From the NCBI GenBank assembly GCA_045401155.1, contig CP174360.1, forward strand, positions 310,769 through 374,768: 64,000 nt of DNA. Reading direction: 5' to 3'. The notes below the pieces were generated by a model that saw nothing but the letters and a program-made list of their open reading frames with translations, was not told where the DNA came from and searched no databases. The translations under genes were made by a program, and so were the position numbers. Source of the DNA: Candidatus Minusculum obligatum. Its GTDB lineage: Bacteria > Patescibacteriota > Minisyncoccia > Phycocordibacterales > Phycocordibacteraceae. Below are positions 1 through 64,000 of this stretch, one piece after another. How positions within the stretch are numbered: the first letter of the stretch is position 1; the number at the start of each line of letters is the position of its first letter.

Positions 1-1
1 T

Positions 2-1609
2 GTCTCACCGTACGTAAAGCTAAAGAAAGCGGGGCGGTACTACAAAGGACTTTCTCCTTTTACCAAGGAGAAAACACCATCGTTCTTTGTATCTCCAGAT
101 CGGGGAACGTATCACTGCTTTTCAAGCAATCAGGGGGGGGACATCTTCACGTTCATTGAAAAGATGGAAGGAGTGGACTTTAAAGGTGCACTTAAGATTC
201 TTGCAGAGCGTGCTGGTGTAGAGATTGTCTATGAAGCACCCAAGAAAAAGGATGCGAGAGACAAACTCTATCAAGCAGTCGCTTTGGCTGAGCAGTTCTA
301 TAAAGAGCAGCTGCAGGGAAGTGCTCTTGCAAAGGAGTATGCCAAGAGTCGGAATATCACAGGAGAAACTGCACGCGATTGGGGGATTGGATATGCGCCA
401 GATGATTGGCGACAATTCCTCTCTTACGCTGAAGAGAAGGGAATAGATGTAAAAACTCTTCTTAGTGCGGGTCTCATAAAGGAGGCAGATGGCAAGAAAG
501 GAACGTATTACGATAGGTTTCGTAATCGCCTAATGTTTCCGATTCGTGATATTGCGGGGCGTGTGGTTGGATTTTCTGGCCGCACACTCGGCGATGATGC
601 TGCAAAGTACCTAAACTCACCTGAGACTGAGATCTACAAGAAATCAGAGCTCCTCTATGGTCTTGATATGGCAAAGCAGGAGATGCGATCTCGTGGTTAC
701 GTACTTGTGGTAGAGGGACAGATGGATTTGATTCTTGCGCATCAAGCAGGATTTACAAATACCATCGCACTCTCTGGTACCGCATTTACGCAGACGCAGA
801 TGAGTCTTGTGATGCGCTTTAGCAAGAATGTCATGCTCGCGCTTGATAGTGATAAGGCAGGTATAAGTTCTGCTGAGAAGTCAGCACTACTTGCGCTGTC
901 TCTTGGATGTAAGGTGAAGGTGGTACCGATGCCAGAGGGTGAAGATCCTGCTGACATTATTGGGAAAGATCCAAAGGTATTCACCGACATGGTGAAGAAG
1001 TCAGTGCACATTATTGATTTCTTAACCGCACACTATATCAAGAGTGCGCACGATACTCGGGCGGCACTGGCATTAGTTGAGGAGCACGTGCTCCCACTTG
1101 TGAAAGTGATTGTAAGTCCTATTGAGCGTGAACACTTTGTTAATGAGGTTGCGGAGATGCTTGGGGTATCAAATACCGCAGTATCTGAAGCACTTCAAAA
1201 TGTTAGTGTGACTCCTGTCGAAGTACAGGAAGTTAAAAAGGCAGTAGAGGAAACTCCTTCCGTTGATGTGTATATGGGTCGTCGCAGAATGGTGCTAAGT
1301 GCACTCCTAGGGGCGTATAAGGACCATGAGGCGATAGAAACTATTAAATGCACACTAGATGAGCTTGGAGGAGCTCTTCCGGTAGAGGAGAGGGTATACT
1401 TTGAAGTTGAAGAAGCATTTGGGGAATCTCCAAGTACTGAAGATATTGAAACGTACTGTACTGAATGTAAGAGAGAGCATGTAAAGAATGAACTTGCTTC
1501 ATATACGCACAAGATGCGTATTGCAGAGAAAGGAGGGGTTGAGAAGGATGTAGAGGAGTGTGCCAAAAAGGTACAAGAGCTCACCGAAATCCTTCGCACA
1601 TATTCATAA
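2..1609 (+). CDS. dnaG: DNA primase DnaG, 5'-truncated by window edge
   Basis: Frame is open from position 2. Zinc-finger-like stretch [24 protein letters not shown] motif [12 protein letters not shown]-terminal helicase-interaction region. Confidence 0.9.
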
Positions 1610-2883
1610 TGGCAACAAAGAAAACAACAACTAAAAAAGTGACTAAGAAAGGCGTGACCAAAACGTCTAAGACGACTGCTGCGCGTAAGACAGCAACTAA
1701 AAAGACCGCACCAAAGAAAACTGCGGCAAAAAAGACGGTAACAAAAACTACCGCAAAGAAAGCGCCTGCCAAGAAAGCTGCACCAAAGAAAAAGGCAGTA
1801 ACAGGGAAAGTGAAGAAGATGCAGGAGCAGGCAGAGGCGCTTGTTGATAAGGGGCGTTCACGAGGATACGTTACCTACAGCGAAATTTTAAAAGAGTTCC
1901 CAGATATTGAAAAAAACATTCCATTTCTTGAGGAAATGTATGAGCGATTCAATACTGTTGGTGTTGATGTGCTTGAGGGAGGAGGAATGCTTGAAAATGA
2001 TGCGGATGAGTATCTGCAGAATCGAAATGTATATCGAAAGGGAGAAGGTGGAGGATATGACTCTATCCAGATCTACCTTCGAGAAATTGGACAGTACCCA
2101 CTCCTAAATGCGGCGCAGGAGCGTGATCTTGCGAAGCGTATTGTAGAGGGAGATGAGGAAGCTAAGCATATCCTTGCACGAAGTAACCTTCGTCTTGTAG
2201 TTTCTATTGCAAAGAAGTATGCAAATAGAAGTCCAGATCTTACACTTCTTGATCTTATTCAGGAGGGAAATATCGGACTGTATAAGGCAGTAGAGAAGTT
2301 TGACTATACAAAGGGGTATAAGTTCTCTACATATGCGACATGGTGGATTCGTCAGGCGATTACACGAGCGCTTGCTGATCAGTCACGAACTATTCGTATT
2401 CCTGTGCATATGGTTGAGACTATCGCTAAGTACAAGCAGGTCTCACGACGGCTCTCGCAGGCTCTAGGACGTGATCCTATGCCAGAGGAGATTGCAGTTG
2501 AGATGAATGTAGAGGTGGAGAAAATCTATCAGATTGAGAAGATCAACCAGGATACACTTTCTCTTGAGAACCCAGTTGGTTCAGATGATGATGAGAAGTC
2601 TACACTTGGAGACTTTATCGCAGATGATCGTATGCCAACTCCAGATCAGGATACTTCAGAGCGCATTCTTTCAGAGCAGCTTGAAGATATTCTTGATGAC
2701 CTATCAGATAAGGAGCGTAAGATTCTTGAGATGCGTCATGGACTTCTAGATGGTGTGTACCACACACTTGAAGAGGTTGGAAAAGAGTTTGGTGTTACGC
2801 GAGAGCGTATTCGTCAGATTGAAGCAAAGGCTCTTGAGAAGATTCGATCTCATGAGAAGGCTCGACGATTGAAGAGCTACTAA
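1609..2883 (+). CDS. rpoD: RNA polymerase sigma-70 factor RpoD with N-terminal K/A/T-rich histone-H1-like tail
   Basis: Conserved regions 2-4: [34 protein letters not shown]. Start chosen at MATKK (1609) rather than ORF-track 1558, because 1558 would overlap dnaG. Confidence 0.9.
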
Positions 2884-2884
2884 C

Positions 2885-2918
2885 AAAAAGCCCCGCATGA
2901 GCGGGGCTTTTTGTTTTG
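2885..2918. terminator. Bidirectional rho-independent terminator
   Basis: aaaaagccccgc-atga-gcggggcttttt hairpin between convergent rpoD and a transporter gene. Confidence 0.8.
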
Positions 2919-2920
2919 TC

Positions 2921-4291
2921 TTAGTGACTTTCTACCATTTCTTGTTGAGGTGTGTGTGGTGATGCTTCTACGTACTCTGGTGTGAAGAGCGCGTATTGTC
3001 CAACCCATACTGCGATAGCAAGGAAGTATCCCACAAGTACAGGAGTGAATGCATACCGTGCATATTTACCAAAGGTAAGCTCTGGTACCATTCCTGCAGC
3101 AATAACTCCAGCCACAGATCCCACAAGAAGAAGAGATCCTCCTGTTCCTACCGTCACGGCAGTAAGCGCCCACAATGCAGGATTTTCAATGTGGATCAGG
3201 TCAATCGCAAGAGCGGTAAGTGGCACGTTATCAACGATAGCTGAGAGTAGTCCCATTACTGAGCTTCCAATTCCAAGGCGCATGATGCTTGGTGCTTCTC
3301 CAAACACAAGAAGAGATAGTGCATCAAGCAGCCCAAGTGCTCCAAGAGCTGAAACTGAGAGCAAGATTCCGATAAAGAACTTAATTGAAGCGATATCTGT
3401 TTTTTGCACAAGGCGCTCTAGGTTTGTTTGCTTTGTCTCAAAGTCTTGTTTTGAGTGGTGCTTAAAGTATTCAATAAACAGCCATGTGACTCCAAGACCA
3501 AAGAGAAGCCCTAGGTACGGAGGAAGGTGCGCTAGGTGGAAGATAACCGGTAGTGTAAAGCTTCCAAAAGCAAGAGTAATAACCGTCTTCTCTGGAGCAC
3601 ATAGGCGCACCTCTTCGCACTTTTCATTTCCACCACGATTTTTAGATAGGTGGTTACCAATCAAGAATGTTGCAACAAGTCCCATCGCAAGAGATGGAAG
3701 GAATCCCCAAGAGATAATCTGAATCGCTGAGAATTTATCAGCAAGCCACAGCATGATTGTTGTAACGTCTCCAATAGGACTCCATGCTCCACCAGCATTT
3801 GCCAGAATTACAATTCCGGTTACGGCAATAAGTAGACGCTCTTCAGCAAAGAATCGTCGTGCGATCTGCACCATAATGATCGTAACTGTCAGGTTATCGA
3901 GTACTGCAGAGAAAAAGAATGTAAGCGCTGCAATAAGGAAGAACTGTCCTCGGTCTCCGAGTCCCAGTTGTGTAATTTTTGCACGTACCACATCAAAGAA
4001 GCGGTAGTGGATCAAAACCTCAACCAGTGTCATTGCAGCAAGCAAGAAGGTGATAAGACCAAAGATCTCAGCACCGGCATGATTTAGAAGCTCTGTAATT
4101 GTATTCGAGTTAAGCCCAGAAAATGCAACGGTGGTCCAAAGGAGCGCCGCCATAAGGAGGGCAATACCAGACTTGTGAGTCTTTACGGTATGCTCAAGTG
4201 TAATAAATAGGTATCCAGCAATGAAAATCGCAACGGCAATAACTGAAAGGGATAACATAGTTGTTTTGTTAGAAAAATAAAGCACCGGCAA
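2921..4291 (-). CDS. Ion transporter of the ArsB/NhaD/CitMHS permease superfamily
   Basis: 456 aa, about 12 TM helices, duplicated-halves architecture typical of NhaD/ArsB permeases. Start may be the internal Met at 4258. Confidence 0.6.
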   Translation of the reverse strand: MPVLYFSNKTTMLSLSVIAVAIFIAGYLFITLEHTVKTHKSGIALLMAALLWTTVAFSGLNSNTITELLNHAGAEIFGLITFLLAAMTLVEVLIHYRFFDVVRAKITQLGLGDRGQFFLIAALTFFFSAVLDNLTVTIIMVQIARRFFAEERLLIAVTGIVILANAGGAWSPIGDVTTIMLWLADKFSAIQIISWGFLPSLAMGLVATFLIGNHLSKNRGGNEKCEEVRLCAPEKTVITLAFGSFTLPVIFHLAHLPPYLGLLFGLGVTWLFIEYFKHHSKQDFETKQTNLERLVQKTDIASIKFFIGILLSVSALGALGLLDALSLLVFGEAPSIMRLGIGSSVMGLLSAIVDNVPLTALAIDLIHIENPALWALTAVTVGTGGSLLLVGSVAGVIAAGMVPELTFGKYARYAFTPVLVGYFLAIAVWVGQYALFTPEYVEASPHTPQQEMVESH

Positions 4292-4380
4292 CCTCGCCGG
4301 AGTAATGAGGAAGATATCACATTTTTAGGCAAATAAAAGCGTTTTTGCACCTTCTGTGTACACGGTATACTGGGGTATAT

Positions 4381-7245
4381 ATGAATGCGTTTGAAGAGGC
4401 ATATGGGCGGTTAAATGAAGCTCAGAAAGAAGCGGTAGATACGATAGATGGACCCGTGATGGTTATCGCAGGTCCCGGGACAGGAAAGACCCAGATTCTA
4501 ACGCTTCGCATCGCAAATATTCTAAAGCAAACAGACACGCCAGCTTCTGCAATTTTGGCGCTTACCTATACAGAGGCGGGAGTGTCCGCTATGCGTGAGC
4601 GGCTTGCTTCTTTTATCGGCGGGGAAGCATATGCCGTTCGTATTCACACGTACCACTCATTTGCAGAGAGTTTGATTAGTGAGTATGGATCATACCTTCC
4701 ACGGCTTCGAGATGGGGTGTTGGTAGATGATGTAGATCAACGAGAAGTGCTAGAGCGAGCTTTTGATAGCGTGTCCGTACCGCTACTTACTACTCGTGCA
4801 AATCCATATCGTGCACTTTCTGAAGTGTCTCGATTTATAGATGAGGCAAAGCGAGAGCTTTACACGCCAGAGAAGTTGCGGGAAGAATATAAAGAAGATG
4901 AGGTGCGCATTAAGTCTCAAGGAGATTTTGTACATGAGAAGGGTGCACATAAAGGAAAGATAAAAGGTGAGTATGTGAAAGCGCTACAAAAGATTGAGAA
5001 AAATCTTCAGGCCACTGATGTGTTTGAGGCGTATGAAAAGATTTTACAAAAGGAGCAAAAGTATGATTTTCAAGATTTGTTGCTCGATGTGGTTTCTGCG
5101 CTTAAAGAGCATGAGGAGTTTAAGTTAATGCTTCAAGAGAGTTTCCATTATTTCCTTGCAGATGAGCATCAGGATGCCAATGCTACGCAGAATGAAATCT
5201 TGCTCTTACTTTCAGATTTCCATGAGAATCCAAATGTGTTTGTAGTGGGGGATGAGAAGCAGGCTATCTATCGGTTCCAGGGGGCAGACCTCGATACGTT
5301 TTTAACACTCAAGGAGCGGTATCCAGAATCAAAAGTTATTTTGCTTGATACTAATTACCGCTCTTCTCAAGAGGTGCTGGATGCAGCTCATACACTTATT
5401 GGGAAGGCTCCGATTCCAGATCCTTCTTTGCGGAAAGAGCTTACAGCGCACCATGGAAATAATGTAAAAGTTTCTTTGCTTGCTGCAGAAGATTATGAAA
5501 AAGAAATAAATGCAGTCATTTCATATATACAGGACAAGGTGGATTCAGGAGTTGCACTCGAGGATATAGCTGTGCTTGTTCGAAATAATAAGGATGCATT
5601 TCCTATTGCTAATGCGTGCTTTAGAGCGGGTATTCCATATGCGCTTCGAGCAAAAGAAAATGCGCTAGAGCACGCATTTTCTAAACTGTATATTCATCTT
5701 CTAAAGGGCATATGGGATTTTGATCCTGTATCACTTAGTCGAGCATTGTTTATTCCAGGAATCGTAGAGGATGCAACAGAGCGCCTTAGGGTGATTGAGG
5801 TACTGCGTAATAAAGAAGATCATGAGACTGTAGGGGTATTTAAAGAGTTGCATGAAGAAGTACATGCGCTTCCTGCAGTTAGGGCGATTCCACACATTCT
5901 TTCTAAATGTAATGTTATTTCAGGAGTCGCGTCTCGCTTTGATGCTGCAGAGCTCTATGTAGTGCTTGAGGCGCTGCTATCTGACATGGAGAAGTTCTCT
6001 GCGCTTCATCCTGGGGCGGATATCGGAGAGTATTTAGATCGACTTACACGCATTCAAAAGCATGAGCTATCAGTTGTTTCTTCAAAGAAGAAAACCACGG
6101 GTGTACAGATTCTAACTGCACATAGTGCAAAGGGTCTTGAGTTTCCATATGTTGTCATCCCATTTGCGACAGATCGCAGGTATGGAAGCAAGCGAGCAAG
6201 TGAATTATCCATTCCAGGATCATTTGAGGCAGAAGAGCATGATGAGCGGCGCCTTTTGTATGTGGCGCTTACGCGAGCAGAAAAAGAGGCGTGTATTACA
6301 TATGCAAAGAAAAATAGTATGGGGCGCAGTGAGACACCGTCTCGATTTATTTACGACATGGAGGAGCTGCTAGAAGATATGAATGTAAAAGAGATTAATC
6401 TGCCACTTCTTGCGGAAGAAAAAGAAATATCTCTTATTGATCCAGAGTTTATAAAAGAAAGACTACTTACACTTGGACTATCTGCTACAGCGTATGGAAA
6501 TTACAAAGCATCTCCATGGAAGTATTTCTTTAGGAATTTAATAAGATTGCCGGAAGGGAAGACAATCCCACTTATTTACGGGTCAGCAATTCATAGGGCA
6601 CTTGAGGAGGCAGGGAAACAAGCATTTAAAGGAGAAGAAATTTCTATTCCTGCAGTACTTTCTGTATTTGAAAATGAAATGCAAAAAGCTCCACTTACAG
6701 AGAAAGAAAAAGAAGAGCACATTCCTTCTGGAAAAGAGCTGCTTGAGGAGTATTTGGGGCAGGCAAGTTTTGCAAAAGAAGGTGCAGTTGAGTTTAGCGT
6801 GTCCGTGCCATTTGAAGTGCCAGGAGTAGGAGAAGTTTTGTTAAAGGGAAATCTAGATCGTATTGATGTAGTAGATGGTGGTGTCGTGGTGCTTGATTAT
6901 AAGACTGGCGCGCCAAAGAGTGAGAATCAGATACGAGGATTAACTGCAGAGGCGGATCCTTCATATTACGTGCAGCTTATGTTCTATGCACTTCTTCTAA
7001 AGCACGATCCACAAAAGCGCTATCACATGAAAGAAGGTGTACTTGAGTTTGTAGAGAAGAATCAGACAGGGAAGTATGTGTCTCGACGATTTGTGATTGA
7101 TGAGAAGGAGCTAGAGGAGTTTGAGGAAGAGTTAAAGAAAGATATTGCTGATATAGCAAACGGCGCACTAATAAGTGCGCCGCCAGCTGATGAGTATCTC
7201 GAATTAATTGAGATGCTTATGAAGAAGAAAGAATCTGATCAATAA
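4381..7245 (+). CDS. UvrD/PcrA-like helicase fused to C-terminal RecB-family PD-(D/E)xK nuclease (AddA-like)
   Basis: Walker A VIAGPGTGKTQ, DExx LADEHQD, helicase motifs VGDEKQAIYRFQGA and LTRAEKE. C-terminus carries GNLDRIDVVDGGVVVLDYKTG and YYVQLMFY (nuclease motifs). Start at MNAFEE preferred over ORF-track 4345. Confidence 0.8.
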   Translation: MNAFEEAYGRLNEAQKEAVDTIDGPVMVIAGPGTGKTQILTLRIANILKQTDTPASAILALTYTEAGVSAMRERLASFIGGEAYAVRIHTYHSFAESLISEYGSYLPRLRDGVLVDDVDQREVLERAFDSVSVPLLTTRANPYRALSEVSRFIDEAKRELYTPEKLREEYKEDEVRIKSQGDFVHEKGAHKGKIKGEYVKALQKIEKNLQATDVFEAYEKILQKEQKYDFQDLLLDVVSALKEHEEFKLMLQESFHYFLADEHQDANATQNEILLLLSDFHENPNVFVVGDEKQAIYRFQGADLDTFLTLKERYPESKVILLDTNYRSSQEVLDAAHTLIGKAPIPDPSLRKELTAHHGNNVKVSLLAAEDYEKEINAVISYIQDKVDSGVALEDIAVLVRNNKDAFPIANACFRAGIPYALRAKENALEHAFSKLYIHLLKGIWDFDPVSLSRALFIPGIVEDATERLRVIEVLRNKEDHETVGVFKELHEEVHALPAVRAIPHILSKCNVISGVASRFDAAELYVVLEALLSDMEKFSALHPGADIGEYLDRLTRIQKHELSVVSSKKKTTGVQILTAHSAKGLEFPYVVIPFATDRRYGSKRASELSIPGSFEAEEHDERRLLYVALTRAEKEACITYAKKNSMGRSETPSRFIYDMEELLEDMNVKEINLPLLAEEKEISLIDPEFIKERLLTLGLSATAYGNYKASPWKYFFRNLIRLPEGKTIPLIYGSAIHRALEEAGKQAFKGEEISIPAVLSVFENEMQKAPLTEKEKEEHIPSGKELLEEYLGQASFAKEGAVEFSVSVPFEVPGVGEVLLKGNLDRIDVVDGGVVVLDYKTGAPKSENQIRGLTAEADPSYYVQLMFYALLLKHDPQKRYHMKEGVLEFVEKNQTGKYVSRRFVIDEKELEEFEEELKKDIADIANGALISAPPADEYLELIEMLMKKKESDQ

Positions 7246-7906
7246 CTCCTTTCATTTGCTCATATGGTAGAGCGCTTGAGAAGCTTGCAGGATCCTGCCC
7301 TTCTACAAGAACAATGTTAAATGGTGTTCCTGTAGCTCCTGCTGCGATAGCAGTGTTAAACGACTCTTCAATTTTAGTCATAAGAGATCCGTCAGCAATA
7401 CATGCTTCAAAAGCCTGTGTATCTAGACCAATTTCCGCTGCGAACTCACTATATCGAGAAGGATCAGTTTGTTGATTTCCTGGGGCGTTCTCTAGCATAA
7501 CGTCAATGATGCTCCAGAATGACTCATTTCCTCCAACTTCTGCTGCACACTCAGCTGCTAGTGCGTGTCGTGCTGCGTTTGGATGAATGCTTGTAAGAGG
7601 GAAGTGTCGGTACACCCACGCCACGTCTCCAGATGGACCATATTCATCAATAATTTGCTTCATGGTCTCATGGAAGTTCTTACAGAATGGACAATCAATA
7701 TCTGAGTATTCAATGATTGTGATCTTTGCATTAGGGCTCCCAAGGATGTGATCATCCTCAGTTACAGGAAGCGCCACTGTTACATCAGCCTCCTGTTGAT
7801 TTTGAGGTGCAGATGGTGCATTTGAGCTATAAAATACCGCGCCAGCAATCAGAAGTCCTGCCACTACGATCGCTCCGGGAATTGCAATTTTTGCCATATC
7901 AATCAA
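7217..7906 (-). CDS. DsbA-like thiol:disulfide oxidoreductase, membrane-anchored
   Basis: N-terminal TM helix, CPFC active site, thioredoxin fold. Paralogous to 14882..15538 and 39255..39980. Confidence 0.8.
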   Translation of the reverse strand: MIDMAKIAIPGAIVVAGLLIAGAVFYSSNAPSAPQNQQEADVTVALPVTEDDHILGSPNAKITIIEYSDIDCPFCKNFHETMKQIIDEYGPSGDVAWVYRHFPLTSIHPNAARHALAAECAAEVGGNESFWSIIDVMLENAPGNQQTDPSRYSEFAAEIGLDTQAFEACIADGSLMTKIEESFNTAIAAGATGTPFNIVLVEGQDPASFSSALPYEQMKGVIDQILSSS

Positions 7907-7938
7907 TATTATCGTGCTATTATAGCCGTCAGTATATC

Positions 7939-8748
7939 ATGGAAGTTTTAGTTGCCATTATTCTCGGAATCGTGCAGGGATTGACTGAATTCCTACCTAT
8001 TTCATCTACCGGACACCTTGTTTTAGTACAGGAGTTTTTGGGTGTGGCAGATGTATACGGACTTTCATTTGATGCAATTTTGCACTTAGCTACCGCACTT
8101 GCGGTAGGAATCTATTTCTTTAAGGATTTTTTACGTATCGCGTATGCGTTTTTGTATCGCATTACAGGGCGTCCAGTAAACAAAGAAGATGAGAAGCTTT
8201 TGTGGCTTCTTGTGGTTGGTACGATTCCAGCTGCAGTTCTAGGATTCTTCCTAGAAGGGTATATGGAAACTGTGTTTAGAAGCGCAATCCTTGTTGCGTG
8301 GACACTTATTGTTGGTGCGCTCGTATTTCTTGCTGCGGAGTGGTTCTCTAAGCGATATATGGAGAAGGAAGAAGTACCAACCTTTGCGAAAGCAATTGGT
8401 ATTGGATTCTTTCAAGCGCTTGCGCTTATTCCGGGAATGAGTCGCTCAGGGATGACTATCTCAGGAGGGCTTTTCTTGGGTCTTTCTCGAGAAGCTGCAG
8501 CACGATTTGGATTTATGCTTTCACTTCCAATTATTTTAGGATCAGGAGGGAAGAAGTTTCTAGAACTACTTAATGCAGGAGCATTTGATACAGGAGCAAC
8601 AGCTATTATTTGGGGAAGTATTGCCGCATTTGTAAGTGGTCTTATTGCAATTCATTTCCTTCTAAGGTTTGTAAAGAATCATTCACTTACTGTATTCGCA
8701 GTGTATAGAATTATTTTGGCGGTAATTGTGTTGTGGTGGTTTGTTTGA
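7939..8748 (+). CDS. uppP: Undecaprenyl-diphosphatase UppP/BacA
   Basis: MEVLVAIILGIVQGLTEFLPISSTGHL and the SRSG motif. Start at 7939 rather than ORF-track 7807. Confidence 0.9.
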   Translation: MEVLVAIILGIVQGLTEFLPISSTGHLVLVQEFLGVADVYGLSFDAILHLATALAVGIYFFKDFLRIAYAFLYRITGRPVNKEDEKLLWLLVVGTIPAAVLGFFLEGYMETVFRSAILVAWTLIVGALVFLAAEWFSKRYMEKEEVPTFAKAIGIGFFQALALIPGMSRSGMTISGGLFLGLSREAAARFGFMLSLPIILGSGGKKFLELLNAGAFDTGATAIIWGSIAAFVSGLIAIHFLLRFVKNHSLTVFAVYRIILAVIVLWWFV

Positions 8749-8824
8749 CAAATACACAATAATTGTGGTATTTTATTGCGGGTTTTGACCCTTCACATTA
8801 ACATTGAAATGGGAGATTTCAATC

Positions 8825-9394
8825 ATGAGCAATGCTCAACAGGCAACTGTTCTGGACCAGATGCAGGCTGAACTGGCGGGGATCGATCTCGGTAACTACG
8901 AGATCAATCCGATGGAAGACGAGGGGTTCGATTCGAACCGCATGATTCACGTCGGTCCGGCGCCCGATCAGGTCAAGCGCCTGATCGTGTTGCGGTATCT
9001 TCTCGAGAAGCAACTCGACCAGGAAAAACGCTTTGGCCACAATGCGGTCGAGGTGTTGCGCAATCTCGGTGGCGACGTTGTCGCGACCGTTCGTGCGGTC
9101 AGGGCTATGAAAGATTTCACGGAAATCGATGAAGCTCTCCAGAACATTGCCGACGCGAACGAGCGGATCAATACGCTCTCGCGTAAGCTCGAGCTTCTGA
9201 ACATCCTGACCCAGGAAGAACTTTCTTGCCATTTCGGCGACAAGATTTCCCGGGTCAAGTTTCAGGGCGGTGAAGCCGCCCTCATGGTGATCCTGTCCGA
9301 CTGGACGGTCGCGACGATGAAGGATGCTGAACGCATTTTCGGTCGTCCTGCCGACGGCTTCATGGAAATGCTTCACGAGGCCATGGGCGGCTAG
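8825..9394 (+). CDS. Hypothetical protein encoded in GC-rich island 1 (foreign codon usage)
   Basis: RBS GGGAG 7 nt upstream of ATG 8825. About 57% GC with high GC3, against about 42% in flanks. Own GC-rich terminator. No family recognised. Confidence 0.6.
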   Translation: MSNAQQATVLDQMQAELAGIDLGNYEINPMEDEGFDSNRMIHVGPAPDQVKRLIVLRYLLEKQLDQEKRFGHNAVEVLRNLGGDVVATVRAVRAMKDFTEIDEALQNIADANERINTLSRKLELLNILTQEELSCHFGDKISRVKFQGGEAALMVILSDWTVATMKDAERIFGRPADGFMEMLHEAMGG

Positions 9395-9417
9395 GCGACC
9401 CACGTCGTCTCCAGAAC

Positions 9418-9458
9418 AAAAAGGTCCCACCAAGTCAGTCTTGGTGGGACCTTTTCTT
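9418..9458. terminator. Rho-independent terminator
   Basis: ggtcccaccaag-tcagt-cttggtgggacc followed by tttt. Confidence 0.8.
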
Positions 9459-10033
9459 TATAGTCCCAGAGTTTGCGTCACCGCGCCTCCATCAGCTTCT
9501 TCCCATGCAGATGTATCAATTTTAATATCCTTAATTTCATTAAGATCTTTCCACTTAATGATCTTATTCTCTTTAGCGTATTCAAAAATATCTTTTGTTA
9601 CTTTTACGTCTTGAAGACAGTACTCACGTACCTTGTCTACTTTTCCTTGCTGCCACCACTCAATAGCTTTAAGCCCATCAGCGCTCTTTCCTTCGCCAAG
9701 CGTTGCTTCAGCTAGGTTGTTGAGACGAATACGTCGTCCAAGAGACCGATGCACATCCTTAAGGAGGTCAATACTTTTAATGCTTGTTAAGTCTCCCGGA
9801 TAGTATTTATTGAGTAGGGGGATATCAAAGGTGTCTGAGTTAAACCCAACGATTGCGTCTGTTGCCTCAAGAAGCGGCCAGAAGTTCTGAAGTTCTTCCA
9901 CAGTGTAGCTGGTGTACTCATCAGTATTGCTGTCATATACGCCCAAGATCGCAATATCAAGCTCTGTTACGTTCTTCTCATTAATATACGGAAGCGTGTC
10001 CGTAGTTTCTATATCAAATACTATGTATCTCAT
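9458..10033 (-). CDS. DEDD-family 3'-5' exonuclease (DnaQ/oligoribonuclease-like)
   Basis: Exo I FDIETT, Exo II GFNSDTFDIPLL, Exo III YCLQD. 4-bp overlap with hisS. Confidence 0.75.
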   Translation of the reverse strand: MRYIVFDIETTDTLPYINEKNVTELDIAILGVYDSNTDEYTSYTVEELQNFWPLLEATDAIVGFNSDTFDIPLLNKYYPGDLTSIKSIDLLKDVHRSLGRRIRLNNLAEATLGEGKSADGLKAIEWWQQGKVDKVREYCLQDVKVTKDIFEYAKENKIIKWKDLNEIKDIKIDTSAWEEADGGAVTQTLGL

Positions 10034-11292
10034 AGTTCTTCGTACAGTAGGTCAATTAGATTTTCCTTTTTAGTTTCCACCTCTTCTCCTGTAGAAATGT
10101 TCTTTAGAGTAATAAGAGACCCCTCAGCCTCATCTTCTCCAAATACTACAAGATTTTGAATGCCTCGCTTCTCAGCATCTTTAATCTGCTTATCAAGCTT
10201 TCGATCAAGAATATTTACGATCACTGAGAGACCTTCATTTCGAAGTTCTTCTGCATACTTTTGTGCAGGTTCAATATTGCTCTCTTGTACCGTTGCGATA
10301 TACAGGTCAGGAGTGGTTAGTGTGTCAGGAAGTAGCTCGTGTGCCTCAAGGAAATCAATAAGACGCATATCACTTAGCGCAAATCCAATTGCAGGCATCT
10401 CATCATTTGAGAAAAGGTTTAGAAGGTTGTCATATCGTCCGCCACCAAGAAACGCTTTTTGGTTCTCGGGATCTGTATCAAAGAACTCAAACACAAAGCC
10501 AGTATAGTAATCAAAACCACGGATAAGTGTCGGGTCGTATACGGCATTTTCTACACCGCGTAACTTGAGATTTTTTATGAATTCTTGTGTTTTTTTAAAT
10601 TCTTTTTGAACCTCTTCATTCGTATTGTTTTCTAGATCTGCTAGGGGATCAGCCATGCCGTTAAAGATGTTTTCAAATTGAGCCTCATATTCACCCTTAT
10701 CCATCTTTGCCTTACGGTCTAGCAGGTGTAGATATGCTTTTTTATCATCATCTGACACTCCAGCAGCTTCACATGCTCGATCAAGTAATGCGCGATTGTT
10801 GATACGGATTGTGTACGCTTCATCTCCTACAGAGAAGGCGCGAAGGAGGTTTCGTGCCATGCTAATGATTTCAAGATCAGCTTCTCCTTCAGGAGCACCA
10901 AGAAGATCCACGTCTACTTGATAGAACTCTCGGCCGCGTCCTTTTTGTGGTCGTTCGTATCGAAAACGATTTCCAATTGAGTACCATCTAATTGGAAGAG
11001 GGAGTTCACGTCGTCGTCTTGCAACCATGCGTGCAAGAGTTGGTGTCATTTCAGGACGAAGAGTTACCTCACGATCTCCACGATCTGCAAATGTATATGT
11101 TTGTTCATTTACAATTTCTTCACTTGTTTTTGTTTTATAGAGCTCAGCGCGCTCAAGAGGAGAAGCGTCATATTCTTGGTATCCTGCACGTGAAAGTACA
11201 CCACGAATAGTGGCAAAGAGTGCTTGTTGGAGTGCCTTATCTTCAGGGTAGAAGTCTCGTACACCCTTATATGGGTCTGTATCTAATTTCAT
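10030..11292 (-). CDS. hisS: Histidyl-tRNA synthetase
   Basis: Class II motifs: RPEMT, RWYSIGNRFRYERPQKGRGREFYQVDVDL, C-terminal anticodon-binding domain. Confidence 0.9.
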   Translation of the reverse strand: MKLDTDPYKGVRDFYPEDKALQQALFATIRGVLSRAGYQEYDASPLERAELYKTKTSEEIVNEQTYTFADRGDREVTLRPEMTPTLARMVARRRRELPLPIRWYSIGNRFRYERPQKGRGREFYQVDVDLLGAPEGEADLEIISMARNLLRAFSVGDEAYTIRINNRALLDRACEAAGVSDDDKKAYLHLLDRKAKMDKGEYEAQFENIFNGMADPLADLENNTNEEVQKEFKKTQEFIKNLKLRGVENAVYDPTLIRGFDYYTGFVFEFFDTDPENQKAFLGGGRYDNLLNLFSNDEMPAIGFALSDMRLIDFLEAHELLPDTLTTPDLYIATVQESNIEPAQKYAEELRNEGLSVIVNILDRKLDKQIKDAEKRGIQNLVVFGEDEAEGSLITLKNISTGEEVETKKENLIDLLYEEL

Positions 11293-11310
11293 ATCTTTAT
11301 TCTACAAATC

Positions 11311-11850
11311 TTACACGCCATGTAAACTTCCTGGCTTTTCTTTTATTACATCCATAATTGCTCTTCGGATTGTTTGTGGGGATCCAACGGTCTGCATGAC
11401 TAGGTCGTGTTGGTGTCCGGCTGTTTCAATATGTACATCTCCAATACCAAAAAGGGTTGGAAAAAGACCATGTATATCTGTCTGTACATCTTGGATACGC
11501 TCAATACGAAAACTGTTTATTTGTCTTGAGAAAAACCCTCGCTGTAATATTCCGATAATTCTCTGGTCTGTAATAATCCAAGTGTCTAGGTAAAAATCAG
11601 TGAGCAGGTGTGTTGCGCCAAACCACAAGAAAAGTAGGAGTAGATTTGCACCTATAAGTACATACTCTTCTGGAAATGCGGGGAATGTAGCATACCCAAG
11701 TGGTGTCCAAATCTCTCCATTAATAAATGCACCTTGTAGTACAAGCGTTAGGTATGCTCCAAATACAAAAGGAAGCATTTGGAACACGAGTACCAAGGGG
11801 TGCCTTCGAATGGTTTTTATGTGCTTTTCTTGTGCGGAAAGTTTAAACAT
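11311..11850 (-). CDS. Membrane protein with bacterial PH-like (DUF304/YdbT-like) domain
   Basis: Two N-terminal TM helices followed by a roughly 100-aa soluble domain. Confidence 0.45.
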   Translation of the reverse strand: MFKLSAQEKHIKTIRRHPLVLVFQMLPFVFGAYLTLVLQGAFINGEIWTPLGYATFPAFPEEYVLIGANLLLLFLWFGATHLLTDFYLDTWIITDQRIIGILQRGFFSRQINSFRIERIQDVQTDIHGLFPTLFGIGDVHIETAGHQHDLVMQTVGSPQTIRRAIMDVIKEKPGSLHGV

Positions 11851-12067
11851 ATGAAAGGCTGCTTACGATTGATCCAATTAGAAATAGTGATACCCCGTAA
11901 TACAGTATAAGTACGATCACCATTCGGATAGGGTTTCGACTATACACTATCCAGTGATAGGTAATAGAGAAAGAGAAGATAATAAAGAAGATAAGCAGTA
12001 CTCCAGAGAGAATGGAAATAACCGGAAGTGTCTGTAGAAAGGTTATAAAAGATGGAAGATCACTCAT
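11843..12067 (-). CDS. Small membrane protein, hypothetical
   Basis: 74 aa, two TM helices, start overlaps the downstream gene. Confidence 0.35.
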   Translation of the reverse strand: MSDLPSFITFLQTLPVISILSGVLLIFFIIFSFSITYHWIVYSRNPIRMVIVLILYYGVSLFLIGSIVSSLSYV

Positions 12068-12792
12068 CCTTTATAGTGTGCCACGGTATAGCGTGATACA
12101 CCATACTGGTCTGTGCGATTCTCTGCGGAAAATGAGGCAGGGAAAAGTTCAAGGATTTCATCCTTTTGTTCTGTGTCGTGCTCTAGATAAAGTGCGCCTC
12201 CCACATGCAGATGCTCATGGAGCTCGTTGATAAGCGTTCGTATATATACGAGACCATCTTCTCCAGCAAAAAGTGCAATAAGTGGCTCAAAATTAATCAC
12301 ACCCTTAGGAAGATCTCGATCCTTTGGGATGTATGGCGGATTAGCAAGGATTACATCAAATGTTCCTTCTACGTTTTTAAAAATATCACTCTCAATAATT
12401 TCAACAGGATTTGAAATGTTGTTTGCTTCAATATTCTTTTTGATAGTTTCTAGGTGTTGCGGATCAAGCTCTGCAAATGTCACGTGATCTTGCGGACGTG
12501 CTTTTGCCCACGCAATACCGAGTGCGCCACTTCCAGCAAAAATATCTAAAACCTTTTTTGGAGACTCATCAGTTTCTTTAATTGCTTGTTCAAGCCAGTA
12601 CTCACTTTCTACACGGGGGATAAGTGGTTTTGAATCAAGGTAGATTGTTGTATTTAAAAACGGAGTATTTCCAATGACATATGCCAAAGGCTCACCATTG
12701 TCTAGGCGTTCTTTATCTTTTTCAAACTCGGCAGTTGGAGTTCCGTCGTACTTTTCTTGCAGCAATTGCTGCTCCTCTCTCGTATCTATCAT
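12064..12792 (-). CDS. prmC: Release-factor glutamine N5-methyltransferase PrmC/HemK
   Basis: SAM motif DIFAGSGALG and catalytic NPPY (ILANPPYIP). Confidence 0.85.
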   Translation of the reverse strand: MIDTREEQQLLQEKYDGTPTAEFEKDKERLDNGEPLAYVIGNTPFLNTTIYLDSKPLIPRVESEYWLEQAIKETDESPKKVLDIFAGSGALGIAWAKARPQDHVTFAELDPQHLETIKKNIEANNISNPVEIIESDIFKNVEGTFDVILANPPYIPKDRDLPKGVINFEPLIALFAGEDGLVYIRTLINELHEHLHVGGALYLEHDTEQKDEILELFPASFSAENRTDQYGVSRYTVAHYKG

Positions 12793-12902
12793 ATGAGTTG
12801 TCTCATCATATATATAAGAATTAGAAATGCAATCAAGAGGAGAAGGTAGGCTAAATGTTGGTAGGTCATGGACGCGCTATATATTGAGAGTATACTACCT
12901 GC

Positions 12903-13589
12903 ATGTTCGGGATACGAAAGAGATTCCTTGGTTTAGGAATCTTTCTCATTCTAATGCCAATTATTTGGTTTGTTTTAAAGGACGTCATTACACTTGAGAC
13001 GATCCACATGAAGCAGTCTCTGCTTAAGGCATATGTTGCAGAGCACCATATTCTTTCAGTTCTTATCTTTGGAGGTATTTATACGGTGTCTGCAGCACTT
13101 GCCTTTCCACTTGGGGGTATTTTTGTACTTTTAGCAGGATTCTTATTTGGTGCATTTATTGGGACAGTGGTTACCGTGCTTGCGGCAACATTGGGGGGAG
13201 TGATTATTTTCTTACTTACGCGGTATTTCTTTAAAGATTGGGTAGAGAAGCATTATGGAAAGTATCTAGCACCTATTGAAAAGGAGCTTGCAGAGCACCC
13301 AGCATCGTATCTCCTTTTCCTTCGGTTTATGCCAGTGGTTCCATACCTGGTTATTAATGTGGTGCCGGCTTTGGTAAATGTACGGTTCTCTACATTCTTG
13401 TGGACAAGTATTGTGGGGCTGCTTCCAGGAGCGTTTATCTTTGCCCTGGCAGGGAAGGAGCTCTCTCGTATTGCGAGTACGGGAGATGTTTTAACACCGT
13501 CTCTTATTATTTCTTTGTTGTTACTGGCGGGACTTTCGCTTGTTCCCCCAGTGTATAGAAAGTACGCGGCATATAAGAAAAAGCAATAA
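12903..13589 (+). CDS. DedA/TVP38 family membrane protein
   Basis: Typical DedA core: LAGFLFGAFIGTVV, FLRFMPVVPY. Confidence 0.75.
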   Translation: MFGIRKRFLGLGIFLILMPIIWFVLKDVITLETIHMKQSLLKAYVAEHHILSVLIFGGIYTVSAALAFPLGGIFVLLAGFLFGAFIGTVVTVLAATLGGVIIFLLTRYFFKDWVEKHYGKYLAPIEKELAEHPASYLLFLRFMPVVPYLVINVVPALVNVRFSTFLWTSIVGLLPGAFIFALAGKELSRIASTGDVLTPSLIISLLLLAGLSLVPPVYRKYAAYKKKQ

Positions 13590-13596
13590 ACGAAAA

Positions 13597-13621
13597 TCGC
13601 CCATCCCTAGTAGGGATGGGC
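13597..13621. terminator. GC-rich bidirectional terminator hairpin
   Basis: cgcccatccctagtagggatgggcg, at the edge of GC island 2. Confidence 0.7.
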
Positions 13622-13638
13622 GATGGTTTCCTTGGAGT

Positions 13639-13944
13639 TCAGTTGCCCCAGGTCATTTGGCCGAAAAGATTGCCGGTAGCCGTCATGCGACAGATGATGC
13701 CGCCCGCACGAGCACGATTTTCGGAGTCGTACGCAGTGAAGCCGCTAACGACTTCGGTCGTGATGCCATCGACGTGACACGCTTCGATGTCACCTTCGCG
13801 TGCTTCGTGAAGGCGCGTTTCCGCAGCATCGATGTAGTCGGCCGCAACAAGGTGATCTGCAAAGCTTTGCTGGGTGTTTTGTTGCTCTTGGCTGCCACAC
13901 CCACACAGGGTCGTGACCACGAGAATTGTAAGGATCATTTTCAT
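13639..13944 (-). CDS. Small secreted/lipoprotein-like hypothetical protein in GC-rich island 2
   Basis: RBS GGAG upstream of MKMILTILVVTTLCGCGSQ (signal peptide with Cys). About 58% GC against about 42% host. Start at 13944, not ORF-track 14106. Confidence 0.55.
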   Translation of the reverse strand: MKMILTILVVTTLCGCGSQEQQNTQQSFADHLVAADYIDAAETRLHEAREGDIEACHVDGITTEVVSGFTAYDSENRARAGGIICRMTATGNLFGQMTWGN

Positions 13945-14029
13945 CAGAACTTCTCCACTGGATTGATGACTTATGTTAATTATACTATAACATTGACATG
14001 TGTCAAGATATGGTGTATAGTGCGCATAT

Positions 14030-14296
14030 ATGAAAAGTAATCCAGCAGCAATTCGAGAGTGTCTGCAAGGGGATTGTAATGAAATCCTTAAGCAGAGTAT
14101 GCACATGATTGATGGAGATCGGGAGACCGCAACTCTAAATGTATGTGCGATTGATGTTGATGCGGTACTACAAGCTCCTCTAAAGAAAATTGATTATGGA
14201 CGTTTCGCTGAAGTGCCAAAAACAAATATGGTAATTCCACGAAGTCCAAAGGCAGTGAGCTCTCGAGGATTTGTGGCAACACTCTTCAACAAATAA
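14030..14296 (+). CDS. Hypothetical small protein
   Basis: 88-aa ORF in host-like composition, no clear RBS. Confidence 0.3.
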   Translation: MKSNPAAIRECLQGDCNEILKQSMHMIDGDRETATLNVCAIDVDAVLQAPLKKIDYGRFAEVPKTNMVIPRSPKAVSSRGFVATLFNK

Positions 14297-14338
14297 ACAT
14301 TTACACATAGCAAAGAATACGCATCACCTGATATACTT

Positions 14339-14803
14339 ATGGTGATGCGTATTCATTTTTGGCACACAGCATTTTCACTTCTATTTTTCGTACTTGCTAT
14401 TTTTGCAGTTGTTCATCTAGATAGAAGCGATCTTCTTCCAACATGGATTCCTGTATTTGATTTTATTTTGCTTGTGCTTGCTACATTCCGTCTTACACGA
14501 CTCTTTGTGTATGACAGTATTACAGCCTTTATTCGAGGGTGGTTTTATGGGCAGCCAAAAACATCATTTTTGGGGACCATGGGGACACTTATTAATTGTC
14601 CATGGTGCACAGGGCTTTGGTTTGCGCTCGTGCTTTCATACTTTTATTTCATCACACCGTACGCATGGTTCTTTATCCTATTCCTAGGTATTGCAGGTCT
14701 TGGAACACTAATGCAAATTCTTGTTAATTGGATTGGATGGAGTGCTGAAGGGGCAAAGAAATCTGTGCAGACAGGGGATGGTCCACATGTTTGCGGAGGA
14801 TAA
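14339..14803 (+). CDS. DUF1360-family membrane protein
   Basis: LTRLFVYDSITAFIR and CPWCTGLWFA motifs. Confidence 0.55.
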   Translation: MVMRIHFWHTAFSLLFFVLAIFAVVHLDRSDLLPTWIPVFDFILLVLATFRLTRLFVYDSITAFIRGWFYGQPKTSFLGTMGTLINCPWCTGLWFALVLSYFYFITPYAWFFILFLGIAGLGTLMQILVNWIGWSAEGAKKSVQTGDGPHVCGG

Positions 14804-14881
14804 ATAATATAAAAAACAGCCTCAAAGTGGGGTTGTTTTTGTATTAGCAGATATATCTACTTCCTGATATTCTATGTCTAT

Positions 14882-15538
14882 ATGAATCAGGGAATGTACG
14901 TAGCAGGAGCAATTATTGTTGGAGGGGGTCTTATTGCAGGATCTATTATTTACACAAACAATAATAATAATAATGGAGCTCCTCAGGAAGAGGAGGTGAG
15001 GGTTACGGAGGTGCGAGAGATTGGAGAAGGGGATCATACATATGGGAATCCTAATGCGCCGGTACAAATAATCGAATATTCAGATTTTGAATGTCCATTT
15101 TGTGCGCGATTCCACCCAACTCCAGAGCGTATCGTAGAGGAGTCAGATGGAGGCGTAGTTTGGGCGTACCGCCACTTCCCACTAAATATCCATAGAAATG
15201 CTCCATTTGCTGCAGAGGCATCAGAATGTGCTGCAAAGCTTGGAGGCAATAACGCATTTTGGTCATACTCAGAAGGTCTTTTTGAGAACCAAAATAGGCT
15301 AGGAGATGCCCTGTATCTTGAGCTTGCAGAAGTCGAAGGAATTGATGTAGAGGCATTTAACGCATGTCTTGCGAGCGATCGGCATATTGCAAAAGTAGAA
15401 GCTGAGTTTAATGAAGCTCTTGCGGCTGGTGCTCGGGGGACTCCGTACAATATAGTTATTGGTCCAGACGGGACACAGATCCCATTCTCTGGAGCGCTTC
15501 CATACGAGACTGTTCTGCAAATTATCGAGTCACTATAA
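14882..15538 (+). CDS. DsbA-like thiol:disulfide oxidoreductase
   Basis: TM anchor, Asn-rich linker, CPFC active site. Paralog of 7217..7906. Confidence 0.8.
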   Translation: MNQGMYVAGAIIVGGGLIAGSIIYTNNNNNNGAPQEEEVRVTEVREIGEGDHTYGNPNAPVQIIEYSDFECPFCARFHPTPERIVEESDGGVVWAYRHFPLNIHRNAPFAAEASECAAKLGGNNAFWSYSEGLFENQNRLGDALYLELAEVEGIDVEAFNACLASDRHIAKVEAEFNEALAAGARGTPYNIVIGPDGTQIPFSGALPYETVLQIIESL

Positions 15539-16302
15539 TGCTTGAGTTAGGGTTTATTTTCTCAGCATTTATTGCGGGGGTGCTTATGTTCTTGGCGCCT
15601 TGCACTTTGCCAATTATTCCTGCGTATCTTGGGTTTATTAGTGGCGTGTCACTAAAAGATTTTGAATCTCTTACAGGGGCGCAAAAAACTCGAGCGCGCA
15701 GAAAGATATTCTTTAACGGACTTGCGTTTGTGCTCGGGTTTACAATTGTATTTGTACTCTTTGGAGTTCTCGCAGGGCTGCTTGGAGAGTTCCTCGCGCC
15801 AGTGCGTATTTGGCTTTCTCGTATCGGGGGAGTAGCAATAATTTTCTTTGGGTTGTTTATGCTTGGCGTGTTCAATCTAAAGTTTTTAGATGCGCAGCGA
15901 AGATTTAAAACTCCGTCATTTTTAAAAGTGGGGAAGGAAAGTACGTCATTTTTTATTGGGGCACTTTTTGCCTTTGGGTGGACACCGTGTGTTGGGCCTA
16001 TTCTTGCAAGCATTTTGTTCCTTGCCTCAACTTCTGCTACAGCATTATATGGAGGATTTCTTTTGTTGGTGTTTTCTTTAGGACTTGCAATTCCATTTCT
16101 TCTCGTCGCGCTTGGTATTAGTTATGCAAGTAAGTTTATACAAAAGGAGAGTAAGTACTTAAAATTTGTTTCAGTTATTGCAGGAGTATTCTTGATTGGG
16201 ATAGGAATCTTGCTTGTGACAGACAATTTTGGACTTACGATTCAGTATGGATATAAGTTGTTTGAGTTTATACAGTACGAAAGGCTTCTAGATTACCTAT
16301 AG
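15538..16302 (+). CDS. ccdA: Cytochrome c biogenesis/thiol-disulfide transporter CcdA (DsbD TM domain)
   Basis: Two conserved Cys in TM segments (LAPCTLPIIP and WTPCVGPIL). Start overlaps the dsbA-like stop (ATAATG). Confidence 0.8.
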   Translation: MLELGFIFSAFIAGVLMFLAPCTLPIIPAYLGFISGVSLKDFESLTGAQKTRARRKIFFNGLAFVLGFTIVFVLFGVLAGLLGEFLAPVRIWLSRIGGVAIIFFGLFMLGVFNLKFLDAQRRFKTPSFLKVGKESTSFFIGALFAFGWTPCVGPILASILFLASTSATALYGGFLLLVFSLGLAIPFLLVALGISYASKFIQKESKYLKFVSVIAGVFLIGIGILLVTDNFGLTIQYGYKLFEFIQYERLLDYL

Positions 16303-16469
16303 ACAACACAAAAATAGGGAAGTCAAAGGCAGTTTCTTGTATATAAGTTGGCTCAACAGAGCCTTTTTATAAGTGCTTTAGTATGTAAAAAGTTTGACAG
16401 AAGTGTGGTATATGTATTATAATATGCTTGCATTAATCTAATACGGTACACTGTTACCTTAATAAATTT

Positions 16470-17030
16470 ATGATGCATATTGTTACTTCACTCGCTATTG
16501 CGAATTTTTTGTTTGGAGGAGCATTTGTTTCTCCAACCGCAGACGCGAACCTGAAATCAGCTGAGGAAGGATACTTCCTTGCGGCGCACATTCAAAAGGA
16601 ATATACCGTAAAGCTAACTGGCTACAACGCACTTGTTGCACAGACTGATGACGATCCATTCACTACTGCTAGTGGACTCTACTCTAATCCTGAGATTATT
16701 GTAGCGAAAAGTCGAGACCTCGACCTTCCATTTGGTACCGTGATTAAGATCGATGCATCAAATCGTGCTCTAAACGGAAGTTGTGGTGTCGAGGTAGTTT
16801 CTGATCTGATTGGGTATCGTGTTGTCGGAGATGTAACACATGCGCGTAAAACCTCTCAGATTGACGTACTCCTCGATCATACCAAGCCCGTTACCTTTAA
16901 CGGTAAGCAGATGAACCCAAGTATTATTCTTGGAATCTGTGACGGCGTAAAGATTACAGCAGTAGGACATATTGATCTTGCTGATGTGCCTGAAACGCAG
17001 GAAGAGCTCAAACAGATGATTGAAGGATAA
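16470..17030 (+). CDS. 3D-domain (MltA/YuiC-like) cell-wall-associated protein
   Basis: Signal/TM N-terminus; QTDDDPFTTASG, PFGTVIKID and DVLLDH motifs of the 3D double-psi barrel. Confidence 0.6.
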   Translation: MMHIVTSLAIANFLFGGAFVSPTADANLKSAEEGYFLAAHIQKEYTVKLTGYNALVAQTDDDPFTTASGLYSNPEIIVAKSRDLDLPFGTVIKIDASNRALNGSCGVEVVSDLIGYRVVGDVTHARKTSQIDVLLDHTKPVTFNGKQMNPSIILGICDGVKITAVGHIDLADVPETQEELKQMIEG

Positions 17031-17035
17031 AAACA

Positions 17036-17064
17036 AAAAGAGCACCGATACGGTGCTCTTTTTG
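17036..17064. terminator. Bidirectional terminator
   Basis: aaaaagagcaccg-atac-ggtgctcttttt between convergent genes. Confidence 0.8.
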
Positions 17065-17068
17065 TTAT

Positions 17069-17269
17069 TTATGCTCGGGATACATTCACGGCGTTTGGTC
17101 CCTTTGGTCCATCACCAATCTCAAATGTAACTTCCTCACCTTCCTTTAGGTCGTTGAATTCAACTCCGTTAAGCTCATTTGCGTGGAAGAAAAGATCCTT
17201 ATCTCCCTCATCTGGCTTAATGAATCCAAAGCCCTTGTCGGTAACACGAGCGATAGTTCCTTTATTCAT
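17069..17269 (-). CDS. cspA: Cold-shock protein
   Basis: GTIARVTDKGFGFIKPDEG: RNP1/RNP2 motifs. Confidence 0.9.
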   Translation of the reverse strand: MNKGTIARVTDKGFGFIKPDEGDKDLFFHANELNGVEFNDLKEGEEVTFEIGDGPKGPNAVNVSRA

Positions 17270-17369
17270 TTCTACTAGAGAAATTATCTACTAACTCAAA
17301 ACCTCGGTAGAAAAATTTCTCTCTCTCACCAGAATGCTTTGATGTGTGTACCATAGTACATTTGGTGGT

Positions 17370-18155
17370 TCACGTCAATCTAATTGGGATAAAGAAGGGG
17401 ATAGAAAGAATGGTTGTATATCTTCCAATTTTGTTTCGATGAATAGAGAGTGCGCATGCATTTGTGCCAAGGTGCCTTCCAATACGCTCTGCAAGAGACC
17501 GCATATATGCTCCTGATCCGCACGTCACTTTTATTGTAATAATTTGATAGTGCTGACGATTGTTCCAGAGTGTATTCATCCAAGTTTTTTTTATTTCTTC
17601 TTGCCGGAAATCTTTTCCAATAGTTTTTCGAGGGTCATCTGATATAGGAGCGTGTTTTAATAGGTGCTGTACTTTTTTATATAGTGTATTCGGGTCAATA
17701 AGTTTTGTTCTAAGCAGTTCAATACGATAAAAGGTTTCTTCGTGCGTTGGAATTTCTATATCTTTTAAGGTTCCTTCAAGTGCATGTAAAAATAAAGGCT
17801 TTCCATTAACTGGCTTTGAAGAGAAGTGTGGGTAAGGTAGCGTTTTTGTCCCAACTTCTTTTTTTAAGATGTCTTTTAAGATATTGTTGGATGCTCGCGT
17901 ATGTCTATTTGCATGTATTGGCATTCCTAATATATCTCCCGTATCAGTGCTGATATCTAAAAGCACTTCAACGACATACTCCTTATCAAGGTTTTGATAG
18001 TGTTCTTTTTTATATACATCTTTCCCTGAAAGAATTAAAAGCTCTCCCGTTGCCATTGGATCAAGGCGGCCTACATATGTTGCCTTATCTTTCGTTGTTC
18101 GTTGAAGTGCCTCAAGAGGTGTTTCTCCAAGTTTCTTATTAATTATTTTTTTCAT
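17370..18155 (-). CDS. truB: tRNA pseudouridine(55) synthase TruB
   Basis: GRLDPMATGELLIL catalytic motif. Start at MKKIINKK (18155). Confidence 0.8.
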   Translation of the reverse strand: MKKIINKKLGETPLEALQRTTKDKATYVGRLDPMATGELLILSGKDVYKKEHYQNLDKEYVVEVLLDISTDTGDILGMPIHANRHTRASNNILKDILKKEVGTKTLPYPHFSSKPVNGKPLFLHALEGTLKDIEIPTHEETFYRIELLRTKLIDPNTLYKKVQHLLKHAPISDDPRKTIGKDFRQEEIKKTWMNTLWNNRQHYQIITIKVTCGSGAYMRSLAERIGRHLGTNACALSIHRNKIGRYTTILSIPFFIPIRLT

Positions 18156-18673
18156 TAAAACTTTCTTGAATCGTATGCCCAGTGTAGGAGAGACTGTCGC
18201 TGCTTCTTCCTGCATGTTAGGTCTTTAGCTCTACAGTTTTGCATGACTTGAGAAGCATGTCTTCTGTAGGCAAACCATCGTTTAATTTGACGTTCATCAT
18301 CTTCATGTCTTCGCCCCATGTAATATCTGCAATACCACTGAAACCAGCCTCGAGGATCATCTTCATGCATCCATCCTTTTTCTCTCCAGACCTTTAAGGG
18401 TTGAGAAGCATTGATGCCAAAGAAGTTTAGATTCTTGTCTCGCTTTTTATTTATTGCAAGTTTTGCTTTTGTAAACCATTCTTTGGGAAACTCTTTTGCG
18501 CCGTCAGTCATGTATAGTCCTCCAAAGACACCAAGTTCAAGCATTTCTTTTGGTGTGAGTTGCGGTTTAAAGTCTTTGTGAAAATTTTTACCGACAGGCT
18601 CTGTTAGGTAGTACGTGTAATTTTGGAATACGTCTCGCACAACAACTTTTTTCTTCATACGTATAGTATACAA
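18155..18673 (-). CDS. Conserved hypothetical protein
   Basis: 172 aa, basic C-terminus, no recognised family. Confidence 0.45.
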   Translation of the reverse strand: MYTIRMKKKVVVRDVFQNYTYYLTEPVGKNFHKDFKPQLTPKEMLELGVFGGLYMTDGAKEFPKEWFTKAKLAINKKRDKNLNFFGINASQPLKVWREKGWMHEDDPRGWFQWYCRYYMGRRHEDDERQIKRWFAYRRHASQVMQNCRAKDLTCRKKQRQSLLHWAYDSRKF

Positions 18674-18698
18674 AAAAAGGCCTCACGGCCTATTTTTT

Positions 18699-18890
18699 TT
18701 ATTTACGCCCCATTTGCCAGCCGTTAAATGCCATAACGGCAGCAACAATTCCGATAACAAGACTTGCCCACAAAGGCACTTCAAAGTTTGAAATGGTCAA
18801 ATCCCATGATCGGAAGAATCGAATAAGGTGTAATACAGCTACGGCACTAAAGATGATCGATGCAATGTTAAAGAAATCTTTTCGCTTCAT
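18699..18890 (-). CDS. Small membrane protein
   Basis: 63 aa, two TM helices. Confidence 0.4.
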   Translation of the reverse strand: MKRKDFFNIASIIFSAVAVLHLIRFFRSWDLTISNFEVPLWASLVIGIVAAVMAFNGWQMGRK

Positions 18891-18970
18891 GTGTGTATTG
18901 TTACTTTTAAACGCTCTTATTATTTGAGTGTAGCAATAAAAAAGAGGGGGTTGCTCAAAACAAATCTTTT

Positions 18971-19399
18971 TTGTTGATATACTTTAAGCATATGACACTT
19001 ATTCAAATAGTATATCTATACCTTTTGACGGTCCCGGTCTTCTTTATTATAGACATGGTGTGGTTGGGACTTGTTGCAAAAAATTTCTATCAAAATCAAA
19101 TTGGATTTTTACTTGGTCCCGTTAACTGGACTGCTGCAATTGTTTTTTACCTCCTCTTTATAGTGGGGATTCTTGTGTTTGCAGTTCTTCCAGCTCTTGA
19201 TGGTGGAAATCTTATGAAGGCCGTATTGCTCGGCGCGTTCTTCGGCTTTGTTGCATATGCAACTTACGATCTTACAAATCTTGCAACAGTAAAAGACTGG
19301 CCATTTTTAATTGTGGTAGTGGACATGATTTGGGGTGCAGTACTTTCTAGCTCTGTTGCTGCTGTTAGTTATCTTATCGGCTCACGACTATTCCTATAA
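18971..19399 (+). CDS. Hypothetical membrane protein
   Basis: 142 aa, 4 TM helices, start-stop coupled with the next gene. Confidence 0.5.
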   Translation: MLIYFKHMTLIQIVYLYLLTVPVFFIIDMVWLGLVAKNFYQNQIGFLLGPVNWTAAIVFYLLFIVGILVFAVLPALDGGNLMKAVLLGAFFGFVAYATYDLTNLATVKDWPFLIVVVDMIWGAVLSSSVAAVSYLIGSRLFL

Positions 19400-20172
19400 T
19401 GGATATATATCAACTTCTTCTCATAACTGGTGGTGTCGTGTTTGTATACGTCACCATTTGGTTTATCGTTTCACTTTTATTAAAGCGTAATGACCTCGCG
19501 GACATTGCTTGGGGCCCAGGGATATTTCTTGTAGGTCTTGTTGGGTTCTTCTTTTCAGAAGGAGGATTATCTTTACTCGTGACGATACTTATGGGTATTT
19601 GGGCACTGCGCTTAGCTTCACGTATCGCAGCACGTAATTTAAAGAAAAAGGAAGATAAGAGATACATAGAATTAGCAAAGACGTGGGGGAGGTGGTTTTT
19701 GCTTCGGAGCTATCTTCAAGTGTTTCTGCTTCAAGGACTTCTGATGATCTTTGTTGGGTATCCGGCTCTTCATATTGCTGCATTTGGAAGTGAAATGTCA
19801 GTTTTGGTGTATGTAGGTCTGGGACTTTGGCTTGTCGGTTTCTTCTTCGAAGCAGTGGGAGACTATCAACTTGATCAATTCTTATCTAAAGAAGAAAATC
19901 GCGGCAAGATTATGCGTTATGGTCTTTGGAAATATACTCGCCACCCAAACTATTTTGGAGAAGTAACACAGTGGTGGGGGATATTTCTAATGGTGGTAAG
20001 TGCACCTTTTGGACTTGTGGCCTTTATAAGTCCTCTTATGATCACATATCTCATTCTTTTTGTTTCAGGGATTCCAATGCTTGAAAAGATGTTTGAAGGG
20101 AATCCTGAGTTTGAAGAATACAAAAAACGCACAAGTGCGTTTTTCCCATGGTTTAGAAAACCTGTCTCTTAG
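19399..20172 (+). CDS. DUF1295 / ICMT-like membrane methyltransferase-reductase family protein
   Basis: MRYGLWKYTRHPNYFGEVTQWWG motif. Confidence 0.6.
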   Translation: MDIYQLLLITGGVVFVYVTIWFIVSLLLKRNDLADIAWGPGIFLVGLVGFFFSEGGLSLLVTILMGIWALRLASRIAARNLKKKEDKRYIELAKTWGRWFLLRSYLQVFLLQGLLMIFVGYPALHIAAFGSEMSVLVYVGLGLWLVGFFFEAVGDYQLDQFLSKEENRGKIMRYGLWKYTRHPNYFGEVTQWWGIFLMVVSAPFGLVAFISPLMITYLILFVSGIPMLEKMFEGNPEFEEYKKRTSAFFPWFRKPVS

Positions 20173-20351
20173 AGACTTGGTGCGAAATGTCCGCCAAGGA
20201 AGTATGGCCAAAGGATAAGTGCAAGTAATCCGTTAAAGAAATTTAACTGCAAAAATCCAATGGTAAATAGCCATGCCGCAAACCAAAATCCTTCAAAGAA
20301 GTAATGTGTAATTTTTATATTCTGCATACGTATATAGTGTAGCATCAGGTG

Positions 20352-21041
20352 CTACATGGGCACTTCAAAGAAGAGGATTTCCACGTAGTCTTCTGGCATT
20401 ACTATAATCTCCTCGCCCAAGATTCCAAGTGCGTCTTTTCCACTAAGAGCTGTTCCATTTACACGCGCCTTTCCTTTTATTGCAAAAACATACACGCCAT
20501 GGTCAGGTTTTTCTTTTTTGTAAGAGATTTCTTTGTTTCCAGAGAAAGATGAGATAAATGCATCTTGGTGGATTTTTAGTGGGGCGCCACTTTCCATGCT
20601 TCCAATAAGTTGTGTGATGGCGTTTTCTTGCGTAGGTATCTTTTTTTGATCATATCGAGGAGCTACATTTTTTGTATTTGGCTCAATCCAAATTTGGAAG
20701 AGGGAAAGTGGTACATCCTCATCATTCATCTCTGCATGTAATACGCCTGTTCCTGCCGACATAACTTGGATTTCTCCCTTACTAATAGATATGTCTTTAT
20801 TACCCATATTGTCTGAGTGAGTAATTCTTCCACTTTTGACGATGGTGATAATTTCCATGTCTTTGTGTCCATGCATCGGAAATCCCGAATGTGGTGCAAT
20901 AAGATCATCATTTATCACACGAAGTGCTCCGAATCCCATTTTTTCAGGATTAAACCAATTTGCAAAAGAAAAACTATATCGTGTCTTAAGCCAGTCTAAG
21001 TTTGCTGCACCTCTTTCCTCTGCTTTATGTAGTATCTGCAT
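20352..21041 (-). CDS. Pirin-family cupin protein
   Basis: HSGFPMHGHKDMEIITIV and later cupin His residues. Start at MQILHK. Confidence 0.75.
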   Translation of the reverse strand: MQILHKAEERGAANLDWLKTRYSFSFANWFNPEKMGFGALRVINDDLIAPHSGFPMHGHKDMEIITIVKSGRITHSDNMGNKDISISKGEIQVMSAGTGVLHAEMNDEDVPLSLFQIWIEPNTKNVAPRYDQKKIPTQENAITQLIGSMESGAPLKIHQDAFISSFSGNKEISYKKEKPDHGVYVFAIKGKARVNGTALSGKDALGILGEEIIVMPEDYVEILFFEVPM

Positions 21042-21088
21042 ATTGCTTGAGAGTATAACAAAATGCCTCACAGATGTGAGGCATTTTG

Positions 21089-21655
21089 TTATAGAGAGAT
21101 ATTTATCTCAGCTCCTTTTCTAAGTTCCTGGATTACGGTTCCAAGGTACTGCTGCATTTTTTGTTGCCCAAGCTCCATTTTGATTTGCTCCTTAATTTTA
21201 TCGAACTCAGGAACTCCTTCTTTGTCTTTTAGGTGTGCATCGTAAAGCTTTTGTGCCTCCTCATCTGTTGCAGTAAGATCTTGTCCTTCAAAGATTTCTT
21301 TGTAGTACTGATCAATAGTTCGCTGTCGAGAAATCGTATTTTTAAGACTTTCTTCAGTCAGGCTCATTGCTTCAAGTTGCTTCTTGAATGTATCTGCATC
21401 AGGGAATTTTGCTACGATTGCATCAAATTCTTTCTCTACATCCTCGTCTTTTACGTCGTATCCCTTATCCTTTGCTGCGGCAAAAATAAGGGCGTCGTTT
21501 ACAAGTTGCTGGGCAACCATCTCCTCAAACTTTTTATAAGATTCCTCATCAGTTTTCTCTGGTGTTGGAATATTTGGATTCTGTGATAGTTGTGCAATTT
21601 GAGCATCAAGCTCCTCTCTTGTAATTTCTGTTCCGTTTACGGTTGCAATAGTCAT
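21089..21655 (-). CDS. SurA N-terminal-domain-like chaperone / PPIase-associated protein
   Basis: Helical SurA_N-like architecture, terminator hairpin downstream at 21061-21086. Confidence 0.45.
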   Translation of the reverse strand: MTIATVNGTEITREELDAQIAQLSQNPNIPTPEKTDEESYKKFEEMVAQQLVNDALIFAAAKDKGYDVKDEDVEKEFDAIVAKFPDADTFKKQLEAMSLTEESLKNTISRQRTIDQYYKEIFEGQDLTATDEEAQKLYDAHLKDKEGVPEFDKIKEQIKMELGQQKMQQYLGTVIQELRKGAEINISL

Positions 21656-21686
21656 AGTTTGGACAGGCTATCATGTATAGGATTTC

Positions 21687-22271
21687 GTGCAATTAAGATT
21701 CTTTTTGATGCTACAATTTTTTTATATGAAACAAATCGCAATTCTAATAGGAGCACTCATTATTATAGGTGGAGGCATTTGGCTTTTCTCTGGAGAGAAA
21801 AAAGAAGAAGTTACTGAGGAGGTGCAAGAAGAAGAGGTGGTAGAAGAGGAAGAAGTAACTGGAGTATTTATTCCAGGAGAAGAGGAGGAAAAGAAATCTT
21901 TCCCAGATTCTTGGGGACAATATGCAAGTGCGGTTAATAAGGAGGGGTGGTACTTTACGGTTCGACACCCACAGGGTACTGCAGTGAATCGTCTTGATGA
22001 TGATTCACACGTTATCTCTCACATAGGCTGGAATATCTCAGTACAGTTTGACGGAGGGGGTGGATTTAACGTAGAAGATATTGTTGGAGAGGTTGAGCAG
22101 ACAGATTTCAATGGGTATGCAGCACTCTCATATATGGTAGACGGAGAAAATAAACTTCTCTTTGGTCTTGGGTCTCGAGCGCCCGTGGTTGAAGTTGCGT
22201 ATACGACAGGGGAAAATTACACAGAAGTTGTAAGCCTAATACTAAGTTCACTCGTGTTTAAGGAAGGGTAA
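21687..22271 (+). CDS. Membrane-anchored hypothetical protein with acidic linker
   Basis: TM helix, then an E-rich segment and a beta-rich domain. Confidence 0.45.
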   Translation: MQLRFFLMLQFFYMKQIAILIGALIIIGGGIWLFSGEKKEEVTEEVQEEEVVEEEEVTGVFIPGEEEEKKSFPDSWGQYASAVNKEGWYFTVRHPQGTAVNRLDDDSHVISHIGWNISVQFDGGGGFNVEDIVGEVEQTDFNGYAALSYMVDGENKLLFGLGSRAPVVEVAYTTGENYTEVVSLILSSLVFKEG

Positions 22272-22294
22272 TCGAGGCGTGATACTATGCCTGC

Positions 22295-23941
22295 ATGAGA
22301 CAGGCAGATGCTCTCAATATTCTAAAGGCGGGAAGAAATGTATACCTTACGGGAGCCGCGGGGAGCGGTAAGACGTATGTGTTAAATCAATATATTTCAT
22401 ATCTAAAGGATAGAGGTATTTCTGTTGCAATTACTGCCTCTACAGGTATTGCGGCAACACATATAGGAGGAGTCACTATTCATTCTTGGAGTGGCATGGG
22501 TATAAAAGAGACGTTGTCTGAGGCTGATATAGATCAGATGGTGCAAAAAGAGCATCTTTTTAAGCGATACGAAAAAACGAAGGTGCTTATAATTGATGAA
22601 GTGTCGATGATGCATCCGGAAATGTTTGATGCACTCGATCGGTTGGCTCGCGCAATGAAAATGGTAGATGCGCCGTTTGGAGGTATACAGATCGTACTCT
22701 CGGGTGACTTTTTTCAGTTACCACCTGTTACCAAAAATGCTCGGGCTCGGTATATAGATAGTTCTCGTGCTTGGAAGACTATGAATGTCAAGGTCTGTTA
22801 CTTAGAGGAGCAGCATCGCCAAGAGAGTGGATCTTTGGGGAATATCTTATCTGAGATTAGGGATGGAGAGATTTCATATAGTAGCCAAGAGATATTTGAG
22901 GAACTTTTAGAAAATAAACAGAGATTAAATGGTGAGCCGACACGTTTGTATACACATAATGCAGATGTTGATGCGATAAATGAAAAGGAGCTTGAGAAGC
23001 TTCCGGGAGAACTTCATTCATATGAAATGGATTCAAGTGGGAAGGCAAATTTGGTTACGGGGTTGTCTAAGAGTATTTTGGCGCCGCAGTATTTAAACCT
23101 TAAAAAAGATGCAATTGTGATGTTTGTAAAAAACTCTTTTGAAGAAGGATATGTAAATGGCACGTTAGGAAAAGTAATAGATTTTGAAGATGGACTTCCC
23201 GTTGTTGAGACATATGAGGGAAAGAAAATAACTGTGACCATTGCAAAGTGGGAGATAGAGGATGAAGGAAAGATACTAGCGTCTGTGTCACAGCTCCCTA
23301 TACGTCTTGCCTGGGCTATTACGATTCACAAAAGTCAGGGCATGAGCCTTGACGCAGCTGAAGTAGATCTTTCAAAGTCATTTGTGCCAGGGCAAGGGTA
23401 CGTAGCACTTTCTCGATTGCGTAGTATAGAAGGGCTTACGCTTCTTGGGCTTAACCGCATGGCGCTTCAAGTGGACCCTCATGTTATTGAGCTTAATAAG
23501 TGGCTTCAGTCAGAGTCTTCAAAATGGCGTAAGAGAATAGAATCTTTTTCAAAAGAAGAGTTTAAAAAAATGCATGAAGAGTTTGTGGAGTGCTGTGAAG
23601 GCACAAATGACGAAAAAGAAATTGCAAAAAATCAGGCAGTAAAGGAGGTAGGCGTACTTGAGGATATTGTTCCATCACATCACAAGACACGCATCCTTTT
23701 AGATGAAGAGATGAGTTTAGAAGATATGGCAAAAGAACGAAAAGTTACAAAAGCAACCATCATTTCTCATTTAGAAAAGTTACAAAGCGAAGGAGAAGGT
23801 GATTTTGCGTATTTAAAACCAAAGAATCTCGCTGCAATGAAGAAAGGCTTTTCAAAGGAGAAAAAGCTTTCAGATGCGCATAAAAAGTTAAAAGGGAAGT
23901 ATACGTATGAAGAGTTGCGTTTAGCTAGGTTATTTTTGTAA
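22295..23941 (+). CDS. PIF1-family ATP-dependent DNA helicase with C-terminal HTH
   Basis: Walker A GAAGSGKT, DE box IIDEVSM, ITIHKSQGMSLD motif. Confidence 0.8.
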   Translation: MRQADALNILKAGRNVYLTGAAGSGKTYVLNQYISYLKDRGISVAITASTGIAATHIGGVTIHSWSGMGIKETLSEADIDQMVQKEHLFKRYEKTKVLIIDEVSMMHPEMFDALDRLARAMKMVDAPFGGIQIVLSGDFFQLPPVTKNARARYIDSSRAWKTMNVKVCYLEEQHRQESGSLGNILSEIRDGEISYSSQEIFEELLENKQRLNGEPTRLYTHNADVDAINEKELEKLPGELHSYEMDSSGKANLVTGLSKSILAPQYLNLKKDAIVMFVKNSFEEGYVNGTLGKVIDFEDGLPVVETYEGKKITVTIAKWEIEDEGKILASVSQLPIRLAWAITIHKSQGMSLDAAEVDLSKSFVPGQGYVALSRLRSIEGLTLLGLNRMALQVDPHVIELNKWLQSESSKWRKRIESFSKEEFKKMHEEFVECCEGTNDEKEIAKNQAVKEVGVLEDIVPSHHKTRILLDEEMSLEDMAKERKVTKATIISHLEKLQSEGEGDFAYLKPKNLAAMKKGFSKEKKLSDAHKKLKGKYTYEELRLARLFL

Positions 23942-23975
23942 TAATTTTATAGAGACAGTATAGGTAAGATATACT

Positions 23976-25148
23976 ATGCAGATGGAAGAGTTCTATCCAT
24001 TTTTTCTAATTATTTTTGTCGGAGTATTTTTTTCTATGGTGTTCCGGCGAATGCATGTGCCGTGGGTAGTAGGTCTTATTCTAGGAGGTTTGTTTGTAGG
24101 GCCTACAGTTTTAGGGCTTGTAGGGCCCACACCGGCTGCGAGTTTTATTGCACAGATTGGTTTGATGTTCTTAATGTTTATCGCCGGTCTTGAGGCACGC
24201 CCATCAAACTTTAAAGATTTTCAATTTAAGTTATTTACGCTCGCTCTTATTAATGGCCTTGTCCCATTTGCAATAGGATTTGGTCTGACGCTGTATTTTG
24301 GGTACGACATAATTGCAGCGCTTCTTGTTGGCATTATCTTTATTTCTTCTTCTATCGCTATTGTTATACCTGCACTTGAGCGCACTGGTCTTATTCACAC
24401 GCGGTTGGGGCAGTCAGTGATTATGACAAGTGTGATTCAGGATATTGGAAGTCTTATTTTGCTCTCAATTGTTCTTCAGAACATTGATCCAGTTACAACA
24501 CTACCGCTATACATCTTTTACCCGCTTGTATTTGCTGCACTCATTGTATTTCGATTACTTATCCCTGCAGTCCATAAACTTCTTACGCTTGGTATTGATA
24601 GATCAAAGGATGTGTTTCAACAAGATTTTCGAGTGGCGTTTCTTATTCTTTTGGGGACGGTGATTGTGTTTGAGTTTCTTGGACTACACTCTATTGTTGC
24701 TGCATTCTTTGCAGGATTTGTTCTCTCTGGAGCACTTAAGGATAGTGGATGTAAGCTTCGAGAAAATATTCATACGGTAAGTTATGGAGTATTTATCCCC
24801 GCGTTCTTTATTTTGGTTGGGATAGAGACCGATATATCTATTTTGGCAACAAGTGAAAAGGCTCTTATTCTAGCTGGGGCACTTATTGCGGGCTCTGTTC
24901 TTTCCAAGTTTATAAGTGGATGGGTCGGCGCACGCATGGTTGGATTTACTGGAAACCAATCTTTGTTGTTTGCTGTTTCTTCTATCCCACAGCTTTCTAC
25001 GACGCTTGCTGTTGCGTTTACTGCTCTATCGTTGGGAATTATTGATGAGTCTCTTCTTGCTGCAATGGTGGCACTAAGTATTTTGACGGTTGTTGTGAGT
25101 CCTACACTTATGCGTCTTTTTGAGAAAAAGATTCATGATGCAGTGTAG
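23976..25148 (+). CDS. Cation:proton antiporter (CPA/Na+-H+ exchanger family)
   Basis: 390 aa, about 11 TM helices, Kef/NhaP-like. Confidence 0.7.
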   Translation: MQMEEFYPFFLIIFVGVFFSMVFRRMHVPWVVGLILGGLFVGPTVLGLVGPTPAASFIAQIGLMFLMFIAGLEARPSNFKDFQFKLFTLALINGLVPFAIGFGLTLYFGYDIIAALLVGIIFISSSIAIVIPALERTGLIHTRLGQSVIMTSVIQDIGSLILLSIVLQNIDPVTTLPLYIFYPLVFAALIVFRLLIPAVHKLLTLGIDRSKDVFQQDFRVAFLILLGTVIVFEFLGLHSIVAAFFAGFVLSGALKDSGCKLRENIHTVSYGVFIPAFFILVGIETDISILATSEKALILAGALIAGSVLSKFISGWVGARMVGFTGNQSLLFAVSSIPQLSTTLAVAFTALSLGIIDESLLAAMVALSILTVVVSPTLMRLFEKKIHDAV

Positions 25149-25223
25149 TTGTTTGGAGTATTAAAAAACATCTTTCTATATAAGGCTATCTTTGCTTGCT
25201 CCGTATGGTGCGAGATGTTCGAA

Positions 25224-26192
25224 CTATTCCATTTCAGACTTAATTTTTCTCAACCTATCAGTAAGGGAGTCCCATTGCCTGCGAAGTAGTGGGGCAGGGG
25301 CACCTGAGCCGTAATTAACTGAGTCTGCAAGTGCTTGAGCGTATTCATCTCGCTTACCAGCAAAGAAACGTTTGCTTGGGTTAAAGCTTTCAACTATTTC
25401 AAAATCAACGAAATGAGGCCACCTTCTCTTGTTGATAGGAATGTTTCCATCTTCAAAGAAAGTTCCTTTTTCTCCTTCAAGAATCATGTAATAGGGTTCC
25501 TTTATTTTTGTCAGATACCATGCAGAAACATCTAGAGGGAGTTTTGGGTTTGCGCTTACTCCCATTCCTTCTTTTGCATACCCAAGTATAAATAGACAGT
25601 AGTCTCCTTGTTGAATATCAAGAATATTTCTTAGGGCTTTTTCATTCTGCGTGTATGCCCAGAATGGTGAGTTCGGAGATGCTGTCAACATTCGCTCGAA
25701 GTTTTTATGAGATGTTCCTCGTAGAAACACAATCCAATATTGTGAAGAAGAAGAAAGGTCTTTGCTTTTTGCCTGATAAATAAGAGATTCTCGGGCAAGT
25801 TTTGAAACATTCTCCTGCATCCATGAAGTAAAGTCATCCTCATTAATAGTTACGTGAGGAACTAGTCCGTCGTTTTCTTTTTCACCAAACGACACAAGAA
25901 AACCTTCATTTTCTTGCAAATAAGAGAGTTGATTGTTCTTTGTTAAATCCTTTGCTGACCATTTTACTTCAACAGGAATGCCGCGATCGTAGTCTTTAAA
26001 GTAGATTGTGAGATCTGCTCTATAACCTGACTCTTTGTGAGTTTCTTCTGGTGCTATTAGATTTATCTTCTTACCATGAAATTTTTCAGGCAAAAGACCG
26101 TCTCTTACTTTTTTAGTTCCAAAATAATAACGTTCGAATAAGTATCGATGAATCAGTTTTTCATTGAAAGCATTCCTATTAATTTTTTTCAT
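25224..26192 (-). CDS. PD-(D/E)xK nuclease-like protein with C-terminal EVE/PUA-like domain (cassette gene)
   Basis: RADLTIYFKDYDRGIPVEVKW (D...EVK motif). The C-terminal beta-rich domain is speculative. Flanked by direct repeats that end in GCTCCG. Confidence 0.45.
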   Translation of the reverse strand: MKKINRNAFNEKLIHRYLFERYYFGTKKVRDGLLPEKFHGKKINLIAPEETHKESGYRADLTIYFKDYDRGIPVEVKWSAKDLTKNNQLSYLQENEGFLVSFGEKENDGLVPHVTINEDDFTSWMQENVSKLARESLIYQAKSKDLSSSSQYWIVFLRGTSHKNFERMLTASPNSPFWAYTQNEKALRNILDIQQGDYCLFILGYAKEGMGVSANPKLPLDVSAWYLTKIKEPYYMILEGEKGTFFEDGNIPINKRRWPHFVDFEIVESFNPSKRFFAGKRDEYAQALADSVNYGSGAPAPLLRRQWDSLTDRLRKIKSEME

Positions 26193-26300
26193 TTATTCCG
26201 ATTGTACCAAAAGGTTCGAACTCCTGCTCAGGGTATCAAAAAAGAGCCCTAAAAATAAGGCTCTTTTTGCTGGCTCCGTGTGGTGCGAGATGCTCGAACC

Positions 26301-26825
26301 TTAGTTGGGTAGTTTTTCAATAATCTCCGCGACCACATCATCTGATGGTTTGTTTGTGTGTATGGTGATGTTACCGTATTTCTTATACTGCTCAAAACGT
26401 TCTAAGAATTTTTTCTTTTCCCTTTTCTTGTCTAGACCATTCCATCGTTTTAATTGTCTTTCTGCAATCATTTCTACGTCTTGTTCCGGATTAGGAGAAG
26501 GAAGGAAAAGTATAGAATAACCAGTAGCTAGAATCTCTTCATTTTGCTTTATAACTTCTGGTAAATGTGTATGAACAAGAAAGCCAGATGATGTGGCGAG
26601 TACGGCTGGTTCTGAGATAGTTTCGGAAAGAAGTTTGGTAAGTTCTGAATTTTTCTCACAGTACTTATCGTATCCTTTGGTATCTATATAAGTTCCTATG
26701 TTTTCAATTTGAGTACAAAATTCTGAATCTACATCTATAAACGTGTATCCAAGTTTTTGTGCAAGTAGATTCCCGATTGTTGTCTTACCAACGCTGGCTG
26801 GTCCGATAAGAAGAATTAGTTTCAT
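26301..26825 (-). CDS. Shikimate-kinase-like P-loop NTP kinase, paralog 1 (cassette gene)
   Basis: MKLILLIGPASVGKTTIGNLLAQKLGYTFIDVDSEF. About 40% identical to 27801..28313. Start at MKLILL (26825) preferred over ORF-track 26885, which would read through the terminator hairpin. Confidence 0.65.
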   Translation of the reverse strand: MKLILLIGPASVGKTTIGNLLAQKLGYTFIDVDSEFCTQIENIGTYIDTKGYDKYCEKNSELTKLLSETISEPAVLATSSGFLVHTHLPEVIKQNEEILATGYSILFLPSPNPEQDVEMIAERQLKRWNGLDKKREKKKFLERFEQYKKYGNITIHTNKPSDDVVAEIIEKLPN

Positions 26826-26902
26826 TTTCTCTAGGATACCAAGGTTCGGAAATCCTCTACAGGGTATTAAAAAATAGCCCGTCAAATAAGGCTATTTTTG
26901 CT

Positions 26903-27162
26903 GGCTCCGTATATATGATGAAATCCGAATGTATTTCAGACGGAGTCTGAAATGAACGGCGAGAGCGCGTGGTACCTCGCACGTAAACCTCCGCAAGGTG
27001 ATTTCCTACTAGCTCCCGCACCCGCACGCCTCGCTGTACTCGCCGTGCACAAATAGAATCCTTCTTTGCACTTTTATCCTTTCCCGCGCCCCCATTTTTT
27101 GGGAAATAGGGAAAAGAAGTTTCTATTTGCCTTCTGCTTCGCGCAGAAGGGGTGCTTGTGCC
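26903..27162 (+). repeat. Core GGCTCCG + Y repeat, copy A (internally diverged)
   Basis: Shares 5' (TATATATGATGAAATCCGAATGTATTTCAGACGGAGTCTGAAATGAACGG) and 3' (TTTCCCGCGCCCCCATTTTTTGGGAAA...CCTTCTGC..GCAGAAGG) segments with copies at 28360, 30015 and 41075(rc). Confidence 0.85.
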
Positions 27163-27217
27163 TCGTATATAAAAGTGTTGCCCCACCTGGGAGGGTGGGG
27201 CAAGACGCTTCTCGTTA

Positions 27218-27427
27218 TCACGCACTTTCAGTCTCCCGAACGTGTTCGTTCATGGGACAGTTCTCCCGATGAACCAAGTTGTTGTTTCGGTTCAGCGGGG
27301 GAACGTCGTGCGGATAGCCAAGATGTGTGGGTCCTGTGTCGATGCCGGTAGCGCTGCAGCACAAGCAGCGGTAGCTTGACGGCTCATCGACGATTGCAGA
27401 CCGTACAGGGACAGGGACGGTTTTCAT
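27218..27427 (-). CDS. Hypothetical 69-aa protein, GC-rich island 3, gene B
   Basis: RBS GGAGAG, then spacing, then ATG. GC-rich. Followed by hairpin ttgccccacc-tggga-ggtggggcaa at 27178-27203. Confidence 0.45.
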   Translation of the reverse strand: MKTVPVPVRSAIVDEPSSYRCLCCSATGIDTGPTHLGYPHDVPPLNRNNNLVHRENCPMNEHVRETESA

Positions 27428-27448
27428 ATTTTCTCTCCGATCCAGAGG

Positions 27449-27745
27449 TTATCGCTTGTCAGTTCTGATGCCGTGGCTTGCTCGACAGGTGAGAAAGCAT
27501 AGGTTTCGAACTGCATCTTCCGGTAGTCTGCTCCAGCCCGTGAAGACGATATCTTCTTCGTGAGCCTGAAACATTGCGAGAAATCCCTCGCCATCATCAC
27601 CGCGCCGTCTCCGCGCACGGTGTTTCCTGACGATAATTTCTCCGTATCTTCCATTGACCATCTTTCGAAGCCAACGTTGTCTGCGCCTATGGCTTTGGGG
27701 TTTCATCCCTGCGCCATGAGCGAGAGCAAGGAATACATCCGGCAT
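27449..27745 (-). CDS. Hypothetical basic 98-aa protein, GC-rich island 3, gene A
   Basis: Strong RBS GGAGGG 5 nt before ATG. Arg-rich segment HRRRQRWLRK...RKHRARRRRG. About 55% GC. Confidence 0.5.
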   Translation of the reverse strand: MPDVFLALAHGAGMKPQSHRRRQRWLRKMVNGRYGEIIVRKHRARRRRGDDGEGFLAMFQAHEEDIVFTGWSRLPEDAVRNLCFLTCRASHGIRTDKR

Positions 27746-27800
27746 ATTGCCCTCCAGTTGGTGGTAAAAACTCTGTTTAGAAAGTAGTACAAATATTACC

Positions 27801-28313
27801 TCATGTCAATTTTTGGATGATTTCTTCAACTATGGTTTCTTTGTCTTTGCTTGGGTCAATTTGTATGTCTCCGTACTGTTTATATTTTGCATGTCTATCT
27901 AGAAACTTTTGTTTTTCTTTCTCAAAATCCAGATTCCACCGTTTTATCTGTCGAGCTGCTATTTGATCTGCAAATGATTCAGGAGGGAGTAGGAGTATAG
28001 ATACTCCATATTCTTTTAGAAGCTTTAAATGCTTTTGTACAAGATGTGGCGACTTCTCGTGTACAAGAAAACCTGAAGGAGTTGCAAAGATTATGTCTTT
28101 TGGATTTTCCTTTGTAAGTTTGAGAGCAAGTTCGGAGTTTGCTTCACAATAACTCTCATAACCATATTCTTTTAAATATTCTGATATTGGAGCAATTTGT
28201 GTACAGAATTCTTCGTCTATATCAATAAAGTTCTTATCAAGTCTCTTTGCGAGGCTGGTTCCAGCTGTTGTTTTTCCAACACTTGCAGGTCCGATCAGGA
28301 AGAGATTGTTCAT
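27801..28313 (-). CDS. Shikimate-kinase-like P-loop NTP kinase, paralog 2 (cassette gene)
   Basis: MNNLFLIGPASVGKTTAGTSLAKRLDKNFIDIDEEF. Same architecture as paralog 1. Confidence 0.65.
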   Translation of the reverse strand: MNNLFLIGPASVGKTTAGTSLAKRLDKNFIDIDEEFCTQIAPISEYLKEYGYESYCEANSELALKLTKENPKDIIFATPSGFLVHEKSPHLVQKHLKLLKEYGVSILLLPPESFADQIAARQIKRWNLDFEKEKQKFLDRHAKYKQYGDIQIDPSKDKETIVEEIIQKLT

Positions 28314-28359
28314 TAAAAAAAGTATAGCAAAACCTCCCAAAAGGAGGCCTGTACTGCCT

Positions 28360-28616
28360 GGCTCCGTATATATGATGAAATCCGAATGTATTTCAGACGG
28401 AGTCTGAAATGAACGGCGAGAGCCGGTGGTACATCAGACATACACCTCCGCGAGGTGATCTCCACATACTTTCCGCACCGCACGACTCGCTCCGCTCGCC
28501 GTGCACAAATAGAATCCTTCTTTGCACTTTTATCCTTTCCCGCGCCCCCATTTTTTGGGAAATAAGGAGAAAGAAGTCTCTATTTGCCTTCTGCTCCACA
28601 GAAGGGGTGCTTGTGC
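28360..28616 (+). repeat. Core GGCTCCG + Y repeat, copy B
   Basis: Nearly identical to copy C. 35-bp palindrome at 28382-28416. Confidence 0.85.
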
Positions 28617-28852
28617 TTAATCTTAGATATAGATATTGCTTATATTAATGCGGTTAATTTAGATAAAGCTCTCAAGTTTGGTTTGAAATGGGAACTTGAT
28701 TATAAGAGATTTTATACTTAGCTTAGTGATAAGTATAAAATTGAACAAACACACCTTTTTATTTGGCTATGGCAGAGTACTTTTACACATCAAGCCTTAC
28801 TGCAGAGAAAGCGGAAATGGTGTAGGGAAGTAAGTTGCTGTTACAGGAACAG

Positions 28853-29821
28853 TTATTCGTCATCTCCATCCTCATCCTCTTGCTCGTCTTCATCCTCATC
28901 TTCTGTTTCGTTATCTTCATCGTCCTTATTATCTTCATTTTCCTCATCCCCGTTCTCCAGTTCTTCTTCAAGCTTCTCTACAGTTTCCTCAATATCTTCG
29001 AGCACCTCATCTGCTTGTTCTGCAAGGTTCTCTGCCTCTTTGTAGTCACCTGCATCAAATGCATTTTGTGCTTGTGAGATTAGGTTATTAAATTGGAAAA
29101 AAGCACTTACTGGAAGTGTTACACCATCTTTAGTTGCTTCGTCTATTATTTCTTGCTTTTCTTCTAGCGCTTCTTCAATCTCTCCCTCCGCTTCATCGCT
29201 ATCTTCCATCTCTTCTTCAAGTTTCTCTTCCTCGGCCTCTAACTCATCTTCGAGTTCCTCTTCTTTTAATTCCAAAAGCTCAAGTTGGGCTTTTACTTGT
29301 CCAAGTTCTTCCGCGATTATTTCTGCCTGTGTGGTGTCGCCAGCCTGATAGGCTTCTCGTAATGCTCGTTTAAGCTCATCCTCTTGTGTCTCAAGCATTT
29401 CTTCTTGTTCATCGAAACTCGCTTTTAGCGCGGATTTTGTTTCGTTATAATTATCGTCAAGTTCTTTGGCAAGCTTGCTTACATCTTTTCCTTTGCCTTT
29501 TTCCTTTACAACAATTTCCGCCGCATCACCAAGGTGTTTCTGTAATCGCGCTTCAGCAACTGCCAATCCTTCTGCTTCCACACCTTTTGTTTCCAACACA
29601 ATCTTAATTTCTGCTATTCGCTCGGCGGCAAAAGCTATTTGGAGGTGAGCCTTGCCTTCTTGGCTGAAAGTAAAGAACTCTTGAAGAGCTTCGCCTAATT
29701 TATCAACAAAGTAGAAAGGGTTTTCCGGTGTAAGTCCTGCGCTTGGTAGTGTCTGTTCATTTTGAGCAAAAGCTAAAAATGGAACAAAAAGTAGTGAAAG
29801 GATAATTGCTTTAATTTTCAT
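28853..29821 (-). CDS. Secreted poly-acidic coiled-coil protein (cassette gene)
   Basis: Signal peptide MKIKAIILSLLFVPFLAFAQ. Highly E/D-rich, with a poly-D/E C-terminus. Confidence 0.6.
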   Translation of the reverse strand: MKIKAIILSLLFVPFLAFAQNEQTLPSAGLTPENPFYFVDKLGEALQEFFTFSQEGKAHLQIAFAAERIAEIKIVLETKGVEAEGLAVAEARLQKHLGDAAEIVVKEKGKGKDVSKLAKELDDNYNETKSALKASFDEQEEMLETQEDELKRALREAYQAGDTTQAEIIAEELGQVKAQLELLELKEEELEDELEAEEEKLEEEMEDSDEAEGEIEEALEEKQEIIDEATKDGVTLPVSAFFQFNNLISQAQNAFDAGDYKEAENLAEQADEVLEDIEETVEKLEEELENGDEENEDNKDDEDNETEDEDEDEQEDEDGDDE

Positions 29822-29910
29822 TGTTATTGTATTAAAATTTAATAATTGTATGAATGGTAGACTAATTACAGTATATCACTAAGTCTATAGCTTAAATCTT
29901 GTTTTTTGGT

Positions 29911-30270
29911 GGACAAACGAGTGTCCTTTTTCTTCAAAACCCCCTGGGAAATCCTTGCAAATTTCCCCCTTCAGAATTTGGGAAATCTCCCAAAATCTGA
30001 ACTCTGTACTATCCGGCTCCGTATATATGATGAAATCCGAATGTATTTCAGACGGAGTCTGAAATGAACGGCGAGAGCCGGTGGTACATCAGACATACAC
30101 CTCCGCGAGGTGATCTCCACATACTTTCCGCACCGCACGACTCGCTCCGCTCGCCGTGCACAAATAGAATCCTTCTTTGCACTTTTATCCTTTCCCGCGC
30201 CCCCATTTTTTGGGAAACAAGGAGAAAGAAGTTTCTATTTGCCTTCTGCTTCGCAGAAGGGTGCTTGTAC
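29911..30270 (+). repeat. Intact X-core-Y unit, copy C (direct orientation)
   Basis: X has three hairpins (ggaca..tgtcc; gggaaat..atttccc; attttgg..ccaaaat). Core GGCTCCG is at 30015-30021. Y follows, with its palindrome at 30037-30071. Confidence 0.85.
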
Positions 30271-30390
30271 CTCCAGGTATGTGTCTACTTCCTCTAGAGA
30301 AGCAAAATGCACTTTCCAGAGCCTCTAGCGAGGCTTCCAAACGCTTCAATTACACCAATTGAAGCGTTTGAGGGGAAAGTGCGTTAGAAG

Positions 30391-30813
30391 CTAGATTTTA
30401 GTGTAAAAAACGGATTTTCCAGTGTTTCCAACTTGTTTTATCTTGTTTTGCTTCTCTAGGATATTGAAATAGCGGAATGCTGTTGTTCTTGAGATTCTGA
30501 GTAGTTTTTGTGCATCTTTGTTTGTTATTTGTTCTTGTGTGTCGAAAAGAGACATAATTTTGTCTAACTTCTTCTGTTTTCGTGTTTGGATTGCTGCGCG
30601 TGCTTTTGCAAGGAGTGTTTGTATGAAAGGTTGAGAAGGTTGTGTTGGTTGTGGAGTGGGTAGGGGAGTTTGGGTTGGTTCTTGTGTAGGTGTAGGTTCT
30701 TCAGTTTGAGGTTCAGATGCTTCTGGTGTTGTTTCAGATCCCTCTGGTTGTGGAGGGGTAGAGAGAACAGTTTCTTCAATTTGCAGTTCTTCTGTGAGAG
30801 GTTCTTCTTCCAT
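30391..30813 (-). CDS. Pro/Thr-rich protein with C-terminal winged-HTH (HTH_24-like)
   Basis: C-terminus ITNKDAQKLLRISRTTAFRYFNILEKQNKIKQVGNTGKSVFYTKI. Paralogous C-terminus in 31530..31811. Confidence 0.55.
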   Translation of the reverse strand: MEEEPLTEELQIEETVLSTPPQPEGSETTPEASEPQTEEPTPTQEPTQTPLPTPQPTQPSQPFIQTLLAKARAAIQTRKQKKLDKIMSLFDTQEQITNKDAQKLLRISRTTAFRYFNILEKQNKIKQVGNTGKSVFYTKI

Positions 30814-30814
30814 A

Positions 30815-31489
30815 TTAGATTTCTTTTATAAGTTTTTCAATAATATCTTCTTCTGGGTATCCTTCTACAAAACTAAAGCCTGTTCCAATTTCCCACAGAA
30901 ATGATGACAGCATTCTATTGTCACGTGCTGTTACTTCCATATTCTCAATAGAATAGATCATTCGCGAAAGACCAGAATATACATTATAAAGTCTTTCATC
31001 TTTTACTTCTAAAGTGTTAAATACAACGCTCATAAAATCCCTAAATACCAGAAGCTCAATAAGAATTTGTCTTACAAAAACTTCACCATCATCAGCTTCC
31101 ATTTTGTTTCTGACACGATCCCAGCGTGTTTCGCCAGTATTCAATTCTTCCTTAAAGAATCTACGAAAATTATCTCGCTTGGATGTTTCTTCAATCCTTT
31201 CTGCATTTATCAGTTCTTCTTGTGTTCCTAATAAGATGCGAGTTAAATCCTCCCTAAATTTCCCGTAGTGTTTTTTGAGATTTTTTCGAAGTGTTTGGCG
31301 GTGTCTTCTTTCCGGTTCTTTTCCAAGTTGATAAAAGGTGATGGCAATTAGAATGGAAACAATCAACTGTAATATCAAATCGGAATAGTTTATAAATAAA
31401 TAGGGCAGATCTTTAAAAAATATAAGCACGAGAGCGAGAAATAAAACATGTGCTGCGTACAAAAGGTTATTATCTTTTACAAGATTCAT
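30815..31489 (-). CDS. Membrane protein, partner of the wHTH protein
   Basis: Two TM helices and a cytoplasmic domain. 1-nt intergenic gap to the downstream gene. Confidence 0.5.
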   Translation of the reverse strand: MNLVKDNNLLYAAHVLFLALVLIFFKDLPYLFINYSDLILQLIVSILIAITFYQLGKEPERRHRQTLRKNLKKHYGKFREDLTRILLGTQEELINAERIEETSKRDNFRRFFKEELNTGETRWDRVRNKMEADDGEVFVRQILIELLVFRDFMSVVFNTLEVKDERLYNVYSGLSRMIYSIENMEVTARDNRMLSSFLWEIGTGFSFVEGYPEEDIIEKLIKEI

Positions 31490-31529
31490 TATAAAAACAG
31501 TATACCAAACGGCTCAATGCATTGAGCCG

Positions 31530-31811
31530 TTAAATTTTTTTGTAGTAAACGTGTTTTCCTGTTGTTCCTATCTGCTTTATTTCTCCTTCATTCTCTAATT
31601 CTTGGAGATATCTGGTTGCAGTTGCATCTGATACATTAAGAAGCTTTTCAATGTCATTGTTTTGTATTTTCTGGGCAGTTTTTAGGTGTTCAAGAATTTG
31701 CTCTTTTCTTTTTGTTTTCTGAGAGAGGGGGAGAGTGACTTGTCTTCGTGCAAGGTAAAAGCCGATAATTATTCCAGCAAATGCAATAAGAATAAAGGTA
31801 AGTATATTCAT
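31530..31811 (-). CDS. TM-anchored winged-HTH protein
   Basis: N-terminal TM helix. [34 protein letters not shown]. Confidence 0.55.
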
Positions 31812-31834
31812 TAGTTAGATTTTAGCACCTGTGC

Positions 31835-32812
31835 TCAAGTTCCAAGATCTTTTTTCGACTTTTTTGGGCAAGACCTTGAAAAATTACTTGTATGTATGTT
31901 TCCTGTTGATTCCTCCATGATAGTCATCTTAAACATTTTCTTTTCTTTGTTTAGATCTCCCCAAGGTATTTTGTCTTCTACTGTTTGAACAAGGACTCCT
32001 CTCAGTCCGCCAGGAAATTTTTCTTTAGACGCGACTTCTCCAAGAAGGAAAATAATAATTTCTCTTGAAAAGTAGAAAAACTTTATGGGATAAAATTTAA
32101 AAGCATCAGCAGCATTTTTCTTAAGAATAAGTGGGAAATAAGGTATCAATTTTTCAAATTTATTAGTGTGATATTCAATCGAATCTATTTTAAAGATTCC
32201 ATGTTCAACATCATTTCTTGCTTTTACAAATTCAGTTAACCACTCTTTTTTATTTTTTTGTATGAACTCCTCTAGTCTTCGCGCTTCATTTTTATCTGTA
32301 AATTTTGAAGAAAGGTTGCTCAACTTAGTTTCAAACTTTTTATGATCGTCTTTTCCAAAAAGAAACTCTATATTAAATCCTAAGTCACGAGAAAGTTTAC
32401 AAAGTGCATCTTTAACAATATCTCCATCTACAAATAAGTGCCTTGTATAGAAAGAGCAAATATGATCAAAATCCTTTACTTGCCACGTGTTGTTATTTTT
32501 TGTTACTCCAATACCCTCCTTCAGGTCGAATGTGTGTTTTTTGTAATCTTCCATGGCTCGTTCAGAGAGGGAAAATAGATCAAGTAATGATTCGTATAAT
32601 TTATTAAGATTCTCTGTCTCAATACATAAGTTTTGTAGTATTCCATTTATTTCAAAAAGGAAAGTGGTATGTATATCGTTAAAATTTCTTGGCGCCTCCT
32701 TAATCAAAGGTCCTTTTCTTGGGTACGGCTTACAGCAATTTTTAAATTTCACTCCACTGCCACACGGACATTTCGAATTAATTGTGAATCTATTTTCTTT
32801 TTTGGAAGCCAT
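31835..32812 (-). CDS. SEC-C motif (CPCGSGxKFKNCC) domain protein
   Basis: N-terminal SecA-C-terminal-like zinc motif CPCGSGVKFKNCC. Remainder unrecognised. Confidence 0.5.
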   Translation of the reverse strand: MASKKENRFTINSKCPCGSGVKFKNCCKPYPRKGPLIKEAPRNFNDIHTTFLFEINGILQNLCIETENLNKLYESLLDLFSLSERAMEDYKKHTFDLKEGIGVTKNNNTWQVKDFDHICSFYTRHLFVDGDIVKDALCKLSRDLGFNIEFLFGKDDHKKFETKLSNLSSKFTDKNEARRLEEFIQKNKKEWLTEFVKARNDVEHGIFKIDSIEYHTNKFEKLIPYFPLILKKNAADAFKFYPIKFFYFSREIIIFLLGEVASKEKFPGGLRGVLVQTVEDKIPWGDLNKEKKMFKMTIMEESTGNIHTSNFSRSCPKKSKKDLGT

Positions 32813-32884
32813 TATTCGTGTGTCACGTTTTAAATTCTCTGCTGTCTACCACATCTGTTTTTTGGTCTATTTTATTGAATGTTT

Positions 32885-33271
32885 CTAAGCAAGGGCATCA
32901 ATGCTTTGTTTGAGTTGTTTTTCTACATCTTGAGCAACATCTTTAAGTATATCTGATTCAACCATACTCATTGCGGCAGAAGGAAGGATAGAAGAAACAT
33001 ATGTATTCTTGTTTTGTTCGTACACAATCACATTACAAGGAAGAAGGAGTCCTATTTCTTTTTCTGCTGAGAGTGCTTTGTGCGCAAATGCAGGATTACA
33101 CGCGCCAAGAATTGTGTAGCGATCATAATCAACACCAATTTTTTCTTTCATGGTTTTTTGTACATCAATAGTTGTAAGTACTCCAAAACCATTATCAGCA
33201 AGTGATTTTTTCACAGCACCAATTGCCTCATCAAAAGGAAGGGACGTCTTTACGGTGTGACTGTATTTCAT
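32885..33271 (-). CDS. DUF302-family protein
   Basis: GLLLPCNVIVYEQ motif. Confidence 0.6.
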   Translation of the reverse strand: MKYSHTVKTSLPFDEAIGAVKKSLADNGFGVLTTIDVQKTMKEKIGVDYDRYTILGACNPAFAHKALSAEKEIGLLLPCNVIVYEQNKNTYVSSILPSAAMSMVESDILKDVAQDVEKQLKQSIDALA

Positions 33272-33507
33272 GCAAGTTTATTGTATGTCACTGCAAATAG
33301 ATAGAAAGCAATAAATGACATAACTGCAGCCTCAATCATTCCTGTTAGTGTTCCAATAACAGTGGGGGAATAGAAGAGGTGCATTTCTTGCATTGCTGAA
33401 ACGGCAATCGTATAAATTCCTAGAGAGTTAAAGATGGTTAGAATGAGCATAATAAGTGCAGAAACAATTCCTGCTGCATACCCAAGTGCTTTTGCGTGTA
33501 ATTTCAT
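33268..33507 (-). CDS. Small membrane protein
   Basis: 79 aa, 2-3 TM helices, 4-bp overlap with the DUF302 gene. Confidence 0.45.
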   Translation of the reverse strand: MKLHAKALGYAAGIVSALIMLILTIFNSLGIYTIAVSAMQEMHLFYSPTVIGTLTGMIEAAVMSFIAFYLFAVTYNKLA

Positions 33508-33552
33508 AGTAGAAAAAATTTACTTTAATAAAATAGGGGATAAAGAATTGAC

Positions 33553-33580
33553 GTATAGTACCCCCTAGGGGTATTATACC
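33553..33580. promoter_or_regulatory. Putative CsoR/RcnR-type operator within a TTGACG-N18-TATTAT promoter
   Basis: GTATAGTACCCCCTAGGGGTATTATAC: G/C tract flanked by an AT-rich inverted repeat, located in the divergent promoter region directly upstream of the csoR-like gene. Confidence 0.6.
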
Positions 33581-33585
33581 TGCTA

Positions 33586-33858
33586 ATGAAGAAAGATATC
33601 AAGAAGAGAGTTGTGCACAGGTTGAAAATCATCGAGGGGCAAGTAAAAGGTTTGCAAAGAATGGCAGAAGAAGAAGAGTATTGTATTAGCATCATTACTC
33701 AAGTTTCAGCAATGAGACAAGCACTTTCTTCTGTAGAAGACTTAATGCTTGAAAATCACTTACTTACACACGTGGTAAGCCAAATGAAGAGTGAGAAAGG
33801 TCAAAAGAAAGCAGTGGAGGAGATGTTGTCCATTTATAAACTTTCAAAGAAAAAGTAG
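33586..33858 (+). CDS. CsoR/RcnR/FrmR-family metal- or persulfide-sensing repressor
   Basis: DUF156 fold with YC at residues 32-33 and NHLLTH (His58, His62). Fingerprint is x-C-H-H. Confidence 0.7.
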   Translation: MKKDIKKRVVHRLKIIEGQVKGLQRMAEEEEYCISIITQVSAMRQALSSVEDLMLENHLLTHVVSQMKSEKGQKKAVEEMLSIYKLSKKK

Positions 33859-33862
33859 ATAT

Positions 33863-34690
33863 ATGAATGTAAAAATACTTGGAATTGGAGCTTTTGTCGC
33901 ATTACTCATTGCTGGCTTTGTGTTGGTGCAAGGTGGTGTTCCAGAATCTAAAATGGTTGAAGAGCATAGTGATTCTCTAGAATCATACGAAATGAGTCCT
34001 TCACAAGCTGTTAGCCGAATGCAAAGCAAAGATGATGTTGTGGTTCTTGATGTTCGAACAATTCAAGAATATGAAGAAATTCACCTTCAAAATGCTCTCT
34101 TGCTCCCCGTGCAGGAACTTTCTCAAGCTTCACTTGATGCGATTGGTCTTTCTGACAAAGATCAGGAAATAATTCTCTATTGCAGGAGTGGTGCTCGGAG
34201 TAAGACGGCTTTCGATATCATGAATTCTCTTGGGTATACAAACATAAAGAGTGTTGCAGGGGGAATGGTTCATTGGCAAGAAGATAATTACCCGCTTACA
34301 GAGGTGGGAAAGTTCAATGAATCAAAGAATATTCAGGAAAGTGAGGAAAATACAACAGGTCCAAAGATAAGTATCGATCGTAAATTACATGATTTTGGAG
34401 AGATTCCTCAATTTGCAGGTGTAGTACAGACAATGTTTACCGTTACAAATTTGGGGACAGAAACTCTTATTGTTGGCGATATTACAACCAGTTGTAGCTG
34501 TACGTCAGCAACACTGTCTTCATATTCTATTGGGGCAGGAGAGAGCGCTGAACTTACCGTTCTCTTTGATCCTGATTTACATGAAGAGCCAGAGGGTGTG
34601 TTTACGCGAACGGTATTTATCCCAAGTAATGACGTGAACACTCCAGAAGCAGAAGTTGCAGTACAAGTCGATATATTAGAAGGAGTTTAA
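33863..34690 (+). CDS. Membrane-anchored rhodanese-domain protein with C-terminal DUF1573 (SCxCT) domain
   Basis: TM helix. Rhodanese fold with active-site CRSGARS. C-terminal TSCSCTS motif. Confidence 0.65.
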   Translation: MNVKILGIGAFVALLIAGFVLVQGGVPESKMVEEHSDSLESYEMSPSQAVSRMQSKDDVVVLDVRTIQEYEEIHLQNALLLPVQELSQASLDAIGLSDKDQEIILYCRSGARSKTAFDIMNSLGYTNIKSVAGGMVHWQEDNYPLTEVGKFNESKNIQESEENTTGPKISIDRKLHDFGEIPQFAGVVQTMFTVTNLGTETLIVGDITTSCSCTSATLSSYSIGAGESAELTVLFDPDLHEEPEGVFTRTVFIPSNDVNTPEAEVAVQVDILEGV

Positions 34691-34701
34691 AATTAGATAA
34701 T

Positions 34702-35172
34702 ATGAACAATTACATTATAGGAGCACTAGTTATTGCAGGAGCACTTATTGCAGGAGCAATATTCTTTGTGGGTGGAGGTCCTGTTATAGAAAAGGTTGTG
34801 GCATCGGAGATTACTCTTGAGGCAAATGAGTATGATTTTGGCGATATTGACATTTTTGGTGGAAAGGTAAAAACAACTTTCCCTATCACAAATACTGGAA
34901 ATGCTGATGTGACAGTATTGTCTGGAGTTACAAGTTGTATCTGTACGGAAGGAGAAATAGATTCACTTTCCTTTGGTATGCATGGAAGTGATGGCGAGAC
35001 AGTAATACCGGCAGGAGAGACAAGGGAGTTGGTTGCAATATATGACCCATTAGCACACGGTCCTGATGGAGTTGGGAAAATAAAACGACAGTTGCAACTA
35101 AAAACAAATTCTTCAGTAACTGAGTACATCGATGTAAGTTTTACAGGAAATGTAGTAAAGAATGCTGAGTAA
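34702..35172 (+). CDS. DUF1573-domain protein
   Basis: TM anchor, TSCICTEGE motif. Confidence 0.55.
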   Translation: MNNYIIGALVIAGALIAGAIFFVGGGPVIEKVVASEITLEANEYDFGDIDIFGGKVKTTFPITNTGNADVTVLSGVTSCICTEGEIDSLSFGMHGSDGETVIPAGETRELVAIYDPLAHGPDGVGKIKRQLQLKTNSSVTEYIDVSFTGNVVKNAE

Positions 35173-35186
35173 CAAATAATATTCTC

Positions 35187-36140
35187 ATGGATAAAGTAAA
35201 AATAGCACTTGTAGGTATTGCATTCATTCTCTTGTCAATCATGCTTGTAGGAGGATTTAGTTTGCTAACTTCTCCTACTATGGTTCCAGGATTTTCTTTG
35301 GCATTTTTGGCAGGGATATCAATGATTGTGCTTCCGTGTACTTTTCCTCTTGTGTTTATCATTGTTCCTCTTGCGCTCTCAAAACAAAGCGTGAAAAAAG
35401 GAATCGTTATGGCGCTTCTTTTTGGTCTTGGTCTTACCGTTACATTTACGCTATATGGTCTAGCACTTGGATGGCTTGGTGGTTTTGTCGGATTGTACAA
35501 AGTTGTCAGTGCAATGCTTCTTATTGGGGGTATAGCAGCACTTTTCTTTGGATTGGCAGAGCTTGGCTTAGTAAACTTCTCTTTGCCATTTCGAAAAACT
35601 ATTCTTCCACAGTCGCTCCAGCAAAAGAATGACTACATACGGAGCTTCTTTCTAGGTTTCTTCTTGGGAAACGCCGGAGTTGGTTGCCCAAATCCAGCTT
35701 TCTATATTCTTTTTGGATATGTAGCTACACTTGGAGATCCTATTACTGGAGCATCTCTTGGAGCATTACATGGAATAGGGAGAATGGCTCCACTTCTATT
35801 TCTAGTAGTTCTTGCAATTCTTGGAATAAATATGATGGAAAAGGTGAGTACATATCAGGAAAGAGTGAAGCGCTGGGTTGCATGGTCGCTTGTCGTACTT
35901 GGGGCATTCATACTTAATTACGGACTTTTTGGCATGGCATGGTTTGAAAAATCAGGTATTCATGAAGCATGGAATCAGTTCCTTCTTGCGGTGGTTCCAA
36001 AAATTGCAGAGTCGGCAGAGCTTGAGTCAGCACTCCAGCTTCCACAAGGTGTTGGTGGTGTTATGCCTTGGATAGTTCTTGGTGCGGTTATAAGTGGAGT
36101 AATTGTATGGAGTGCAGTTAAGGCACGAAATAGTAAATAA
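35187..36140 (+). CDS. CcdA/DsbD-family thiol-disulfide transmembrane electron-transfer protein
   Basis: Conserved Cys in TM helices (LPCTFPLV and GVGCPNPAF). Confidence 0.65.
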   Translation: MDKVKIALVGIAFILLSIMLVGGFSLLTSPTMVPGFSLAFLAGISMIVLPCTFPLVFIIVPLALSKQSVKKGIVMALLFGLGLTVTFTLYGLALGWLGGFVGLYKVVSAMLLIGGIAALFFGLAELGLVNFSLPFRKTILPQSLQQKNDYIRSFFLGFFLGNAGVGCPNPAFYILFGYVATLGDPITGASLGALHGIGRMAPLLFLVVLAILGINMMEKVSTYQERVKRWVAWSLVVLGAFILNYGLFGMAWFEKSGIHEAWNQFLLAVVPKIAESAELESALQLPQGVGGVMPWIVLGAVISGVIVWSAVKARNSK

Positions 36141-36142
36141 TT

Positions 36143-36289
36143 ATGACTAACTTTATACAAATAGCATATGCACATGGAGGAGAGGAGGTTGAAACTGTAA
36201 CAACTCTTGATTTCTCAGGGCCACTTATTGCTCTGGGAATGATTGTCGCAGCAATTATTATTGCAAAAGTTATTTCTAAGAAAAAATAA
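36143..36289 (+). CDS. 48-aa small membrane protein (not in ORF track)
   Basis: MTNFIQIAYAHGGEEVETVTTLDFSGPLIALGMIVAAIIIAKVISKKK, tightly packed between ccdA-like and trx-like genes. Confidence 0.35.
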   Translation: MTNFIQIAYAHGGEEVETVTTLDFSGPLIALGMIVAAIIIAKVISKKK

Positions 36290-36290
36290 C

Positions 36291-36548
36291 ATGATTAAAG
36301 TAACGCTTGTTCGTCCAGAAGGGTGTCATCATTGTAAGGAGGTTAAAAATACGCTTGAGGGAATGAGAGATGAATTTCCTGATATTTCAATTGAAGAAAT
36401 TGATATGGTTACACCTGAAGGAAGGGAGCTTGTTCAAAAATATCGCATTCTATCAAGTCCGGGGATTTTAATTAATGATGAATTCTTTGCTTTTGGTGGC
36501 GCTACTGAGGAGCAGTTTAGAAAAAAGTTTAACGAAATTAATGGCTAG
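36291..36548 (+). CDS. Small thioredoxin/glutaredoxin-fold protein (CHHC active site)
   Basis: MIKVTLVRPEGCHHCKEVK. Start at ATG 36291 rather than ORF-track TTG 36243. Confidence 0.6.
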   Translation: MIKVTLVRPEGCHHCKEVKNTLEGMRDEFPDISIEEIDMVTPEGRELVQKYRILSSPGILINDEFFAFGGATEEQFRKKFNEING

Positions 36549-36562
36549 GCCCGATAAAGAAA

Positions 36563-37276
36563 ATGTTATTGGGAATTAAAAGTAAAAAAGTTGCACTCTT
36601 GCGCCACTTAGCAATGGCTATCGTTGGAGGACTGCTTGTATATTTGGTTTGGTCACTTAATGGTACGTGGAGTCCAGACATGCGATTGTGGAAAGCTTTT
36701 GGCGGAGCATCTTTTTTCCTCCTCTGGTTTGCTGTTGTTATTGGACCATTAGCGAAACTTCTTCCATCATTTAACTTAATGCTCGCATATCGTCGCGAGG
36801 CAGGAGTTTGGTTTTTTATCATCGCATTGGTGCATGGGTACCTCATTCTTGATGGCTGGGTGCGGTGGAATGTATGGGAATTTTTCGGCTATCAATACTT
36901 TACTGAAGTAGAGATGTATTTACGAGTTGAGCCTGGGTTTGGATTAGCAAGTTTACTTGGATTTGTTGCTCTCATGTTTGCTCTTGCGCTTGCTGCAACA
37001 TCTTTTGATTGGGCAGTTAATCTTCTAGGTATTACTTCTTGGAAATGGTTGCATATGTTTGCGTACGTTGTGTTTTATTTGGCAGCAATGCATGTTGTAT
37101 ATTTTGCTTTTATTCACTACACACCTTCGTTTAATAGGCTTGCAATGGGGCTTCCAACAGATTATCCAGATAACCCATTGAAATATTATTATCTCAACGC
37201 ACTTTTGAGTGTGTTTGTTTTGCAGACATCTGCTTTTATTGCAACGGTACGTAAAAATAAAAGAGCAAGCTGGTAG
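36563..37276 (+). CDS. Ferric-reductase-like transmembrane heme-binding component (MsrQ/YedZ-like)
   Basis: 6 TM helices with paired His (ALVHGY, AAMHVVYFAFIHY). Confidence 0.5.
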   Translation: MLLGIKSKKVALLRHLAMAIVGGLLVYLVWSLNGTWSPDMRLWKAFGGASFFLLWFAVVIGPLAKLLPSFNLMLAYRREAGVWFFIIALVHGYLILDGWVRWNVWEFFGYQYFTEVEMYLRVEPGFGLASLLGFVALMFALALAATSFDWAVNLLGITSWKWLHMFAYVVFYLAAMHVVYFAFIHYTPSFNRLAMGLPTDYPDNPLKYYYLNALLSVFVLQTSAFIATVRKNKRASW

Positions 37277-37279
37277 CGT

Positions 37280-37960
37280 ATGGTATTTGAAACAACAATT
37301 AAAGGACGTAAAAAAGTTGCAAAAGGTACTTGCGAAATAACTTTCAAAAGACCCGAGAAATTTGTATTTAAAGCAGGGCAATATATACAAATTGCCATAC
37401 CAGAATTACTCAAGTCAGATTTAAGGGGTAATTCACGACTATTCTCTGTCACTTCATCTCCGGATGATATAGAAAATATCCGCGTAGTTTTTAGAGTCTC
37501 TAATAGTGGGTTTAAACAAACACTGGTAAGCATGCCAGTTGGTGCAACGGTACATATTGAACAGGCTGCTGGAAGTTTTGTTTTACCGCAATCACCAAAA
37601 CAGCAACAAATTTTTGTTGCTGGCGGTGTTGGCATCTCTCCATTTATGAGTTACTTCAATCAAAAGAACACTCCATTTGAGAATGGACAGATCATTCTTT
37701 TTTATGGAAATCAAAACGAAGAAAGTGCCGCATACATTGCTGAGCTTCGCTCTTTTGCAAAGAGGTATCAATCTTTTTCACTACAAGAGCTGTATGAAAG
37801 ACCTTCCTCTGAATTCTTTAGGAGAAATGCGCAAATGTATAAAAATGCCGCATGGTGGGTGGTTGGGCCACCGGCAATGGTTGGAGTTGTTGTAAACGGA
37901 CTTCAATTAGGAGGTGTGGACCAAAATAATATTATAACTGAACCCTTTGAAGGATATTAG
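37280..37960 (+). CDS. FNR-like FAD/NAD(P)H oxidoreductase domain protein
   Basis: RLFSVTS (RxYS FAD motif), GGVGISPF (NAD motif). Confidence 0.6.
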   Translation: MVFETTIKGRKKVAKGTCEITFKRPEKFVFKAGQYIQIAIPELLKSDLRGNSRLFSVTSSPDDIENIRVVFRVSNSGFKQTLVSMPVGATVHIEQAAGSFVLPQSPKQQQIFVAGGVGISPFMSYFNQKNTPFENGQIILFYGNQNEESAAYIAELRSFAKRYQSFSLQELYERPSSEFFRRNAQMYKNAAWWVVGPPAMVGVVVNGLQLGGVDQNNIITEPFEGY

Positions 37961-37964
37961 ATAT

Positions 37965-38735
37965 ATGAAAAATACTTTAGGATTAATTGTTTTTATTCTC
38001 GTGCTTGTTGCACTAACTGCAATATTTTTTCTGAATGGCAGAAATACAGAAGTAACACCCGATGAAACATTTTCTATATCTGCTCAGGATATCAAAGACC
38101 AAATTACCATTGATCGTGTTGTTATGGACCAGCCAGGATTTATTGTGGCACGAGAAATTATAGATGGAAAACCGGGGCAGATAGTGGAAGTAAGTAAGTA
38201 TTTAAAGGTGGGTGAAAATGTTGATGTTGTTATAGGTCTTGCACAACCATTAATTGAGGGGGTTGGTGTGAGCAGTGATCAATTTGATCAAGAAATTGTT
38301 GTTGCTGTGTATTATGATGATGGAGATAAGGGGTTTAATCCGTCTCTTGATTCTCTTGCGTATCGTGCAGGAGAAGTGCTCGCACGGTTTGTCAAAACAG
38401 GAATAATGGCGCCTGAGTCAGCAGTGGTGCCAAACACTAAGGGTGAAAATATTGATGTTGCTCAAATAGTTACCTATACAGACAGTGGGTTTATTCCTCG
38501 GAACAGTGAAATTTCTCCTGGTGATACTGTTCGATTTATTAATAAGAGCAGTAATCAAATGTGGGTTGCTTCAAATGGGCACCCAGCGCATATGATACTT
38601 CCAACATTTGATCAGTTCAGTGCTTCTTCATATGGTGAAAGTTATGAATACACTTTTGAAAAAGAGGGGGTGTGGGAGTATCACGATCACATAAATGCTA
38701 GCCAGGTTGGTGTCATATTAGTTCATTCAAATTAA
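37965..38735 (+). CDS. Secreted hypothetical protein with C-terminal cupredoxin-like beta domain
   Basis: TM/signal N-terminus. C-terminal His residues (NGHPAH, YHDH), no Cys. Confidence 0.45.
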   Translation: MKNTLGLIVFILVLVALTAIFFLNGRNTEVTPDETFSISAQDIKDQITIDRVVMDQPGFIVAREIIDGKPGQIVEVSKYLKVGENVDVVIGLAQPLIEGVGVSSDQFDQEIVVAVYYDDGDKGFNPSLDSLAYRAGEVLARFVKTGIMAPESAVVPNTKGENIDVAQIVTYTDSGFIPRNSEISPGDTVRFINKSSNQMWVASNGHPAHMILPTFDQFSASSYGESYEYTFEKEGVWEYHDHINASQVGVILVHSN

Positions 38736-38740
38736 ATTAC

Positions 38741-39211
38741 ATGCAAAATACAATAAATATTTGGGGAGTGTCTGCCATTATTGGCATAACTATTCTATTG
38801 ATTGGTGGCGTCGCGCTATTGCCAAAATCTCCTGCGGGAGGGGGAGACGCTGTTGCTGCGGGACTCCATTGGCATCCCGAATTACAAATTTTTGTTGATG
38901 GAGAGAAGCAGCAAATTCCAGCAAATATAGGACTTGGTGGTGGCGGACATCAGCCAATACATACGCATACAGAAGACGTTGGGCAAGGAGTTCTTCACTT
39001 TGAATTTGGAGGAGTTGCCTATACAGGAGATCTCCGTTTGGGAAACTTCTTCCGTATTTGGGGAAATAAAGATATACAAACAGCGTTTGGCGTACTTGAA
39101 CAAATGATAGTAAATGGAGAAGAAAGCAGTGAATTTGGAGAATATGTTGTGCAAAGTGAAGACAAAATAGAGCTCCACTACAAGACTTTATTGCAGGGAG
39201 AGGTTATGTAG
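38741..39211 (+). CDS. His-rich putative metal-binding secreted protein
   Basis: TM anchor. LHWHPELQIFVDGEKQQIP, HQPIHTHTED, LHFEF. Confidence 0.45.
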   Translation: MQNTINIWGVSAIIGITILLIGGVALLPKSPAGGGDAVAAGLHWHPELQIFVDGEKQQIPANIGLGGGGHQPIHTHTEDVGQGVLHFEFGGVAYTGDLRLGNFFRIWGNKDIQTAFGVLEQMIVNGEESSEFGEYVVQSEDKIELHYKTLLQGEVM

Positions 39212-39254
39212 GCATGTTACTATTACTTAAATAAAAAAATAAAATATTGTTACT

Positions 39255-39980
39255 ATGGAAGAAAAAAAGAAAGAAGGGATGAATTTGGCAGTTCCGGGTG
39301 CGATTATGTTTGCTGGAATACTTATCGCTGGTGCACTAGTGTTCTCTTCACTGCAAAGCAGTGGGGGACAGCAAGTAGCTGAAGAGGCTCCACAAGACGC
39401 AGGGTCTCTTGACGCAATGGATCCAGTGTCAGAAAAAGATCACGTTCGAGGGAATCCAAATGCTCCAGTTATGATTGTTGAGTATTCAGACTATGAATGT
39501 CCTTTCTGTAAGCGCTTCCATGAGACCCTGAACCAGGTTATGGATACATATGGTGCTGAAGGAAAAGTTGCGTGGGTATATCGGCACTTTCCTCTTGACC
39601 AACTCCATCCAGTAAAAGCTCGGCAAGAAGCCGCAGCAGCAGAATGTGTTGCTGAAATTGGTGGAGATGACATGTTTTGGAGGTTCTCAGATAGATTCTT
39701 TGAACTTACGCCATCTAACAATCAAACCGACCTCACTGTGGTTCTTCCACAAATTTATTCTGAGTTAGGTCTTTCGCAGGCAAAGGTGGATGAGTGTGTT
39801 GCAAGTGGAAGGTATGATGATCATATTCAAGCTGAGTTTGAAAATGCTGTGGCAACTGGAGGTCGTGGTACGCCGTGGAGTATTCTGATAGCTGCAGACG
39901 GTACAAAGTACCCACTCTCTGGCGCACAACCTCTTAGTGCTATAAATCAGCTTATTGAACTTGGATTAGGAAACAACTAG
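39255..39980 (+). CDS. DsbA-like thiol:disulfide oxidoreductase, paralog 3
   Basis: TM anchor, CPFC, same architecture as the other two paralogs. Confidence 0.8.
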   Translation: MEEKKKEGMNLAVPGAIMFAGILIAGALVFSSLQSSGGQQVAEEAPQDAGSLDAMDPVSEKDHVRGNPNAPVMIVEYSDYECPFCKRFHETLNQVMDTYGAEGKVAWVYRHFPLDQLHPVKARQEAAAAECVAEIGGDDMFWRFSDRFFELTPSNNQTDLTVVLPQIYSELGLSQAKVDECVASGRYDDHIQAEFENAVATGGRGTPWSILIAADGTKYPLSGAQPLSAINQLIELGLGNN

Positions 39981-39984
39981 TCTT

Positions 39985-40506
39985 ATGGAGAAGCAAAGAA
40001 TATTCGCATATATTCTTATTGGAGCCATCATTTCTTTCATTGTTTTTTCTCTTGCTGTATTTCTTCCAAACCTTACTCTTGTATGGACGATAGCAAATTC
40101 TCCTGCTTTGTTAGGTGAAAAATTTGCACTGCTTGTGAGTTTATATGGTGCTATTGGAACAAACTTTACATTTCTTGCAGCGGGGTACACCATTTTGATG
40201 TCTCTCTTGTTTGGCTTAAATGTCGCACTGCTGATTTATCTTGTGCGTAGCAGGAGTGTTGGTGCTGTTGGTAAAAATGCCGCAGTTAGTATAGGGGGTC
40301 TTATAAGTGGAATACTGGGTGTTGGGTGTGCTGCTTGCGGCACATTTATTCTCTCAGCAATGCTTGGGCTTGTGGGTGCAGCGGGACTACTCGCGCTATT
40401 GCCACTTGGTGGAGAAGAGTTTGGAATAGTGGGAGTTATTTTGCTTGCCTATACAACATATGCACTGATCAAAAAAATTCGTGAACCAAATGTTTGCAGT
40501 GTTTAG
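39985..40506 (+). CDS. Membrane protein with intramembrane CAAC motif
   Basis: 4 TM helices, GVGCAACGTF in TM3. Possible DsbB/VKOR-analogous role is speculative. Confidence 0.45.
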   Translation: MEKQRIFAYILIGAIISFIVFSLAVFLPNLTLVWTIANSPALLGEKFALLVSLYGAIGTNFTFLAAGYTILMSLLFGLNVALLIYLVRSRSVGAVGKNAAVSIGGLISGILGVGCAACGTFILSAMLGLVGAAGLLALLPLGGEEFGIVGVILLAYTTYALIKKIREPNVCSV

Positions 40507-40515
40507 ATAATTAGT

Positions 40516-41001
40516 ATGGATATACTCATTATATTTCTTGGAAGCTATTTGCATTTCTTCATTATTGCAACAGCTTTATTAAGTGTTATTTTTGCATCTT
40601 CAAAAATACGTCTAGAATACATCTCTTTCTTAATTTTTGTTGGGCTGCTTGCTTATTTGTTAGGAGAGTTAGTTGGTATGGTTGTATATAATCCGCGACC
40701 TTTTGTTGTCTTGGATGTTGTTCCACTTATTCCTCATGATCCAACGAACGGATTTCCTTCTACGCATGCACTTGTTTCTATAAGCATTGCTTTTGCTGTG
40801 TTTATCTTTAACAAGAAACTTGGATTTATACTTTTCTTGTTTGGAATACTTGTTGGTGTTGGTCGTATTTTTGCTCAAATACACAGTGTTGAAGATGTTC
40901 TTGGGAGCATTGTTGTGTCGCTTGTAGCAGTATGTGCGGGGCTATTTGTTAAAAAGGTTTTTAGAAAACTCAAGGAGCAGAAGATTCTCATGAAATTTTA
41001 A
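40516..41001 (+). CDS. PAP2-superfamily phosphatase
   Basis: PAP2 motifs RPF, PSTH, GRIFAQIHSVEDV. Confidence 0.7.
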   Translation: MDILIIFLGSYLHFFIIATALLSVIFASSKIRLEYISFLIFVGLLAYLLGELVGMVVYNPRPFVVLDVVPLIPHDPTNGFPSTHALVSISIAFAVFIFNKKLGFILFLFGILVGVGRIFAQIHSVEDVLGSIVVSLVAVCAGLFVKKVFRKLKEQKILMKF

Positions 41002-41034
41002 TCTCTCTATGTAGAAATAGTGCAGTATAATATT

Positions 41035-41058
41035 AACGGCTCAGGCGGGTGAGCCGTT
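41035..41058. terminator. Terminator hairpin
   Basis: aacggctca-ggcggg-tgagccgtt. Confidence 0.6.
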
Positions 41059-41074
41059 TGGGAGAAAAAATCGC

Positions 41075-41392
41075 GCACAAATAGAAGTCCGTCATTTGCC
41101 CTTTCCCAAAAAATGGGGGCGCGGGAAAGGATAAAAGTGCAAAGAAGGATTCTATTTGTGCACGGCGAGCGGAGCGAGTCGTGCGGTGCGGAAAGTATGT
41201 GGAGATCACCTCGCGGAGGTGTATGTCTGATGTACCACCGGCTCTCGCCGTTCATTTCAGACTCCGTCTGAAATACATTCGGATTTCATCATATATACGG
41301 AGCCGGATAGTACAGAGTTCAGATTTTGGGAGATTTCCAAAATTCTGAAGGGGGAAATTCGCAAGGATTTCCCAGGGGGTTTTGAAGGAAGC
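41075..41392 (-). repeat. Y-core-X unit, copy D (inverted relative to copy C)
   Basis: Reverse complement matches Y over about 205 bp (palindrome at 41248-41282), core at 41298-41304, and X over about 90 bp. Confidence 0.85.
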
Positions 41393-41410
41393 AATATAGA
41401 CCAAAAGCTT

Positions 41411-42904
41411 ATGAGATTCTTTTTATACATACGCAAATCAACCGATGAGGATGATAGGCAGATATTGTCGCTTGAAGCGCAAGAATTTGAATTGAAGCAG
41501 TTGGCTTCGCAAGAGCAAATAGAGATAGTAGAGGTGTTTCGAGAGTCACAGACTGCAAAAGAACCAGGGCGGAAAGTTTTTAATGAAATGCTCTTGCGAA
41601 TAGAGAATGGGGAAGTTGATGGAATTCTATCGTGGCATCCGGATAGATTGGCACGCAATAGTGTAGATGGCGGACGTATTATTTATTTAGTGGATGCGGG
41701 GAAGATACAATTCCTCAAATTCCCAACATTCTGGTTTGAGCCAACGCCTCAAGGCAAATTCATGCTGAACATTGCTTTTGGTCAGTCGAAATATTTTGTT
41801 GATAATCTTTCAGAGAATACTCGTCGTGGACTTCGTCAAAAATTGCGCCGTGGCGAATGGCCGGGACCAGCACCCATTGGCTATCTAAACGATAAGTTAG
41901 GTCACACTATTGTGCTGGATCCCGAGCGTGCGCCACTTCTGCAGAAGTTGTTTGAGAAATATGCAGAGGGGAATTATTCTCTGAAAGATTTACAAAATAT
42001 TGCAAAGTCTATTGGCTTGTTTAGTAGGGGAGGAAAGGTGTTATCTGTTTCGCTTATTCAAAACATCCTCTCCAATCCTTTTTATTATGGAGTTATGAGA
42101 TATGGAGGAGAATTGTATGAAGCAAAACACGAGCCTTTGATTTCTAAGAAACTGTTTGATTCCATTCAGAAGATAATGGCTAGCAAGTCGAGACCTCGCA
42201 AACATGGAGAGGTAGAGTATCCACTGCGTGGATTATTTGAGTGTGGCGAGTGCTCGTGCGCCATTACTTCTGAAATGCAAAAAGGACATCATTATTATCG
42301 CTGCACGAAAAAGCGTGGCGCTTGCTCGCAAAAATATCTTCGAGAAGAGCTTTTGGTTGAGCAGGTTGATGATGTCCTTTCAAACGTTTCTATACCTGAT
42401 TCGTGGGCAGAGGAGATGCTCGTGAGATTGGATGAGGAGAAGGAGTCTGAGGAGAGAGAAACTTCTCTGTATGCTCAAAAATTAAGAGACGATATTGCAT
42501 CTTTTGATCTCAAGCTTGATGCACTTCTAGATACTTATTTAGAGAAAAGTATTTCAAAAGAGGAGTATCAGAGCAAAAAGCAAAAACTGTTAGATCAAAA
42601 GATAGATTTGCAGGAGAAATTAGACTCAATTTCGCATACAGGAAGTTTCTGGCTCGAACCGATGCGAAACTTAATTTTAGATAGTAAACAAGCCAAATAT
42701 ATTGCTTCACAAAAATCTCTCTTCGAGAAGAGAGATTTTTGCAAAAAGGTTGGCTCGAACCTTGTTTTAGTGGACAAACGAGTGTCCTTTTTCTTCAAAA
42801 CCCCCTGGGAAATCCTTGCGAATTTCCCCCTTCAGAATTTTGGAAATCTCCCAAAATCTGAACTCTGTACTATCCGGCTCCGCGGACAGGATTCGAACCT
42901 GTGA
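41411..42904 (+). CDS. Large serine recombinase (resolvase-domain integrase)
   Basis: N-terminal YIRKSTDEDDRQILSLEAQ with catalytic Ser. Recombinase domain, zinc ribbon CGECSCA...YYRC, coiled coil. ORF runs through repeat X and stops inside the tRNA 3' end. Confidence 0.85.
   Translation: MRFFLYIRKSTDEDDRQILSLEAQEFELKQLASQEQIEIVEVFRESQTAKEPGRKVFNEMLLRIENGEVDGILSWHPDRLARNSVDGGRIIYLVDAGKIQFLKFPTFWFEPTPQGKFMLNIAFGQSKYFVDNLSENTRRGLRQKLRRGEWPGPAPIGYLNDKLGHTIVLDPERAPLLQKLFEKYAEGNYSLKDLQNIAKSIGLFSRGGKVLSVSLIQNILSNPFYYGVMRYGGELYEAKHEPLISKKLFDSIQKIMASKSRPRKHGEVEYPLRGLFECGECSCAITSEMQKGHHYYRCTKKRGACSQKYLREELLVEQVDDVLSNVSIPDSWAEEMLVRLDEEKESEERETSLYAQKLRDDIASFDLKLDALLDTYLEKSISKEEYQSKKQKLLDQKIDLQEKLDSISHTGSFWLEPMRNLILDSKQAKYIASQKSLFEKRDFCKKVGSNLVLVDKRVSFFFKTPWEILANFPLQNFGNLPKSELCTIRLRGQDSNL
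42772..42890 (+). repeat. X repeat + core GGCTCCG, copy R, abutting the tRNA 3' end
   Basis: Identical to X in copy C. Inverted relative to X in copy D, so the recombinase gene is bracketed by roughly 100-bp inverted repeats. Confidence 0.85.
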
Positions 42905-43495
42905 CCTGCCGGTTACGCTTGATCCCACTATTTCTAGGGGTGCGGACTATATCATCACCCATCTTGCGATTAGGGTGGAAGGCGCTTCCCAAAGCTTTCG
43001 CTCCAGTACTCCCGTAAGGGATAGTCTCTGAACCTTCCTCGTGAGAGGCTTGGCTGCTGATTACCTGCAACATTACTTGCTAAGGCTTCCAGCAATTCAC
43101 CTTCTTTTCAACCTAAGTTTCCTTAGGAGGCTGCGTGGTGCCTGCGTGCAGTTCTGCGTGGCAATTTGCGCAAACAAGAATACATTTATCAAGTTCTTTT
43201 TGGATTTTCTCCCAAGAACGAGTTAGTCCTCTTGCTGATAATCCAAAATCTTTTTGCTTTGGATCTTTGTGATGAAAGGCAAGCGCTTGCTTACATTTTT
43301 TATATCCACAAATTTTGCATTTACCACCTCCGTATTCAAGAGCTTTGTTGCGAAGTTCCTTTCGTCGCTTTGCAACTGCCTTGCGGAGATATTCTGCACG
43401 GTCAGCGTATGTTCTTTTATCTGGCATACACATATGTAGTATACCAGAGGAACATGCGTTCACAGCCGGATGCTCTACCGCTGAGCTACCGCGGA
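42886..43495 (-). tRNA. tRNA (Asn-GUU if spliced by group I rules; His-GUG if co-linear) split by a ~538-nt anticodon-loop intron
   Basis: Exon 1 (43495..43462) is TCCGCGGTAGCTCAGCGGTAGAGCATCCGGCTGT. Exon 2 (42923..42886) is TAACCGGCAGGTCACAGGTTCGAATCCTGTCCGCGGAG. Acceptor stem is 7/7, D-arm and T-arm (GGTTCGAATCC) are canonical, discriminator is G. Confidence 0.75.
43113..43433 (-). CDS. Intron-encoded HNH homing endonuclease
   Basis: CKICGYKKCKQALAFHHKDPKQKD...CANCHAELH (HNH with two zinc knuckles). Lies wholly inside the tRNA intron. ORF-track N-terminal extension to 43571 rejected. Confidence 0.75.
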   Translation of the reverse strand: MCMPDKRTYADRAEYLRKAVAKRRKELRNKALEYGGGKCKICGYKKCKQALAFHHKDPKQKDFGLSARGLTRSWEKIQKELDKCILVCANCHAELHAGTTQPPKET

Positions 43496-43594
43496 ATATA
43501 AATACGCTCATGTGAAGCGTGAAGGCATTGTACCCAAAAAGGGTCATTTTGCAATGTGATATACTCACCAAATAGTAAGTAATGAATGTAATTT

Positions 43595-43837
43595 ATGATG
43601 ACGCTTTACGTGAAAACAGGATGTCCATTTTGCAAGAAAGTACGAGACTGTGTTGCAGAGATGGGTATTCAAGACATGATTGAAGAGAAGAATGTTGCGG
43701 ATGATGGAGTTGTAGATGAGTTGATTGAAAAAGGAGGGAAGAAGCAGGTTCCATACCTTATTGATGCAGAGAAGGGTGTAGAGATGTATGAGTCAGATGA
43801 TATCTGTAATTATCTGAAGGAGAATTACGGAAACTAG
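43595..43837 (+). CDS. Glutaredoxin/NrdH-like redoxin
   Basis: TLYVKTGCPFCKKV active site. Confidence 0.75.
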   Translation: MMTLYVKTGCPFCKKVRDCVAEMGIQDMIEEKNVADDGVVDELIEKGGKKQVPYLIDAEKGVEMYESDDICNYLKENYGN

Positions 43838-43842
43838 TACAT

Positions 43843-44064
43843 ATGTACGTAAAAGTTCGTGCCAAACCGGATGCGAAGAAGGAGTTGATCATTGAGATGG
43901 ATCGGTACGAACTTGCAATACATGTAAAGGAGCCGGCCAGGCAAAATATGGCAAATAGGCGTATTATTGAGATATTGGCGGAACGGTATGCTGTTCCAGC
44001 TCGGAGCATACAAATGCTCTCAGGATTCCGTTCCCCAAATAAAGTATTTTCAATTGATCCATGA
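43843..44064 (+). CDS. DUF167 (YggU-like) protein
   Basis: KVRAKPDAKKELI...VKEPARQNMANRRIIEILA. Confidence 0.6.
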   Translation: MYVKVRAKPDAKKELIIEMDRYELAIHVKEPARQNMANRRIIEILAERYAVPARSIQMLSGFRSPNKVFSIDP

Positions 44065-44426
44065 ATATCTTATTTAAGGGAACAAATTACACTATTACTC
44101 CAGAGATTGAGTCTCTGTGTACCTCAAAGATTACTTCTGCAACAAGAATGCTTGGTGCAGATCAGGAAAAAGCCCTAACTGAGGTTGAGTTAGAGCTTGT
44201 GGAAGAGCGCAAAAACAACAACGCAGTATATCGGGCCGAGGTAAATGTCTCACTTGATGGAAAGTTGTATCGTGCAGAGAGTACTCGTCGTTCAATGCAA
44301 AATGCTATTAGCGACGTAAAGAAAGAGCTCTCAAATGAGATTCGAAGAGACAGGGGGAAGGACAAGTCTCTTATGAAGCAGGGAGGTCGCGCAGTGAAAT
44401 CATTCTTGCGGGGCTTCGGGCGGTAG
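44061..44426 (+). CDS. hpf: Ribosome hibernation promoting factor / RaiA
   Basis: Typical HPF fold sequence TPEIESLCTSKI...YRAEVNVSLDGKLYRAES. Confidence 0.8.
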   Translation: MNILFKGTNYTITPEIESLCTSKITSATRMLGADQEKALTEVELELVEERKNNNAVYRAEVNVSLDGKLYRAESTRRSMQNAISDVKKELSNEIRRDRGKDKSLMKQGGRAVKSFLRGFGR

Positions 44427-45254
44427 AGGAAGAGTAAGTTCGCGATAGCGAACTTCTTTTTTACCCTCAGGAGTAACTTTTGTTGGAAGAAACACGCCTT
44501 TGTAGAAGGTTGCGTCATTTATTTTTATTCGTGTCCCATCTTGTGCAAAGAAGAATGTTCCAGGCCATGGGTGATATGCGCAGAATTTTAGGAAGTTCTG
44601 ATATGCGTCATTTTTAAAATCAATTTCTCCATCCCCTTTCTTTATTTTTGAAGTAAATGTTGCCTGCTCATGATCTTGTTCTTCGGGGGTGACTTCTTCT
44701 TTTACGGTTTTTTGCATTGCCTCAGCAAGTAATTCTCCTCCAAAAGCTGCAAGTACTGTGGTAAGTTCATTTTTTCGTATTGGCCAGGCAGGAAGCTCCT
44801 TGATCTTTTGAAATACAATCGGTCCGTGATCAAGCTCTTCATCCATTTGCATGATCGTTACCCCAACCTTTTTTTCATCTTCTAGAATTTGTCCTTCGAT
44901 AGGAGAGGCTCCACGGTACTTTGGAAGCATTGAAGGGTGTACATTAAGCGTTCCATATTTTGGAAGTTCGATAAGCTCTTTTTTAAGAATCTTTCCATAT
45001 GCTGCAACAACAAACATGTCGAAGTTTTTTTGTAGCTCCTCTGGAATTTCTTTAAGAGATTCTGGTTGAATATATGGGATACCTTTTTCCTCTGCGTATA
45101 CCTTTACGGCAGGAGGCGTCATCTCCATACCGCGTCCAGCTTTTTTGTCTGGTGCAGTAACAATAAGGGAGGGGGCAAGTCCTCGCTCTTCAAGCTCCTC
45201 AAGGATTCGTACGGCAAATGGAGGAGTGCCAAAGTATGCAAAATTAACGCTCAT
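44400..45254 (-). CDS. fmt: Methionyl-tRNA formyltransferase
   Basis: FGTPPFAV, NVHPSMLPKYRGASPI. Confidence 0.85.
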   Translation of the reverse strand: MSVNFAYFGTPPFAVRILEELEERGLAPSLIVTAPDKKAGRGMEMTPPAVKVYAEEKGIPYIQPESLKEIPEELQKNFDMFVVAAYGKILKKELIELPKYGTLNVHPSMLPKYRGASPIEGQILEDEKKVGVTIMQMDEELDHGPIVFQKIKELPAWPIRKNELTTVLAAFGGELLAEAMQKTVKEEVTPEEQDHEQATFTSKIKKGDGEIDFKNDAYQNFLKFCAYHPWPGTFFFAQDGTRIKINDATFYKGVFLPTKVTPEGKKEVRYRELTLPLPPEAPQE

Positions 45255-45750
45255 GTTGTTCTAGGTTTTCTGCATGATCAATAAACAAAATACCATCTAA
45301 ATGATCAATTTCATGCTGATATGCCTGCGCCAGGATTCCGCCTCCGCCACGAGTAAACCAGTTCCCATCAGCATCTTGTGCTTTTACAGTCGCGCGCTCG
45401 TATCTTTTTGTTGTCCCAAAAATCCCATCCACAGAAAGGCAGCCTTCAGGCATCTCAGTCTTCTTTCGAGATGTCTTAACAATAGTTGGATTTATAAAAA
45501 CACCAACCTCTGGCTCTGCTTCTTTTTCTTCTTGAGGAGGGAGCATTCGATCATATCGCACAATAAAAATACGATATGGAATTGCAATTTGTGGTGCAGC
45601 GAGTGCCACGCCATATTCTTTTGCATTAAGAGATGCTTCCATTTGGGCAAGCATGTCCTTTAGTTTGTCAGATCCAAAAAGGTCTGCGGGAACCTCTTTT
45701 GCAGTTTCTCGCAGCACCTCGTCTTCGCCTTCTTGTACAATCGGCTTCAT
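45244..45750 (-). CDS. def: Peptide deformylase
   Basis: EGCLSV and QHEIDHLDG motifs. def-fmt operon. Confidence 0.9.
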   Translation of the reverse strand: MKPIVQEGEDEVLRETAKEVPADLFGSDKLKDMLAQMEASLNAKEYGVALAAPQIAIPYRIFIVRYDRMLPPQEEKEAEPEVGVFINPTIVKTSRKKTEMPEGCLSVDGIFGTTKRYERATVKAQDADGNWFTRGGGGILAQAYQHEIDHLDGILFIDHAENLEQHER

Positions 45751-45762
45751 ATTTTGAGTATA

Positions 45763-46045
45763 AACAAAAAAGCCACCTATGCATAGGTGGCAAAAGGGCC
45801 AGGTGAGGTGACCAGAGAACTCGCGCTACCAAGGCGAGGGTTCAAAGGAAGCACGTGCTTCTGGCCACCTCGGGGCGCACAGGAGAAGTATATCATAGAA
45901 GAAAGGGCGGAAAACGTTGTGGAGGGCACACAGCGTTTTCCGCCCAGAGGCGAGCGCATCAGGCTCAGTCACGAAACCTTTGCGCTCGCGCGGTGCCCGT
46001 CTGCGGGGGGAGATTGCAAACGGGCGGCCTGGATCCATACTACGC
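45763..46045 (-). ncRNA. GC-rich structured RNA candidate ending in an intrinsic terminator (identity unresolved)
   Basis: About 58% GC over about 285 nt with no credible ORF. Minus strand ends with GCCACCTATGCATAGGTGGC + T6 at 45763-45791. Long internal stems such as ggcggaaaacg/cgttttccgcc. Confidence 0.45.
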
Positions 46046-46065
46046 CTTTAGGTTAGAATTGCAAT

Positions 46066-46353
46066 ATGGAGCACATTGGCGCAAATCTTCCAGAATTTAA
46101 ACAAGAAAAAACACGTAAGACAGAGCGGGGAGAGCTTATGGTGTATTTTTGTGCGAAATTAAATGCTTCAAGAGAAAAAGATGGATTAAAACCTCTTTCT
46201 ATGGGGCGTATGGGTATGCTTTTGCAGGGTATCCCTACGAAAGACCTCTATTATTTAAAAAGTATTTGTGAACAAGCAAAACACTTTTCTAAAAAGTTTT
46301 GGTGGGAAATTAATCCAAAAAATCACGACGGGAAGCAATTTGGACAGAAGTAA
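46066..46353 (+). CDS. Hypothetical protein
   Basis: 95-aa basic protein upstream of murA. Confidence 0.4.
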   Translation: MEHIGANLPEFKQEKTRKTERGELMVYFCAKLNASREKDGLKPLSMGRMGMLLQGIPTKDLYYLKSICEQAKHFSKKFWWEINPKNHDGKQFGQK

Positions 46354-46374
46354 AATACTGCGTACAATGGGTGT

Positions 46375-47670
46375 ATGAATTCGCGCGAAAAACTTATTGT
46401 AAAAGGATTAAACGGAAGAAAAACTCTAGAAGGTGAAGTAACAATTAATGGGGCAAAAAATGCTGCGCTACCTCTTATGGCAGCAGCAATGCTTGCAGAT
46501 GATCCATTTGAAATAAAGGATCTTCCAAATATTAGGGACGTGATTGCAATGAAAGAACTGCTCTCAGGACTTGGTGCGGAAGTATCTCAAAAGGGGAAAG
46601 TGACATCTATTACACCTGCTAAAAAATCAAAAGGAGAACTTGTGGAAGATGTGGCAAAGCGACTGCGTGCATCAATTATTCTCACAGGTCCAATTCTTTC
46701 TCGATATGGGAAGGTTGTATTCCCGCACCCAGGAGGATGCGTGCTTGGATCACGGCCTATTGACCTGTTTTTGGATGCGTATGAAAAGATGGGGGCAACC
46801 GTAGAACACTCAGGGGAGGCATACATTATTTCTGCTCCAAGAGGAGGACTTAAGGGTGCTGATATTTTCTTTAAGACCATGAGTGTTACGGCAACTGAAG
46901 CGCTCATGTTTGCTGCGGTATTTGCAAAAGGAAAGACGGTGCTACATAACGCTGCAATGGAGCCAGAGATTCCATTCCTTGCAGAGTGTTTAAATGCTGC
47001 AGGAGCTAAGATTGAAGGGGCTGGTACACCAACCATTACTATTACGCCTGTAAAGAAAATAAAGCAAAAGAAAGCTTGTCCTGTGCTCCCGGATCGTATT
47101 GAAGCAGGAAGTTTCCTTATTTTGGGTTCACTCTTGGCAAAGAACTTAACTATTAAAAATGTAGTGCCAGAGCATCTACAGATTGTCACTGAACTTTTGA
47201 AAGAGTCTGGTGTTCCAATTGAAGTTGGAAAAAATAGTATTTCAATTGTAAACAATACAAAACCTAACACTTCATTTAAGGCAATTAGCTTTAGGACACA
47301 TGAGTATCCTGGATTTCCCACAGATCTTCAGGCGCCAATGGTAGTCTTCCTCACACAGGTAAAAGGAGAAAGCACGGTTCTAGAGACAGTGTTTGATAAC
47401 CGGTTTAATTTTGTGCAAGACCTTATTCGTATGGGTGCTCGTGTATCTGTGTGGAATCCACATCAGGTTACGGTCTACGGACCATCTAAATTAAAGGCGC
47501 GAAATCTAACAGGTCCAGATATTCGAGCAGGTCTTGCGTACATTATTGCTGCGCTTCTGGCATCAGGGGTAGGTGAGATTGATAATGTCCATCTTATTGA
47601 TCGAGGATACGCAGATATTGAAGGGCGATTATCTGCACTAGGTGCAAATATTACACGAGTAAATTCATGA
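46375..47670 (+). CDS. murA: UDP-N-acetylglucosamine 1-carboxyvinyltransferase
   Basis: Full-length EPSP-synthase-fold match. N-terminus LIVKGLNGRKTLEGEVTINGAKNAALP. Confidence 0.9.
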   Translation: MNSREKLIVKGLNGRKTLEGEVTINGAKNAALPLMAAAMLADDPFEIKDLPNIRDVIAMKELLSGLGAEVSQKGKVTSITPAKKSKGELVEDVAKRLRASIILTGPILSRYGKVVFPHPGGCVLGSRPIDLFLDAYEKMGATVEHSGEAYIISAPRGGLKGADIFFKTMSVTATEALMFAAVFAKGKTVLHNAAMEPEIPFLAECLNAAGAKIEGAGTPTITITPVKKIKQKKACPVLPDRIEAGSFLILGSLLAKNLTIKNVVPEHLQIVTELLKESGVPIEVGKNSISIVNNTKPNTSFKAISFRTHEYPGFPTDLQAPMVVFLTQVKGESTVLETVFDNRFNFVQDLIRMGARVSVWNPHQVTVYGPSKLKARNLTGPDIRAGLAYIIAALLASGVGEIDNVHLIDRGYADIEGRLSALGANITRVNS

Positions 47671-48680
47671 GCTACTTCTCGCCAAAGTTAGGAATTGATC
47701 TTGGAACCACAAACATTCTTGTGTATGTACCAGGAAAGGGAGTGGTGTTAAATGAGCCATCTGTTGTTGCAGTATCAGAGCAGAGCAATAAGGTGCTTGC
47801 GATTGGTGCTGAGGCAAAGGAAATGATTGGACGTACGCCAGATGATATTGTTGCGTACCGACCAATGAAAGACGGTGTGATTGCTGATTATCGTGTGACT
47901 GAAGCCATGCTCCGATACTACATGCGTAAGGCGCTTGGCCAGTGGAATTTCTTTAAACCAAACGTGATGATCTCAGTTCCCGCAGGTGTCACGGGCACAG
48001 AGCGTCGCGCTGTTGTAGAAGCTGCGGTTCGTGCAGGAGCTAAGAACGCATACGTGGTGAAGGAGCCAATCTTGGCTGCTATTGGTGCAGGTATTCCTAT
48101 TCAAGAGCCATATGGTCACATGATCGTAGATGCTGGCGGAGGAACCATTGATGCCGCCGTAATTTCTCTTGGAGGAATTGTATGTGCTAATTCAGTAAAG
48201 TGTTCTGGAAATAAACTAGATCATGCAATCATCGATTTTTGTAAGAAAAAATATAACCTTGCTATTGGAGATAAGATGGCTGAGATGATAAAGATTAAAA
48301 TAGGCGCTGCGCTTCCTATGCAGGAGCCACTTGTAATGGAGGTTCGAGGTAGAGACCTGGTATCGGGTCTTCCGCGCACGGTGGAGCTCACAACTAATGA
48401 TGTAGTTGAGGCTCTAAGCAAAGAGCTTCGAGAAATGATTCGTGCAATTAGAACGGTGCTTGAGCAAACCCCTCCAGAGCTTGCGTCAGATATTATTGAT
48501 CGGGGAATTATTATGACAGGAGGGACATCACAGCTGCGTAATTTTCCAGAGCTTGTATATAGAAAGACAGGAGTTAAGGCGCGTCTTGCAAGTGATGCGT
48601 ACTACTGTGTGGTGAAGGGGACCGGTATTGCACTTAAACATTTGGATACATATCAAAGAAGTATTATTTCGAAGCGGTAA
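47667..48680 (+). CDS. mreB: Actin-like rod-shape protein MreB, paralog 1
   Basis: LGIDLGTTNILVYV, DAGGGTID. Confidence 0.85.
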   Translation: MSYFSPKLGIDLGTTNILVYVPGKGVVLNEPSVVAVSEQSNKVLAIGAEAKEMIGRTPDDIVAYRPMKDGVIADYRVTEAMLRYYMRKALGQWNFFKPNVMISVPAGVTGTERRAVVEAAVRAGAKNAYVVKEPILAAIGAGIPIQEPYGHMIVDAGGGTIDAAVISLGGIVCANSVKCSGNKLDHAIIDFCKKKYNLAIGDKMAEMIKIKIGAALPMQEPLVMEVRGRDLVSGLPRTVELTTNDVVEALSKELREMIRAIRTVLEQTPPELASDIIDRGIIMTGGTSQLRNFPELVYRKTGVKARLASDAYYCVVKGTGIALKHLDTYQRSIISKR

Positions 48681-48685
48681 AAGGA

Positions 48686-48711
48686 AAAGGGCGGGTCCAA
48701 AGACTCGCCCT
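48686..48711. terminator. Bidirectional terminator
   Basis: aagggcgggtc-caaa-gactcgccctt. Confidence 0.7.
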
Positions 48712-48738
48712 TTCGTATTGCTTTGCTTACGACCTGTT

Positions 48739-49434
48739 TTACCAGGTGCGGCTCACGCTCGCTCCGTAGGTCACGTGATGTGCTTCCGGTCCGGAGGGAT
48801 TGAATCCACCGACAGAAAGCGTGAGTGACCAGTTCTCGAAAGACCGTGTCGTCGAAGCTTCCCATCGTGGAGACGTGTAGTCCGAATCGGTACTGTGCGT
48901 GACGCCCAGAAGCATATTGGTGCTCCAGCTCTCACTGACCGTATGATTCCAGCTCGCGGCGGTGCGCCACAAGTTGGTTTCAATCAGGCCGGTGAGTTGA
49001 TCAGCGCCGAGCATCAGGTTGATGCTGTTGTTGGCGTCGATCTCGATCGTGTCACTCACCGTGGCGCGGAATCGGATGATGTCCGTGCCGGTAAAGTCGA
49101 GGTCGCCGACATTGGGAGTCGGAATATCGAACAACGAGATCGAGGCACTGCAGGAAAGGTTCCCGCACGCGCCTGCCCAGCCGACAGTGTAGTCAACCTC
49201 ACGGCCCTGGACATTTCCATCGAGCGCTTCAGAGCGCCAGTAGTCAAGGAAGAATCCATTCCCGTAGGAGGTAGTGATGCCGCCTTGAAGAACGGGTTCG
49301 TCGTATTGGGTGAAGCCGAACTCCGAGAAGGAGTAATCCGACTTCACACCGACGTAGATCGTGAGTTCTTGAGCGCTCGCTGTCGAGCCAAGAAGCGCAA
49401 CAGCAGCAAGCATGGTAAGGATCGTTTTCATCAC
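48739..49434 (-). CDS. Proteobacterial-type outer-membrane beta-barrel protein (TIGR02001/MipA-like) in GC-rich island 4
   Basis: Signal peptide. LTIYVGVKSDYSFSEF...GFFLDYWRSE. Alternating amphipathic strands, C-terminal W. About 58% GC. Confidence 0.6.
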   Translation of the reverse strand: MMKTILTMLAAVALLGSTASAQELTIYVGVKSDYSFSEFGFTQYDEPVLQGGITTSYGNGFFLDYWRSEALDGNVQGREVDYTVGWAGACGNLSCSASISLFDIPTPNVGDLDFTGTDIIRFRATVSDTIEIDANNSINLMLGADQLTGLIETNLWRTAASWNHTVSESWSTNMLLGVTHSTDSDYTSPRWEASTTRSFENWSLTLSVGGFNPSGPEAHHVTYGASVSRTW

Positions 49435-49516
49435 ATCCCCCTTTCTATATGGTCTGATGAATTGTTAATATTATAACATAAAATACATAAAAATCAATAT
49501 ATAGTAGAATGGTCAT

Positions 49517-50137
49517 ATGCATCACGCACTACTATACATACAGCCTTTTAATACGTGTGAAGAGTGTATTTCTTCACTACAAAAAGAACTTTCTGTAGAT
49601 GCTGCAGATACACGTGTATTTAAGAATGAAAAGTTTTTAGTAGATGATGCACGAGATCTCGTGCGCGCTATTTCAATGACACCAATGGTCGGGGAGAAAA
49701 CTCTTACTGTTGTGGCTGCAGAAAAAATAGATAGAGAGGCACAAAACGCGCTTTTGAAAGTCGCGGAAGAGCCACCAGTATTTGCACACATTGCACTCAT
49801 GCTTCCGAGTGAAGATATGGTGCTTCCCACACTTCTTTCACGGTTTGTGCGTGTAGATAGTAATAATGTAAAGCAAGACCTTTCCTTAGCTAAAGAGTTT
49901 TTGGCAGGATCTACTGCTTCTCGACAGAAATTAACTACAAAGATAGTGAAAGATAAAGATCACGCTGCTGCTAAGAAGCTAATACATGAATGTGAAGTTA
50001 TTTTAGGGAAAAATGTAGAAGAATATAAAGAGCATCTTTCTGATCTTGTGGCATTTCATCAGTATATTGAGCAGCGAGGTGCGAGTATTAAATTTATGCT
50101 TGAGCACATGGCCCTATCTCTTCCACAAGTAAAGTAG
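49517..50137 (+). CDS. holB: DNA polymerase III delta-prime-like protein lacking the N-terminal P-loop module
   Basis: LLKVAEEPPVFAHIAL (delta-prime LLKTLEEPP motif), but no Walker A. Confidence 0.55.
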   Translation: MHHALLYIQPFNTCEECISSLQKELSVDAADTRVFKNEKFLVDDARDLVRAISMTPMVGEKTLTVVAAEKIDREAQNALLKVAEEPPVFAHIALMLPSEDMVLPTLLSRFVRVDSNNVKQDLSLAKEFLAGSTASRQKLTTKIVKDKDHAAAKKLIHECEVILGKNVEEYKEHLSDLVAFHQYIEQRGASIKFMLEHMALSLPQVK

Positions 50138-50159
50138 ATCATGCTACAATCATCTCACT

Positions 50160-50699
50160 ATGGATGAACTCAAAACAAATATTGAAGAGACAAAGAAATG
50201 GCTTGTTAAAGAGCTTTCAGGTGTACGTACAGGGCGTGCAGCTCCGCAGCTCCTTGAGAATGTGCGTGTAGAAGCATATGGAGTAGCAACACCTTTATCA
50301 CAGGTCGCAACAGTTGGTGTAGAAGACGCAAAAACACTCGTAGTATCCCCATGGGATAAAGATCATATTAAGGGTATCGAGAAGGCAATTTCAGATGCTG
50401 ATCTTGGTGTGTCCACACAGGCAGGAGATGTAAGCGTACGTGTGATGTTTCCAGATCTTACACAAGAGCGACGAGACATGTTGCTAAAATTGGTTGGAGA
50501 CCGTCTTGAGCAAGCAAAAGTTACGCTTCGTGGTGCTCGAAATGAGGCGATTGATGTATATGAAAAACAAGAAAAGGACGGAGAGATAAGCGAAGATGCA
50601 CTATTTAAAGCAAAAGAAGATATTCAAAAGCTTATTGAGGCAGGGACTAAGGAGCTTGAGGCATTAGCAGAGAAGAAGCGAGAAGAAGTTAAATCATAA
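50160..50699 (+). CDS. frr: Ribosome recycling factor
   Basis: Full-length RRF match. Confidence 0.9.
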   Translation: MDELKTNIEETKKWLVKELSGVRTGRAAPQLLENVRVEAYGVATPLSQVATVGVEDAKTLVVSPWDKDHIKGIEKAISDADLGVSTQAGDVSVRVMFPDLTQERRDMLLKLVGDRLEQAKVTLRGARNEAIDVYEKQEKDGEISEDALFKAKEDIQKLIEAGTKELEALAEKKREEVKS

Positions 50700-51784
50700 T
50701 GGGAGTCCTACTTTTTATTGTTGTTCTTGTTGCGCTTATTGTTGTTCATGAATTTGGGCACTTTATTGCAGCAAAGATCTCAAAGATGCGTGTTGATGAA
50801 TTTGGTTTGGGATATCCGCCAAAGCTTTTTGGTAAGAAGATAGGAGAGACTGAGTACACGCTAAATGCGCTTCCATTTGGAGGGTTTGTAAAAATCCACG
50901 GAGAAGATATGGATATGGTAGAGGAAGATCATGCGCGTGCATTTGCAAGTCGTCCACGAATTTTACAGGCTTTTGTGCTAATTGCAGGAGTCGCAATGAA
51001 TGTACTTGTTGCATGGATTCTTCTAGTTGGAGTGTTGGCATCAGGAGCTCCTCGTGCACTTACACCAGAGCAGGTTCCATTGGCTGAGAATGTAGCACTC
51101 ACTGTTACATATGTAGTGCCTGGAACTCCAGCAGATGAAGCGGGACTCTCAGCAGGAGACGTACTTACCAATGGGGTATATGGAGAGGTGTCATTCTCTG
51201 GGACAGATGTAGATTCATTTGTGTCATTTGTGGGAGGCGCTGTGGGGGAAGAAGTTTCACTTACATTTTTAAGAAATGGAGAAGAACAAATGATTTCAAT
51301 TGTTCCTGAAGAGGGAATTGTAGAGGGGCAAGGTGCTGTTGGCGTGGGGCTCGCACAGATTGGAGAAATATCAGTGCCGTTACAGCAAACATTTGTTGAA
51401 TCATTTGTAGTTACGGGGACGCTTCTAAAAGACATTACGATCGGTATTGTTACGTTCTTGTATCAGGCATTTACATTCTCTGCGGACTTCTCTCAAGTTG
51501 CAGGGCCAGTTGGTATTGCAGGAGTGGTAGCTGATGCGGGAGAGAATGGCATCATTCCACTTCTTTCGCTTACCGCGCTTATTTCTCTTAATCTTGCAGT
51601 GATTAATATGCTTCCAGTGCCAGCACTTGATGGGGGGCGGCTGCTGTTTGTTGCAATCGAGTCTATTATAAGGCGGCCTCTTCCAAAACAGTTTGCGCAG
51701 ACTGCAAATGCAATTGGATTTTTATTGCTCATTCTTTTGATGATTGTGGTTACGGTAAGTGATATAGGAAAGCTTTTGGGGTAA
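50699..51784 (+). CDS. rseP: RIP site-2 metalloprotease RseP
   Basis: HEFGHF (HExxH), PDZ domain, C-terminal LDGG. Confidence 0.85.
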   Translation: MGVLLFIVVLVALIVVHEFGHFIAAKISKMRVDEFGLGYPPKLFGKKIGETEYTLNALPFGGFVKIHGEDMDMVEEDHARAFASRPRILQAFVLIAGVAMNVLVAWILLVGVLASGAPRALTPEQVPLAENVALTVTYVVPGTPADEAGLSAGDVLTNGVYGEVSFSGTDVDSFVSFVGGAVGEEVSLTFLRNGEEQMISIVPEEGIVEGQGAVGVGLAQIGEISVPLQQTFVESFVVTGTLLKDITIGIVTFLYQAFTFSADFSQVAGPVGIAGVVADAGENGIIPLLSLTALISLNLAVINMLPVPALDGGRLLFVAIESIIRRPLPKQFAQTANAIGFLLLILLMIVVTVSDIGKLLG

Positions 51785-51832
51785 ATAATAGGTATTTGCT
51801 CATATATCTTTACTCCCATATAATGAGTGCTA

Positions 51833-53068
51833 ATGCGACAAAGTACTCTAATTTCAAAGACACGTAAGGAAGCCCCAAAAGACGAGGAAGCAAAGAATGC
51901 ACAGCTACTTATTCGTGCAGGATATGTACACAAGGAGATGGCGGGAGCGTACACCTTCTTACCTCTAGGGTGGCGCGTACTACAAAATATTGAGCGGATT
52001 ATCCGTGAAGAAATGGATAAGGTTGGTGGACAGGAACTACACCTTACTGCACTTCAAAATAAAGAGATTTGGGAAGAGAGTAATCGGTGGAGTGATGAAG
52101 TTGTTGATGTGTGGTTTAAGGCACAGCTTAAGGCAGGTGGTGAGGTTGGGTTTGCGCCAACGCATGAGGAGCCGCTTACAAATCTTCTGACAGATCACAT
52201 TTCAAGCTACAAGGATCTTCCTCGGTACGCGTATCAAATTCAAACAAAGTTTAGAAACGAACTTCGCGCAAAGAGTGGATTGCTTCGTGGACGAGAGTTT
52301 CGAATGAAAGACCTTTATTCATTCTCAAAGAATGAAGAAGAGCATGAAGTTTTTTATGAAAAGATGAAAGAAGCGTATATGAATGTATTCACGCGTCTTG
52401 GTATTGGAGACCGTACGTTTATTACCTTTGCGTCAGGAGGAAGTTTTGCAGAGTTCTCACATGAGTTTCAGATGGTTACAGAGGCTGGAGAGGATACCAT
52501 CTACCTAGATGAAGATAAGAAGGTTGCGGTAAATGATGAAGTGTATACAGATGAGGTGCTTGAGAAGCTTTCTCTTTCTAAAGATTCACTAAAGGAGGTG
52601 CGGGCATCTGAGGTTGGAAATATCTTTTCTCTAGGAACTCGTTTTTCTTTACCACTTAAGCTTATGTATAAGGATGAAAGTGGAGAAGCAAAGCCTGTTG
52701 TGATGGGTTCATACGGCATTGGCTCATCTCGTCTTGTGGGAGCTATTGCAGAGGCATTGGGGGATGAGAAGGGGCTTGTGTGGCCAAAGGAGATTTCTCC
52801 ATTTGATATCCATCTTGTACAGCTACAAGATGAAGTCTCTGCGGAAGCTGAGAAAATGTACAATACGCTTATCGAAAAAGGATACAGTGTGCTTTGGGAT
52901 GATAGGGATAAGGGTGCTGGAGAGAAGTTCGCAGATGCTGATCTTATTGGTATCAGTAAGCGTGTTGTGGTGAGTAAGCGAGGAGTCGAAAATGGGGTGT
53001 ATGAGGTTGTAGATCGAGTTACGGGAGAAACTGCCGAAATGAAAGAGGAGGAAGTATGGACTATTTAA
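51833..53068 (+). CDS. proS: Prolyl-tRNA synthetase, reduced form without INS editing domain
   Basis: Class II core motifs. About 410 aa. Confidence 0.8.
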   Translation: MRQSTLISKTRKEAPKDEEAKNAQLLIRAGYVHKEMAGAYTFLPLGWRVLQNIERIIREEMDKVGGQELHLTALQNKEIWEESNRWSDEVVDVWFKAQLKAGGEVGFAPTHEEPLTNLLTDHISSYKDLPRYAYQIQTKFRNELRAKSGLLRGREFRMKDLYSFSKNEEEHEVFYEKMKEAYMNVFTRLGIGDRTFITFASGGSFAEFSHEFQMVTEAGEDTIYLDEDKKVAVNDEVYTDEVLEKLSLSKDSLKEVRASEVGNIFSLGTRFSLPLKLMYKDESGEAKPVVMGSYGIGSSRLVGAIAEALGDEKGLVWPKEISPFDIHLVQLQDEVSAEAEKMYNTLIEKGYSVLWDDRDKGAGEKFADADLIGISKRVVVSKRGVENGVYEVVDRVTGETAEMKEEEVWTI

Positions 53069-54117
53069 AAAAAGCATTTAACGGACTGTTTGGAAACGAC
53101 ATTGGAATAGACTTGGGTACTGCAAACACCTTGGTATATGTTCGTGGTAAGGGGATTTTAATAAATGAACCATCTGTAGTTGCAGTAAATGAGAAGACCG
53201 GGCAGGTGGTAGCAGTTGGTGTTGAGGCGCGTAATATGATCGGGCGCACACCGCCACATATTAAGGCTATTAGACCATTGCAAGATGGTGTTATTTCAGA
53301 CTTTGAGGTGGCAGAAGAAATGCTTGCATATTTTATTGATAAGGCACAAGGAGATGGTCGGAGACTCTTTGGTCCACGTGTGGTAATTGGTATTCCATCT
53401 GGCATTACCAATGTGGAGAGTCGTGCGGTACGTGATGCTGCAATTAATGCGGGTGCACGAGAAGTGCATATTGTAGAGGAGCCGATGGCAGGAGCAATTG
53501 GCGCAAAGCTTCCTATACGAGATCCTGTTGGAACCATGGTGATTGATATTGGTGGAGGAACCACAGACATTGCCATGATTTCTCTTGGAGGGATTGTTGC
53601 CTCAAAGCAAAGCACAATTGCAGGAGATACATTTAATCGAGATATTGTCGATTACATTCGAGATGAGTTTAAGATGATCATAGGAGACAAGACTGCTGAA
53701 GATCTTAAAGTAAAGGTTACAAGTCTTGTTCCTACAGAAGAAGCGCTTTCTATGACTGTTCGTGGGCGAGATATTTTGACTGGACTTCCACGGGAAGTAG
53801 TTATTACGGATACGCACATTAGGAGCGCGCTCGGGCCTTCTATTGAGAGCTTGATGGAGGTGATTCGAGAAGTGGTGGAGGTAACGCCTCCTGAGGTGTT
53901 GGGGGATATTATGCAGCGCGGGGCCTATGTGTTTGGGGGTGGCGCGTGTGTACGCGGGCTTCCAAAGATGTTGCAGAGTGTGCTTGGCGTGCCCGTGCAT
54001 GTTGTTGAGGAGCCACTTACTGCGGTAGTACGAGGTACTGGTATCATTACAGAGAACGTAAAAGAGTATAAGGATATTGTATTAGCACATGAAGAAGACT
54101 TGGCGCCGAAAACATAG
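53056..54117 (+). CDS. mreB: MreB, paralog 2
   Basis: IGIDLGTANTLVYV. Followed by mreC and mreD. Confidence 0.85.
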   Translation: MDYLKKAFNGLFGNDIGIDLGTANTLVYVRGKGILINEPSVVAVNEKTGQVVAVGVEARNMIGRTPPHIKAIRPLQDGVISDFEVAEEMLAYFIDKAQGDGRRLFGPRVVIGIPSGITNVESRAVRDAAINAGAREVHIVEEPMAGAIGAKLPIRDPVGTMVIDIGGGTTDIAMISLGGIVASKQSTIAGDTFNRDIVDYIRDEFKMIIGDKTAEDLKVKVTSLVPTEEALSMTVRGRDILTGLPREVVITDTHIRSALGPSIESLMEVIREVVEVTPPEVLGDIMQRGAYVFGGGACVRGLPKMLQSVLGVPVHVVEEPLTAVVRGTGIITENVKEYKDIVLAHEEDLAPKT

Positions 54118-54883
54118 TCCAATTTCTATCCCGCCGTTTTTTATAATTACGGGATTAGTATTTTTAATAGGATGGGGGACTGTCTCAGCTCTTTCTCATA
54201 CACGACCAGGCTTTTTGGAAAGTATTTTTGCAAAAAGTACGGTGGTGCAAACAAGTACCGCAAGTGCAAGTCAAAGCTTCTTTTCTTTTTTTAAAGACAA
54301 AAGTGATTTAGAAGCAAAAATTAAACGTTTAGAAGATAACGAATTGGCATTGCAATTGCAGCTACAAATTAGTTCATATACAGAAGAAGAGAACAAAGAC
54401 CTTCGAGAGCTTCTAGGGTATCAAAAGGATGATGGAGTGCTTGGAAGCGTGCTTGCGTGGCCACCAAAGACAGCGTATGACACGCTATTGCTTGAGGTTG
54501 GCAAGCCTGTATCTGTTGGAGATTTAGTATTGGGACGAGGAGTTGCGCCTATTGGTACGATAGAGCGTATAGAAGGGTCATATGCGTATGTGCGCCTATT
54601 TACGCACGGAGGTGCAGAAGTACAGGTACGCGTGGGTTCTGAGTACATTCCACTTACTATGGTTGGAATGGGTGGGGGTGCTGCGGTTATTAATGCACCT
54701 AAAGATATTAGTGTGACCACGGGAGATTCTGTATTTTTCCCATATAGTGGAAATACAATTATGGGACGAGTGGGTGCAATTGAAACAGATTCACAATCAC
54801 CAAATCAAAAGCTGTGGTTAGCATTTCCAAAGCACTTTTATGCATATACGTGGGTGAGTGTAGTTCCATATCAAAATATATGA
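54089..54883 (+). CDS. mreC: Rod shape-determining protein MreC
   Basis: TM helix, coiled coil, beta domains. Position after mreB. Confidence 0.7.
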   Translation: MKKTWRRKHSPISIPPFFIITGLVFLIGWGTVSALSHTRPGFLESIFAKSTVVQTSTASASQSFFSFFKDKSDLEAKIKRLEDNELALQLQLQISSYTEEENKDLRELLGYQKDDGVLGSVLAWPPKTAYDTLLLEVGKPVSVGDLVLGRGVAPIGTIERIEGSYAYVRLFTHGGAEVQVRVGSEYIPLTMVGMGGGAAVINAPKDISVTTGDSVFFPYSGNTIMGRVGAIETDSQSPNQKLWLAFPKHFYAYTWVSVVPYQNI

Positions 54884-55122
54884 AGTATGTAGGGGCAGGT
54901 GTTGTAATGGCATTAGGATTTCTTTTTTTGCCATGGTGGGCAACTTATCTTTTAGGAGTGCTCATGCTTATTTTTGTACCAGGCTATGTGCCTCTTGTAT
55001 TTATTATTCTTTTAGATTTTTTCTCATTGCCGCAAGAATTCCCGTACGCATCAGTTATATTTCTAATCTTTATGGGGGTAGGTTACGTCATTAAGGACAG
55101 AATGTTTGATGGTGTAGTATAG
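54880..55122 (+). CDS. mreD: MreD-like small membrane protein
   Basis: ATGA start/stop coupling with mreC. 3 TM helices. Start at 54880, not ORF-track 54814. Confidence 0.55.
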   Translation: MKYVGAGVVMALGFLFLPWWATYLLGVLMLIFVPGYVPLVFIILLDFFSLPQEFPYASVIFLIFMGVGYVIKDRMFDGVV

Positions 55123-55128
55123 GAGTGT

Positions 55129-56817
55129 ATGGCACGTGGGAGAATTACACGGAGGGTAGATTTTGAAATTGAACCAGATGAGGTGCTTTTGGATGCATCC
55201 AATCTTCCACATTTTGATACAAATCAATTTCAGGGACGCATTATTGCTCCCATCGAGAAACGATCACTTGTGACGTTTGGGATTGGAGCTGCACTCGTAT
55301 TTATTATCTTGATAGGAGAACTCTTTAGTCTGCAGGTATCACATGGAGAAGAGCACGCACTACGGAGTGAGAGTAATAGGCTAGAGCAATCTATTTTATT
55401 TGCAACACGAGGCGTTGTCTTTGATCGAAATGGGGAAGAGCTCATCTCAAATGTAGATGATGGTGAGACGTTTAGCGCAAGAGAGTACAGGTCTCCTGGG
55501 TTTGGTCATTTACTCGGATATGTCACATATCCCAAAAAAGACTCCGCAGGATTTTACTTTTCAACAGAGATTGAAGGAGTTTCTGGCCTGGAGGCTGTGT
55601 TAGATGAAAGACTGCAGGGGGAAAATGGCTTAGTGTTAGTTGAAAGTACTGCCCGTGGAGAGGTTCGTTCTAGTGAGGCTGTGCTAAAGCCAATTAATGG
55701 AGAGAATGTGACGCTTAGTATTGATGCACGTATACAAGAGAGTCTGTACACACATATAAAAACATTGGCAGATCAAATTCCGTTTCGAGGAGGTGCAGGT
55801 ATCATAATGGATATACATACGGGGGAGGTTTTAGCTCTCACAAACTATCCGGAATATGACCCAAATGTTCTTGCCGCGGGGGATGATAGGGATACGATTG
55901 TCTCATATCAAAATGATTCTCGTAAACCATATCTAAACAGAGCAATTTCAGGACTCTTTGCGCCTGGGTCTGTGGTAAAACCGTTTGTGGCAATTGCGGC
56001 ACTTGAAGAAAATGTTGTAGACATTACAGATACGTTTTTGAGCACAGGTCAGATTAGTATCCCAAATCCATATTTTCCAGATCAACCAACTATTTTCAGG
56101 GACTGGAAGGCACACGGGTATGTAAATGTGGTGCGCGCGCTTGCAGTTTCTTCAAACGTATACTTTTACATTGTGGGAGGAGGGTATAACGGCCAAGAAG
56201 GTCTTGGAATCGATCGACTCGCGTCTTGGTTCTCTAAGTTTGAGTTTAATAAACCAACCGGGATTGGGCTTAATAACGAAGCAACAGGATTTATTCCAAC
56301 GCCAGCTTGGAAAAAAGAAACATTTGGAGAGGATTGGAGAATTGGAGACACATACTATACGGCTATTGGGCAGTACGCAGTACAGACAACTCCAATTGCA
56401 ATGGTCCGTGCGGTTGCTGCAATTGCAAATGGTGGAGATTTAGTCACGCCAACAGTACTCAAGGGAGAAATCGGTCCCAAGAAGCACATTTCATTTAGTG
56501 AAGAGACACGACAGATTGTTATTTCTGGAATGAAGGAGGTGGTAAATAATTCAGAAGTTGGTACTGCACGAGGTGTAAAAAACAATCATGTGTCAGTTGC
56601 AGCAAAGACAGGAACTGCACAGGTTGGAAATAATAACTCCCTTCACAATGCATGGATTGAAGGGTATTTCCCAGTAGAAAACCCCAAATATGCCTTTGTG
56701 GTAGTTATGGAGCGGGGGCCAAGCAGTAACTTAATTGGTGCGGTGTCAGTGATGCGAAATGTGTTGGAAGATATAGCGATTTCAGCACCTGAGTATTTCA
56801 CAGTTGACGGAGAGTAA
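55129..56817 (+). CDS. mrdA: Penicillin-binding protein 2 (elongasome transpeptidase)
   Basis: SVVKP (SxxK), SxN, KTGTAQ. Confidence 0.85.
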   Translation: MARGRITRRVDFEIEPDEVLLDASNLPHFDTNQFQGRIIAPIEKRSLVTFGIGAALVFIILIGELFSLQVSHGEEHALRSESNRLEQSILFATRGVVFDRNGEELISNVDDGETFSAREYRSPGFGHLLGYVTYPKKDSAGFYFSTEIEGVSGLEAVLDERLQGENGLVLVESTARGEVRSSEAVLKPINGENVTLSIDARIQESLYTHIKTLADQIPFRGGAGIIMDIHTGEVLALTNYPEYDPNVLAAGDDRDTIVSYQNDSRKPYLNRAISGLFAPGSVVKPFVAIAALEENVVDITDTFLSTGQISIPNPYFPDQPTIFRDWKAHGYVNVVRALAVSSNVYFYIVGGGYNGQEGLGIDRLASWFSKFEFNKPTGIGLNNEATGFIPTPAWKKETFGEDWRIGDTYYTAIGQYAVQTTPIAMVRAVAAIANGGDLVTPTVLKGEIGPKKHISFSEETRQIVISGMKEVVNNSEVGTARGVKNNHVSVAAKTGTAQVGNNNSLHNAWIEGYFPVENPKYAFVVVMERGPSSNLIGAVSVMRNVLEDIAISAPEYFTVDGE

Positions 56818-56843
56818 ATGATGCGTAGAATAGTGGGAACTTC

Positions 56844-57311
56844 ATGTCAGGAGAAGACACAGTACTAACACGAGAAAAGTTTGATGAGCTAGTTAAAGAG
56901 CTTGATCATCTTAAAACAACACGTCGCACAGAGATTGCGGAGTCTTTAGAGTATGCACGTTCTCTAGGAGATCTTTCAGAGAATGCTGAGTACCAGGAAG
57001 CACGAGAACTACAAGCTGCAACAGAAGAGCGAATTCGAAAGCTAGAAGACATCATCAAGCGCGCAAAGATTGTCTCACACAAGAAGGGAGACGAGATTGA
57101 TTTCGGGTCAGTGGTGACTATCAAGAAGGTAGATGATGATCAAAAGCATGAGTATACGATCGTAGGTAGTGAAGAGGCAGATATGCGAGAGCGTAAGATC
57201 TCACATGTATCTCCGCTAGGATCAGCAATGATGGGGAAGAAGAAGGGAGATGAGTTTACATTCGAAACTCCAAACGGAAAACAACAGTATAAAATTGTTT
57301 CAGTAAAATAA
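56844..57311 (+). CDS. greA: Transcription elongation factor GreA
   Basis: Conserved acidic tip LGDLSENAEY plus FKBP-like C-terminal domain. Confidence 0.9.
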   Translation: MSGEDTVLTREKFDELVKELDHLKTTRRTEIAESLEYARSLGDLSENAEYQEARELQAATEERIRKLEDIIKRAKIVSHKKGDEIDFGSVVTIKKVDDDQKHEYTIVGSEEADMRERKISHVSPLGSAMMGKKKGDEFTFETPNGKQQYKIVSVK

Positions 57312-57332
57312 GCCCAATAGAGGGCTTTTTTA
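57309..57332. terminator. Terminator
   Basis: agcccaatagagggct + T6. Confidence 0.75.
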
Positions 57333-57360
57333 CTTGTTAAATTCACAAAGCCGTCGTAGG

Positions 57361-58935
57361 ATGGCTTATATGTTTTGGGCAGATAAAATTGCAGAAGAAA
57401 TAAAGAAAGAACGTAGGAACGGTCCACTGATCGTTCGAGATGAGAAGACGTTAAGTGGTCGTGTGCATATTGGATCTATGCGTGGTGTTGCAATTCATGG
57501 AGCGGTAGCTGAAGCGCTCACTGAGCATGGAGTTGAAAATGAGTACCACTATGAACTCAATGACTTTGACCCCATGGATGGACTTCCATCGTATCTAGAC
57601 GAGGAAGAATACAAAGAGCATATGGGGAAGCCGCTTAAGGATGTTCCTGCTCCAGATGGAAAAGCAAAAAACTTTGCAGAGTATTTTGGAAATGAATTTC
57701 AAGAAGTAATTAAAAAGTCCGGGTATACACCAAAGTTTTATCGAGCTTCGGAGCTGTATAAGTCTGGAAAAATGGATCCATACATCAAGCTTGCGCTTGA
57801 GAATCCGGAAAAGATTCGAGAAATCTATAAAAAGGTTTCAGGATCAGAAAAGTCAGATGACTGGCTGCCTTTAAATGTAGTGTGTGAGAAGTGTGGGAAG
57901 ATCGGAACCACAAAAGTTTCTCATTTTGATGGAGAGCAAGTTACCTACACGTGCCAAGAAAACGGAGTTGAGTGGGCGAAGGGTTGTGGGCACGAGGGAA
58001 AGGTTTCTCCATTTGGAGGAAACGCAAAGCTGCCATGGAAGCCTGAATGGGCAGCTAAGTGGGGTGCAATGAATGTCTCTGTTGAGGGGGCTGGAAAAGA
58101 TCACTCTACTCGTGGAGGGTCTCGAGATGTAGCAAATCACATTGCTCGTGAAGTGTTTGATATTACACCGCCATTTGATGTGCCGTATGAGTTTTTCTTG
58201 GTTGGAGGAAAGAAAATGAGCTCTTCTAAAGGTGCCGGATCTTCATCTAAAGATATTGCAGATTTATTTCCGCAAGAGGTATTTCGTCTAGCGCTTATTG
58301 GAAAAGATATTAATAAGCAGATTAACTTTGATCCTGAAGGGGAGACCGTACCAGTTTTGTACGATCAGTATGATTCTATTGCTACGTCATACTTTGCAAA
58401 AGAAGATACAGATTATGTACGCCTTTTTGAGATGTGTCAGCTTCCAGAGAATCGAAAAGATATTAAGGAGCGATATTATCCACGCTTCTCTCAGGTTGCA
58501 TTTATGTCTCAGATGCCGCATGTGGATCTTGAGGTTGAGGTAAAAGAAATGAAAGAATCAGATCTTACAGACCTTGATAAAGAAGTTTTGGAGGAACGAC
58601 TCTCATACGTAAGACATTGGCTAGATACATATGCACCAGAGCGGTATAAGTTTGAGATTCAAGAAGAGATGCCAAAGGTTGAACTATCTGATCTTCAGAA
58701 GACTGCACTGTCTAAACTAAAAGAGTTTATTGCTTCTCATGATGAGATTGATGGACAGATGATGCATACGAATCTTCACGATATTAAGGAAAATGTAGGA
58801 ATAGAGCCAAAAGAATTCTTTAGTGCTATTTACAGTATTATTTTAGGGAAAGAGAGTGGACCAAAGGCTGGTTGGTTCTTATCTGTGCTTGATCGAGAGT
58901 TTCTTCTTAGAAGACTGGAAGAGGCAGTTAAATAA
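57361..58935 (+). CDS. lysK: Class I lysyl-tRNA synthetase (LysK type)
   Basis: HIGS (HIGH) and KMSSSKG (KMSKS) motifs. Start at MAYMFWAD. Confidence 0.85.
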   Translation: MAYMFWADKIAEEIKKERRNGPLIVRDEKTLSGRVHIGSMRGVAIHGAVAEALTEHGVENEYHYELNDFDPMDGLPSYLDEEEYKEHMGKPLKDVPAPDGKAKNFAEYFGNEFQEVIKKSGYTPKFYRASELYKSGKMDPYIKLALENPEKIREIYKKVSGSEKSDDWLPLNVVCEKCGKIGTTKVSHFDGEQVTYTCQENGVEWAKGCGHEGKVSPFGGNAKLPWKPEWAAKWGAMNVSVEGAGKDHSTRGGSRDVANHIAREVFDITPPFDVPYEFFLVGGKKMSSSKGAGSSSKDIADLFPQEVFRLALIGKDINKQINFDPEGETVPVLYDQYDSIATSYFAKEDTDYVRLFEMCQLPENRKDIKERYYPRFSQVAFMSQMPHVDLEVEVKEMKESDLTDLDKEVLEERLSYVRHWLDTYAPERYKFEIQEEMPKVELSDLQKTALSKLKEFIASHDEIDGQMMHTNLHDIKENVGIEPKEFFSAIYSIILGKESGPKAGWFLSVLDREFLLRRLEEAVK

Positions 58936-58938
58936 AAG

Positions 58939-58969
58939 AAGGCCCGCACGCTTAAAGCATTTTGGGCCT
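58939..58969. terminator. Bidirectional terminator
   Basis: aggccc...gggcct hairpin between convergent genes. Confidence 0.5.
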
Positions 58970-59559
58970 CCTGTAGGTGATTGGTCTAGCATGAGCTTTC
59001 CCAACGATTCCGTGAATTGTAAAGTCATCGTTTACTCGGATCCACGTTGCTCGTGGATTTTCCGTATAAAGATATTCCATAAGCCAGTATTTGTCTGAGG
59101 GCAAGATGGTTGCGGTTACCTCGTTGCCTTCAAACTCTGTCTTGGTGATCATGTGTCTTCCATCAGCGCGGTACCAGTCAAATCGGTCATGTTCTCCGCG
59201 AGGATGGATGATCGGGAACGAACCCAATCTCTTATAAAGCTTCCATCGAAAGACGTGGAGCTTCACGTCTTCTTTTTTTGGTTGCTTATAATCACATAGC
59301 CGCAGTAGAAGAGCCGACTTTTTGCCGGAAGTTTTCCGCACTCTTCTTTGCATTCGCGTTGTGCCGCTGCAGTGATTTTCTCTTTGTGTTCGATTTTTCC
59401 ACCCAGACCATTAAGAAAAGGTCCATCAAGGTCTTCAAAAGGTCCTTTGAGATTGGTGGTAAGACCAAGTGCAACAAAGAGATGTGAGGTTGATCCATTC
59501 ATCCCATTGCTGGGATATATCTCCCTACATACAGGGAGAATAACTACCATATGTCGCAT
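58952..59559 (-). pseudogene. NUDIX hydrolase interrupted by a frameshift in an A7/T7 homopolymer
   Basis: Nudix box GGKIEHKEKITAAAQRECKEECG lies in the upstream ORF (59263..59559). The remainder continues in another frame (58952..59353). The two overlap at the T7 run 59273-59279. Confidence 0.6.
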
Positions 59560-59695
59560 GGCTTCCTCCCGTGTTTCTGTTAAGAATGTACCTTATTTTT
59601 TAAAACAAGGCTAATTTTCCATATCCACATGCCAAAAATACAAAGTGGGGGAAAGTGTCATATAATTACATGTATGTGGGGGAATGTGGTGAATT

Positions 59696-60130
59696 ATGTT
59701 AATCGGAGAGTACACACACGCAGTTGATGCAAAAAATCGCTTTGCTTTGCCGGCAAAATTTCGTAAAGAATTTGGATCAAAGGTAATCGTGACTCGTGGA
59801 CTCGACCGTTGTCTGTTCATCTATTCTCCCAAGGCTTGGGAAAAGATTGTTGCTCGTATGAGTGATCTCTCAATCGGCCAAGCAAGCACACGAGGGTTTA
59901 ATCGTTTTTTGCTCTCAGGTGCAGTTGAAGTAGATCTAGATTCACAAGGCCGTATCTTGATCCCGGATTTCTTGAAGGGCTTTGCAAATCTAGATAACAA
60001 GGTGGTATTGGCAGGAGTGCATGATCGAGTGGAGGTGTGGAATGAGAGTGAATGGGAAACCTATAAAGCAGGAATTGAACAACATGCAGACGAACTCGCA
60101 GAGAAACTCGGAGAGATTGGCATCCTCTAA
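59696..60130 (+). CDS. mraZ: Transcriptional regulator MraZ
   Basis: Duplicated DxxxR motifs (DAKNRFALP, DSQGRILIP). Confidence 0.85.
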   Translation: MLIGEYTHAVDAKNRFALPAKFRKEFGSKVIVTRGLDRCLFIYSPKAWEKIVARMSDLSIGQASTRGFNRFLLSGAVEVDLDSQGRILIPDFLKGFANLDNKVVLAGVHDRVEVWNESEWETYKAGIEQHADELAEKLGEIGIL

Positions 60131-61016
60131 TCACCACACATCTGTTCTTTTACAGGAGGTTCTTGAAGCTTTAAATGTTTCTCCAGACTCCATTGTTGTA
60201 GATGGGACCGTTGGTGGAGCAGGGCACCTAAAGGAAATTGCTCAAAAGCTATCAAAGGAAGGAACGTTGATTGGTATTGATGCTGATCCTGCAGCGCTCA
60301 TTCGCGCAAAAGAAAAGCTTTCCAATGTTGATGCAAACGTGTTGCTTATTGAAGGAAATTTCAGAGATCTTAGAGATCATCTGGAGAGTAAAGATATCAA
60401 TGAGGTGACGCATGTGTTGCTTGATCTTGGATGGAGTGGGTTTCAACTCACTGCAGGGCGAGGTTTTTCATTCCTTACAGATGAGCCGCTTCTGATGACA
60501 TATGGCATTCCAACAGAAGAGACGCTTACTGCAAAAGATCTTGTAAATGATCTTGGTGAAGAGCAGTTAGCGGACATTATTTTTGCCTATGGAGAGGAGC
60601 GATTCGCTCGGCGTATTGCAAGGGGAATTGTTGCGTCTCGATCTGAAAAGGAAATTGAGACCACAAAGCAGCTTGCAGATATTGTGAAAAGCTCTGTGCC
60701 TATATGGTACAAGCACCGCAAGGCGCATCCTGCAACAAAAACATTTCAGGCACTACGTATTGCGGTAAATGATGAATTGGATGCACTACGTGATGCGATG
60801 AAGGGTGCGATGAAGCTTTTAAAGAAGGATGGAAGAATCGCAATAATCACATTTCACAGTATCGAGGACCGAATTGTAAAAAGATTCTTTGAGGGGCTTC
60901 AAAGAGATGGTGAGGGAACATTGCTTAGCAAAAAGCCAATTGCGCCATCTGAAAAAGAGATTAAAGAAAACCCACGGGCACGAAGTGCAAAATTACGAGT
61001 ATTTATAAAATCATGA
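60084..61016 (+). CDS. rsmH: 16S rRNA m4C1402 methyltransferase RsmH
   Basis: HTSVLLQEVLEAL, DGTVGGAGH. Start overlaps the mraZ end. Confidence 0.85.
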   Translation: MQTNSQRNSERLASSNHHTSVLLQEVLEALNVSPDSIVVDGTVGGAGHLKEIAQKLSKEGTLIGIDADPAALIRAKEKLSNVDANVLLIEGNFRDLRDHLESKDINEVTHVLLDLGWSGFQLTAGRGFSFLTDEPLLMTYGIPTEETLTAKDLVNDLGEEQLADIIFAYGEERFARRIARGIVASRSEKEIETTKQLADIVKSSVPIWYKHRKAHPATKTFQALRIAVNDELDALRDAMKGAMKLLKKDGRIAIITFHSIEDRIVKRFFEGLQRDGEGTLLSKKPIAPSEKEIKENPRARSAKLRVFIKS

Positions 61017-61330
61017 AAAAAGTACTAGCCATTACACATCCAGTTGAGAAAAAGGTAGTCACCTCACTACTCGTGGCATTTTTGGTACTTGTACTTGCGT
61101 ACACATACTTAATTGCGGCAACCGTATTTCATGTTACTGCACGAAAAAATATCGAATATCAAAGCCAGGTTCTTGCGGCACACGTTGCAGATCTTGAAGC
61201 AGAGTTTCTAAAAGAGAGCAGTAAAATTGCAAAGGAAGCGCAGCACAGCTTTGCGCTTTCACCTGTAAAGGAAAAACGTTTTGTACGAATCGCTCCAGGG
61301 CGTACACTAACGTTATATGACGAGAGCTAA
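61013..61330 (+). CDS. ftsL: FtsL-like division protein
   Basis: Single TM plus coiled coil, positioned between rsmH and ftsI. Confidence 0.6.
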   Translation: MKKVLAITHPVEKKVVTSLLVAFLVLVLAYTYLIAATVFHVTARKNIEYQSQVLAAHVADLEAEFLKESSKIAKEAQHSFALSPVKEKRFVRIAPGRTLTLYDES

Positions 61331-63044
61331 ACTCCGCGGAAGACTCCGGATTATAAGCGGCCTCATATTTCTCATTGTGGCTGTTTTTTTAGTGCGACTG
61401 TATGTAGTGCAGATCGTGTATGGGGAAGAGTTTCGTATTCGCGCTGAGCGTCAGTATGTAAGTGCGCTTGTGGCGCCATTTGATAGAGGAAGTATTTTCT
61501 ATACACGAAAGGATGGGGGGCAAATTTCAGCTGCAACACTCGCAAGCGGATTTACACTTGCGATAAATCCTCGTGATATTGGAGATCCTGACATTGCGTA
61601 CGCAAGGCTTTCAGAATTTGTAGAGATTACAGAAGACGCATTCTTGCATAGGGCAAATAAGATTGATGATCCATATGAAGAAATTTTGCACGAAGTTCCA
61701 CAAGAGATTGGGCAGCAGATAGCAGAAGCAGATATTCCAGGAGTTATTCTTGTCCGTGATAGATGGCGCTATTATCCAGGAGACAATCGAGCAGCACATA
61801 CTATTGGGTTTGTTGCGTACGATGAAGATAAGCTTGAGGGACGCTATGGACTTGAGCGTTACTACGAAGAGGTTTTAAGTAGAGAGAGTAAGAGTTTATA
61901 TGTGAATTTTTTTGCAGAGGTATTCGCGAATCTCGGAAGCATTATTTTTGATAGGGAAAGCGCAAGCGAAGGGCACTTAGTGACAACGCTTGAGCCGACT
62001 GTGCAGGGGCAGCTTGAGAATGTCTTGCTTGGTATTCAAGAAGAGTGGGGAAGTAATGAATCTGCAGGGATCATTATTAATCCTAAGACAGGTGCTATTT
62101 ACGCAATGGCATCTGTTCCGTCTTTTGATCTAAACCGTTTTGAAGAAGCATCTTCTGCTCGGTATCGAAATCCTCTAGTTGAGAACGTGTACGAGTTCGG
62201 GTCAATTTTTAAACCAATTACTGTTACAGCAGGAATTGATAGTGGAGCAATTACAGAAAACACAACCTATTTTGATAGAGGAAAAATCATAATTGATGGC
62301 GCAACGGTTTCAAACTTTGATGGAAAAGGTCGTGGAGAGGTGTTGGTGCAAGAGATACTTAGTCAGTCTCTAAATACCGGAGTTGCCTTTGTGGTGCAGG
62401 AGATGGGTATTCCTTCATTTAAAAAATATCTAAAGAATCTTCGTGTTGGAGAGGAGGTCGGCATCGATCTTCCAAATGAAGTTAAGGGACTCACAAGCAA
62501 CCTTGAGTCGCCTCGAGAGCTTGAGTATGTAACCGCGTCATTTGGGCAGGGAATTGCGCTTACGCCGATTGGAATGGTCCGTGCGCTTTCTGCAGTTGCA
62601 AATGGCGGCGTGTTAGTGCAGCCGCATATTGGGAAGGAGATACGCCATCCCTCAGGGCTTATTACAAAACTTGGGTGGGGGCTTGATGAGAGGGTCTTTA
62701 AAGAGTCTTCATCTCAAACGGTTTCTCGTATGCTTACAAAGGTAGTAGACGAAGCATTGCTTGGTGGTACGGTGAAAATTGACTCAATGAGTGTTGCTGC
62801 CAAGACTGGAACTGCGCAGATCGCATCACCTGATGGTGGGTATTACGATGACCGATACCTTCATTCTTTCTTTGGGTACTTCCCATCATATGACCCAGAG
62901 TTTTTGATCTTTTTATACACTGTAGAGCCAAAGGAAGTGCGCTATGCATCTCAAACACTCACTAATCCTTTTATTGACCTTGTCAGTTTCCTTACAAATT
63001 ATTACGATGTAGAGCCAGACCGTTTGTATGAAAACATTCCTTAA
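61317..63044 (+). CDS. ftsI: Septal transpeptidase (PBP3/FtsI-like)
   Basis: SIFKP, SxN, KTGTAQ. Confidence 0.85.
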   Translation: MTRAKLRGRLRIISGLIFLIVAVFLVRLYVVQIVYGEEFRIRAERQYVSALVAPFDRGSIFYTRKDGGQISAATLASGFTLAINPRDIGDPDIAYARLSEFVEITEDAFLHRANKIDDPYEEILHEVPQEIGQQIAEADIPGVILVRDRWRYYPGDNRAAHTIGFVAYDEDKLEGRYGLERYYEEVLSRESKSLYVNFFAEVFANLGSIIFDRESASEGHLVTTLEPTVQGQLENVLLGIQEEWGSNESAGIIINPKTGAIYAMASVPSFDLNRFEEASSARYRNPLVENVYEFGSIFKPITVTAGIDSGAITENTTYFDRGKIIIDGATVSNFDGKGRGEVLVQEILSQSLNTGVAFVVQEMGIPSFKKYLKNLRVGEEVGIDLPNEVKGLTSNLESPRELEYVTASFGQGIALTPIGMVRALSAVANGGVLVQPHIGKEIRHPSGLITKLGWGLDERVFKESSSQTVSRMLTKVVDEALLGGTVKIDSMSVAAKTGTAQIASPDGGYYDDRYLHSFFGYFPSYDPEFLIFLYTVEPKEVRYASQTLTNPFIDLVSFLTNYYDVEPDRLYENIP

Positions 63045-64000
63045 ATCCCTGATTGTTCCCGTTATTACGCTGCAAGCGAAGATGGTTTTGAAAAAGTACA
63101 AACCTACTATTGTGGTTGTTACTGGGAGCGTAGGAAAAACATCAATGAAGGATGCTGTCGCAGAGGTTCTCTCGCGACAGTTTTTTGTTCGTAAGAGTCA
63201 AAAGAGTTTTAATTCAGAGACAGGGGTGCCTCTTACTATTTTGGGATGTGAGAATCCTTGGAATAATCATTTTCTTTGGCTCAAAGTAATGTTTGAAGGA
63301 CTGCTTCTTATTTTTACAAAAAACCACTATCCAAAAATGCTTGTGCTCGAGGTTGGTGCGGACAAGCCGGGAGATGTAAGTGGCATGATGGAGTGGATCA
63401 CACCTTCTGTGGTGGTAGTTACAAAGCTCCCAAGTATTCCAGTGCATGTAGAGGCCTACGCATCTCCAGATCAGACGCGAGAGGAGGAATTCTCTCCAGC
63501 ACATGCACTTGGAAGTGAGGGAACACTAATTTATAGCAAGGATGATGAGTTTGCAGATGAACTTGCTAGGGGAGTGAACGCAAATATCATGACGTACGGC
63601 TTCTCAGACAAATCTGATGTTCGGGGAGAATATCAAGGTCTTGTGTATGAAGGAAATACTCCAAAGGGGCTTACAGCAGATATTTTAAGAGATGATAAAA
63701 AAGAGTGCGTGGTTGTAAATGGCGCAGCAGGGAAGCACCAGCTGTATCCAGCGCTTGGAGCATTTGCAGTAGGACTGACGTTTGATATGACGCCTTCTGA
63801 GATTTGCGCAGGTCTTGCCTCATATGTGCCTCCACAAGGTCGTATGCGTATCCATGAGGGTATTAAGAACACGCTTTTGATAGATGACTCATATAATGCG
63901 TCTCCTGTTGCCATGATCGCTGCTCTTGAGACATTTGCAGATATTGATGTGTCAGGAGATAAAATCGTTGTGTTAGGAGATATGCTTGAGCTTGGAACAT
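63028..64000 (+). CDS. murF: Mur ligase (MurF-like), 3'-truncated at window end
   Basis: TGSVGKTS P-loop, LIDDSYNASP. Not in ORF track because there is no stop within the window. Confidence 0.7.
   Translation, partial: MKTFLKSLIVPVITLQAKMVLKKYKPTIVVVTGSVGKTSMKDAVAEVLSRQFFVRKSQKSFNSETGVPLTILGCENPWNNHFLWLKVMFEGLLLIFTKNHYPKMLVLEVGADKPGDVSGMMEWITPSVVVVTKLPSIPVHVEAYASPDQTREEEFSPAHALGSEGTLIYSKDDEFADELARGVNANIMTYGFSDKSDVRGEYQGLVYEGNTPKGLTADILRDDKKECVVVNGAAGKHQLYPALGAFAVGLTFDMTPSEICAGLASYVPPQGRMRIHEGIKNTLLIDDSYNASPVAMIAALETFADIDVSGDKIVVLGDMLELGT

Follow-up and report, generated by a model that had tools for sequence, protein, structure and literature searches.

The layout of IS200 is compact: about 700 bp with one small ORF, hairpins at the ends and the RBS held in a hairpin. 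Structured 5' mRNA elements, namely translational operators, RNA thermometers and RBS-sequestering leaders (such as the IS200 tnpA leader), place the SD and the start codon in local hairpins. For foreign DNA, there is the amelioration model, which is said to go back to Lawrence and Ochman. Single-gene islets and ORFans, finally, comprise a lone accessory gene that has expression signals of its own and lacks an assigned function, and they are recognized by an atypical GC content and codon usage and by their presence or absence at a conserved junction; the transfer of single genes into Patescibacteria is on record (PMC12455944). The locus described here, which lies in a window of 64,000 nt (the whole stretch of DNA that was analyzed), resembles such islets in all these respects. 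It differs from them in that no donor could be identified, that no mobility gene, tRNA or repeats were found at its borders, and that the gene is old (it is present in two species, with a dS of about 1) yet unameliorated, its 5' third being nearly invariant at the nucleotide level. We favor, with a probability of about 0.6, the reading that it is a domesticated, horizontally acquired orphan gene. The gain of a single gene is here an ordinary kind of event, apart from a near-identical stretch of 237 bases at the start of the gene.

The earlier note had described a GC-rich island with foreign codon usage, located between uppP and an exonuclease/hisS operon and carrying its own RBS and terminator, and all of this held up. 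The island is bounded by the stop codons of uppP (8746–8748) and of the exonuclease gene (9458–9460); both neighbors were identified by Pfam matches (Table 1), and the exonuclease gene, which is convergent to the island gene, overlaps the end of hisS. The island ORF runs from an ATG at 8825 over 189 codons to a TAG at 9392–9394, its translation starts with MSNAQQATVLDQMQAELAGIDLGNYEINPMEDEGFD, in agreement with the earlier quotation of it, and the GGGAG serving as RBS is found 9 nt ahead of the ATG.

Table 1. Features at the uppP–exonuclease junction (positions are those of the window)
Feature	Position	Strand	Details
Left flank, uppP (undecaprenyl-diphosphatase, BacA family), host gene	7939..8748	+	PF02673, E = 2e-83
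Inserted block (GC-rich island)	8749..9457	+	709 nt, from uppP stop to exonuclease stop
Putative sigma-70-like promoter	8745..8774	+	TTGACA, 18 nt, TGgTATTTT (TG extended -10)
Frozen segment (leader and codons 1–57)	8758..8994	+	237 nt, 97.5% identity between window and L001
SD-loop hairpin	8803..8823	+	AUUGAAAU-GGGAG-AUUUCAAU; SD (8811–8815) in loop; ends 1 nt before start codon
Protein-coding gene, orphan	8825..9394	+	189 aa; annotated as hypothetical protein ACJKSS_01785
Spurious antisense ORF	8819..9433	-	204 aa; dN/dS 0.9, stop codon in L001
Intrinsic terminator	9419..9459	+	perfect 16-bp hairpin (9419–9455), then T-run
Right flank, RNase_H-superfamily 3'-5' exonuclease, host gene	9458..10033	-	PF13482, E = 9.5e-11

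As in acquired islets, composition and codon usage set the island apart. The GC content of the ORF is 56%, compared to 41.9% for the 64-kb window, and in 300-nt windows it peaks at 0.56 inside the island, with values of 0.39–0.44 in the flanks. GC1, GC2 and GC3 are 0.65, 0.33 and 0.70, respectively; the GC3 value lies about 4 sd above the median of 0.33 (sd 0.09, n = 75 ORFs), to be compared with 0.34 for uppP. Indeed, the RSCU values of the island are anti-correlated with those of host genes (r = -0.39), and they correlate with those of a second GC-rich island, which encodes a TorF-like porin (r = +0.63). A codon bias due to high expression was considered as the cause of the high GC3 and rejected: in the region of a putative ribosomal-protein cluster and RRF, GC3 is only 0.25–0.34. 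Note that GATC occurs 7 times in the island against 2.2 expected, an excess that is not exceptional since other 570-nt windows reach 8.

The expression signals are well delineated. The promoter candidate recovered by a consensus scan has 10 matches out of 12 to the consensus, its -35 hexamer overlaps the uppP stop codon, and both hexamers and the TG are unchanged in the alignment with the related locus L001; this segment probably acts as the promoter of the island gene. The terminator adjoins the stop codon of the exonuclease gene, which is convergent. Its stem still pairs in L001: a double change has turned one A-U pair into G-C, and two C residues have become U, giving rise to G-U pairs that are possible in the RNA of the + strand only.

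The L001 locus comes from an independent assembly of another sample and species (Logan SRR33375167; ~81% nucleotide identity), and it carries an ortholog of the island gene at exactly the same junctions. The two island proteins are 82% identical, and the exonucleases 96% identical at the amino acid level. Other relatives have an intact site without the gene: in L004, the stop codons of uppP and the exonuclease gene overlap (TTAA); in L003, the two genes are separated only by a palindromic terminator of ~70 nt; and in L011, by a gap of ~30 nt. L002 bears another, different insert at this junction. For uppP, the exonuclease gene and hisS alike, identity to the window is highest for L001, followed by L002/L003 and then by L004. 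Since the sites of L003, L004 and L011 are empty, the block is an insertion that took place in the ancestor of the two species. Thus, the common ancestor of the window genome and of L001 had acquired the block of ~709 nt, between the abutting convergent uppP and exonuclease genes, after its split from the lineages that retain the empty site.

The island is therefore an insertion, and its composition and codon usage are strongly non-host, as the earlier note had described them. That note had also held that homologs at the same locus in related genomes, together with uniform coverage and clean junctions, would make the gene native; one relative, L001, does have an ortholog there, yet the gene, although old and fixed, is not native, because the deeper relatives lack it. 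A recent transfer of the whole island was also considered and rejected, its centre and 3' UTR being as diverged as the background. As for signatures of mobility, we found no tRNA adjoining the island, no TIR or TSD at its borders, and no match to an integrase or recombinase-like family in Pfam, PHROG and NCBIfam scans. Since neither a donor nor a homolog was found outside the two genomes, it is solely the composition and the phyletic pattern that argue for a foreign origin.

Comparison of the two copies showed that the island carries one real protein-coding gene on the + strand, with a codon usage opposite to that of the host. The + frame displays a dN/dS of 0.24–0.26 and is free of stops in both the window and the L001 copy; by contrast, the other frames have an omega of at least 0.9 or are interrupted by stops. 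The copies differ by two indels, both of 3 nt, and dN is 0.135 in the 3' part of the gene. The gene has thus been kept under purifying selection, with its frame preserved in the ortholog, while silent sites in its neighborhood approached saturation.

Divergence within the island is markedly uneven. In 5.6 kb of synteny with L001 (mean identity 81%), the only 150-nt windows with at least 92% identity fall within the frozen segment, which consists of the leader and the first codons of the gene (Table 1). There, dS is 0.055, compared to 0.8–1.7 in the neighbors, and the probability of finding six or fewer mismatches in 237 nt at 19% divergence is 9e-15. The frozen tract begins at the island edge, because the adjoining flanks show the background pS of ~0.5 (~0.5 in uppP up to the junction, and 0.53–0.56 in the exonuclease gene next to the junction).

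There is, in our estimation, an even chance that the frozen segment is a functional element at the nucleotide level, the most plausible form of which would be a structured 5' mRNA region setting translation initiation. The segment folds better than shuffled sequences (z = -3.1 for the + strand and -4.4 for the - strand), and in both genomes the strongest folding within the ORF is that of its first 180 nt; such a signal is seen outside the island as well, since the host uppP gene also folds below its shuffles (mean z of -1.4). The predicted hairpin with the SD in its loop is present in both the MFE and centroid structures with pair probabilities of 0.62–0.78, is kept in the L001 fold, and may have a regulatory role: the fold would set initiation by exposing the SD in the loop while the start codon is held in the stem next to it. 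With respect to the predicted fold, four of the six substitutions that distinguish the two sequences are unpaired, one converts a G-U into an A-U pair and one breaks a pair, so that five of the six are compatible with it. The island leader and early coding sequence thus resemble structured 5' mRNA elements in their local hairpins, their conservation at all codon positions and their folding. They differ from them in that the SD is in a loop instead of being paired, in that the span of 237 nt, which reaches 170 nt into the coding sequence, is long for such an element, and in that the comparison is between two near-identical copies only. They also lack an Rfam match: a search of positions 8600–9600 against Rfam 15 in sensitive mode gave only sub-threshold noise at E <= 10 (mostly on the terminator) and nothing at the gathering thresholds. 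When metagenome contigs were searched for exact copies of the conserved leader, no match was returned.

The strongest rival to this part of the account, and to this part only, is that the frozen segment arose by recent homologous recombination or gene conversion, or by a gene-specific sweep, between the lineages, which would make its age about a tenth of that of the remaining gene. We consider this the less probable origin of the segment. A shorter coalescence time predicts that pN and pS drop by similar factors, and this is what was observed: pN is 0.022 in the frozen segment against 0.123 in the rest of the ORF (5.6-fold), and pS 0.053 against 0.40 (7.5-fold). Similarly, three of the four changes seen in the alignment of codons 1–56 are nonsynonymous (three nonsynonymous and two synonymous for codons 1–57 by the Nei-Gojobori method), as is typical of young differences, and most of the horizontal transfer detected in Patescibacteria is between Patescibacteria (PMC12455944). 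However, no second tract of this kind occurs in the 5.6 kb of synteny. The left end of the tract is at most 10 nt from the edge of the island, next to which uppP shows background pS, whereas recombination between sequences of ~81% identity requires homologous flanks and should leave a tract that runs on into the flank. Furthermore, nowhere in the ORF is folding more stable than in the frozen segment, and this holds for both genomes. The invariant stretch would be either a new regulatory element or the trace of a localized inter-species sweep, and in both cases it would show, if general, how tiny genomes handle acquired genes.

The GC content of the island calls for separate consideration. The composition of the TorF-like porin island persists in deeper relatives too, with a GC4 of 0.48–0.72, while its saturated flanks are at 0.19–0.34. 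As the porin island keeps its composition across saturated divergence, GC-richness cannot date an acquisition here. For the island gene under study, the amelioration model applies in part: silent sites in the diverged centre turn over at host rates, and this centre fits a neutral decay from a GC3 of ~0.9–1.0, i.e. GC3 would be falling from 0.9 or more towards host values. Unlike in that model, the whole-gene GC4 of 0.74–0.75 lies above the neutral ceiling of 0.62, the differences between classes amount to half of the neutral prediction, and the porin island stays GC-rich throughout. A broader proposal would be that the GC-rich single-gene islands of this clade, the orphan and the porin island among them, are held at high-GC silent sites over long times within a 42% GC genome by an unrecognized process, and that the 237-nt segment would be a novel element, of RNA or DNA, that acts in cis and is linked to this process. 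We regard this as improbable; the GC might be held by selection for structured or long-lived mRNAs, by biased gene conversion at hotspots of exchange or by recurrent exchange with a GC-rich partner organism. If foreign composition in these genomes were generally so slow to decay, GC-based dating and detection of recent horizontal transfer would mislead, and some force would have to act on silent sites.

The same data bear on the possibility that the gene is native and ancestral, that independent losses removed it from the relatives, and that its GC-richness was made and maintained within the lineage by selection or a biased process. The porin island demonstrates that GC-richness is maintained in this clade; the excess of GC4 over the neutral maximum and the failure to find a donor homolog among about 15 billion proteins count on the same side. 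Nonetheless, a native origin demands at least three precise losses (L003, L004 and L011) plus a replacement in L002, against one gain, and one of these losses would have had to restore overlapping stop codons. The codon usage opposed to that of the host and the diverged centre, which behaves like high-GC DNA decaying neutrally, also tell against it, and we judge it quite unlikely.

A structured non-coding RNA gene, or some other nucleic-acid element on which the ORF is fortuitous, is still harder to defend. The z-score for folding of the sense strand is indeed negative in all scan windows (mean of -2.5 for the window copy and -1.6 for L001), the freezing of the 5' segment extends to all codon positions, and high-GC DNA often contains long spurious ORFs, such as the antisense ORF found here. 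However, in the diverged two-thirds of the gene substitutions fall mainly at third codon positions (omega 0.24), the frame has remained open in both genomes despite ~18% divergence with indels in multiples of three, the RBS is good and properly spaced, and no credible Rfam family was found, all of which makes this reading very unlikely.

We strongly disfavor a minimal, IS200-like mobile element targeting the terminator site between uppP and the exonuclease gene. The length of 709 nt, the single ORF, the SD-containing hairpin and the strong terminal hairpin do recall the IS200 layout, and the junction is variable, as shown by the insert in L002. Against this, no Y1/HUH transposase (PF01797) is encoded, there being no Pfam match at E <= 10 and no His-hydrophobic-His motif; borders with TIR or TSD are lacking; and the multiple copies and sites typical of IS200/IS605 elements were not observed, since the island is present once in the 64-kb window and twice across the databases searched, at one syntenic site (no paralog or repeat of it was detected in the window or in ~75 related loci). 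Finally, the sharp composition boundaries and the nature of the genome (a MAG) could have suggested an assembly chimera, which the earlier note had wished to exclude, or else contamination or an acquisition that is very recent and specific to the strain. This reading is effectively refuted because the independent assembly SRR33375167 of a diverged species carries the same gene at the same junctions, with 82% protein identity, purifying selection and a non-coding 3' region as diverged as the background.

According to the preferred reading, a domesticated gene of horizontal origin, the gene would be transcribed alone, from the junction-spanning extended -10 promoter of the sigma-70 type to its own intrinsic terminator, as the sequence signals suggest. 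The donor would have been a GC-rich organism or element (ancestral GC3 of about 0.9), possibly proteobacterial, as for other islands of the clade, which encode proteins of proteobacterial type (Gcw_chp/TorF and GcrA). The gene would then add to the lineage-restricted accessory genes of reduced, symbiont-type genomes; the value of the case lies mainly in its being a clean, well-bounded example of how Patescibacteria gain a single gene, for which both the exact empty sites and a pair of diverged orthologs are available.

The earlier note had found no recognizable family for the protein, and family searches confirmed this. Among ~15 billion proteins the family has two members only, the window gene and its L001 ortholog (P0002): no further homolog was recovered by a word-indexed search of 5.8 billion clusters (up to E <= 10) or by an exhaustive HMMER search of 1.84 billion representatives, an extra match (P0003) being a spurious translated tandem repeat. 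Scanning genome, viral and metagenome contigs for peptide patterns gave nothing either, and tblastn against phages and plasmids gave no match. Scans of both proteins against Pfam, PHROGs, NCBIfam and PADLOC gave sub-threshold noise only, PADLOC yielding no family at E <= 10 and hence no known anti-phage defence family; the best E-value in a PDB profile search was 0.36, and the AlphaFold2 models were unusable (pLDDT of 39 with the two-sequence alignment and 44 with the single sequence).

The protein (21 kDa, pI 4.8) is soluble and predicted to be mostly alpha-helical, and acidity is a property of both copies (pI of 4.6–4.8); it may be a soluble acidic binding protein. Given its small size, acidity, solubility, fast evolution, single acquisition and lack of relatives, one may guess, doubtful as this is, that it binds or inhibits a partner stoichiometrically, in the manner of an immunity or anti-defence protein. 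In size, acidity, solubility, fast evolution, singleton acquisition and lack of homologs it is indeed like toxin-immunity and DNA-mimic anti-restriction proteins; unlike in orphan immunity and anti-defence systems, neither a toxin gene nor a defence gene lies beside it and PADLOC gave no match, so that the likeness is one of analogy only. An XRE-type HTH spotted by eye at residues ~118–165 was rejected, as no HTH model matched. Two weak matches shared by both proteins may serve as a lead, not as evidence of membership: DUF6806 (PF20621) at residues 8–62, with scores of 16.8 (window) and 19.1 bits (P0002) against a gathering threshold of 27 bits and over profile positions 80–140 of 159 only, and the Ferritin-like domain (PF00210) at residues ~53–123, with scores of 16.0 and 17.8 against a gathering threshold of 24.5 bits. 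The antisense ORF (Table 1), which has no Pfam match either, was dismissed as a gene: it is a by-product of the GC-rich sense frame.

The inserted block between uppP and the exonuclease gene (island 1) is, as far as comparative sequence can tell, a real and old insertion and no artefact. The sole relative of its protein, P0002 (82% identity), lies on an independently assembled contig from a related species (Logan SRR33375167, locus L001), where the gene order matches that of the window (uppP, ORF, exonuclease, hisS, bPH_2 and so on) with ~81% identity over 5.6 kb, and where the ortholog is as GC-rich as the island 1 ORF (GC3 0.71). We gathered related loci using the conserved exonuclease as an anchor (n = 71). 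Three of these have a convergent uppP–exonuclease pair with next to nothing in between: the spacer is only a ~70-nt palindromic terminator in L003 (UBA2103 MAG; exonuclease 89% identical), the two stop codons overlap in TTAA in L004 (Wolfebacteria MAG; 81%), and a ~30-nt gap is left in L011 (Kaiserbacteria MAG). By uppP, exonuclease and hisS identities alike, the window and L001 are closer to each other than to L002, L003 or L004. One gain of the block in the window–L001 ancestor is far more parsimonious than at least three precise losses. Genes have been gained at this junction more than once: in L002 (UBA3533), it is occupied by another insert, AT-rich and comprising two genes (L002 4573-6070). 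This insert surrounds a palindromic terminator of the L003 type; its genes encode a 258-aa protein resembling, by eye, the endonuclease/exonuclease/phosphatase family and a 234-aa protein. Terminal repeats, target duplications, a tRNA and a recombinase were sought at island 1 as traces of mobility and none was found; nor did island 1 prove to belong to the IS200-like elements or to an Rfam family.

Island 1 was shown to be a single-gene insertion of strongly non-host codon usage, fixed in two species. Its ORF has a GC content of 56%, versus 41.9% across the window, and GC1/2/3 of 0.65/0.33/0.70, versus a median window GC3 of 0.33 (sd 0.09, n = 75 ORFs); its RSCU is anti-correlated with that of host genes (r = -0.39). 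The earlier note had described a GC-rich ORF of foreign codon usage with its own RBS and terminator, lying between uppP and the exonuclease/hisS operon, and this description proved accurate (see the table). We infer that the gene would be expressed monocistronically, from the junction-spanning promoter to its own terminator.

Features of island 1, its neighbours and other GC-rich or unusual segments (window positions)
Feature	Position	Strand	Remarks
uppP/BacA			upstream neighbour; PF02673
Promoter-like site (TTGACA, 18 nt, TGgTATTTT)	8745-8774	+	-35 hexamer overlaps uppP stop codon
Island 1, inserted block	8749-9457		
Frozen segment	8758-8994		promoter-proximal leader, 5' UTR, codons 1-57
8-bp hairpin	8803-8823	+	SD in loop; from folding of frozen segment
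Shine-Dalgarno GGGAG	9 nt 5' of ATG 8825	+	from sequence
Island 1 ORF	8825-9394	+	189 codons
Terminator-like element	9419-9459	+	perfect 16-bp hairpin and T-run; from sequence
RNase_H-superfamily exonuclease, then hisS			downstream neighbours, convergent
GC-rich block (~0.52)	13590-13983		missing at syntenic position in L001
GC-rich patch (~0.5-0.55)	~26950-27750		no convincing ORF
Split tRNA gene	~42868-43495	-	group I intron, Rfam RF00028, 42924-43197, 71.6 bits
GC-rich patch (0.60)	45787-46056		no convincing ORF; def-adjacent gap
Porin island	48739-49434	-	TorF/Gcw_chp-type putative outer-membrane porin; single gene, 231 aa, signal peptide

Comparison with L001 by the Nei-Gojobori method indicates that the ORF is protein-coding on the + strand and under purifying selection: dN was 0.099 and dS 0.38 for the whole ORF (dN/dS 0.26), and 0.135 and 0.57 from codon 58 to the end (dN/dS 0.24), the neighbouring genes giving dN of 0.025-0.195 and dS of 0.79-1.74. 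Of the frames, the + one alone is open in both genomes, and the two indels separating the orthologs are of 3 nt each. A full-length antisense ORF (8819-9433, - strand) was rejected as a gene (omega ~0.9, stop in L001). As read from the alignment, the terminator stem stays paired in L001: a double change replaces one A-U pair by G-C, and two C-to-U changes yield G-U pairs in the + strand RNA only. This is consistent with termination of a + strand transcript.

The beginning of the island behaves differently from the rest. Over the frozen segment, the window and L001 are 97.5% identical (6 of 237 nt differ; P = 9e-15 under background divergence), and nowhere else in the syntenic alignment does a 150-nt window reach 92% identity. 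dS is 0.055 in this segment, versus 0.57 in the remaining ORF and 0.8-1.7 in the neighbours. In a sliding map (40 codons wide), pS is ~0.5 at the ends of uppP and of the exonuclease gene, 0.04-0.11 at the ORF start, 0.61 in the centre (9005-9121) and 0.25-0.34 in the 3' part, so that the low-divergence tract starts at the left edge of the island, inside it. We put at about 0.5 the probability that the segment is under functional constraint at the nucleotide level. In the window and in L001 alike, no other part of the ORF is as structured, and the segment folds more stably than dinucleotide-shuffled sequence (z = -3.1 for the + strand, -4.4 for the - strand), as does, at a mean z of -1.4, the host gene uppP; besides the hairpin carrying the SD, a second predicted stem takes in the start codon. 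The six substitutions (four unpaired, one G-U to A-U, one pair-breaking) are compatible with structural constraint in what is a very low-power test. The main alternative, a recent inter-lineage recombination tract or a sweep, would account for the proportional lowering of pN and pS, but we hold it to be less likely than constraint, as the tract end coincides with the island boundary and the adjoining flank has no reduced divergence. Island 1 also contains seven GATC sites (8881-9289; ~2.2 expected), several of them inside frozen-segment palindromes (GGATCGATCTCG/CGAGATCAATCC, CGATCAGG/CCTGATCG); this excess is not statistically exceptional, other 570-nt windows reaching eight.

Between these two genomes, the composition of island 1 has ameliorated less than expected. 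At the 4-fold sites of the flanking genes, a GC4 of 0.265 and GC/AT class differences of 29.7% give k*2t = 1.44, at which an ancestor of 100% GC4 should now show a GC4 of 0.62 and 40-47% class differences; in island 1, class differences amount to 20%, and GC4 stands at 0.74-0.75 in the window and in L001. By segment, codons 58-100, the diverged centre (44% of third positions differ, GC3 0.63-0.70), fit neutral decay from a GC3 of ~0.9-1.0, so the excess GC sits in the 5' and 3' parts, which evolve slowly. The porin island (GC 0.57, GC3 0.69) resembles island 1 in codon usage (r = +0.63), and its gene holds the same holB|mreB slot in two more distant relatives (L073 4001-4774, L075 6001-6648), with GC4 kept at 0.48-0.72 despite flanks saturated at 4-fold sites (GC4 0.19-0.34). 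The GC-richness of islets in this clade therefore persists and is no sign of recency. The family itself, a putative outer-membrane porin, is odd for a Patescibacteria cell. Island 1 would have come from a GC-rich donor, possibly of proteobacterial affinity; other islets of the clade encode Gcw_chp/TorF and, in L001, GcrA.

That the protein matches no recognised family, as the earlier note had stated, was confirmed for both orthologs at threshold in Pfam, PHROGs, NCBIfam and PADLOC. Weak matches to DUF6806 (16.8 and 19.1 bits, cut-off 27) and Ferritin-like (16 and 17.8 bits, cut-off 24.5) recur in both copies and are leads only; the protein was found to be neither a member of these families nor a known defence protein. 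No homolog beyond the two orthologs appeared among 5.8 billion clusters (word-indexed search, also at E <= 10), in an exhaustive HMMER search of 1.84 billion representatives, or in PDB, phages, plasmids and viral, metagenome and genome contig collections; one extra database match was rejected as a spurious translated tandem repeat. AlphaFold2 models were unusable (pLDDT 39 and 44). The protein (21 kDa, pI 4.6-4.8) lacks a hydrophobic segment; most of it is predicted to form helices. Its small size, acidity, solubility, fast evolution, acquisition as a single gene and lack of homologs might, tentatively, point to a binding or inhibitor protein, of the immunity or anti-defence kind; a role as a small regulator is less likely.

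For Patescibacteria, the transfer of individual genes and of islands is already on record, with amelioration expected to erase old events (PMC12455944). Island 1 is a further example of this kind, an ORFan islet whose boundaries are unusually well defined; less ordinary are the invariance of its 237 nt at the 5' end and the lasting GC-richness that it shares with the porin island. The window and L001 species also differ by gains and losses of small GC-rich islets. A lipoprotein-like - strand ORF (MKMILTILVVTTLCGCGS...) that matches nothing in Pfam overlaps the block at 13590-13983, and L001 carries at 6486-6998 a GC-rich GcrA-family gene (PF07750, E = 5e-48) missing there in the window. Neither GC-rich patch matched Rfam at E <= 0.1; the def-adjacent gap also exists in L073 and L075, with poor alignment and no convincing consensus structure. 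Finally, ARAGORN detected no tRNA across the 64 kb; the 5' half of the intron-split tRNA (TCCGCGGTAGCTCAGCGGTAGAGCATCCGGCTGTG...) begins at 43495, and its 3' half, which has a GGTTCGAATCC T-arm, extends to near 42868, with GUG (His) as the probable anticodon.

Follow-up and report, generated by a model that had tools for sequence, protein, structure and literature searches.

The window analysed here, a stretch of 64,000 nt from the genome of Candidatus Minusculum obligatum, has an overall GC content of 41.9%, and is interrupted by short islands of much higher GC, which raises the question whether these are acquired genes, native sequences or artefacts. A GC scan in 300-nt windows (median 0.417, robust sd 0.040, outlier runs defined as at least +3 robust sd) revealed the presence of only five strong outlier regions, I1 to I5, with robust z of 3.4-4.4. 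A sixth run, at 53751-54050, was marginal and lies within the host mreB gene. The coordinates of the islands and of their features are given in Table 1. Read in their correct frames, the island ORFs have a GC of 0.525-0.566, and their GC3 is situated +4.4 to +10.8 sd from the mean of the host genes (mean 0.337, sd 0.034, max 0.405, n=37). The RSCU correlation with the host was -0.43 to -0.05 for island ORFs, against 0.77 for host genes. GARP was 0.23-0.28 in four of the five island ORFs and 0.38 in the 98-aa ORF of I3, with a host value of 0.24; the amino acid composition of the islands is thus ordinary and the GC excess mainly synonymous. Four GC-rich islands with deviant codon usage had been described in a sequence-only reading of this DNA. 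The GC scan, GC3 and RSCU bear out this description, and by exact GC calculation the islands remain outliers relative to the host distribution; all four were recovered, while a fifth, non-coding island at about 45751-46065 had been overlooked.

Table 1. Positions of the islands and associated features within the window.
Feature	Position	Strand	Remarks
I1 GC outlier run	8801-9500		max 0.573
I1 promoter-like site	8745..8774	+	TTGACA-18-TATTTT with TG, 10/12; 97-100% conserved in L064
I1 SD-like motif	8811-8816	+	GGGAGA
I1 ORF (ACJKSS_01785)	8825..9394	+	189 aa; predicted alpha-helical ORFan; GC 0.56, GC3 0.70
I1 terminator	9419..9455	+	16-pair hairpin, adjoins stop codon of convergent exonuclease gene
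I2 GC outlier run	13551-13950		max 0.567
I2 terminator hairpin	13596..13624	-	13 pairs, then T-run
I2 ORF (ACJKSS_01820)	13639..13944	-	101 aa; singleton ORFan; GC3 0.60
I2 SD	13950-13956	-	GGAGAAG
I2 promoter	13979..14006	-	TTGACA-16-TATAAT, 12/12
I3 GC outlier run	27101-27600		max 0.55
I3 left half, repeat X copy c1	26886..27164	+	element arm (attL-type junction) of tRNA-targeting integrative element
I3 terminator hairpin	27178..27203	-	
I3 ORF b, putative	27218..27427	-	69 aa; GC3 0.63; SD GGAGAG at 27433-27438
I3 ORF a, putative	27449..27745	-	98 aa, basic; GC3 0.485; SD GGAGGG at 27750-27755
Repeat X copy c2	28330..28614	+	
Flank repeat F and full-length repeat X copy c3	29904..30384	+	F at 29904-30021
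Repeat X copy c4	41078..41390	-	inverted; 99% identical to 29929-30217
Large serine recombinase	41411..42904	+	Resolvase + Recombinase + Zn_ribbon_recom; 3' end adjoins tRNA 3' end
tRNA-Thr(CGU)	42876..43495	-	split by 546-nt group I intron with HNH-type ORF; att site of array
I5 GC outlier run	45701-46100		max 0.563
I5 unit	45772..46064	-	hairpin-rich, GC-rich, non-coding; between def and 95-aa gene
I5 promoter-like site	46064-46037	-	TTGCAA-16-TAGTAT, 8/12
I5 terminator	45791-45772	-	
I4 GC outlier run	48701-49450		max 0.59
I4 terminator	48686..48713	+	bidirectional, common to mreB
I4 ORF	48739..49431	-	230 aa; candidate TorF/Gcw_chp-like beta-barrel; signal peptide, C-terminal aromatic residue; GC3 0.69
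I4 SD	49436-49441	-	GGGGGA
I4 promoter	49470..49497	-	TTGATT-16-TATAAT with TG, 10/12; conserved in four lineages

The islands had also been taken for self-contained transcription units, each inserted cleanly in a spacer. The first part could be confirmed for I1, I2 and I4, which carry SD-like motifs, promoter-like sites and strong terminator hairpins. Clean insertion holds for I1 and I2. Both are absent from the relatives L001, L002 and L003, where the spacers measure 40-66 bp, I2 is absent also from the closer relative L064, and comparison with these empty sites showed that neither the host stop codons nor the host promoter had been disrupted at the junctions. The I2 promoter overlaps a host promoter (13993-14021) back-to-back, the latter being conserved in L001 and L002. 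For I4 no empty site was seen, the island being present in five of five loci examined, and I3 is composite. In L001 a different insert occupies the I1 spacer. Boundary repeats, TSDs or IRs common to the islands were not found when I1, I2, I4 and I5 were compared; the sole notable boundary match, of 18/19 nt, involves the I2 and I4 start codons. At their 3' ends the islands have no stretch of 12 nt or more in common, their hairpins are ordinary terminators with T-runs, and the only recombinase found is a large serine recombinase instead of an integron integrase. As shared repeats and cognate enzymes were lacking, integron gene cassettes and terminator-targeting elements were both rejected.

I3 is not a simple insert but lies among serine-recombinase integrative elements arrayed at a tRNA-Thr that contains an intron, its left half being one of the four copies of repeat X. 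Both small ORFs of I3 are absent from the NCBI protein set, and ORF b gave no family matches. Recombinase, tRNA att site and flanking repeats are present only in the 26.9-42.9 kb array holding I3; this signature was not found at I1, I2, I4 or I5, and I3 alone among the islands is tied to an integrative-element system. As in known tRNA-targeting elements of this kind, a Resolvase/Recombinase/Zn-ribbon enzyme adjoins the 3' end of the tRNA-Thr, tandem integrations are marked by repeated junction copies (X and F), and the Rfam-supported tRNA-Thr intron resembles known group I introns in bacterial tRNA anticodon loops. Unlike known elements, the repeats are long (118-370 nt) with one inverted copy, and the intron carries an HNH ORF. 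I3 probably arrived differently from the other islands, as cargo in tandem integrations of such elements at tRNA-Thr. Rfam searches on 26700-27900 and 29900-30500 gave chance-level matches only, and tmRNA, RNase P, 6S or SRP as identities of repeat X or I5 found no Rfam or ARAGORN support.

Family searches with the island ORFs and with alternative-frame and antisense ORFs (Pfam, NCBIfam, PHROGs, PADLOC) yielded a single family, Gcw_chp, for I4. The match to Pfam PF09694 reached 25.3 bits (cut-off 24, E=1.8e-5) over residues 18-113 only, and that to NCBIfam TIGR02001 21.6 bits (cut-off 47.15); the putative TorF assignment is weak. In the AF2 model (pLDDT 83.5, pTM 0.76), a helix at 2-13 is followed by 14 strands forming an all-beta barrel, and the top PDB matches in Foldseek were all OM channels (COG4313, FapF, NanC, KdgM, OmpG) with probability 1.00 and TM of about 0.55-0.60, while a PDB sequence search gave no match. 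The C-terminus, which corresponds to the OMP beta-signal, is RTW, RSW or RTF in all six homologues, and the homologue alignment contains 86 invariant columns. I4 is predicted to encode a Sec-exported porin-type beta-barrel of 12-14 strands. Signal peptide, barrel and C-terminal aromatic residue are shared with TorF/Gcw_chp (PF09694, TIGR02001) and with small OM channels (COG4313, NanC, KdgM, OmpG), whereas the I4 sequence is 7-14% identical to those of solved porins and the NCBIfam score is far under its cut-off. In a further difference from TorF/Gcw_chp porins, the gene is carried by a CPR lineage, of which the described members are monoderm (PMC8871954).

The signal peptide of the I2 protein contains a lipobox-like LCGC, and the product is predicted to be a small exported, lipoprotein-like peptide, so that, together with the I4 barrel, at least two islands may encode proteins of the envelope or surface. 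For I1, a soluble helical protein is predicted; its AF2 model (pLDDT 39.5) was unusable and a PDB sequence search gave no match. Even with 1.8 billion representatives searched exhaustively, I1 and I2 had no relatives there, and both are ORFans.

These results are best read as a series of small acquisitions, in which genes repeatedly entered spacers of a compact genome; events of this kind are already known. The islands are genuine chromosomal features of the ~0.58-Mb genome, and are probably small accessory units of foreign-type, GC-rich composition that entered spacers at different times. Repeated small HGT events had been suggested from the sequence and stand in outline, given the foreign-like composition, patchy presence, own expression signals and documented transfers, but no donor was found and I4 is old and inherited. 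Individual gene transfers and small genomic islands have been documented in Patescibacteria (PMC12455944). The islands resemble these in their atypical composition, patchiness among close relatives and streamlined genomes, and I3 also in its recombinase and tRNA; unlike them, I1, I2 and I4 are single ORFs with full expression signals, no mobility genes and no detectable donor, and one unit is old, syntenically conserved and not ameliorated. Neither a donor nor a close non-Patescibacterial homologue was found for any island among 5.8 billion clusters, 1.8 billion representatives, plasmids, phages and viral contigs, and tblastn against plasmids and phages as well as viral-contig scans with the islands gave no match. 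The detectable homologues are all in CPR contexts, other islands have none at all, and neither a donor lineage nor nesting within a foreign clade was found. The absence of a donor is odd for I2, the youngest island. A phage origin of the window was rejected, as a megablast of 25 kb against phages gave no match, and a metagenome scan with shikimate kinase returned no relatives.

Based on presence and absence among relatives, I4 would be the oldest gain (at least five lineages), I1 intermediate (L064 only) and I2 the youngest (window lineage only). Since mobile-element scars are lacking, entry was probably by DNA uptake and illegitimate recombination. In a very gene-dense genome insertions would spare genes only when they fall in spacers, and to be expressed without harm to its neighbours a unit would need a promoter and a terminator of its own; survivorship would then best explain the regular order of promoter, SD, single ORF and terminator, always within a spacer.

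GC-rich orthologues of I4 occupy the identical syntenic position in L062, L063, L065, L068 and L069, with the AT-rich promoter, SD and start conserved across lineages. Four-fold nucleotide identity of I4 between lineages is 0.37-0.45, equal to that of the flanks, where four-fold S/W memory is 0.10-0.11 (CI 0.04-0.175, n=1064). Still, GC4 is 0.735, 0.673 and 0.49, compared to 0.28-0.31, the range of 0.67-0.74 being that of the window and L062 lineages. In a crude two-state model with 49 island sites, neutral decay implied an ancestral GC4 of 1.2-1.7 for two lineages. Neutral amelioration since the common ancestor can therefore not explain a GC4 of 0.67-0.74 at a turnover equal to the flanks. 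According to the amelioration model of Lawrence & Ochman (1997), as cited in PMC12455944, the donor-like GC3 of an acquired gene decays toward the recipient; L068 (GC3 0.46) and L065 (GC4 0.49) fit such partial decay, whereas GC4 in the window and L062 lineages is undecayed at flank-level synonymous turnover. The GC-richness of I4 is not merely a residue of recent transfer, and because it outlasts near-saturating synonymous turnover, some force keeps GC high; this could be a biased repair or conversion process, or else selection that acts on mRNA structure or on synonymous sites. Staying about 40 points above the genome GC4 through saturating turnover, I4 contradicts the standard amelioration picture and provides a tractable case in which to test how local base composition is determined in bacteria.

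It is a long shot that such selection or a local biased repair/conversion process actively maintains GC in a set of promoter-to-terminator accessory units of this CPR clade, and that the I4 porin, with signal peptide and beta-signal in a lineage expected to have no outer membrane, may be exported and then act on, or become inserted in, the outer membrane of a Gram-negative host as a nutrient conduit. The presence in Patescibacteria of a conserved porin-type barrel whose OMP targeting signature is intact bears on envelope structure and on host tapping by episymbionts.

I5 is a conserved-position, fast-evolving, hairpin-rich non-coding unit and not a gene insert. No ORF is conserved across four lineages, by which a small protein gene was rejected, and Rfam gave no match at E<=1 on 45500-46300. 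Spacers of this type are GC-rich, fast-evolving and extremely structured (z -6.8 to -10.1) in four lineages, as would suit an origin of the islands as native, lineage-specific de novo genes from GC-rich, hairpin-rich spacers, with selection on the structure of RNA or DNA keeping their GC high. On this view stop codons would be rare in such spacers and long ORFs would arise by chance; I1 and I4 do have long ORFs on either strand, structure is found in the I1 ORF too, GC has long been maintained, and the ORFans I1 and I2 fit as well. However, I4 fits an established OM beta-barrel family and fold and is thus at least not de novo, the third-position substitution excess and in-frame indels of I1 are consistent with an established coding gene, and I1 and I2 differ between relatives as presence or absence of whole units, not by gradual spacer growth. 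A de novo origin is considered unlikely.

Slightly less likely again is that the ORFs of I1, I2 and I3 are incidental and these islands mainly structured RNAs, as I5. MFE z is below background in I1 (mean -3.1 vs -0.6), whose unusually structured mRNA may have an RNA-level role, and also in I4 (-2.25) and I5 (-4.4). The I3 ORFs are unannotated, and in I1 conservation exceeds that of the flanks at four-fold sites (0.80 vs 0.55-0.60) but falls below it in the protein (0.83 vs 0.87-0.96). Against this, every ORF has a properly spaced SD motif, I2 and I4 encode signal peptides, and Rfam matches are lacking. I1 also has an orthologue, P0008 (83% aa), at the matching site in L064, with two indels, both in-frame and of 3 nt, and substitutions of 22:18:37 by codon position. 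The stem of the I1 terminator shows compensatory changes in L064; RNAalifold covariation on I1, with two sequences only, is uninformative by construction.

Very improbable is a re-supply of GC, in which the episymbiont takes up GC-rich (proteobacterial) host DNA and repeatedly replaces genes by recombination with host homologues. The Gcw_chp family is typical of Proteobacteria, the GC is undecayed, and I1 is a mosaic relative to L064, about 99% identical over the 5' 330 nt beside a highly diverged patch. On the other hand, not one of the six I4 homologues that could be detected lies in a GC-rich genome, each being either unplaced or in a CPR-type context, the host-like AT-rich promoter junction is conserved, and recombination requires flanking homology, which is missing in a foreign donor. 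An assembly artefact, or the splicing of contaminant fragments or of engineered cassettes into the contig, as the sequence-only reading had allowed, is scarcely credible in spite of the sharp composition steps and cassette-like units (with consensus promoter, 12/12 in I2, SD and strong terminator), as I1 and I4 have diverged (55-83% aa), still GC-rich orthologues at the same junctions in five datasets from independent sources and assemblers (ERR2191545, SRR15322238, SRR33375167, SAMN07571245, JGI 3300005731), the window lies within a contig of 578,798 bp, the I4 promoter/start region is conserved across lineages, and vector-like, plasmid or phage matches were not found.

With repeated acquisition as the preferred explanation, the islands add to the accessory genes, laterally acquired or ORFan, of streamlined symbionts, and are useful mainly as a clean, well-bounded case of these and as a caution against equating sharp GC steps in CPR MAGs with contamination. 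L062 has lineage-specific units of its own, likewise built of promoter, SD, ORF and GC-rich terminator.

The GC content of the window is 41.9%, and a 400-nt profile and a 300-nt robust outlier analysis picked out the same GC-rich regions. The four islands reported by the sequence-only reading (I1 at 8.8, I2 at 13.6, I3 at 27.2 and I4 at 48.7 kb) were the strongest outliers in the 64 kb and remained outliers relative to the host distribution after exact GC calculation, but the count was incomplete, a fifth island (I5, 45.75-46.06 kb) having been missed. One marginal additional stretch of at least +3 robust sd lies within a host mreB gene. Read in the correct frames, the island ORFs showed GC at third codon positions of 0.70 (I1), 0.60 (I2), 0.63 and 0.485 (I3) and 0.69 (I4), against a mean of 0.337 (sd 0.034, maximum 0.405) for 37 host genes. 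Since four of the five ORFs have an unremarkable amino-acid composition, the excess of GC is mainly synonymous; the exception is a 98-aa ORF of I3, with a value of 0.38 versus 0.24 for the composition measure GARP. The claimed high-GC codon usage was also confirmed, being uncorrelated or anticorrelated with that of the host (r -0.43 to -0.05, versus 0.77 for host genes) and alike among I1, I2 and I4 (r 0.50-0.69). As an observation, the GC-rich islands are real and statistically strong.

Based on host genes (UppP, HisRS, EPSP synthase, MreB, RRF, PBP and others) and nearest relatives, the window is placed in the Patescibacteria near Wolfebacteria. NCBI entries with 100% identity to the island proteins belong to 'Patescibacteria group bacterium UBA2103' (contig of 578,798 bp). 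Contigs L001-L003 of relatives align collinearly to the window (about 72% nucleotide identity), and clean insertion into spacers could be demonstrated for I1 and I2: the spacers measure 715 and 465 bp in the window versus 40 and 66 bp in L002, and junction alignments showed intact host stop codons at the island edges, as well as an intact promoter of the host gene downstream of I2. For I1, I2 and I4, a Shine-Dalgarno-like (SD) motif was read from the sequence, sigma-70-like promoters scored 10/12, 12/12 and 10/12, respectively, and each unit ends in a terminator hairpin among the strongest of its own region. The description of the islands as self-contained transcription units therefore holds for these three; I3 is mobile-element cargo, and I5 is non-coding.

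Repeated small horizontal gene transfer is the best available but incomplete reading of the islands: no donor could be detected, even for I2, the youngest, and the set also includes an old island that has not ameliorated, a piece of mobile-element cargo and an RNA-like unit. It would consist of repeated independent acquisitions, plausibly entering by DNA uptake and illegitimate recombination, with survival of those units that came to lie in a spacer and either brought or acquired a promoter and terminator of their own; the order of gain would be I4, I1, I2. Shared boundary repeats, target-site duplications, inverted repeats and nearby mobility genes were absent from I1, I2, I4 and I5, and no island matched phage, defence, plasmid or viral collections in any frame. 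Transfer of individual genes into Patescibacteria is documented (PMC12455944), and the islands would be a fresh instance of a known phenomenon. An assembly artefact, contaminating contig or engineered insertion is refuted, as I1 and I4 copies from five independent datasets occupy identical positions in other Patescibacteria contigs (I4 between holB and mreB, I1 between uppP and an exonuclease gene) and are also GC-rich (47.5-57% in genomes of 42-45% GC), which excludes chimeric assembly, contamination and engineering.

Only six proteins among 5.8 billion clusters were found as homologues of I4. Amelioration, the decay of GC towards recipient composition, was analysed in the window, L062 and L065 at the four-fold sites of nine flanking genes (n = 1064). 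The flanks retained a memory of GC versus AT state of only 0.10-0.11 (95% CI 0.04-0.175), and turnover was equal, with four-fold nucleotide identities of 0.37-0.45 for I4 and 0.43-0.45 for the flanks. The GC of four-fold sites (GC4) of I4 is nevertheless 0.735 in the window, 0.673 in L062 and 0.49 in L065, versus 0.28-0.31 in the flanks. Under a crude two-state model applied to only 49 island sites, neutral decay of one ancestral copy would imply that its GC4 was 1.2-1.7 for two lineages; as no such value can exist, this explanation fails, and on this basis I4 has not ameliorated.

The I4 protein, 230 aa long, carries a signal peptide and matches Gcw_chp/TorF weakly (Pfam 25.3 bits, cut-off 24; the NCBIfam score is under its cut-off). 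AF2 modelled it with confidence as an all-beta barrel (pLDDT 83.5), and the PDB structures that match this model best are without exception small outer-membrane channels (COG4313, FapF, NanC, KdgM and OmpG). All six homologues carry a C-terminal W or F, 86 columns are invariant, and conservation across lineages extends to the AT-rich promoter, the SD and the start. Moderately interesting are the maintained GC-richness and the occurrence of a conserved, predicted outer-membrane-type porin in Patescibacteria, whose described members are monoderm (PMC8871954).

I1, with two homologous proteins, encodes a predicted helical protein of 189 aa, for which structure prediction gave no usable model; the only relative is the orthologue at the corresponding position in L064. 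Conservation at the four-fold sites of I1 exceeds that in the flanks (0.80 versus 0.55-0.60), although its protein is less conserved than theirs. The 5' 330 nt including the promoter are about 99% identical to L064 and adjoin a highly diverged patch, and the mRNA is unusually structured (mean z -3.1 versus -0.6). Together with the GC persistence of I4, these oddities suggest between-lineage recombination or a constraint at the nucleotide level. In the 5' UTR of I1, right before the ATG, a 7-bp hairpin (TTGAAAT/ATTTCAA) can form whose loop contains the SD GGGAG; it is identical in L064. I2 encodes a database singleton, a peptide of 101 aa that has a signal sequence as well as a lipobox-like LCGC.

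I5 is non-coding, as the four lineages compared have no conserved ORF in common, and no Rfam match was found. All four lineages share its layout, with a promoter-like TTGCA(A/T)-16/17-TAnnAT, a series of long GC-rich hairpins and a terminator just upstream of def, and folding z-scores were extreme, at -10.1, -7.9, -7.3 and -6.8. I5 is an RNA-like unit.

I3 had been described as a clean spacer insert, which was not upheld: it is composite, its left half being a copy of repeat X. As it sits in a mobile-element array and its two small GC-rich candidate ORFs have no entry in the NCBI protein set, it is mobile-element cargo. Repeat X occurs once in the relative L070. The tRNA-Thr of the array was missed by standard ARAGORN and found in intron mode. 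The copies of repeat families X and F give the appearance of an integrative element that inserted at the 3' end of tRNA-Thr both in tandem and inverted, and the recurring junctions F + GGCTCCG + X are what tandem integrations there would leave. The duplication of shikimate kinase, two paralogues of which flank the I3 ORFs, seems linked to these insertions. An inverted 289-bp pair, 99% identical, encloses about 11 kb, which it could allow to invert. Within the array, an 8.1-kb segment shares 95.1% identity with L070 (about 72% elsewhere), which indicates that lineages recently exchanged a mobile segment. A neighbouring AT-rich block forms a low-GC counterpart to the islands.

Features of the window (positions in nt)
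Feature	Position	Strand	Remarks
GC runs of at least +3 robust sd	8801-9500, 13551-13950, 27101-27600, 45701-46100, 48701-49450		300-nt analysis
I1 5' UTR hairpin	8803-8824
Shared I2/I4 start region	13928-13946 (I2), 49415-49433 (I4)		MKMILT (I2), MKTILT (I4), plus TG just before
-10 boxes near ATG	13993-14032, 45751-45770, 46050-46068		host genes
Shikimate-kinase paralogues	26301-26825, 27801-28340	-
Repeat X copies	26886-27164, 28330-28614, 29929-30384, 41078-41390		first is left half of I3; last inverted
Repeat family X/F	26886-27164, 28330-28614, 29904-30384, 41078-41390(-), 42765-42882		87-99% identity; direct and inverted around serine recombinase
AT-rich block	30385-32878		GC 30-35%; missing from L070; four ORFs, one matching phage DNA-binding protein family phrog_2391
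Segment shared with L070	32879-40967		L070 12067-20163; envelope redox/disulfide cargo: rhodanese/DUF1573, DsbD, ferric-reductase-like, DsbA-like thioredoxin, PAP2
Large serine recombinase gene	41411-42904		3' end adjoins tRNA-Thr 3' end
tRNA-Thr(CGU)	42876-43495	-	split by 546-nt group I intron; ARAGORN intron mode, Rfam and sequence reading
Group I intron core	42924-43197		Rfam RF00028, 71.6 bits
HNH-type endonuclease-like ORF	~43113-43433		in intron

By eye, three host genes lack an SD and have a -10 box 6-9 nt 5' of the ATG, so that their mRNAs may be leaderless; the SD-containing 5' UTRs of the island genes are possibly another foreign signature. The start codons and first six codons of I2 and I4 match at 18/19 nt, which may be coincidental or may point to a shared origin.

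The uppP/exonuclease spacer holds I1 in the window and a different, AT-rich 1.5-kb two-gene insert in L001 (10806-12303), and is thus a recurrent insertion point. Relatives have moderately GC-rich lineage-specific genes of their own (L064 6486-6998; L062 5202-5678 and 15010-15579), among them one for a protein of the GcrA family (52% GC), which is characteristic of Alphaproteobacteria, and an ORF of 158 aa equipped with a TTGACA promoter, SD and GC-rich terminator. The lineage-specific units of L062 share the promoter-SD-ORF-GC-terminator design of the islands.

Follow-up and report, generated by a model that had tools for sequence, protein, structure and literature searches.

A GC-rich islet carrying two candidate ORFan genes in a variable region of a Patescibacteria genome

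The window, i.e. the whole stretch of 64 kb which was analysed, was compared with the NCBI annotation of the MAG 'Patescibacteria group bacterium UBA2103' (locus tags ACJKSS_), used as reference. Composition profiles delimit a short GC-rich segment, islet 3, whose GC content of 0.52-0.54 exceeds that of the window as a whole (0.42) and that of the flanking kinase genes (about 0.36). The segment is bounded on one side by the stop codon of kinase 2, the gene immediately preceding it in the same orientation, and on the other by repeat Y_A, at its inner end. It carries two tandem ORFs, encoding 98 and 69 amino acids, each preceded by a Shine-Dalgarno (SD)-like site; the two are separated by a spacer of 21 nt and followed by a single terminator. 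The preliminary description had reported this island between Y_A and the second kinase paralog, together with the two ORFs, their GGAGGG and GGAGAG sites, the Arg-rich and Cys-containing products and the GC-rich terminator, and all of these features were found as claimed, on the minus strand, with 17 Arg in the longer product and 4 Cys in the shorter. The coordinates of the islet and of its surroundings are collected in Table 1.

Table 1. Islet 3, related GC-rich islets and the surrounding genes and elements. Positions refer to the window.
Feature	Position	Strand	Accession or tag	Remarks
GC-rich islet 3	27170..27790	minus		from composition profiles
Kinase 2 (shikimate-kinase-like paralog 2)	27801..28313	minus	XKT74899.1	Pfam SKI, E = 1e-17; neighbour gene, consecutive accession
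Candidate weak sigma-70-type promoter	27781..27809	minus		TTGACA 27809 to 27804, 17-nt spacer, TACTTT 27786 to 27781; read from sequence
SD-like GGAGGG	27750..27755	minus		27755 to 27750; 4 nt (CAAT) before ATG of 98-aa ORF
98-aa ORF	27449..27745	minus		ATG start; ORF list
Alternative 76-aa ORF	27424..27654	minus		other frame; ORF list
SD-like GGAGAG	27433..27438	minus		27438 to 27433; 5 nt (AAAAT) before ATG of 69-aa ORF
69-aa ORF	27218..27427	minus		ATG start; ORF list
Intrinsic-terminator hairpin	27178..27203	minus		10 bp, 7 G-C; terminator scan
Repeat Y_A	26896..27169	minus		Y occurs four times in the window; minus-strand 3' end CGGAGCC, then terminator hairpin
Islet 1	8825..9394	plus	XKT74872	annotated
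Islet 2	13639..13944	minus	XKT74879	annotated; lipoprotein-like
Islet 5	48739..49431	minus	XKT74930	signal peptide; Pfam Gcw_chp; NCBI 'TorF family putative porin'
Serial units	25158-30003			include islet 3
Mobile element	30004-43038			
Y				270-nt structured repeat, part of the mobile element; marks element ends
Redox and thiol-disulfide cargo genes				inside the mobile element
Truncated inverted Y copy	41078-41311			mobile element
Large serine recombinase	41411..42904			mobile element
tRNA		minus		mobile element; split by a group I intron carrying an HNH endonuclease ORF
PIF1-like helicase			XKT74895	neighbour gene, consecutive accession
Antiporter			XKT74896	neighbour gene, consecutive accession
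322-aa protein			XKT74897, ACJKSS_01910	neighbour gene, consecutive accession
Kinase 1 (shikimate-kinase-like)			XKT74898	neighbour gene, consecutive accession
DUF5667 protein			XKT74900, ACJKSS_01925	neighbour gene, consecutive accession

The terminator detected by the scan reads TTGCCCCACC-CTCCCA-GGTGGGGCAA, then CACTTTTATA, with CACUUUUAUA directly following the hairpin on the minus strand, and begins 14 nt after the stop codon of the 69-aa ORF. At the other end of the islet, a weak candidate promoter may possibly be present; its TTGACA box overlaps the final codons of kinase 2, its score fell under the threshold of the promoter scan, from whose output it is absent, and no palindromic operator is evident at the site. 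Since no terminator lies between kinase 2 and islet 3, read-through from the kinase gene is an alternative to a promoter belonging to the islet. The 76-aa ORF, contained in another frame, ends in a TGA which shares the sequence ATGA with the start of the 69-aa ORF, and is not preceded by a SD site.

The probability of finding such a layout by chance was evaluated on dinucleotide-preserving shuffles of the region 27170-27800. At least one ATG-initiated ORF of 98 codons or more was found in 15% of the shuffled sequences, while two ORFs of no less than 98 and 69 codons, on one strand and without overlap, occurred together in only 0.13% of them, a figure which reflects ORF lengths alone, the two SD sites and the position of the terminator coming on top of it. 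The two-cistron organization, running from SD site to terminator, is therefore unlikely to be a chance product. The 'compact operon' of the preliminary description is thus confirmed as a layout; its coding status is in doubt, the region being unannotated and the 98-aa frame being devoid of a coding signature (see below).

Islet 3 is one of several similar objects. Four other GC-rich islands are present in the window, three of which (islets 1, 2 and 5) are single genes composed of a SD site, an ORF and a GC-rich hairpin terminator. Their proteins all form singleton clusters; since this holds for islets 1 and 2 as well, lack of homologues is a normal condition within the class. The translation signals of these islets differ from those of the native genes: all 5 islet ORFs have a SD site, whereas at most 1 of 23 native genes has a SD core in the 16 nt or so next to its start codon. 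Many native genes feature instead a TATACT/TACAAT-type box located 6-9 nt before the ATG, from which we infer that their mRNAs lack leaders; judging from this arrangement, the native genes look leaderless. According to a published survey, the anti-SD motif is present in only 48% of Parcubacteria 16S rRNAs (PMC9297842). The SD sites, found at islet ORFs and missing from native genes, mark the islets as imports, and are no proof of translation in this host. The sites described beforehand as strong ribosome binding sites are accordingly real, while their value as a sign of expression is reduced in a genome whose own genes do without them and in a group where the anti-SD motif is often missing.

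Related loci were collected starting from a translated scan with the PIF1-like gene, which led to metagenome contigs L001 and L002, where core genes are 70-78% identical to those of the window. GC-rich islands were found in neither contig. Islet 2 is missing in L001, its two flanking genes being separated there by no more than a short intergenic sequence rich in AT, and the gap between MreB and holB, which hosts islet 5 in the window, measures 120 nt in contig L010. On these sequence comparisons, the islets are insertions. Islet 3 itself, either kinase and the other cassette genes were found in no fetched related locus; an alignment search for the kinases in genome and viral contigs gave no relatives, and no DNA similar to islet 3 was detected elsewhere in the 64-kb window or in any of the related loci.

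The region hosting islet 3 borders on a mobile element which is 93-95% identical to sequences in L010 and L013, and partly in L001, while core genes in those loci are only 70-76% identical. In L013 a copy of the tRNA 3' end, in degenerate form, and a hairpin are found beyond the far side of Y. Each of the adjacent serial units finishes with a remnant resembling a tRNA 3' end (...TTCGA...CGGAGCC), or with a copy of Y that has the same end, and a terminator hairpin comes next. In our reading, the array was produced by integrative elements which accumulated in tandem at the tRNA site and decayed there; islet 3 falls within one of the units, between kinase 2 and Y_A. The array resembles known tandem integrative elements located at tRNA genes in lying by an intron-containing tRNA and a recombinase, and in its tRNA-3'-end-like cassette ends. 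It differs from them in the recombinase, which is of the large serine type and not the usual tyrosine integrase, and in the structured Y repeat marking the element ends; islet 3 has no att-like boundaries. The scan of neighbouring ORFs detected a single recombinase, the large serine one, and no tyrosine integrase. An interpretation of the region as an array of integron cassettes was also considered and ruled out, as IntI is missing from the ORFs scanned and the cassette ends resemble tRNA 3' ends followed by a terminator, not attC sites.

The products of the two ORFs differ markedly in composition. The longer one has a pI of 11.2 and a net charge of +10, and carries two Arg clusters, SHRRRQRWLRK (residues 18-28) and RKHRARRRR (residues 40-48); the shorter one contains 4 His and 8 Pro in addition to its Cys residues, with a pI of 6.0. 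Neither matched any family or sequence in Pfam, NCBIfam, PHROGs, PADLOC or the PDB sequences (E <= 1-10), and a word-indexed search of 5.8 billion proteins returned nothing for either ORF, nor for the remaining open segments in all six frames, the 76-aa alternative included, which were searched in concatenated form. When the 98-aa ORF was compared by exhaustive HMMER search with 1.84 billion representatives, two matches were obtained, both to large Listeria-Bacteroides-repeat proteins, which were rejected as homologues, their scores being summed from many weak matches to a 'F.GWS.LP' motif. Neither ORF had a homologue in the translated scans, which covered genome, metagenome and viral contigs; blastn and tblastn comparisons with plasmids and phages were negative for both, and exact look-ups found on record neither product nor any of the alternative ORFs tried. 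Both products are ORFans, and the earlier statement that neither protein belongs to a recognisable family is upheld by every family and homology search.

The reading which we favour, with moderate confidence, is that islet 3 is a horizontally acquired, lineage-specific, candidate bicistronic ORFan unit, to which a function cannot be assigned. A donor using SD sites would have provided a GC-rich unit in which an ORF for a basic 98-aa protein and one for a Cys/His/Pro-rich 69-aa protein, each with SD site and ATG, precede an intrinsic terminator. The recipient is a Parcubacteria-type genome, whose own genes are AT-rich, devoid of SD sites and leaderless-looking, and the unit lies among the serial remnants of decayed integrative elements, next to the element carrying the tRNA and the large serine recombinase. 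Transcription, if any, would come from read-through of kinase 2 or from the weak promoter placed over the kinase-2 stop codon, and would terminate at the hairpin described above. The two ORFs were probably real genes in the donor; the basic product may bind nucleic acid, and the unit may be expressed at present or may have been so formerly.

Several traits are shared by islet 3 with other horizontally acquired ORFan islets: an atypical GC content (52-54% vs about 36-42%), translation signals different from those of the host, restriction to one lineage, lack of homologues and location by a tRNA, in a hypervariable region rich in mobile elements. Islet 3 differs from them in being very small (about 600 bp) and in having neither a mobility gene of its own nor a flanking repeat. 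In addition, the host apparently initiates translation without SD sites, so the imported signals may fail and the two genes are putative.

The main alternative to horizontal acquisition of a two-gene unit is a non-functional relic, i.e. a foreign GC-rich fragment, either non-coding or decayed, in which ORFs persist because stop codons are infrequent. The annotation is in line with such a relic, since the NCBI pipeline called genes in islets 1, 2 and 5 and none in islet 3. No CDS, pseudogene or RNA is annotated between kinase 1 and kinase 2; the accessions of the two kinases are consecutive and the locus tags from ACJKSS_01910 to ACJKSS_01925 leave no free slot, so that no annotated feature corresponds to the islet. 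More generally, of the traits by which a coding operon can be recognized, islet 3 shows neither homologues under purifying selection nor a call in the reference annotation.

Coding potential was evaluated by a position-specific base model, trained on the three annotated GC-rich islet genes (islets 1, 2 and 5; about 520 codons). In leave-one-out tests, these genes scored from -5.8 to -5.9 in the true frame and from -6.2 to -6.6 in shifted frames. With this training set of about 520 codons, the 69-aa ORF scores -5.91 in frame, as compared to -6.25 and -6.38 in the shifted frames; like islets 2 and 5, it is rich in C and poor in A at third positions. The 98-aa ORF scores -6.13 with the same set, less than its codon-aligned antisense frame (-5.98); its GC content by codon position is.62/.48/.49, and third-position GC along 27800-27440 reaches its maximum in the frame of the 76-aa ORF (27654 to 27424) and not in that of the 98-aa ORF. 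Because of the small number of training codons and of the atypical composition of an Arg-rich protein, the result casts doubt on the 98-aa ORF and does not refute it. We rank the 69-aa ORF above the 98-aa ORF as a probable real gene. As the antisense frame scored best, a plus-strand gene at 27560..27787 was also considered, and was rejected since it has no SD site, good start codon, terminator or annotation.

A relic would also agree with the frequency of single ORFs of at least 98 codons in shuffled sequences (15%), with an Arg content of 17%, typical of GC-rich DNA read in a wrong frame, in a frame without coding signature, with the absence of homologues in all frames, and with the low confidence of the AlphaFold models, the 69-aa product being predicted as disordered. 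The preliminary description had itself allowed for ORFs arising by chance and having no homologues; homologues are indeed absent, whereas tandem ORFs arise in only 0.13% of shuffles. Further arguments against a relic are the presence of SD sites 4-5 nt before both ATGs in a genome whose native genes have none, the strong terminator 14 nt past the second stop codon, the score of the 69-aa frame, similar to that of real islet genes, and the singleton status of the islet 1 and 2 proteins, which makes lack of homologues normal for the class. On balance a relic is regarded as rather unlikely, though deserving serious consideration.

The same contrast between the two frames could be accounted for if only the 69-aa ORF were a gene, the approximately 330 nt upstream of it (27765 to 27428) being a structured leader or a separate RNA, with the 98-aa ORF untranslated. 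Folding is relevant here. The minus strand of islet 3 folds more stably than shuffled controls (z = -4.8); 150-nt windows within 27500-27700 have z values from -3.6 to -4.0 on the minus strand and from -1.2 to -1.7 on the plus strand, and the segment from 27350 to 27170, which comprises a three-way-junction-like domain and the terminator, reaches z = -5.1. When codons were permuted, z was -4.65 for the longer ORF and -2.8 for the shorter one.

Similar behaviour is found in the coding regions of the other islets. Dinucleotide shuffling gave z values of -3.75 for islet 1, -5.35 for islet 5 and +0.26 for a native gene; codon permutation gave -6.9 for islet 1, -4.6 for islet 5 and from -0.4 to -0.8 for native genes. 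In a comparison with 300-nt chunks from E. coli, the mean was about -1.1 and the minimum -3.0. Since the coding regions of islets 1 and 5 behave alike, the folding of islet 3 is no evidence for a non-coding RNA, an explanation which was rejected given that these two annotated genes fold at least as strongly. Perfect short hairpins were considered as the origin of strong folding in the islets, and account for it only in islet 1. Unusually stable folding does link islet 3 to the islet class.

The coding signature, seen in the 69-aa frame and missing in the other, and the stable structures at 27500-27700 and around the terminator are therefore what a leader or separate RNA has in its favour. Against it, no known structured RNA was recognized by Rfam covariance models: there was no match in islet 3 at the gathering threshold, and an E-value search (E <= 10) returned only noise, with E >= 0.24 and scores far under the gathering ones. 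The annotated genes of islets 1 and 5, both provided with a coding signature and one of them backed by a Pfam match, also fold strongly, and the combination of SD site, ATG and 98-codon ORF would have to be a coincidence. Such an arrangement is held to be improbable.

The preliminary description had likened the pair to toxin-antitoxin (TA) or other selfish modules. A toxin-first TA-like system, or another addiction or defence module, would consist here of a basic 98-aa effector and a 69-aa neutraliser. The resemblance lies only in the organization: as in toxin-first type II systems such as higBA and hicAB, two small genes are found adjacent on the same strand, in a variable region rich in mobile elements, the first product being very basic and about 100 aa long, the second smaller and mildly acidic. 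A 21-nt spacer between two small genes is, however, not specific to TA loci. Neither ORF belongs to a known toxin superfamily (RelE/ParE, MazF/CcdB, PIN, HicA, HigB, Doc, GNAT, Zeta, others), and no antitoxin DNA-binding domain (RHH, HTH, AbrB, Phd/YefM) was matched by domain searches or discernible in the single-sequence models, which are weak. AlphaFold predictions of each protein alone, likewise weak evidence as they derive from single sequences, gave five low-confidence helices for the 98-aa product (pLDDT 45.9) and coil without secondary structure for the 69-aa product (pLDDT 40.0); the structure prediction suggested in advance as a check thus revealed no toxin or DNA-binding fold (pLDDT 46 and 40).

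TA families are typically widespread and present in multiple copies. The pair in islet 3 has no relative among about 15 billion proteins, no second copy, paralogue or orthologue in any related locus, no match to TA, defence or phage families in Pfam, NCBIfam, PADLOC or PHROGs, nor to solved structures; in addition, it is unannotated, shows no evident palindromic operator, and has as putative partner a protein predicted to be a disordered coil. A TA or selfish module is thus unsupported by family match, predicted fold or copy number, and is considered very unlikely.

Small RNA-binding proteins with arginine-rich motifs are known, such as the N protein of phage lambda. The 98-aa product is similarly small, with low predicted order and two Arg clusters; the RNA around its ORF is rich in hairpins, and a terminator is located just downstream. 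The likeness is one of composition only, as the sequences are not similar, no boxB-like target was identified and the surroundings are not those of a phage. The least probable of the readings weighed here, and one we can hardly credit, is that islet 3 belongs to a set of GC-rich, SD-led, unusually strongly folding foreign cassettes captured by a genome which itself initiates translation without SD sites, and constitutes a new regulatory or RNA-binding module, not a TA pair. In such a module the 98-aa product, or the structured 330-nt RNA encoding it, would act on RNA, for example by modulating how often transcription passes the 27203-27178 terminator and continues into the structured Y RNA and kinase 1.

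Taken alone, islet 3 matters little, being an unannotated ORFan pair of putative genes, and the TA idea should not be carried forward. The element with the tRNA and the serine recombinase, together with the structured Y repeat of 270 nt, is probably a more rewarding target; this element, the islets as a class and the native translation signals deserve a separate follow-up. The value of islet 3 is that of an instance of a pattern, in which a 579-kb genome of episymbiont type contains several small GC-rich inserts provided with SD sites and terminators, missing from relatives and in sharp contrast to AT-rich, SD-less, leaderless-looking host genes. If expressed, such inserts would bear on the way foreign genes, perhaps those of their hosts, are taken up and put to use by Patescibacteria, and on whether imported SD sites function in lineages from which the anti-SD motif may have disappeared.

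A mobile element of about 13 kb combines two copies of repeat Y, one of them inverted, with a cargo of redox, DsbD, thioredoxin and PAP2 functions and a gene for a large serine recombinase. Its identity across three genomes is 93-95%, whereas that of their core genes reaches only 70-76%. The final ~110 nt of the recombinase gene, here called segment F, end at the CGGAGCC core of the tRNA 3' end. The coordinates of these and the other features discussed are collected in the table.

Features of the window and of related loci (L001, L010, L013); positions refer to the window unless a locus is named.
Feature	Position	Strand or orientation	Remarks
Islet 1	8825-9394	+	189-aa hypothetical protein
Islet 2	13639-13944	-	101-aa lipoprotein-like protein
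Islet 3, coding region	27218-27745	-	98-aa and 69-aa ORFs
Islet 5	48739-49431	-	230-aa 'TorF family putative porin' with signal peptide
tRNA-3'-end-like repeats	25158-25224, 26233-26299, 26864-26930; L013 ~10990-11040
Shikimate-kinase-family paralogs (two)	26301-26825, 27801-28313	-
Repeat Y	26896-27169, 28353-28622, 30008-30276	+
Repeat Y, truncated copy	41311-41078	inverted
Repeat Y outside the window	L001 11687-11956; L013 10553-10820
Mobile element, ~13 kb	30004-43038		related copies in L010, L013, L001
Segment F repeats	29904-30012; 41298-41390		second inverted
tRNA gene with group I intron	43495-42875	-
Rfam RF00028 match	42924-43197		within the tRNA gene
GC-rich stretch, 270 nt	45780-46050		between def gene and 95-aa ORF; without long ORF

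Repeat Y is GC-rich, about 270 nt long and carries two invariant blocks; its 3' end is CGGAGCC, which is followed by a different hairpin in each context. It folds strongly on the minus strand of the window (z = -4.4), and no matching family was found in Rfam. Repeat Y could represent a structured RNA gene missed by the annotation, or else an att-arm of the mobile element. Each cassette is closed by a short repeat, GGTTCGAGC...CGGAGCC, resembling a tRNA 3' end and followed by a terminator hairpin, an arrangement that fits a build-up of integrative elements, one after another, at the tRNA site. Downstream of the PIF1-like helicase (23976-30003), comparison with two metagenome contigs of relatives shows a hotspot of variation: an antiporter and the cassette array are found in the window, Y and the mobile element in L001, and a sulfatase-like gene in L002.

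The two shikimate-kinase-family paralogs share 50% identity, both form singleton clusters, and no close relatives of either were found in genome or viral contigs. A Y copy and a terminator lie directly upstream of each. In PADLOC, kinase 1, the first of the pair, weakly resembles VakA (E = 5e-5), pVip-kinase and BrxF. These genes may be cargo of a mobile element rather than aroK.

The tRNA gene was missed by ARAGORN because it is split by a group I intron, which also contains an ORF for an HNH-type endonuclease with the terminal motif CANCHAELHAG. With splice sites inferred, the interrupted gene is probably tRNA-Thr(CGU).

When compared with codon-permuted or dinucleotide-shuffled sequences, folding is much more stable in the coding parts of islets 1, 3 and 5, with z between -4.6 and -6.9, an excess not seen in native or E. 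coli genes; among the three, perfect short hairpins are in excess in islet 1 only. The stretch between def and the 95-aa ORF also folds strongly (minus-strand z down to -5.1), and no Rfam family matched it, even with E <= 1 as the threshold; it may encode a structured RNA that the annotation lacks.

Shine-Dalgarno sites are present in all GC-rich islet genes, but essentially lacking near the starts of 23 native genes from throughout the window, many of which have a TATACT/TACAAT box 6-9 nt before the ATG; this suggests that native mRNAs are mostly leaderless. Islets 1, 2 and 5 are GC-rich and each contain a single gene, annotated and singleton, with its own Shine-Dalgarno site and terminator. 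Islet 2 is not present in L001, and the site of islet 5 in L010 measures only 120 nt. Patescibacteria are generally assumed to lack an outer membrane; if this cell lacks one, a porin of outer-membrane type in islet 5 is unexpected.
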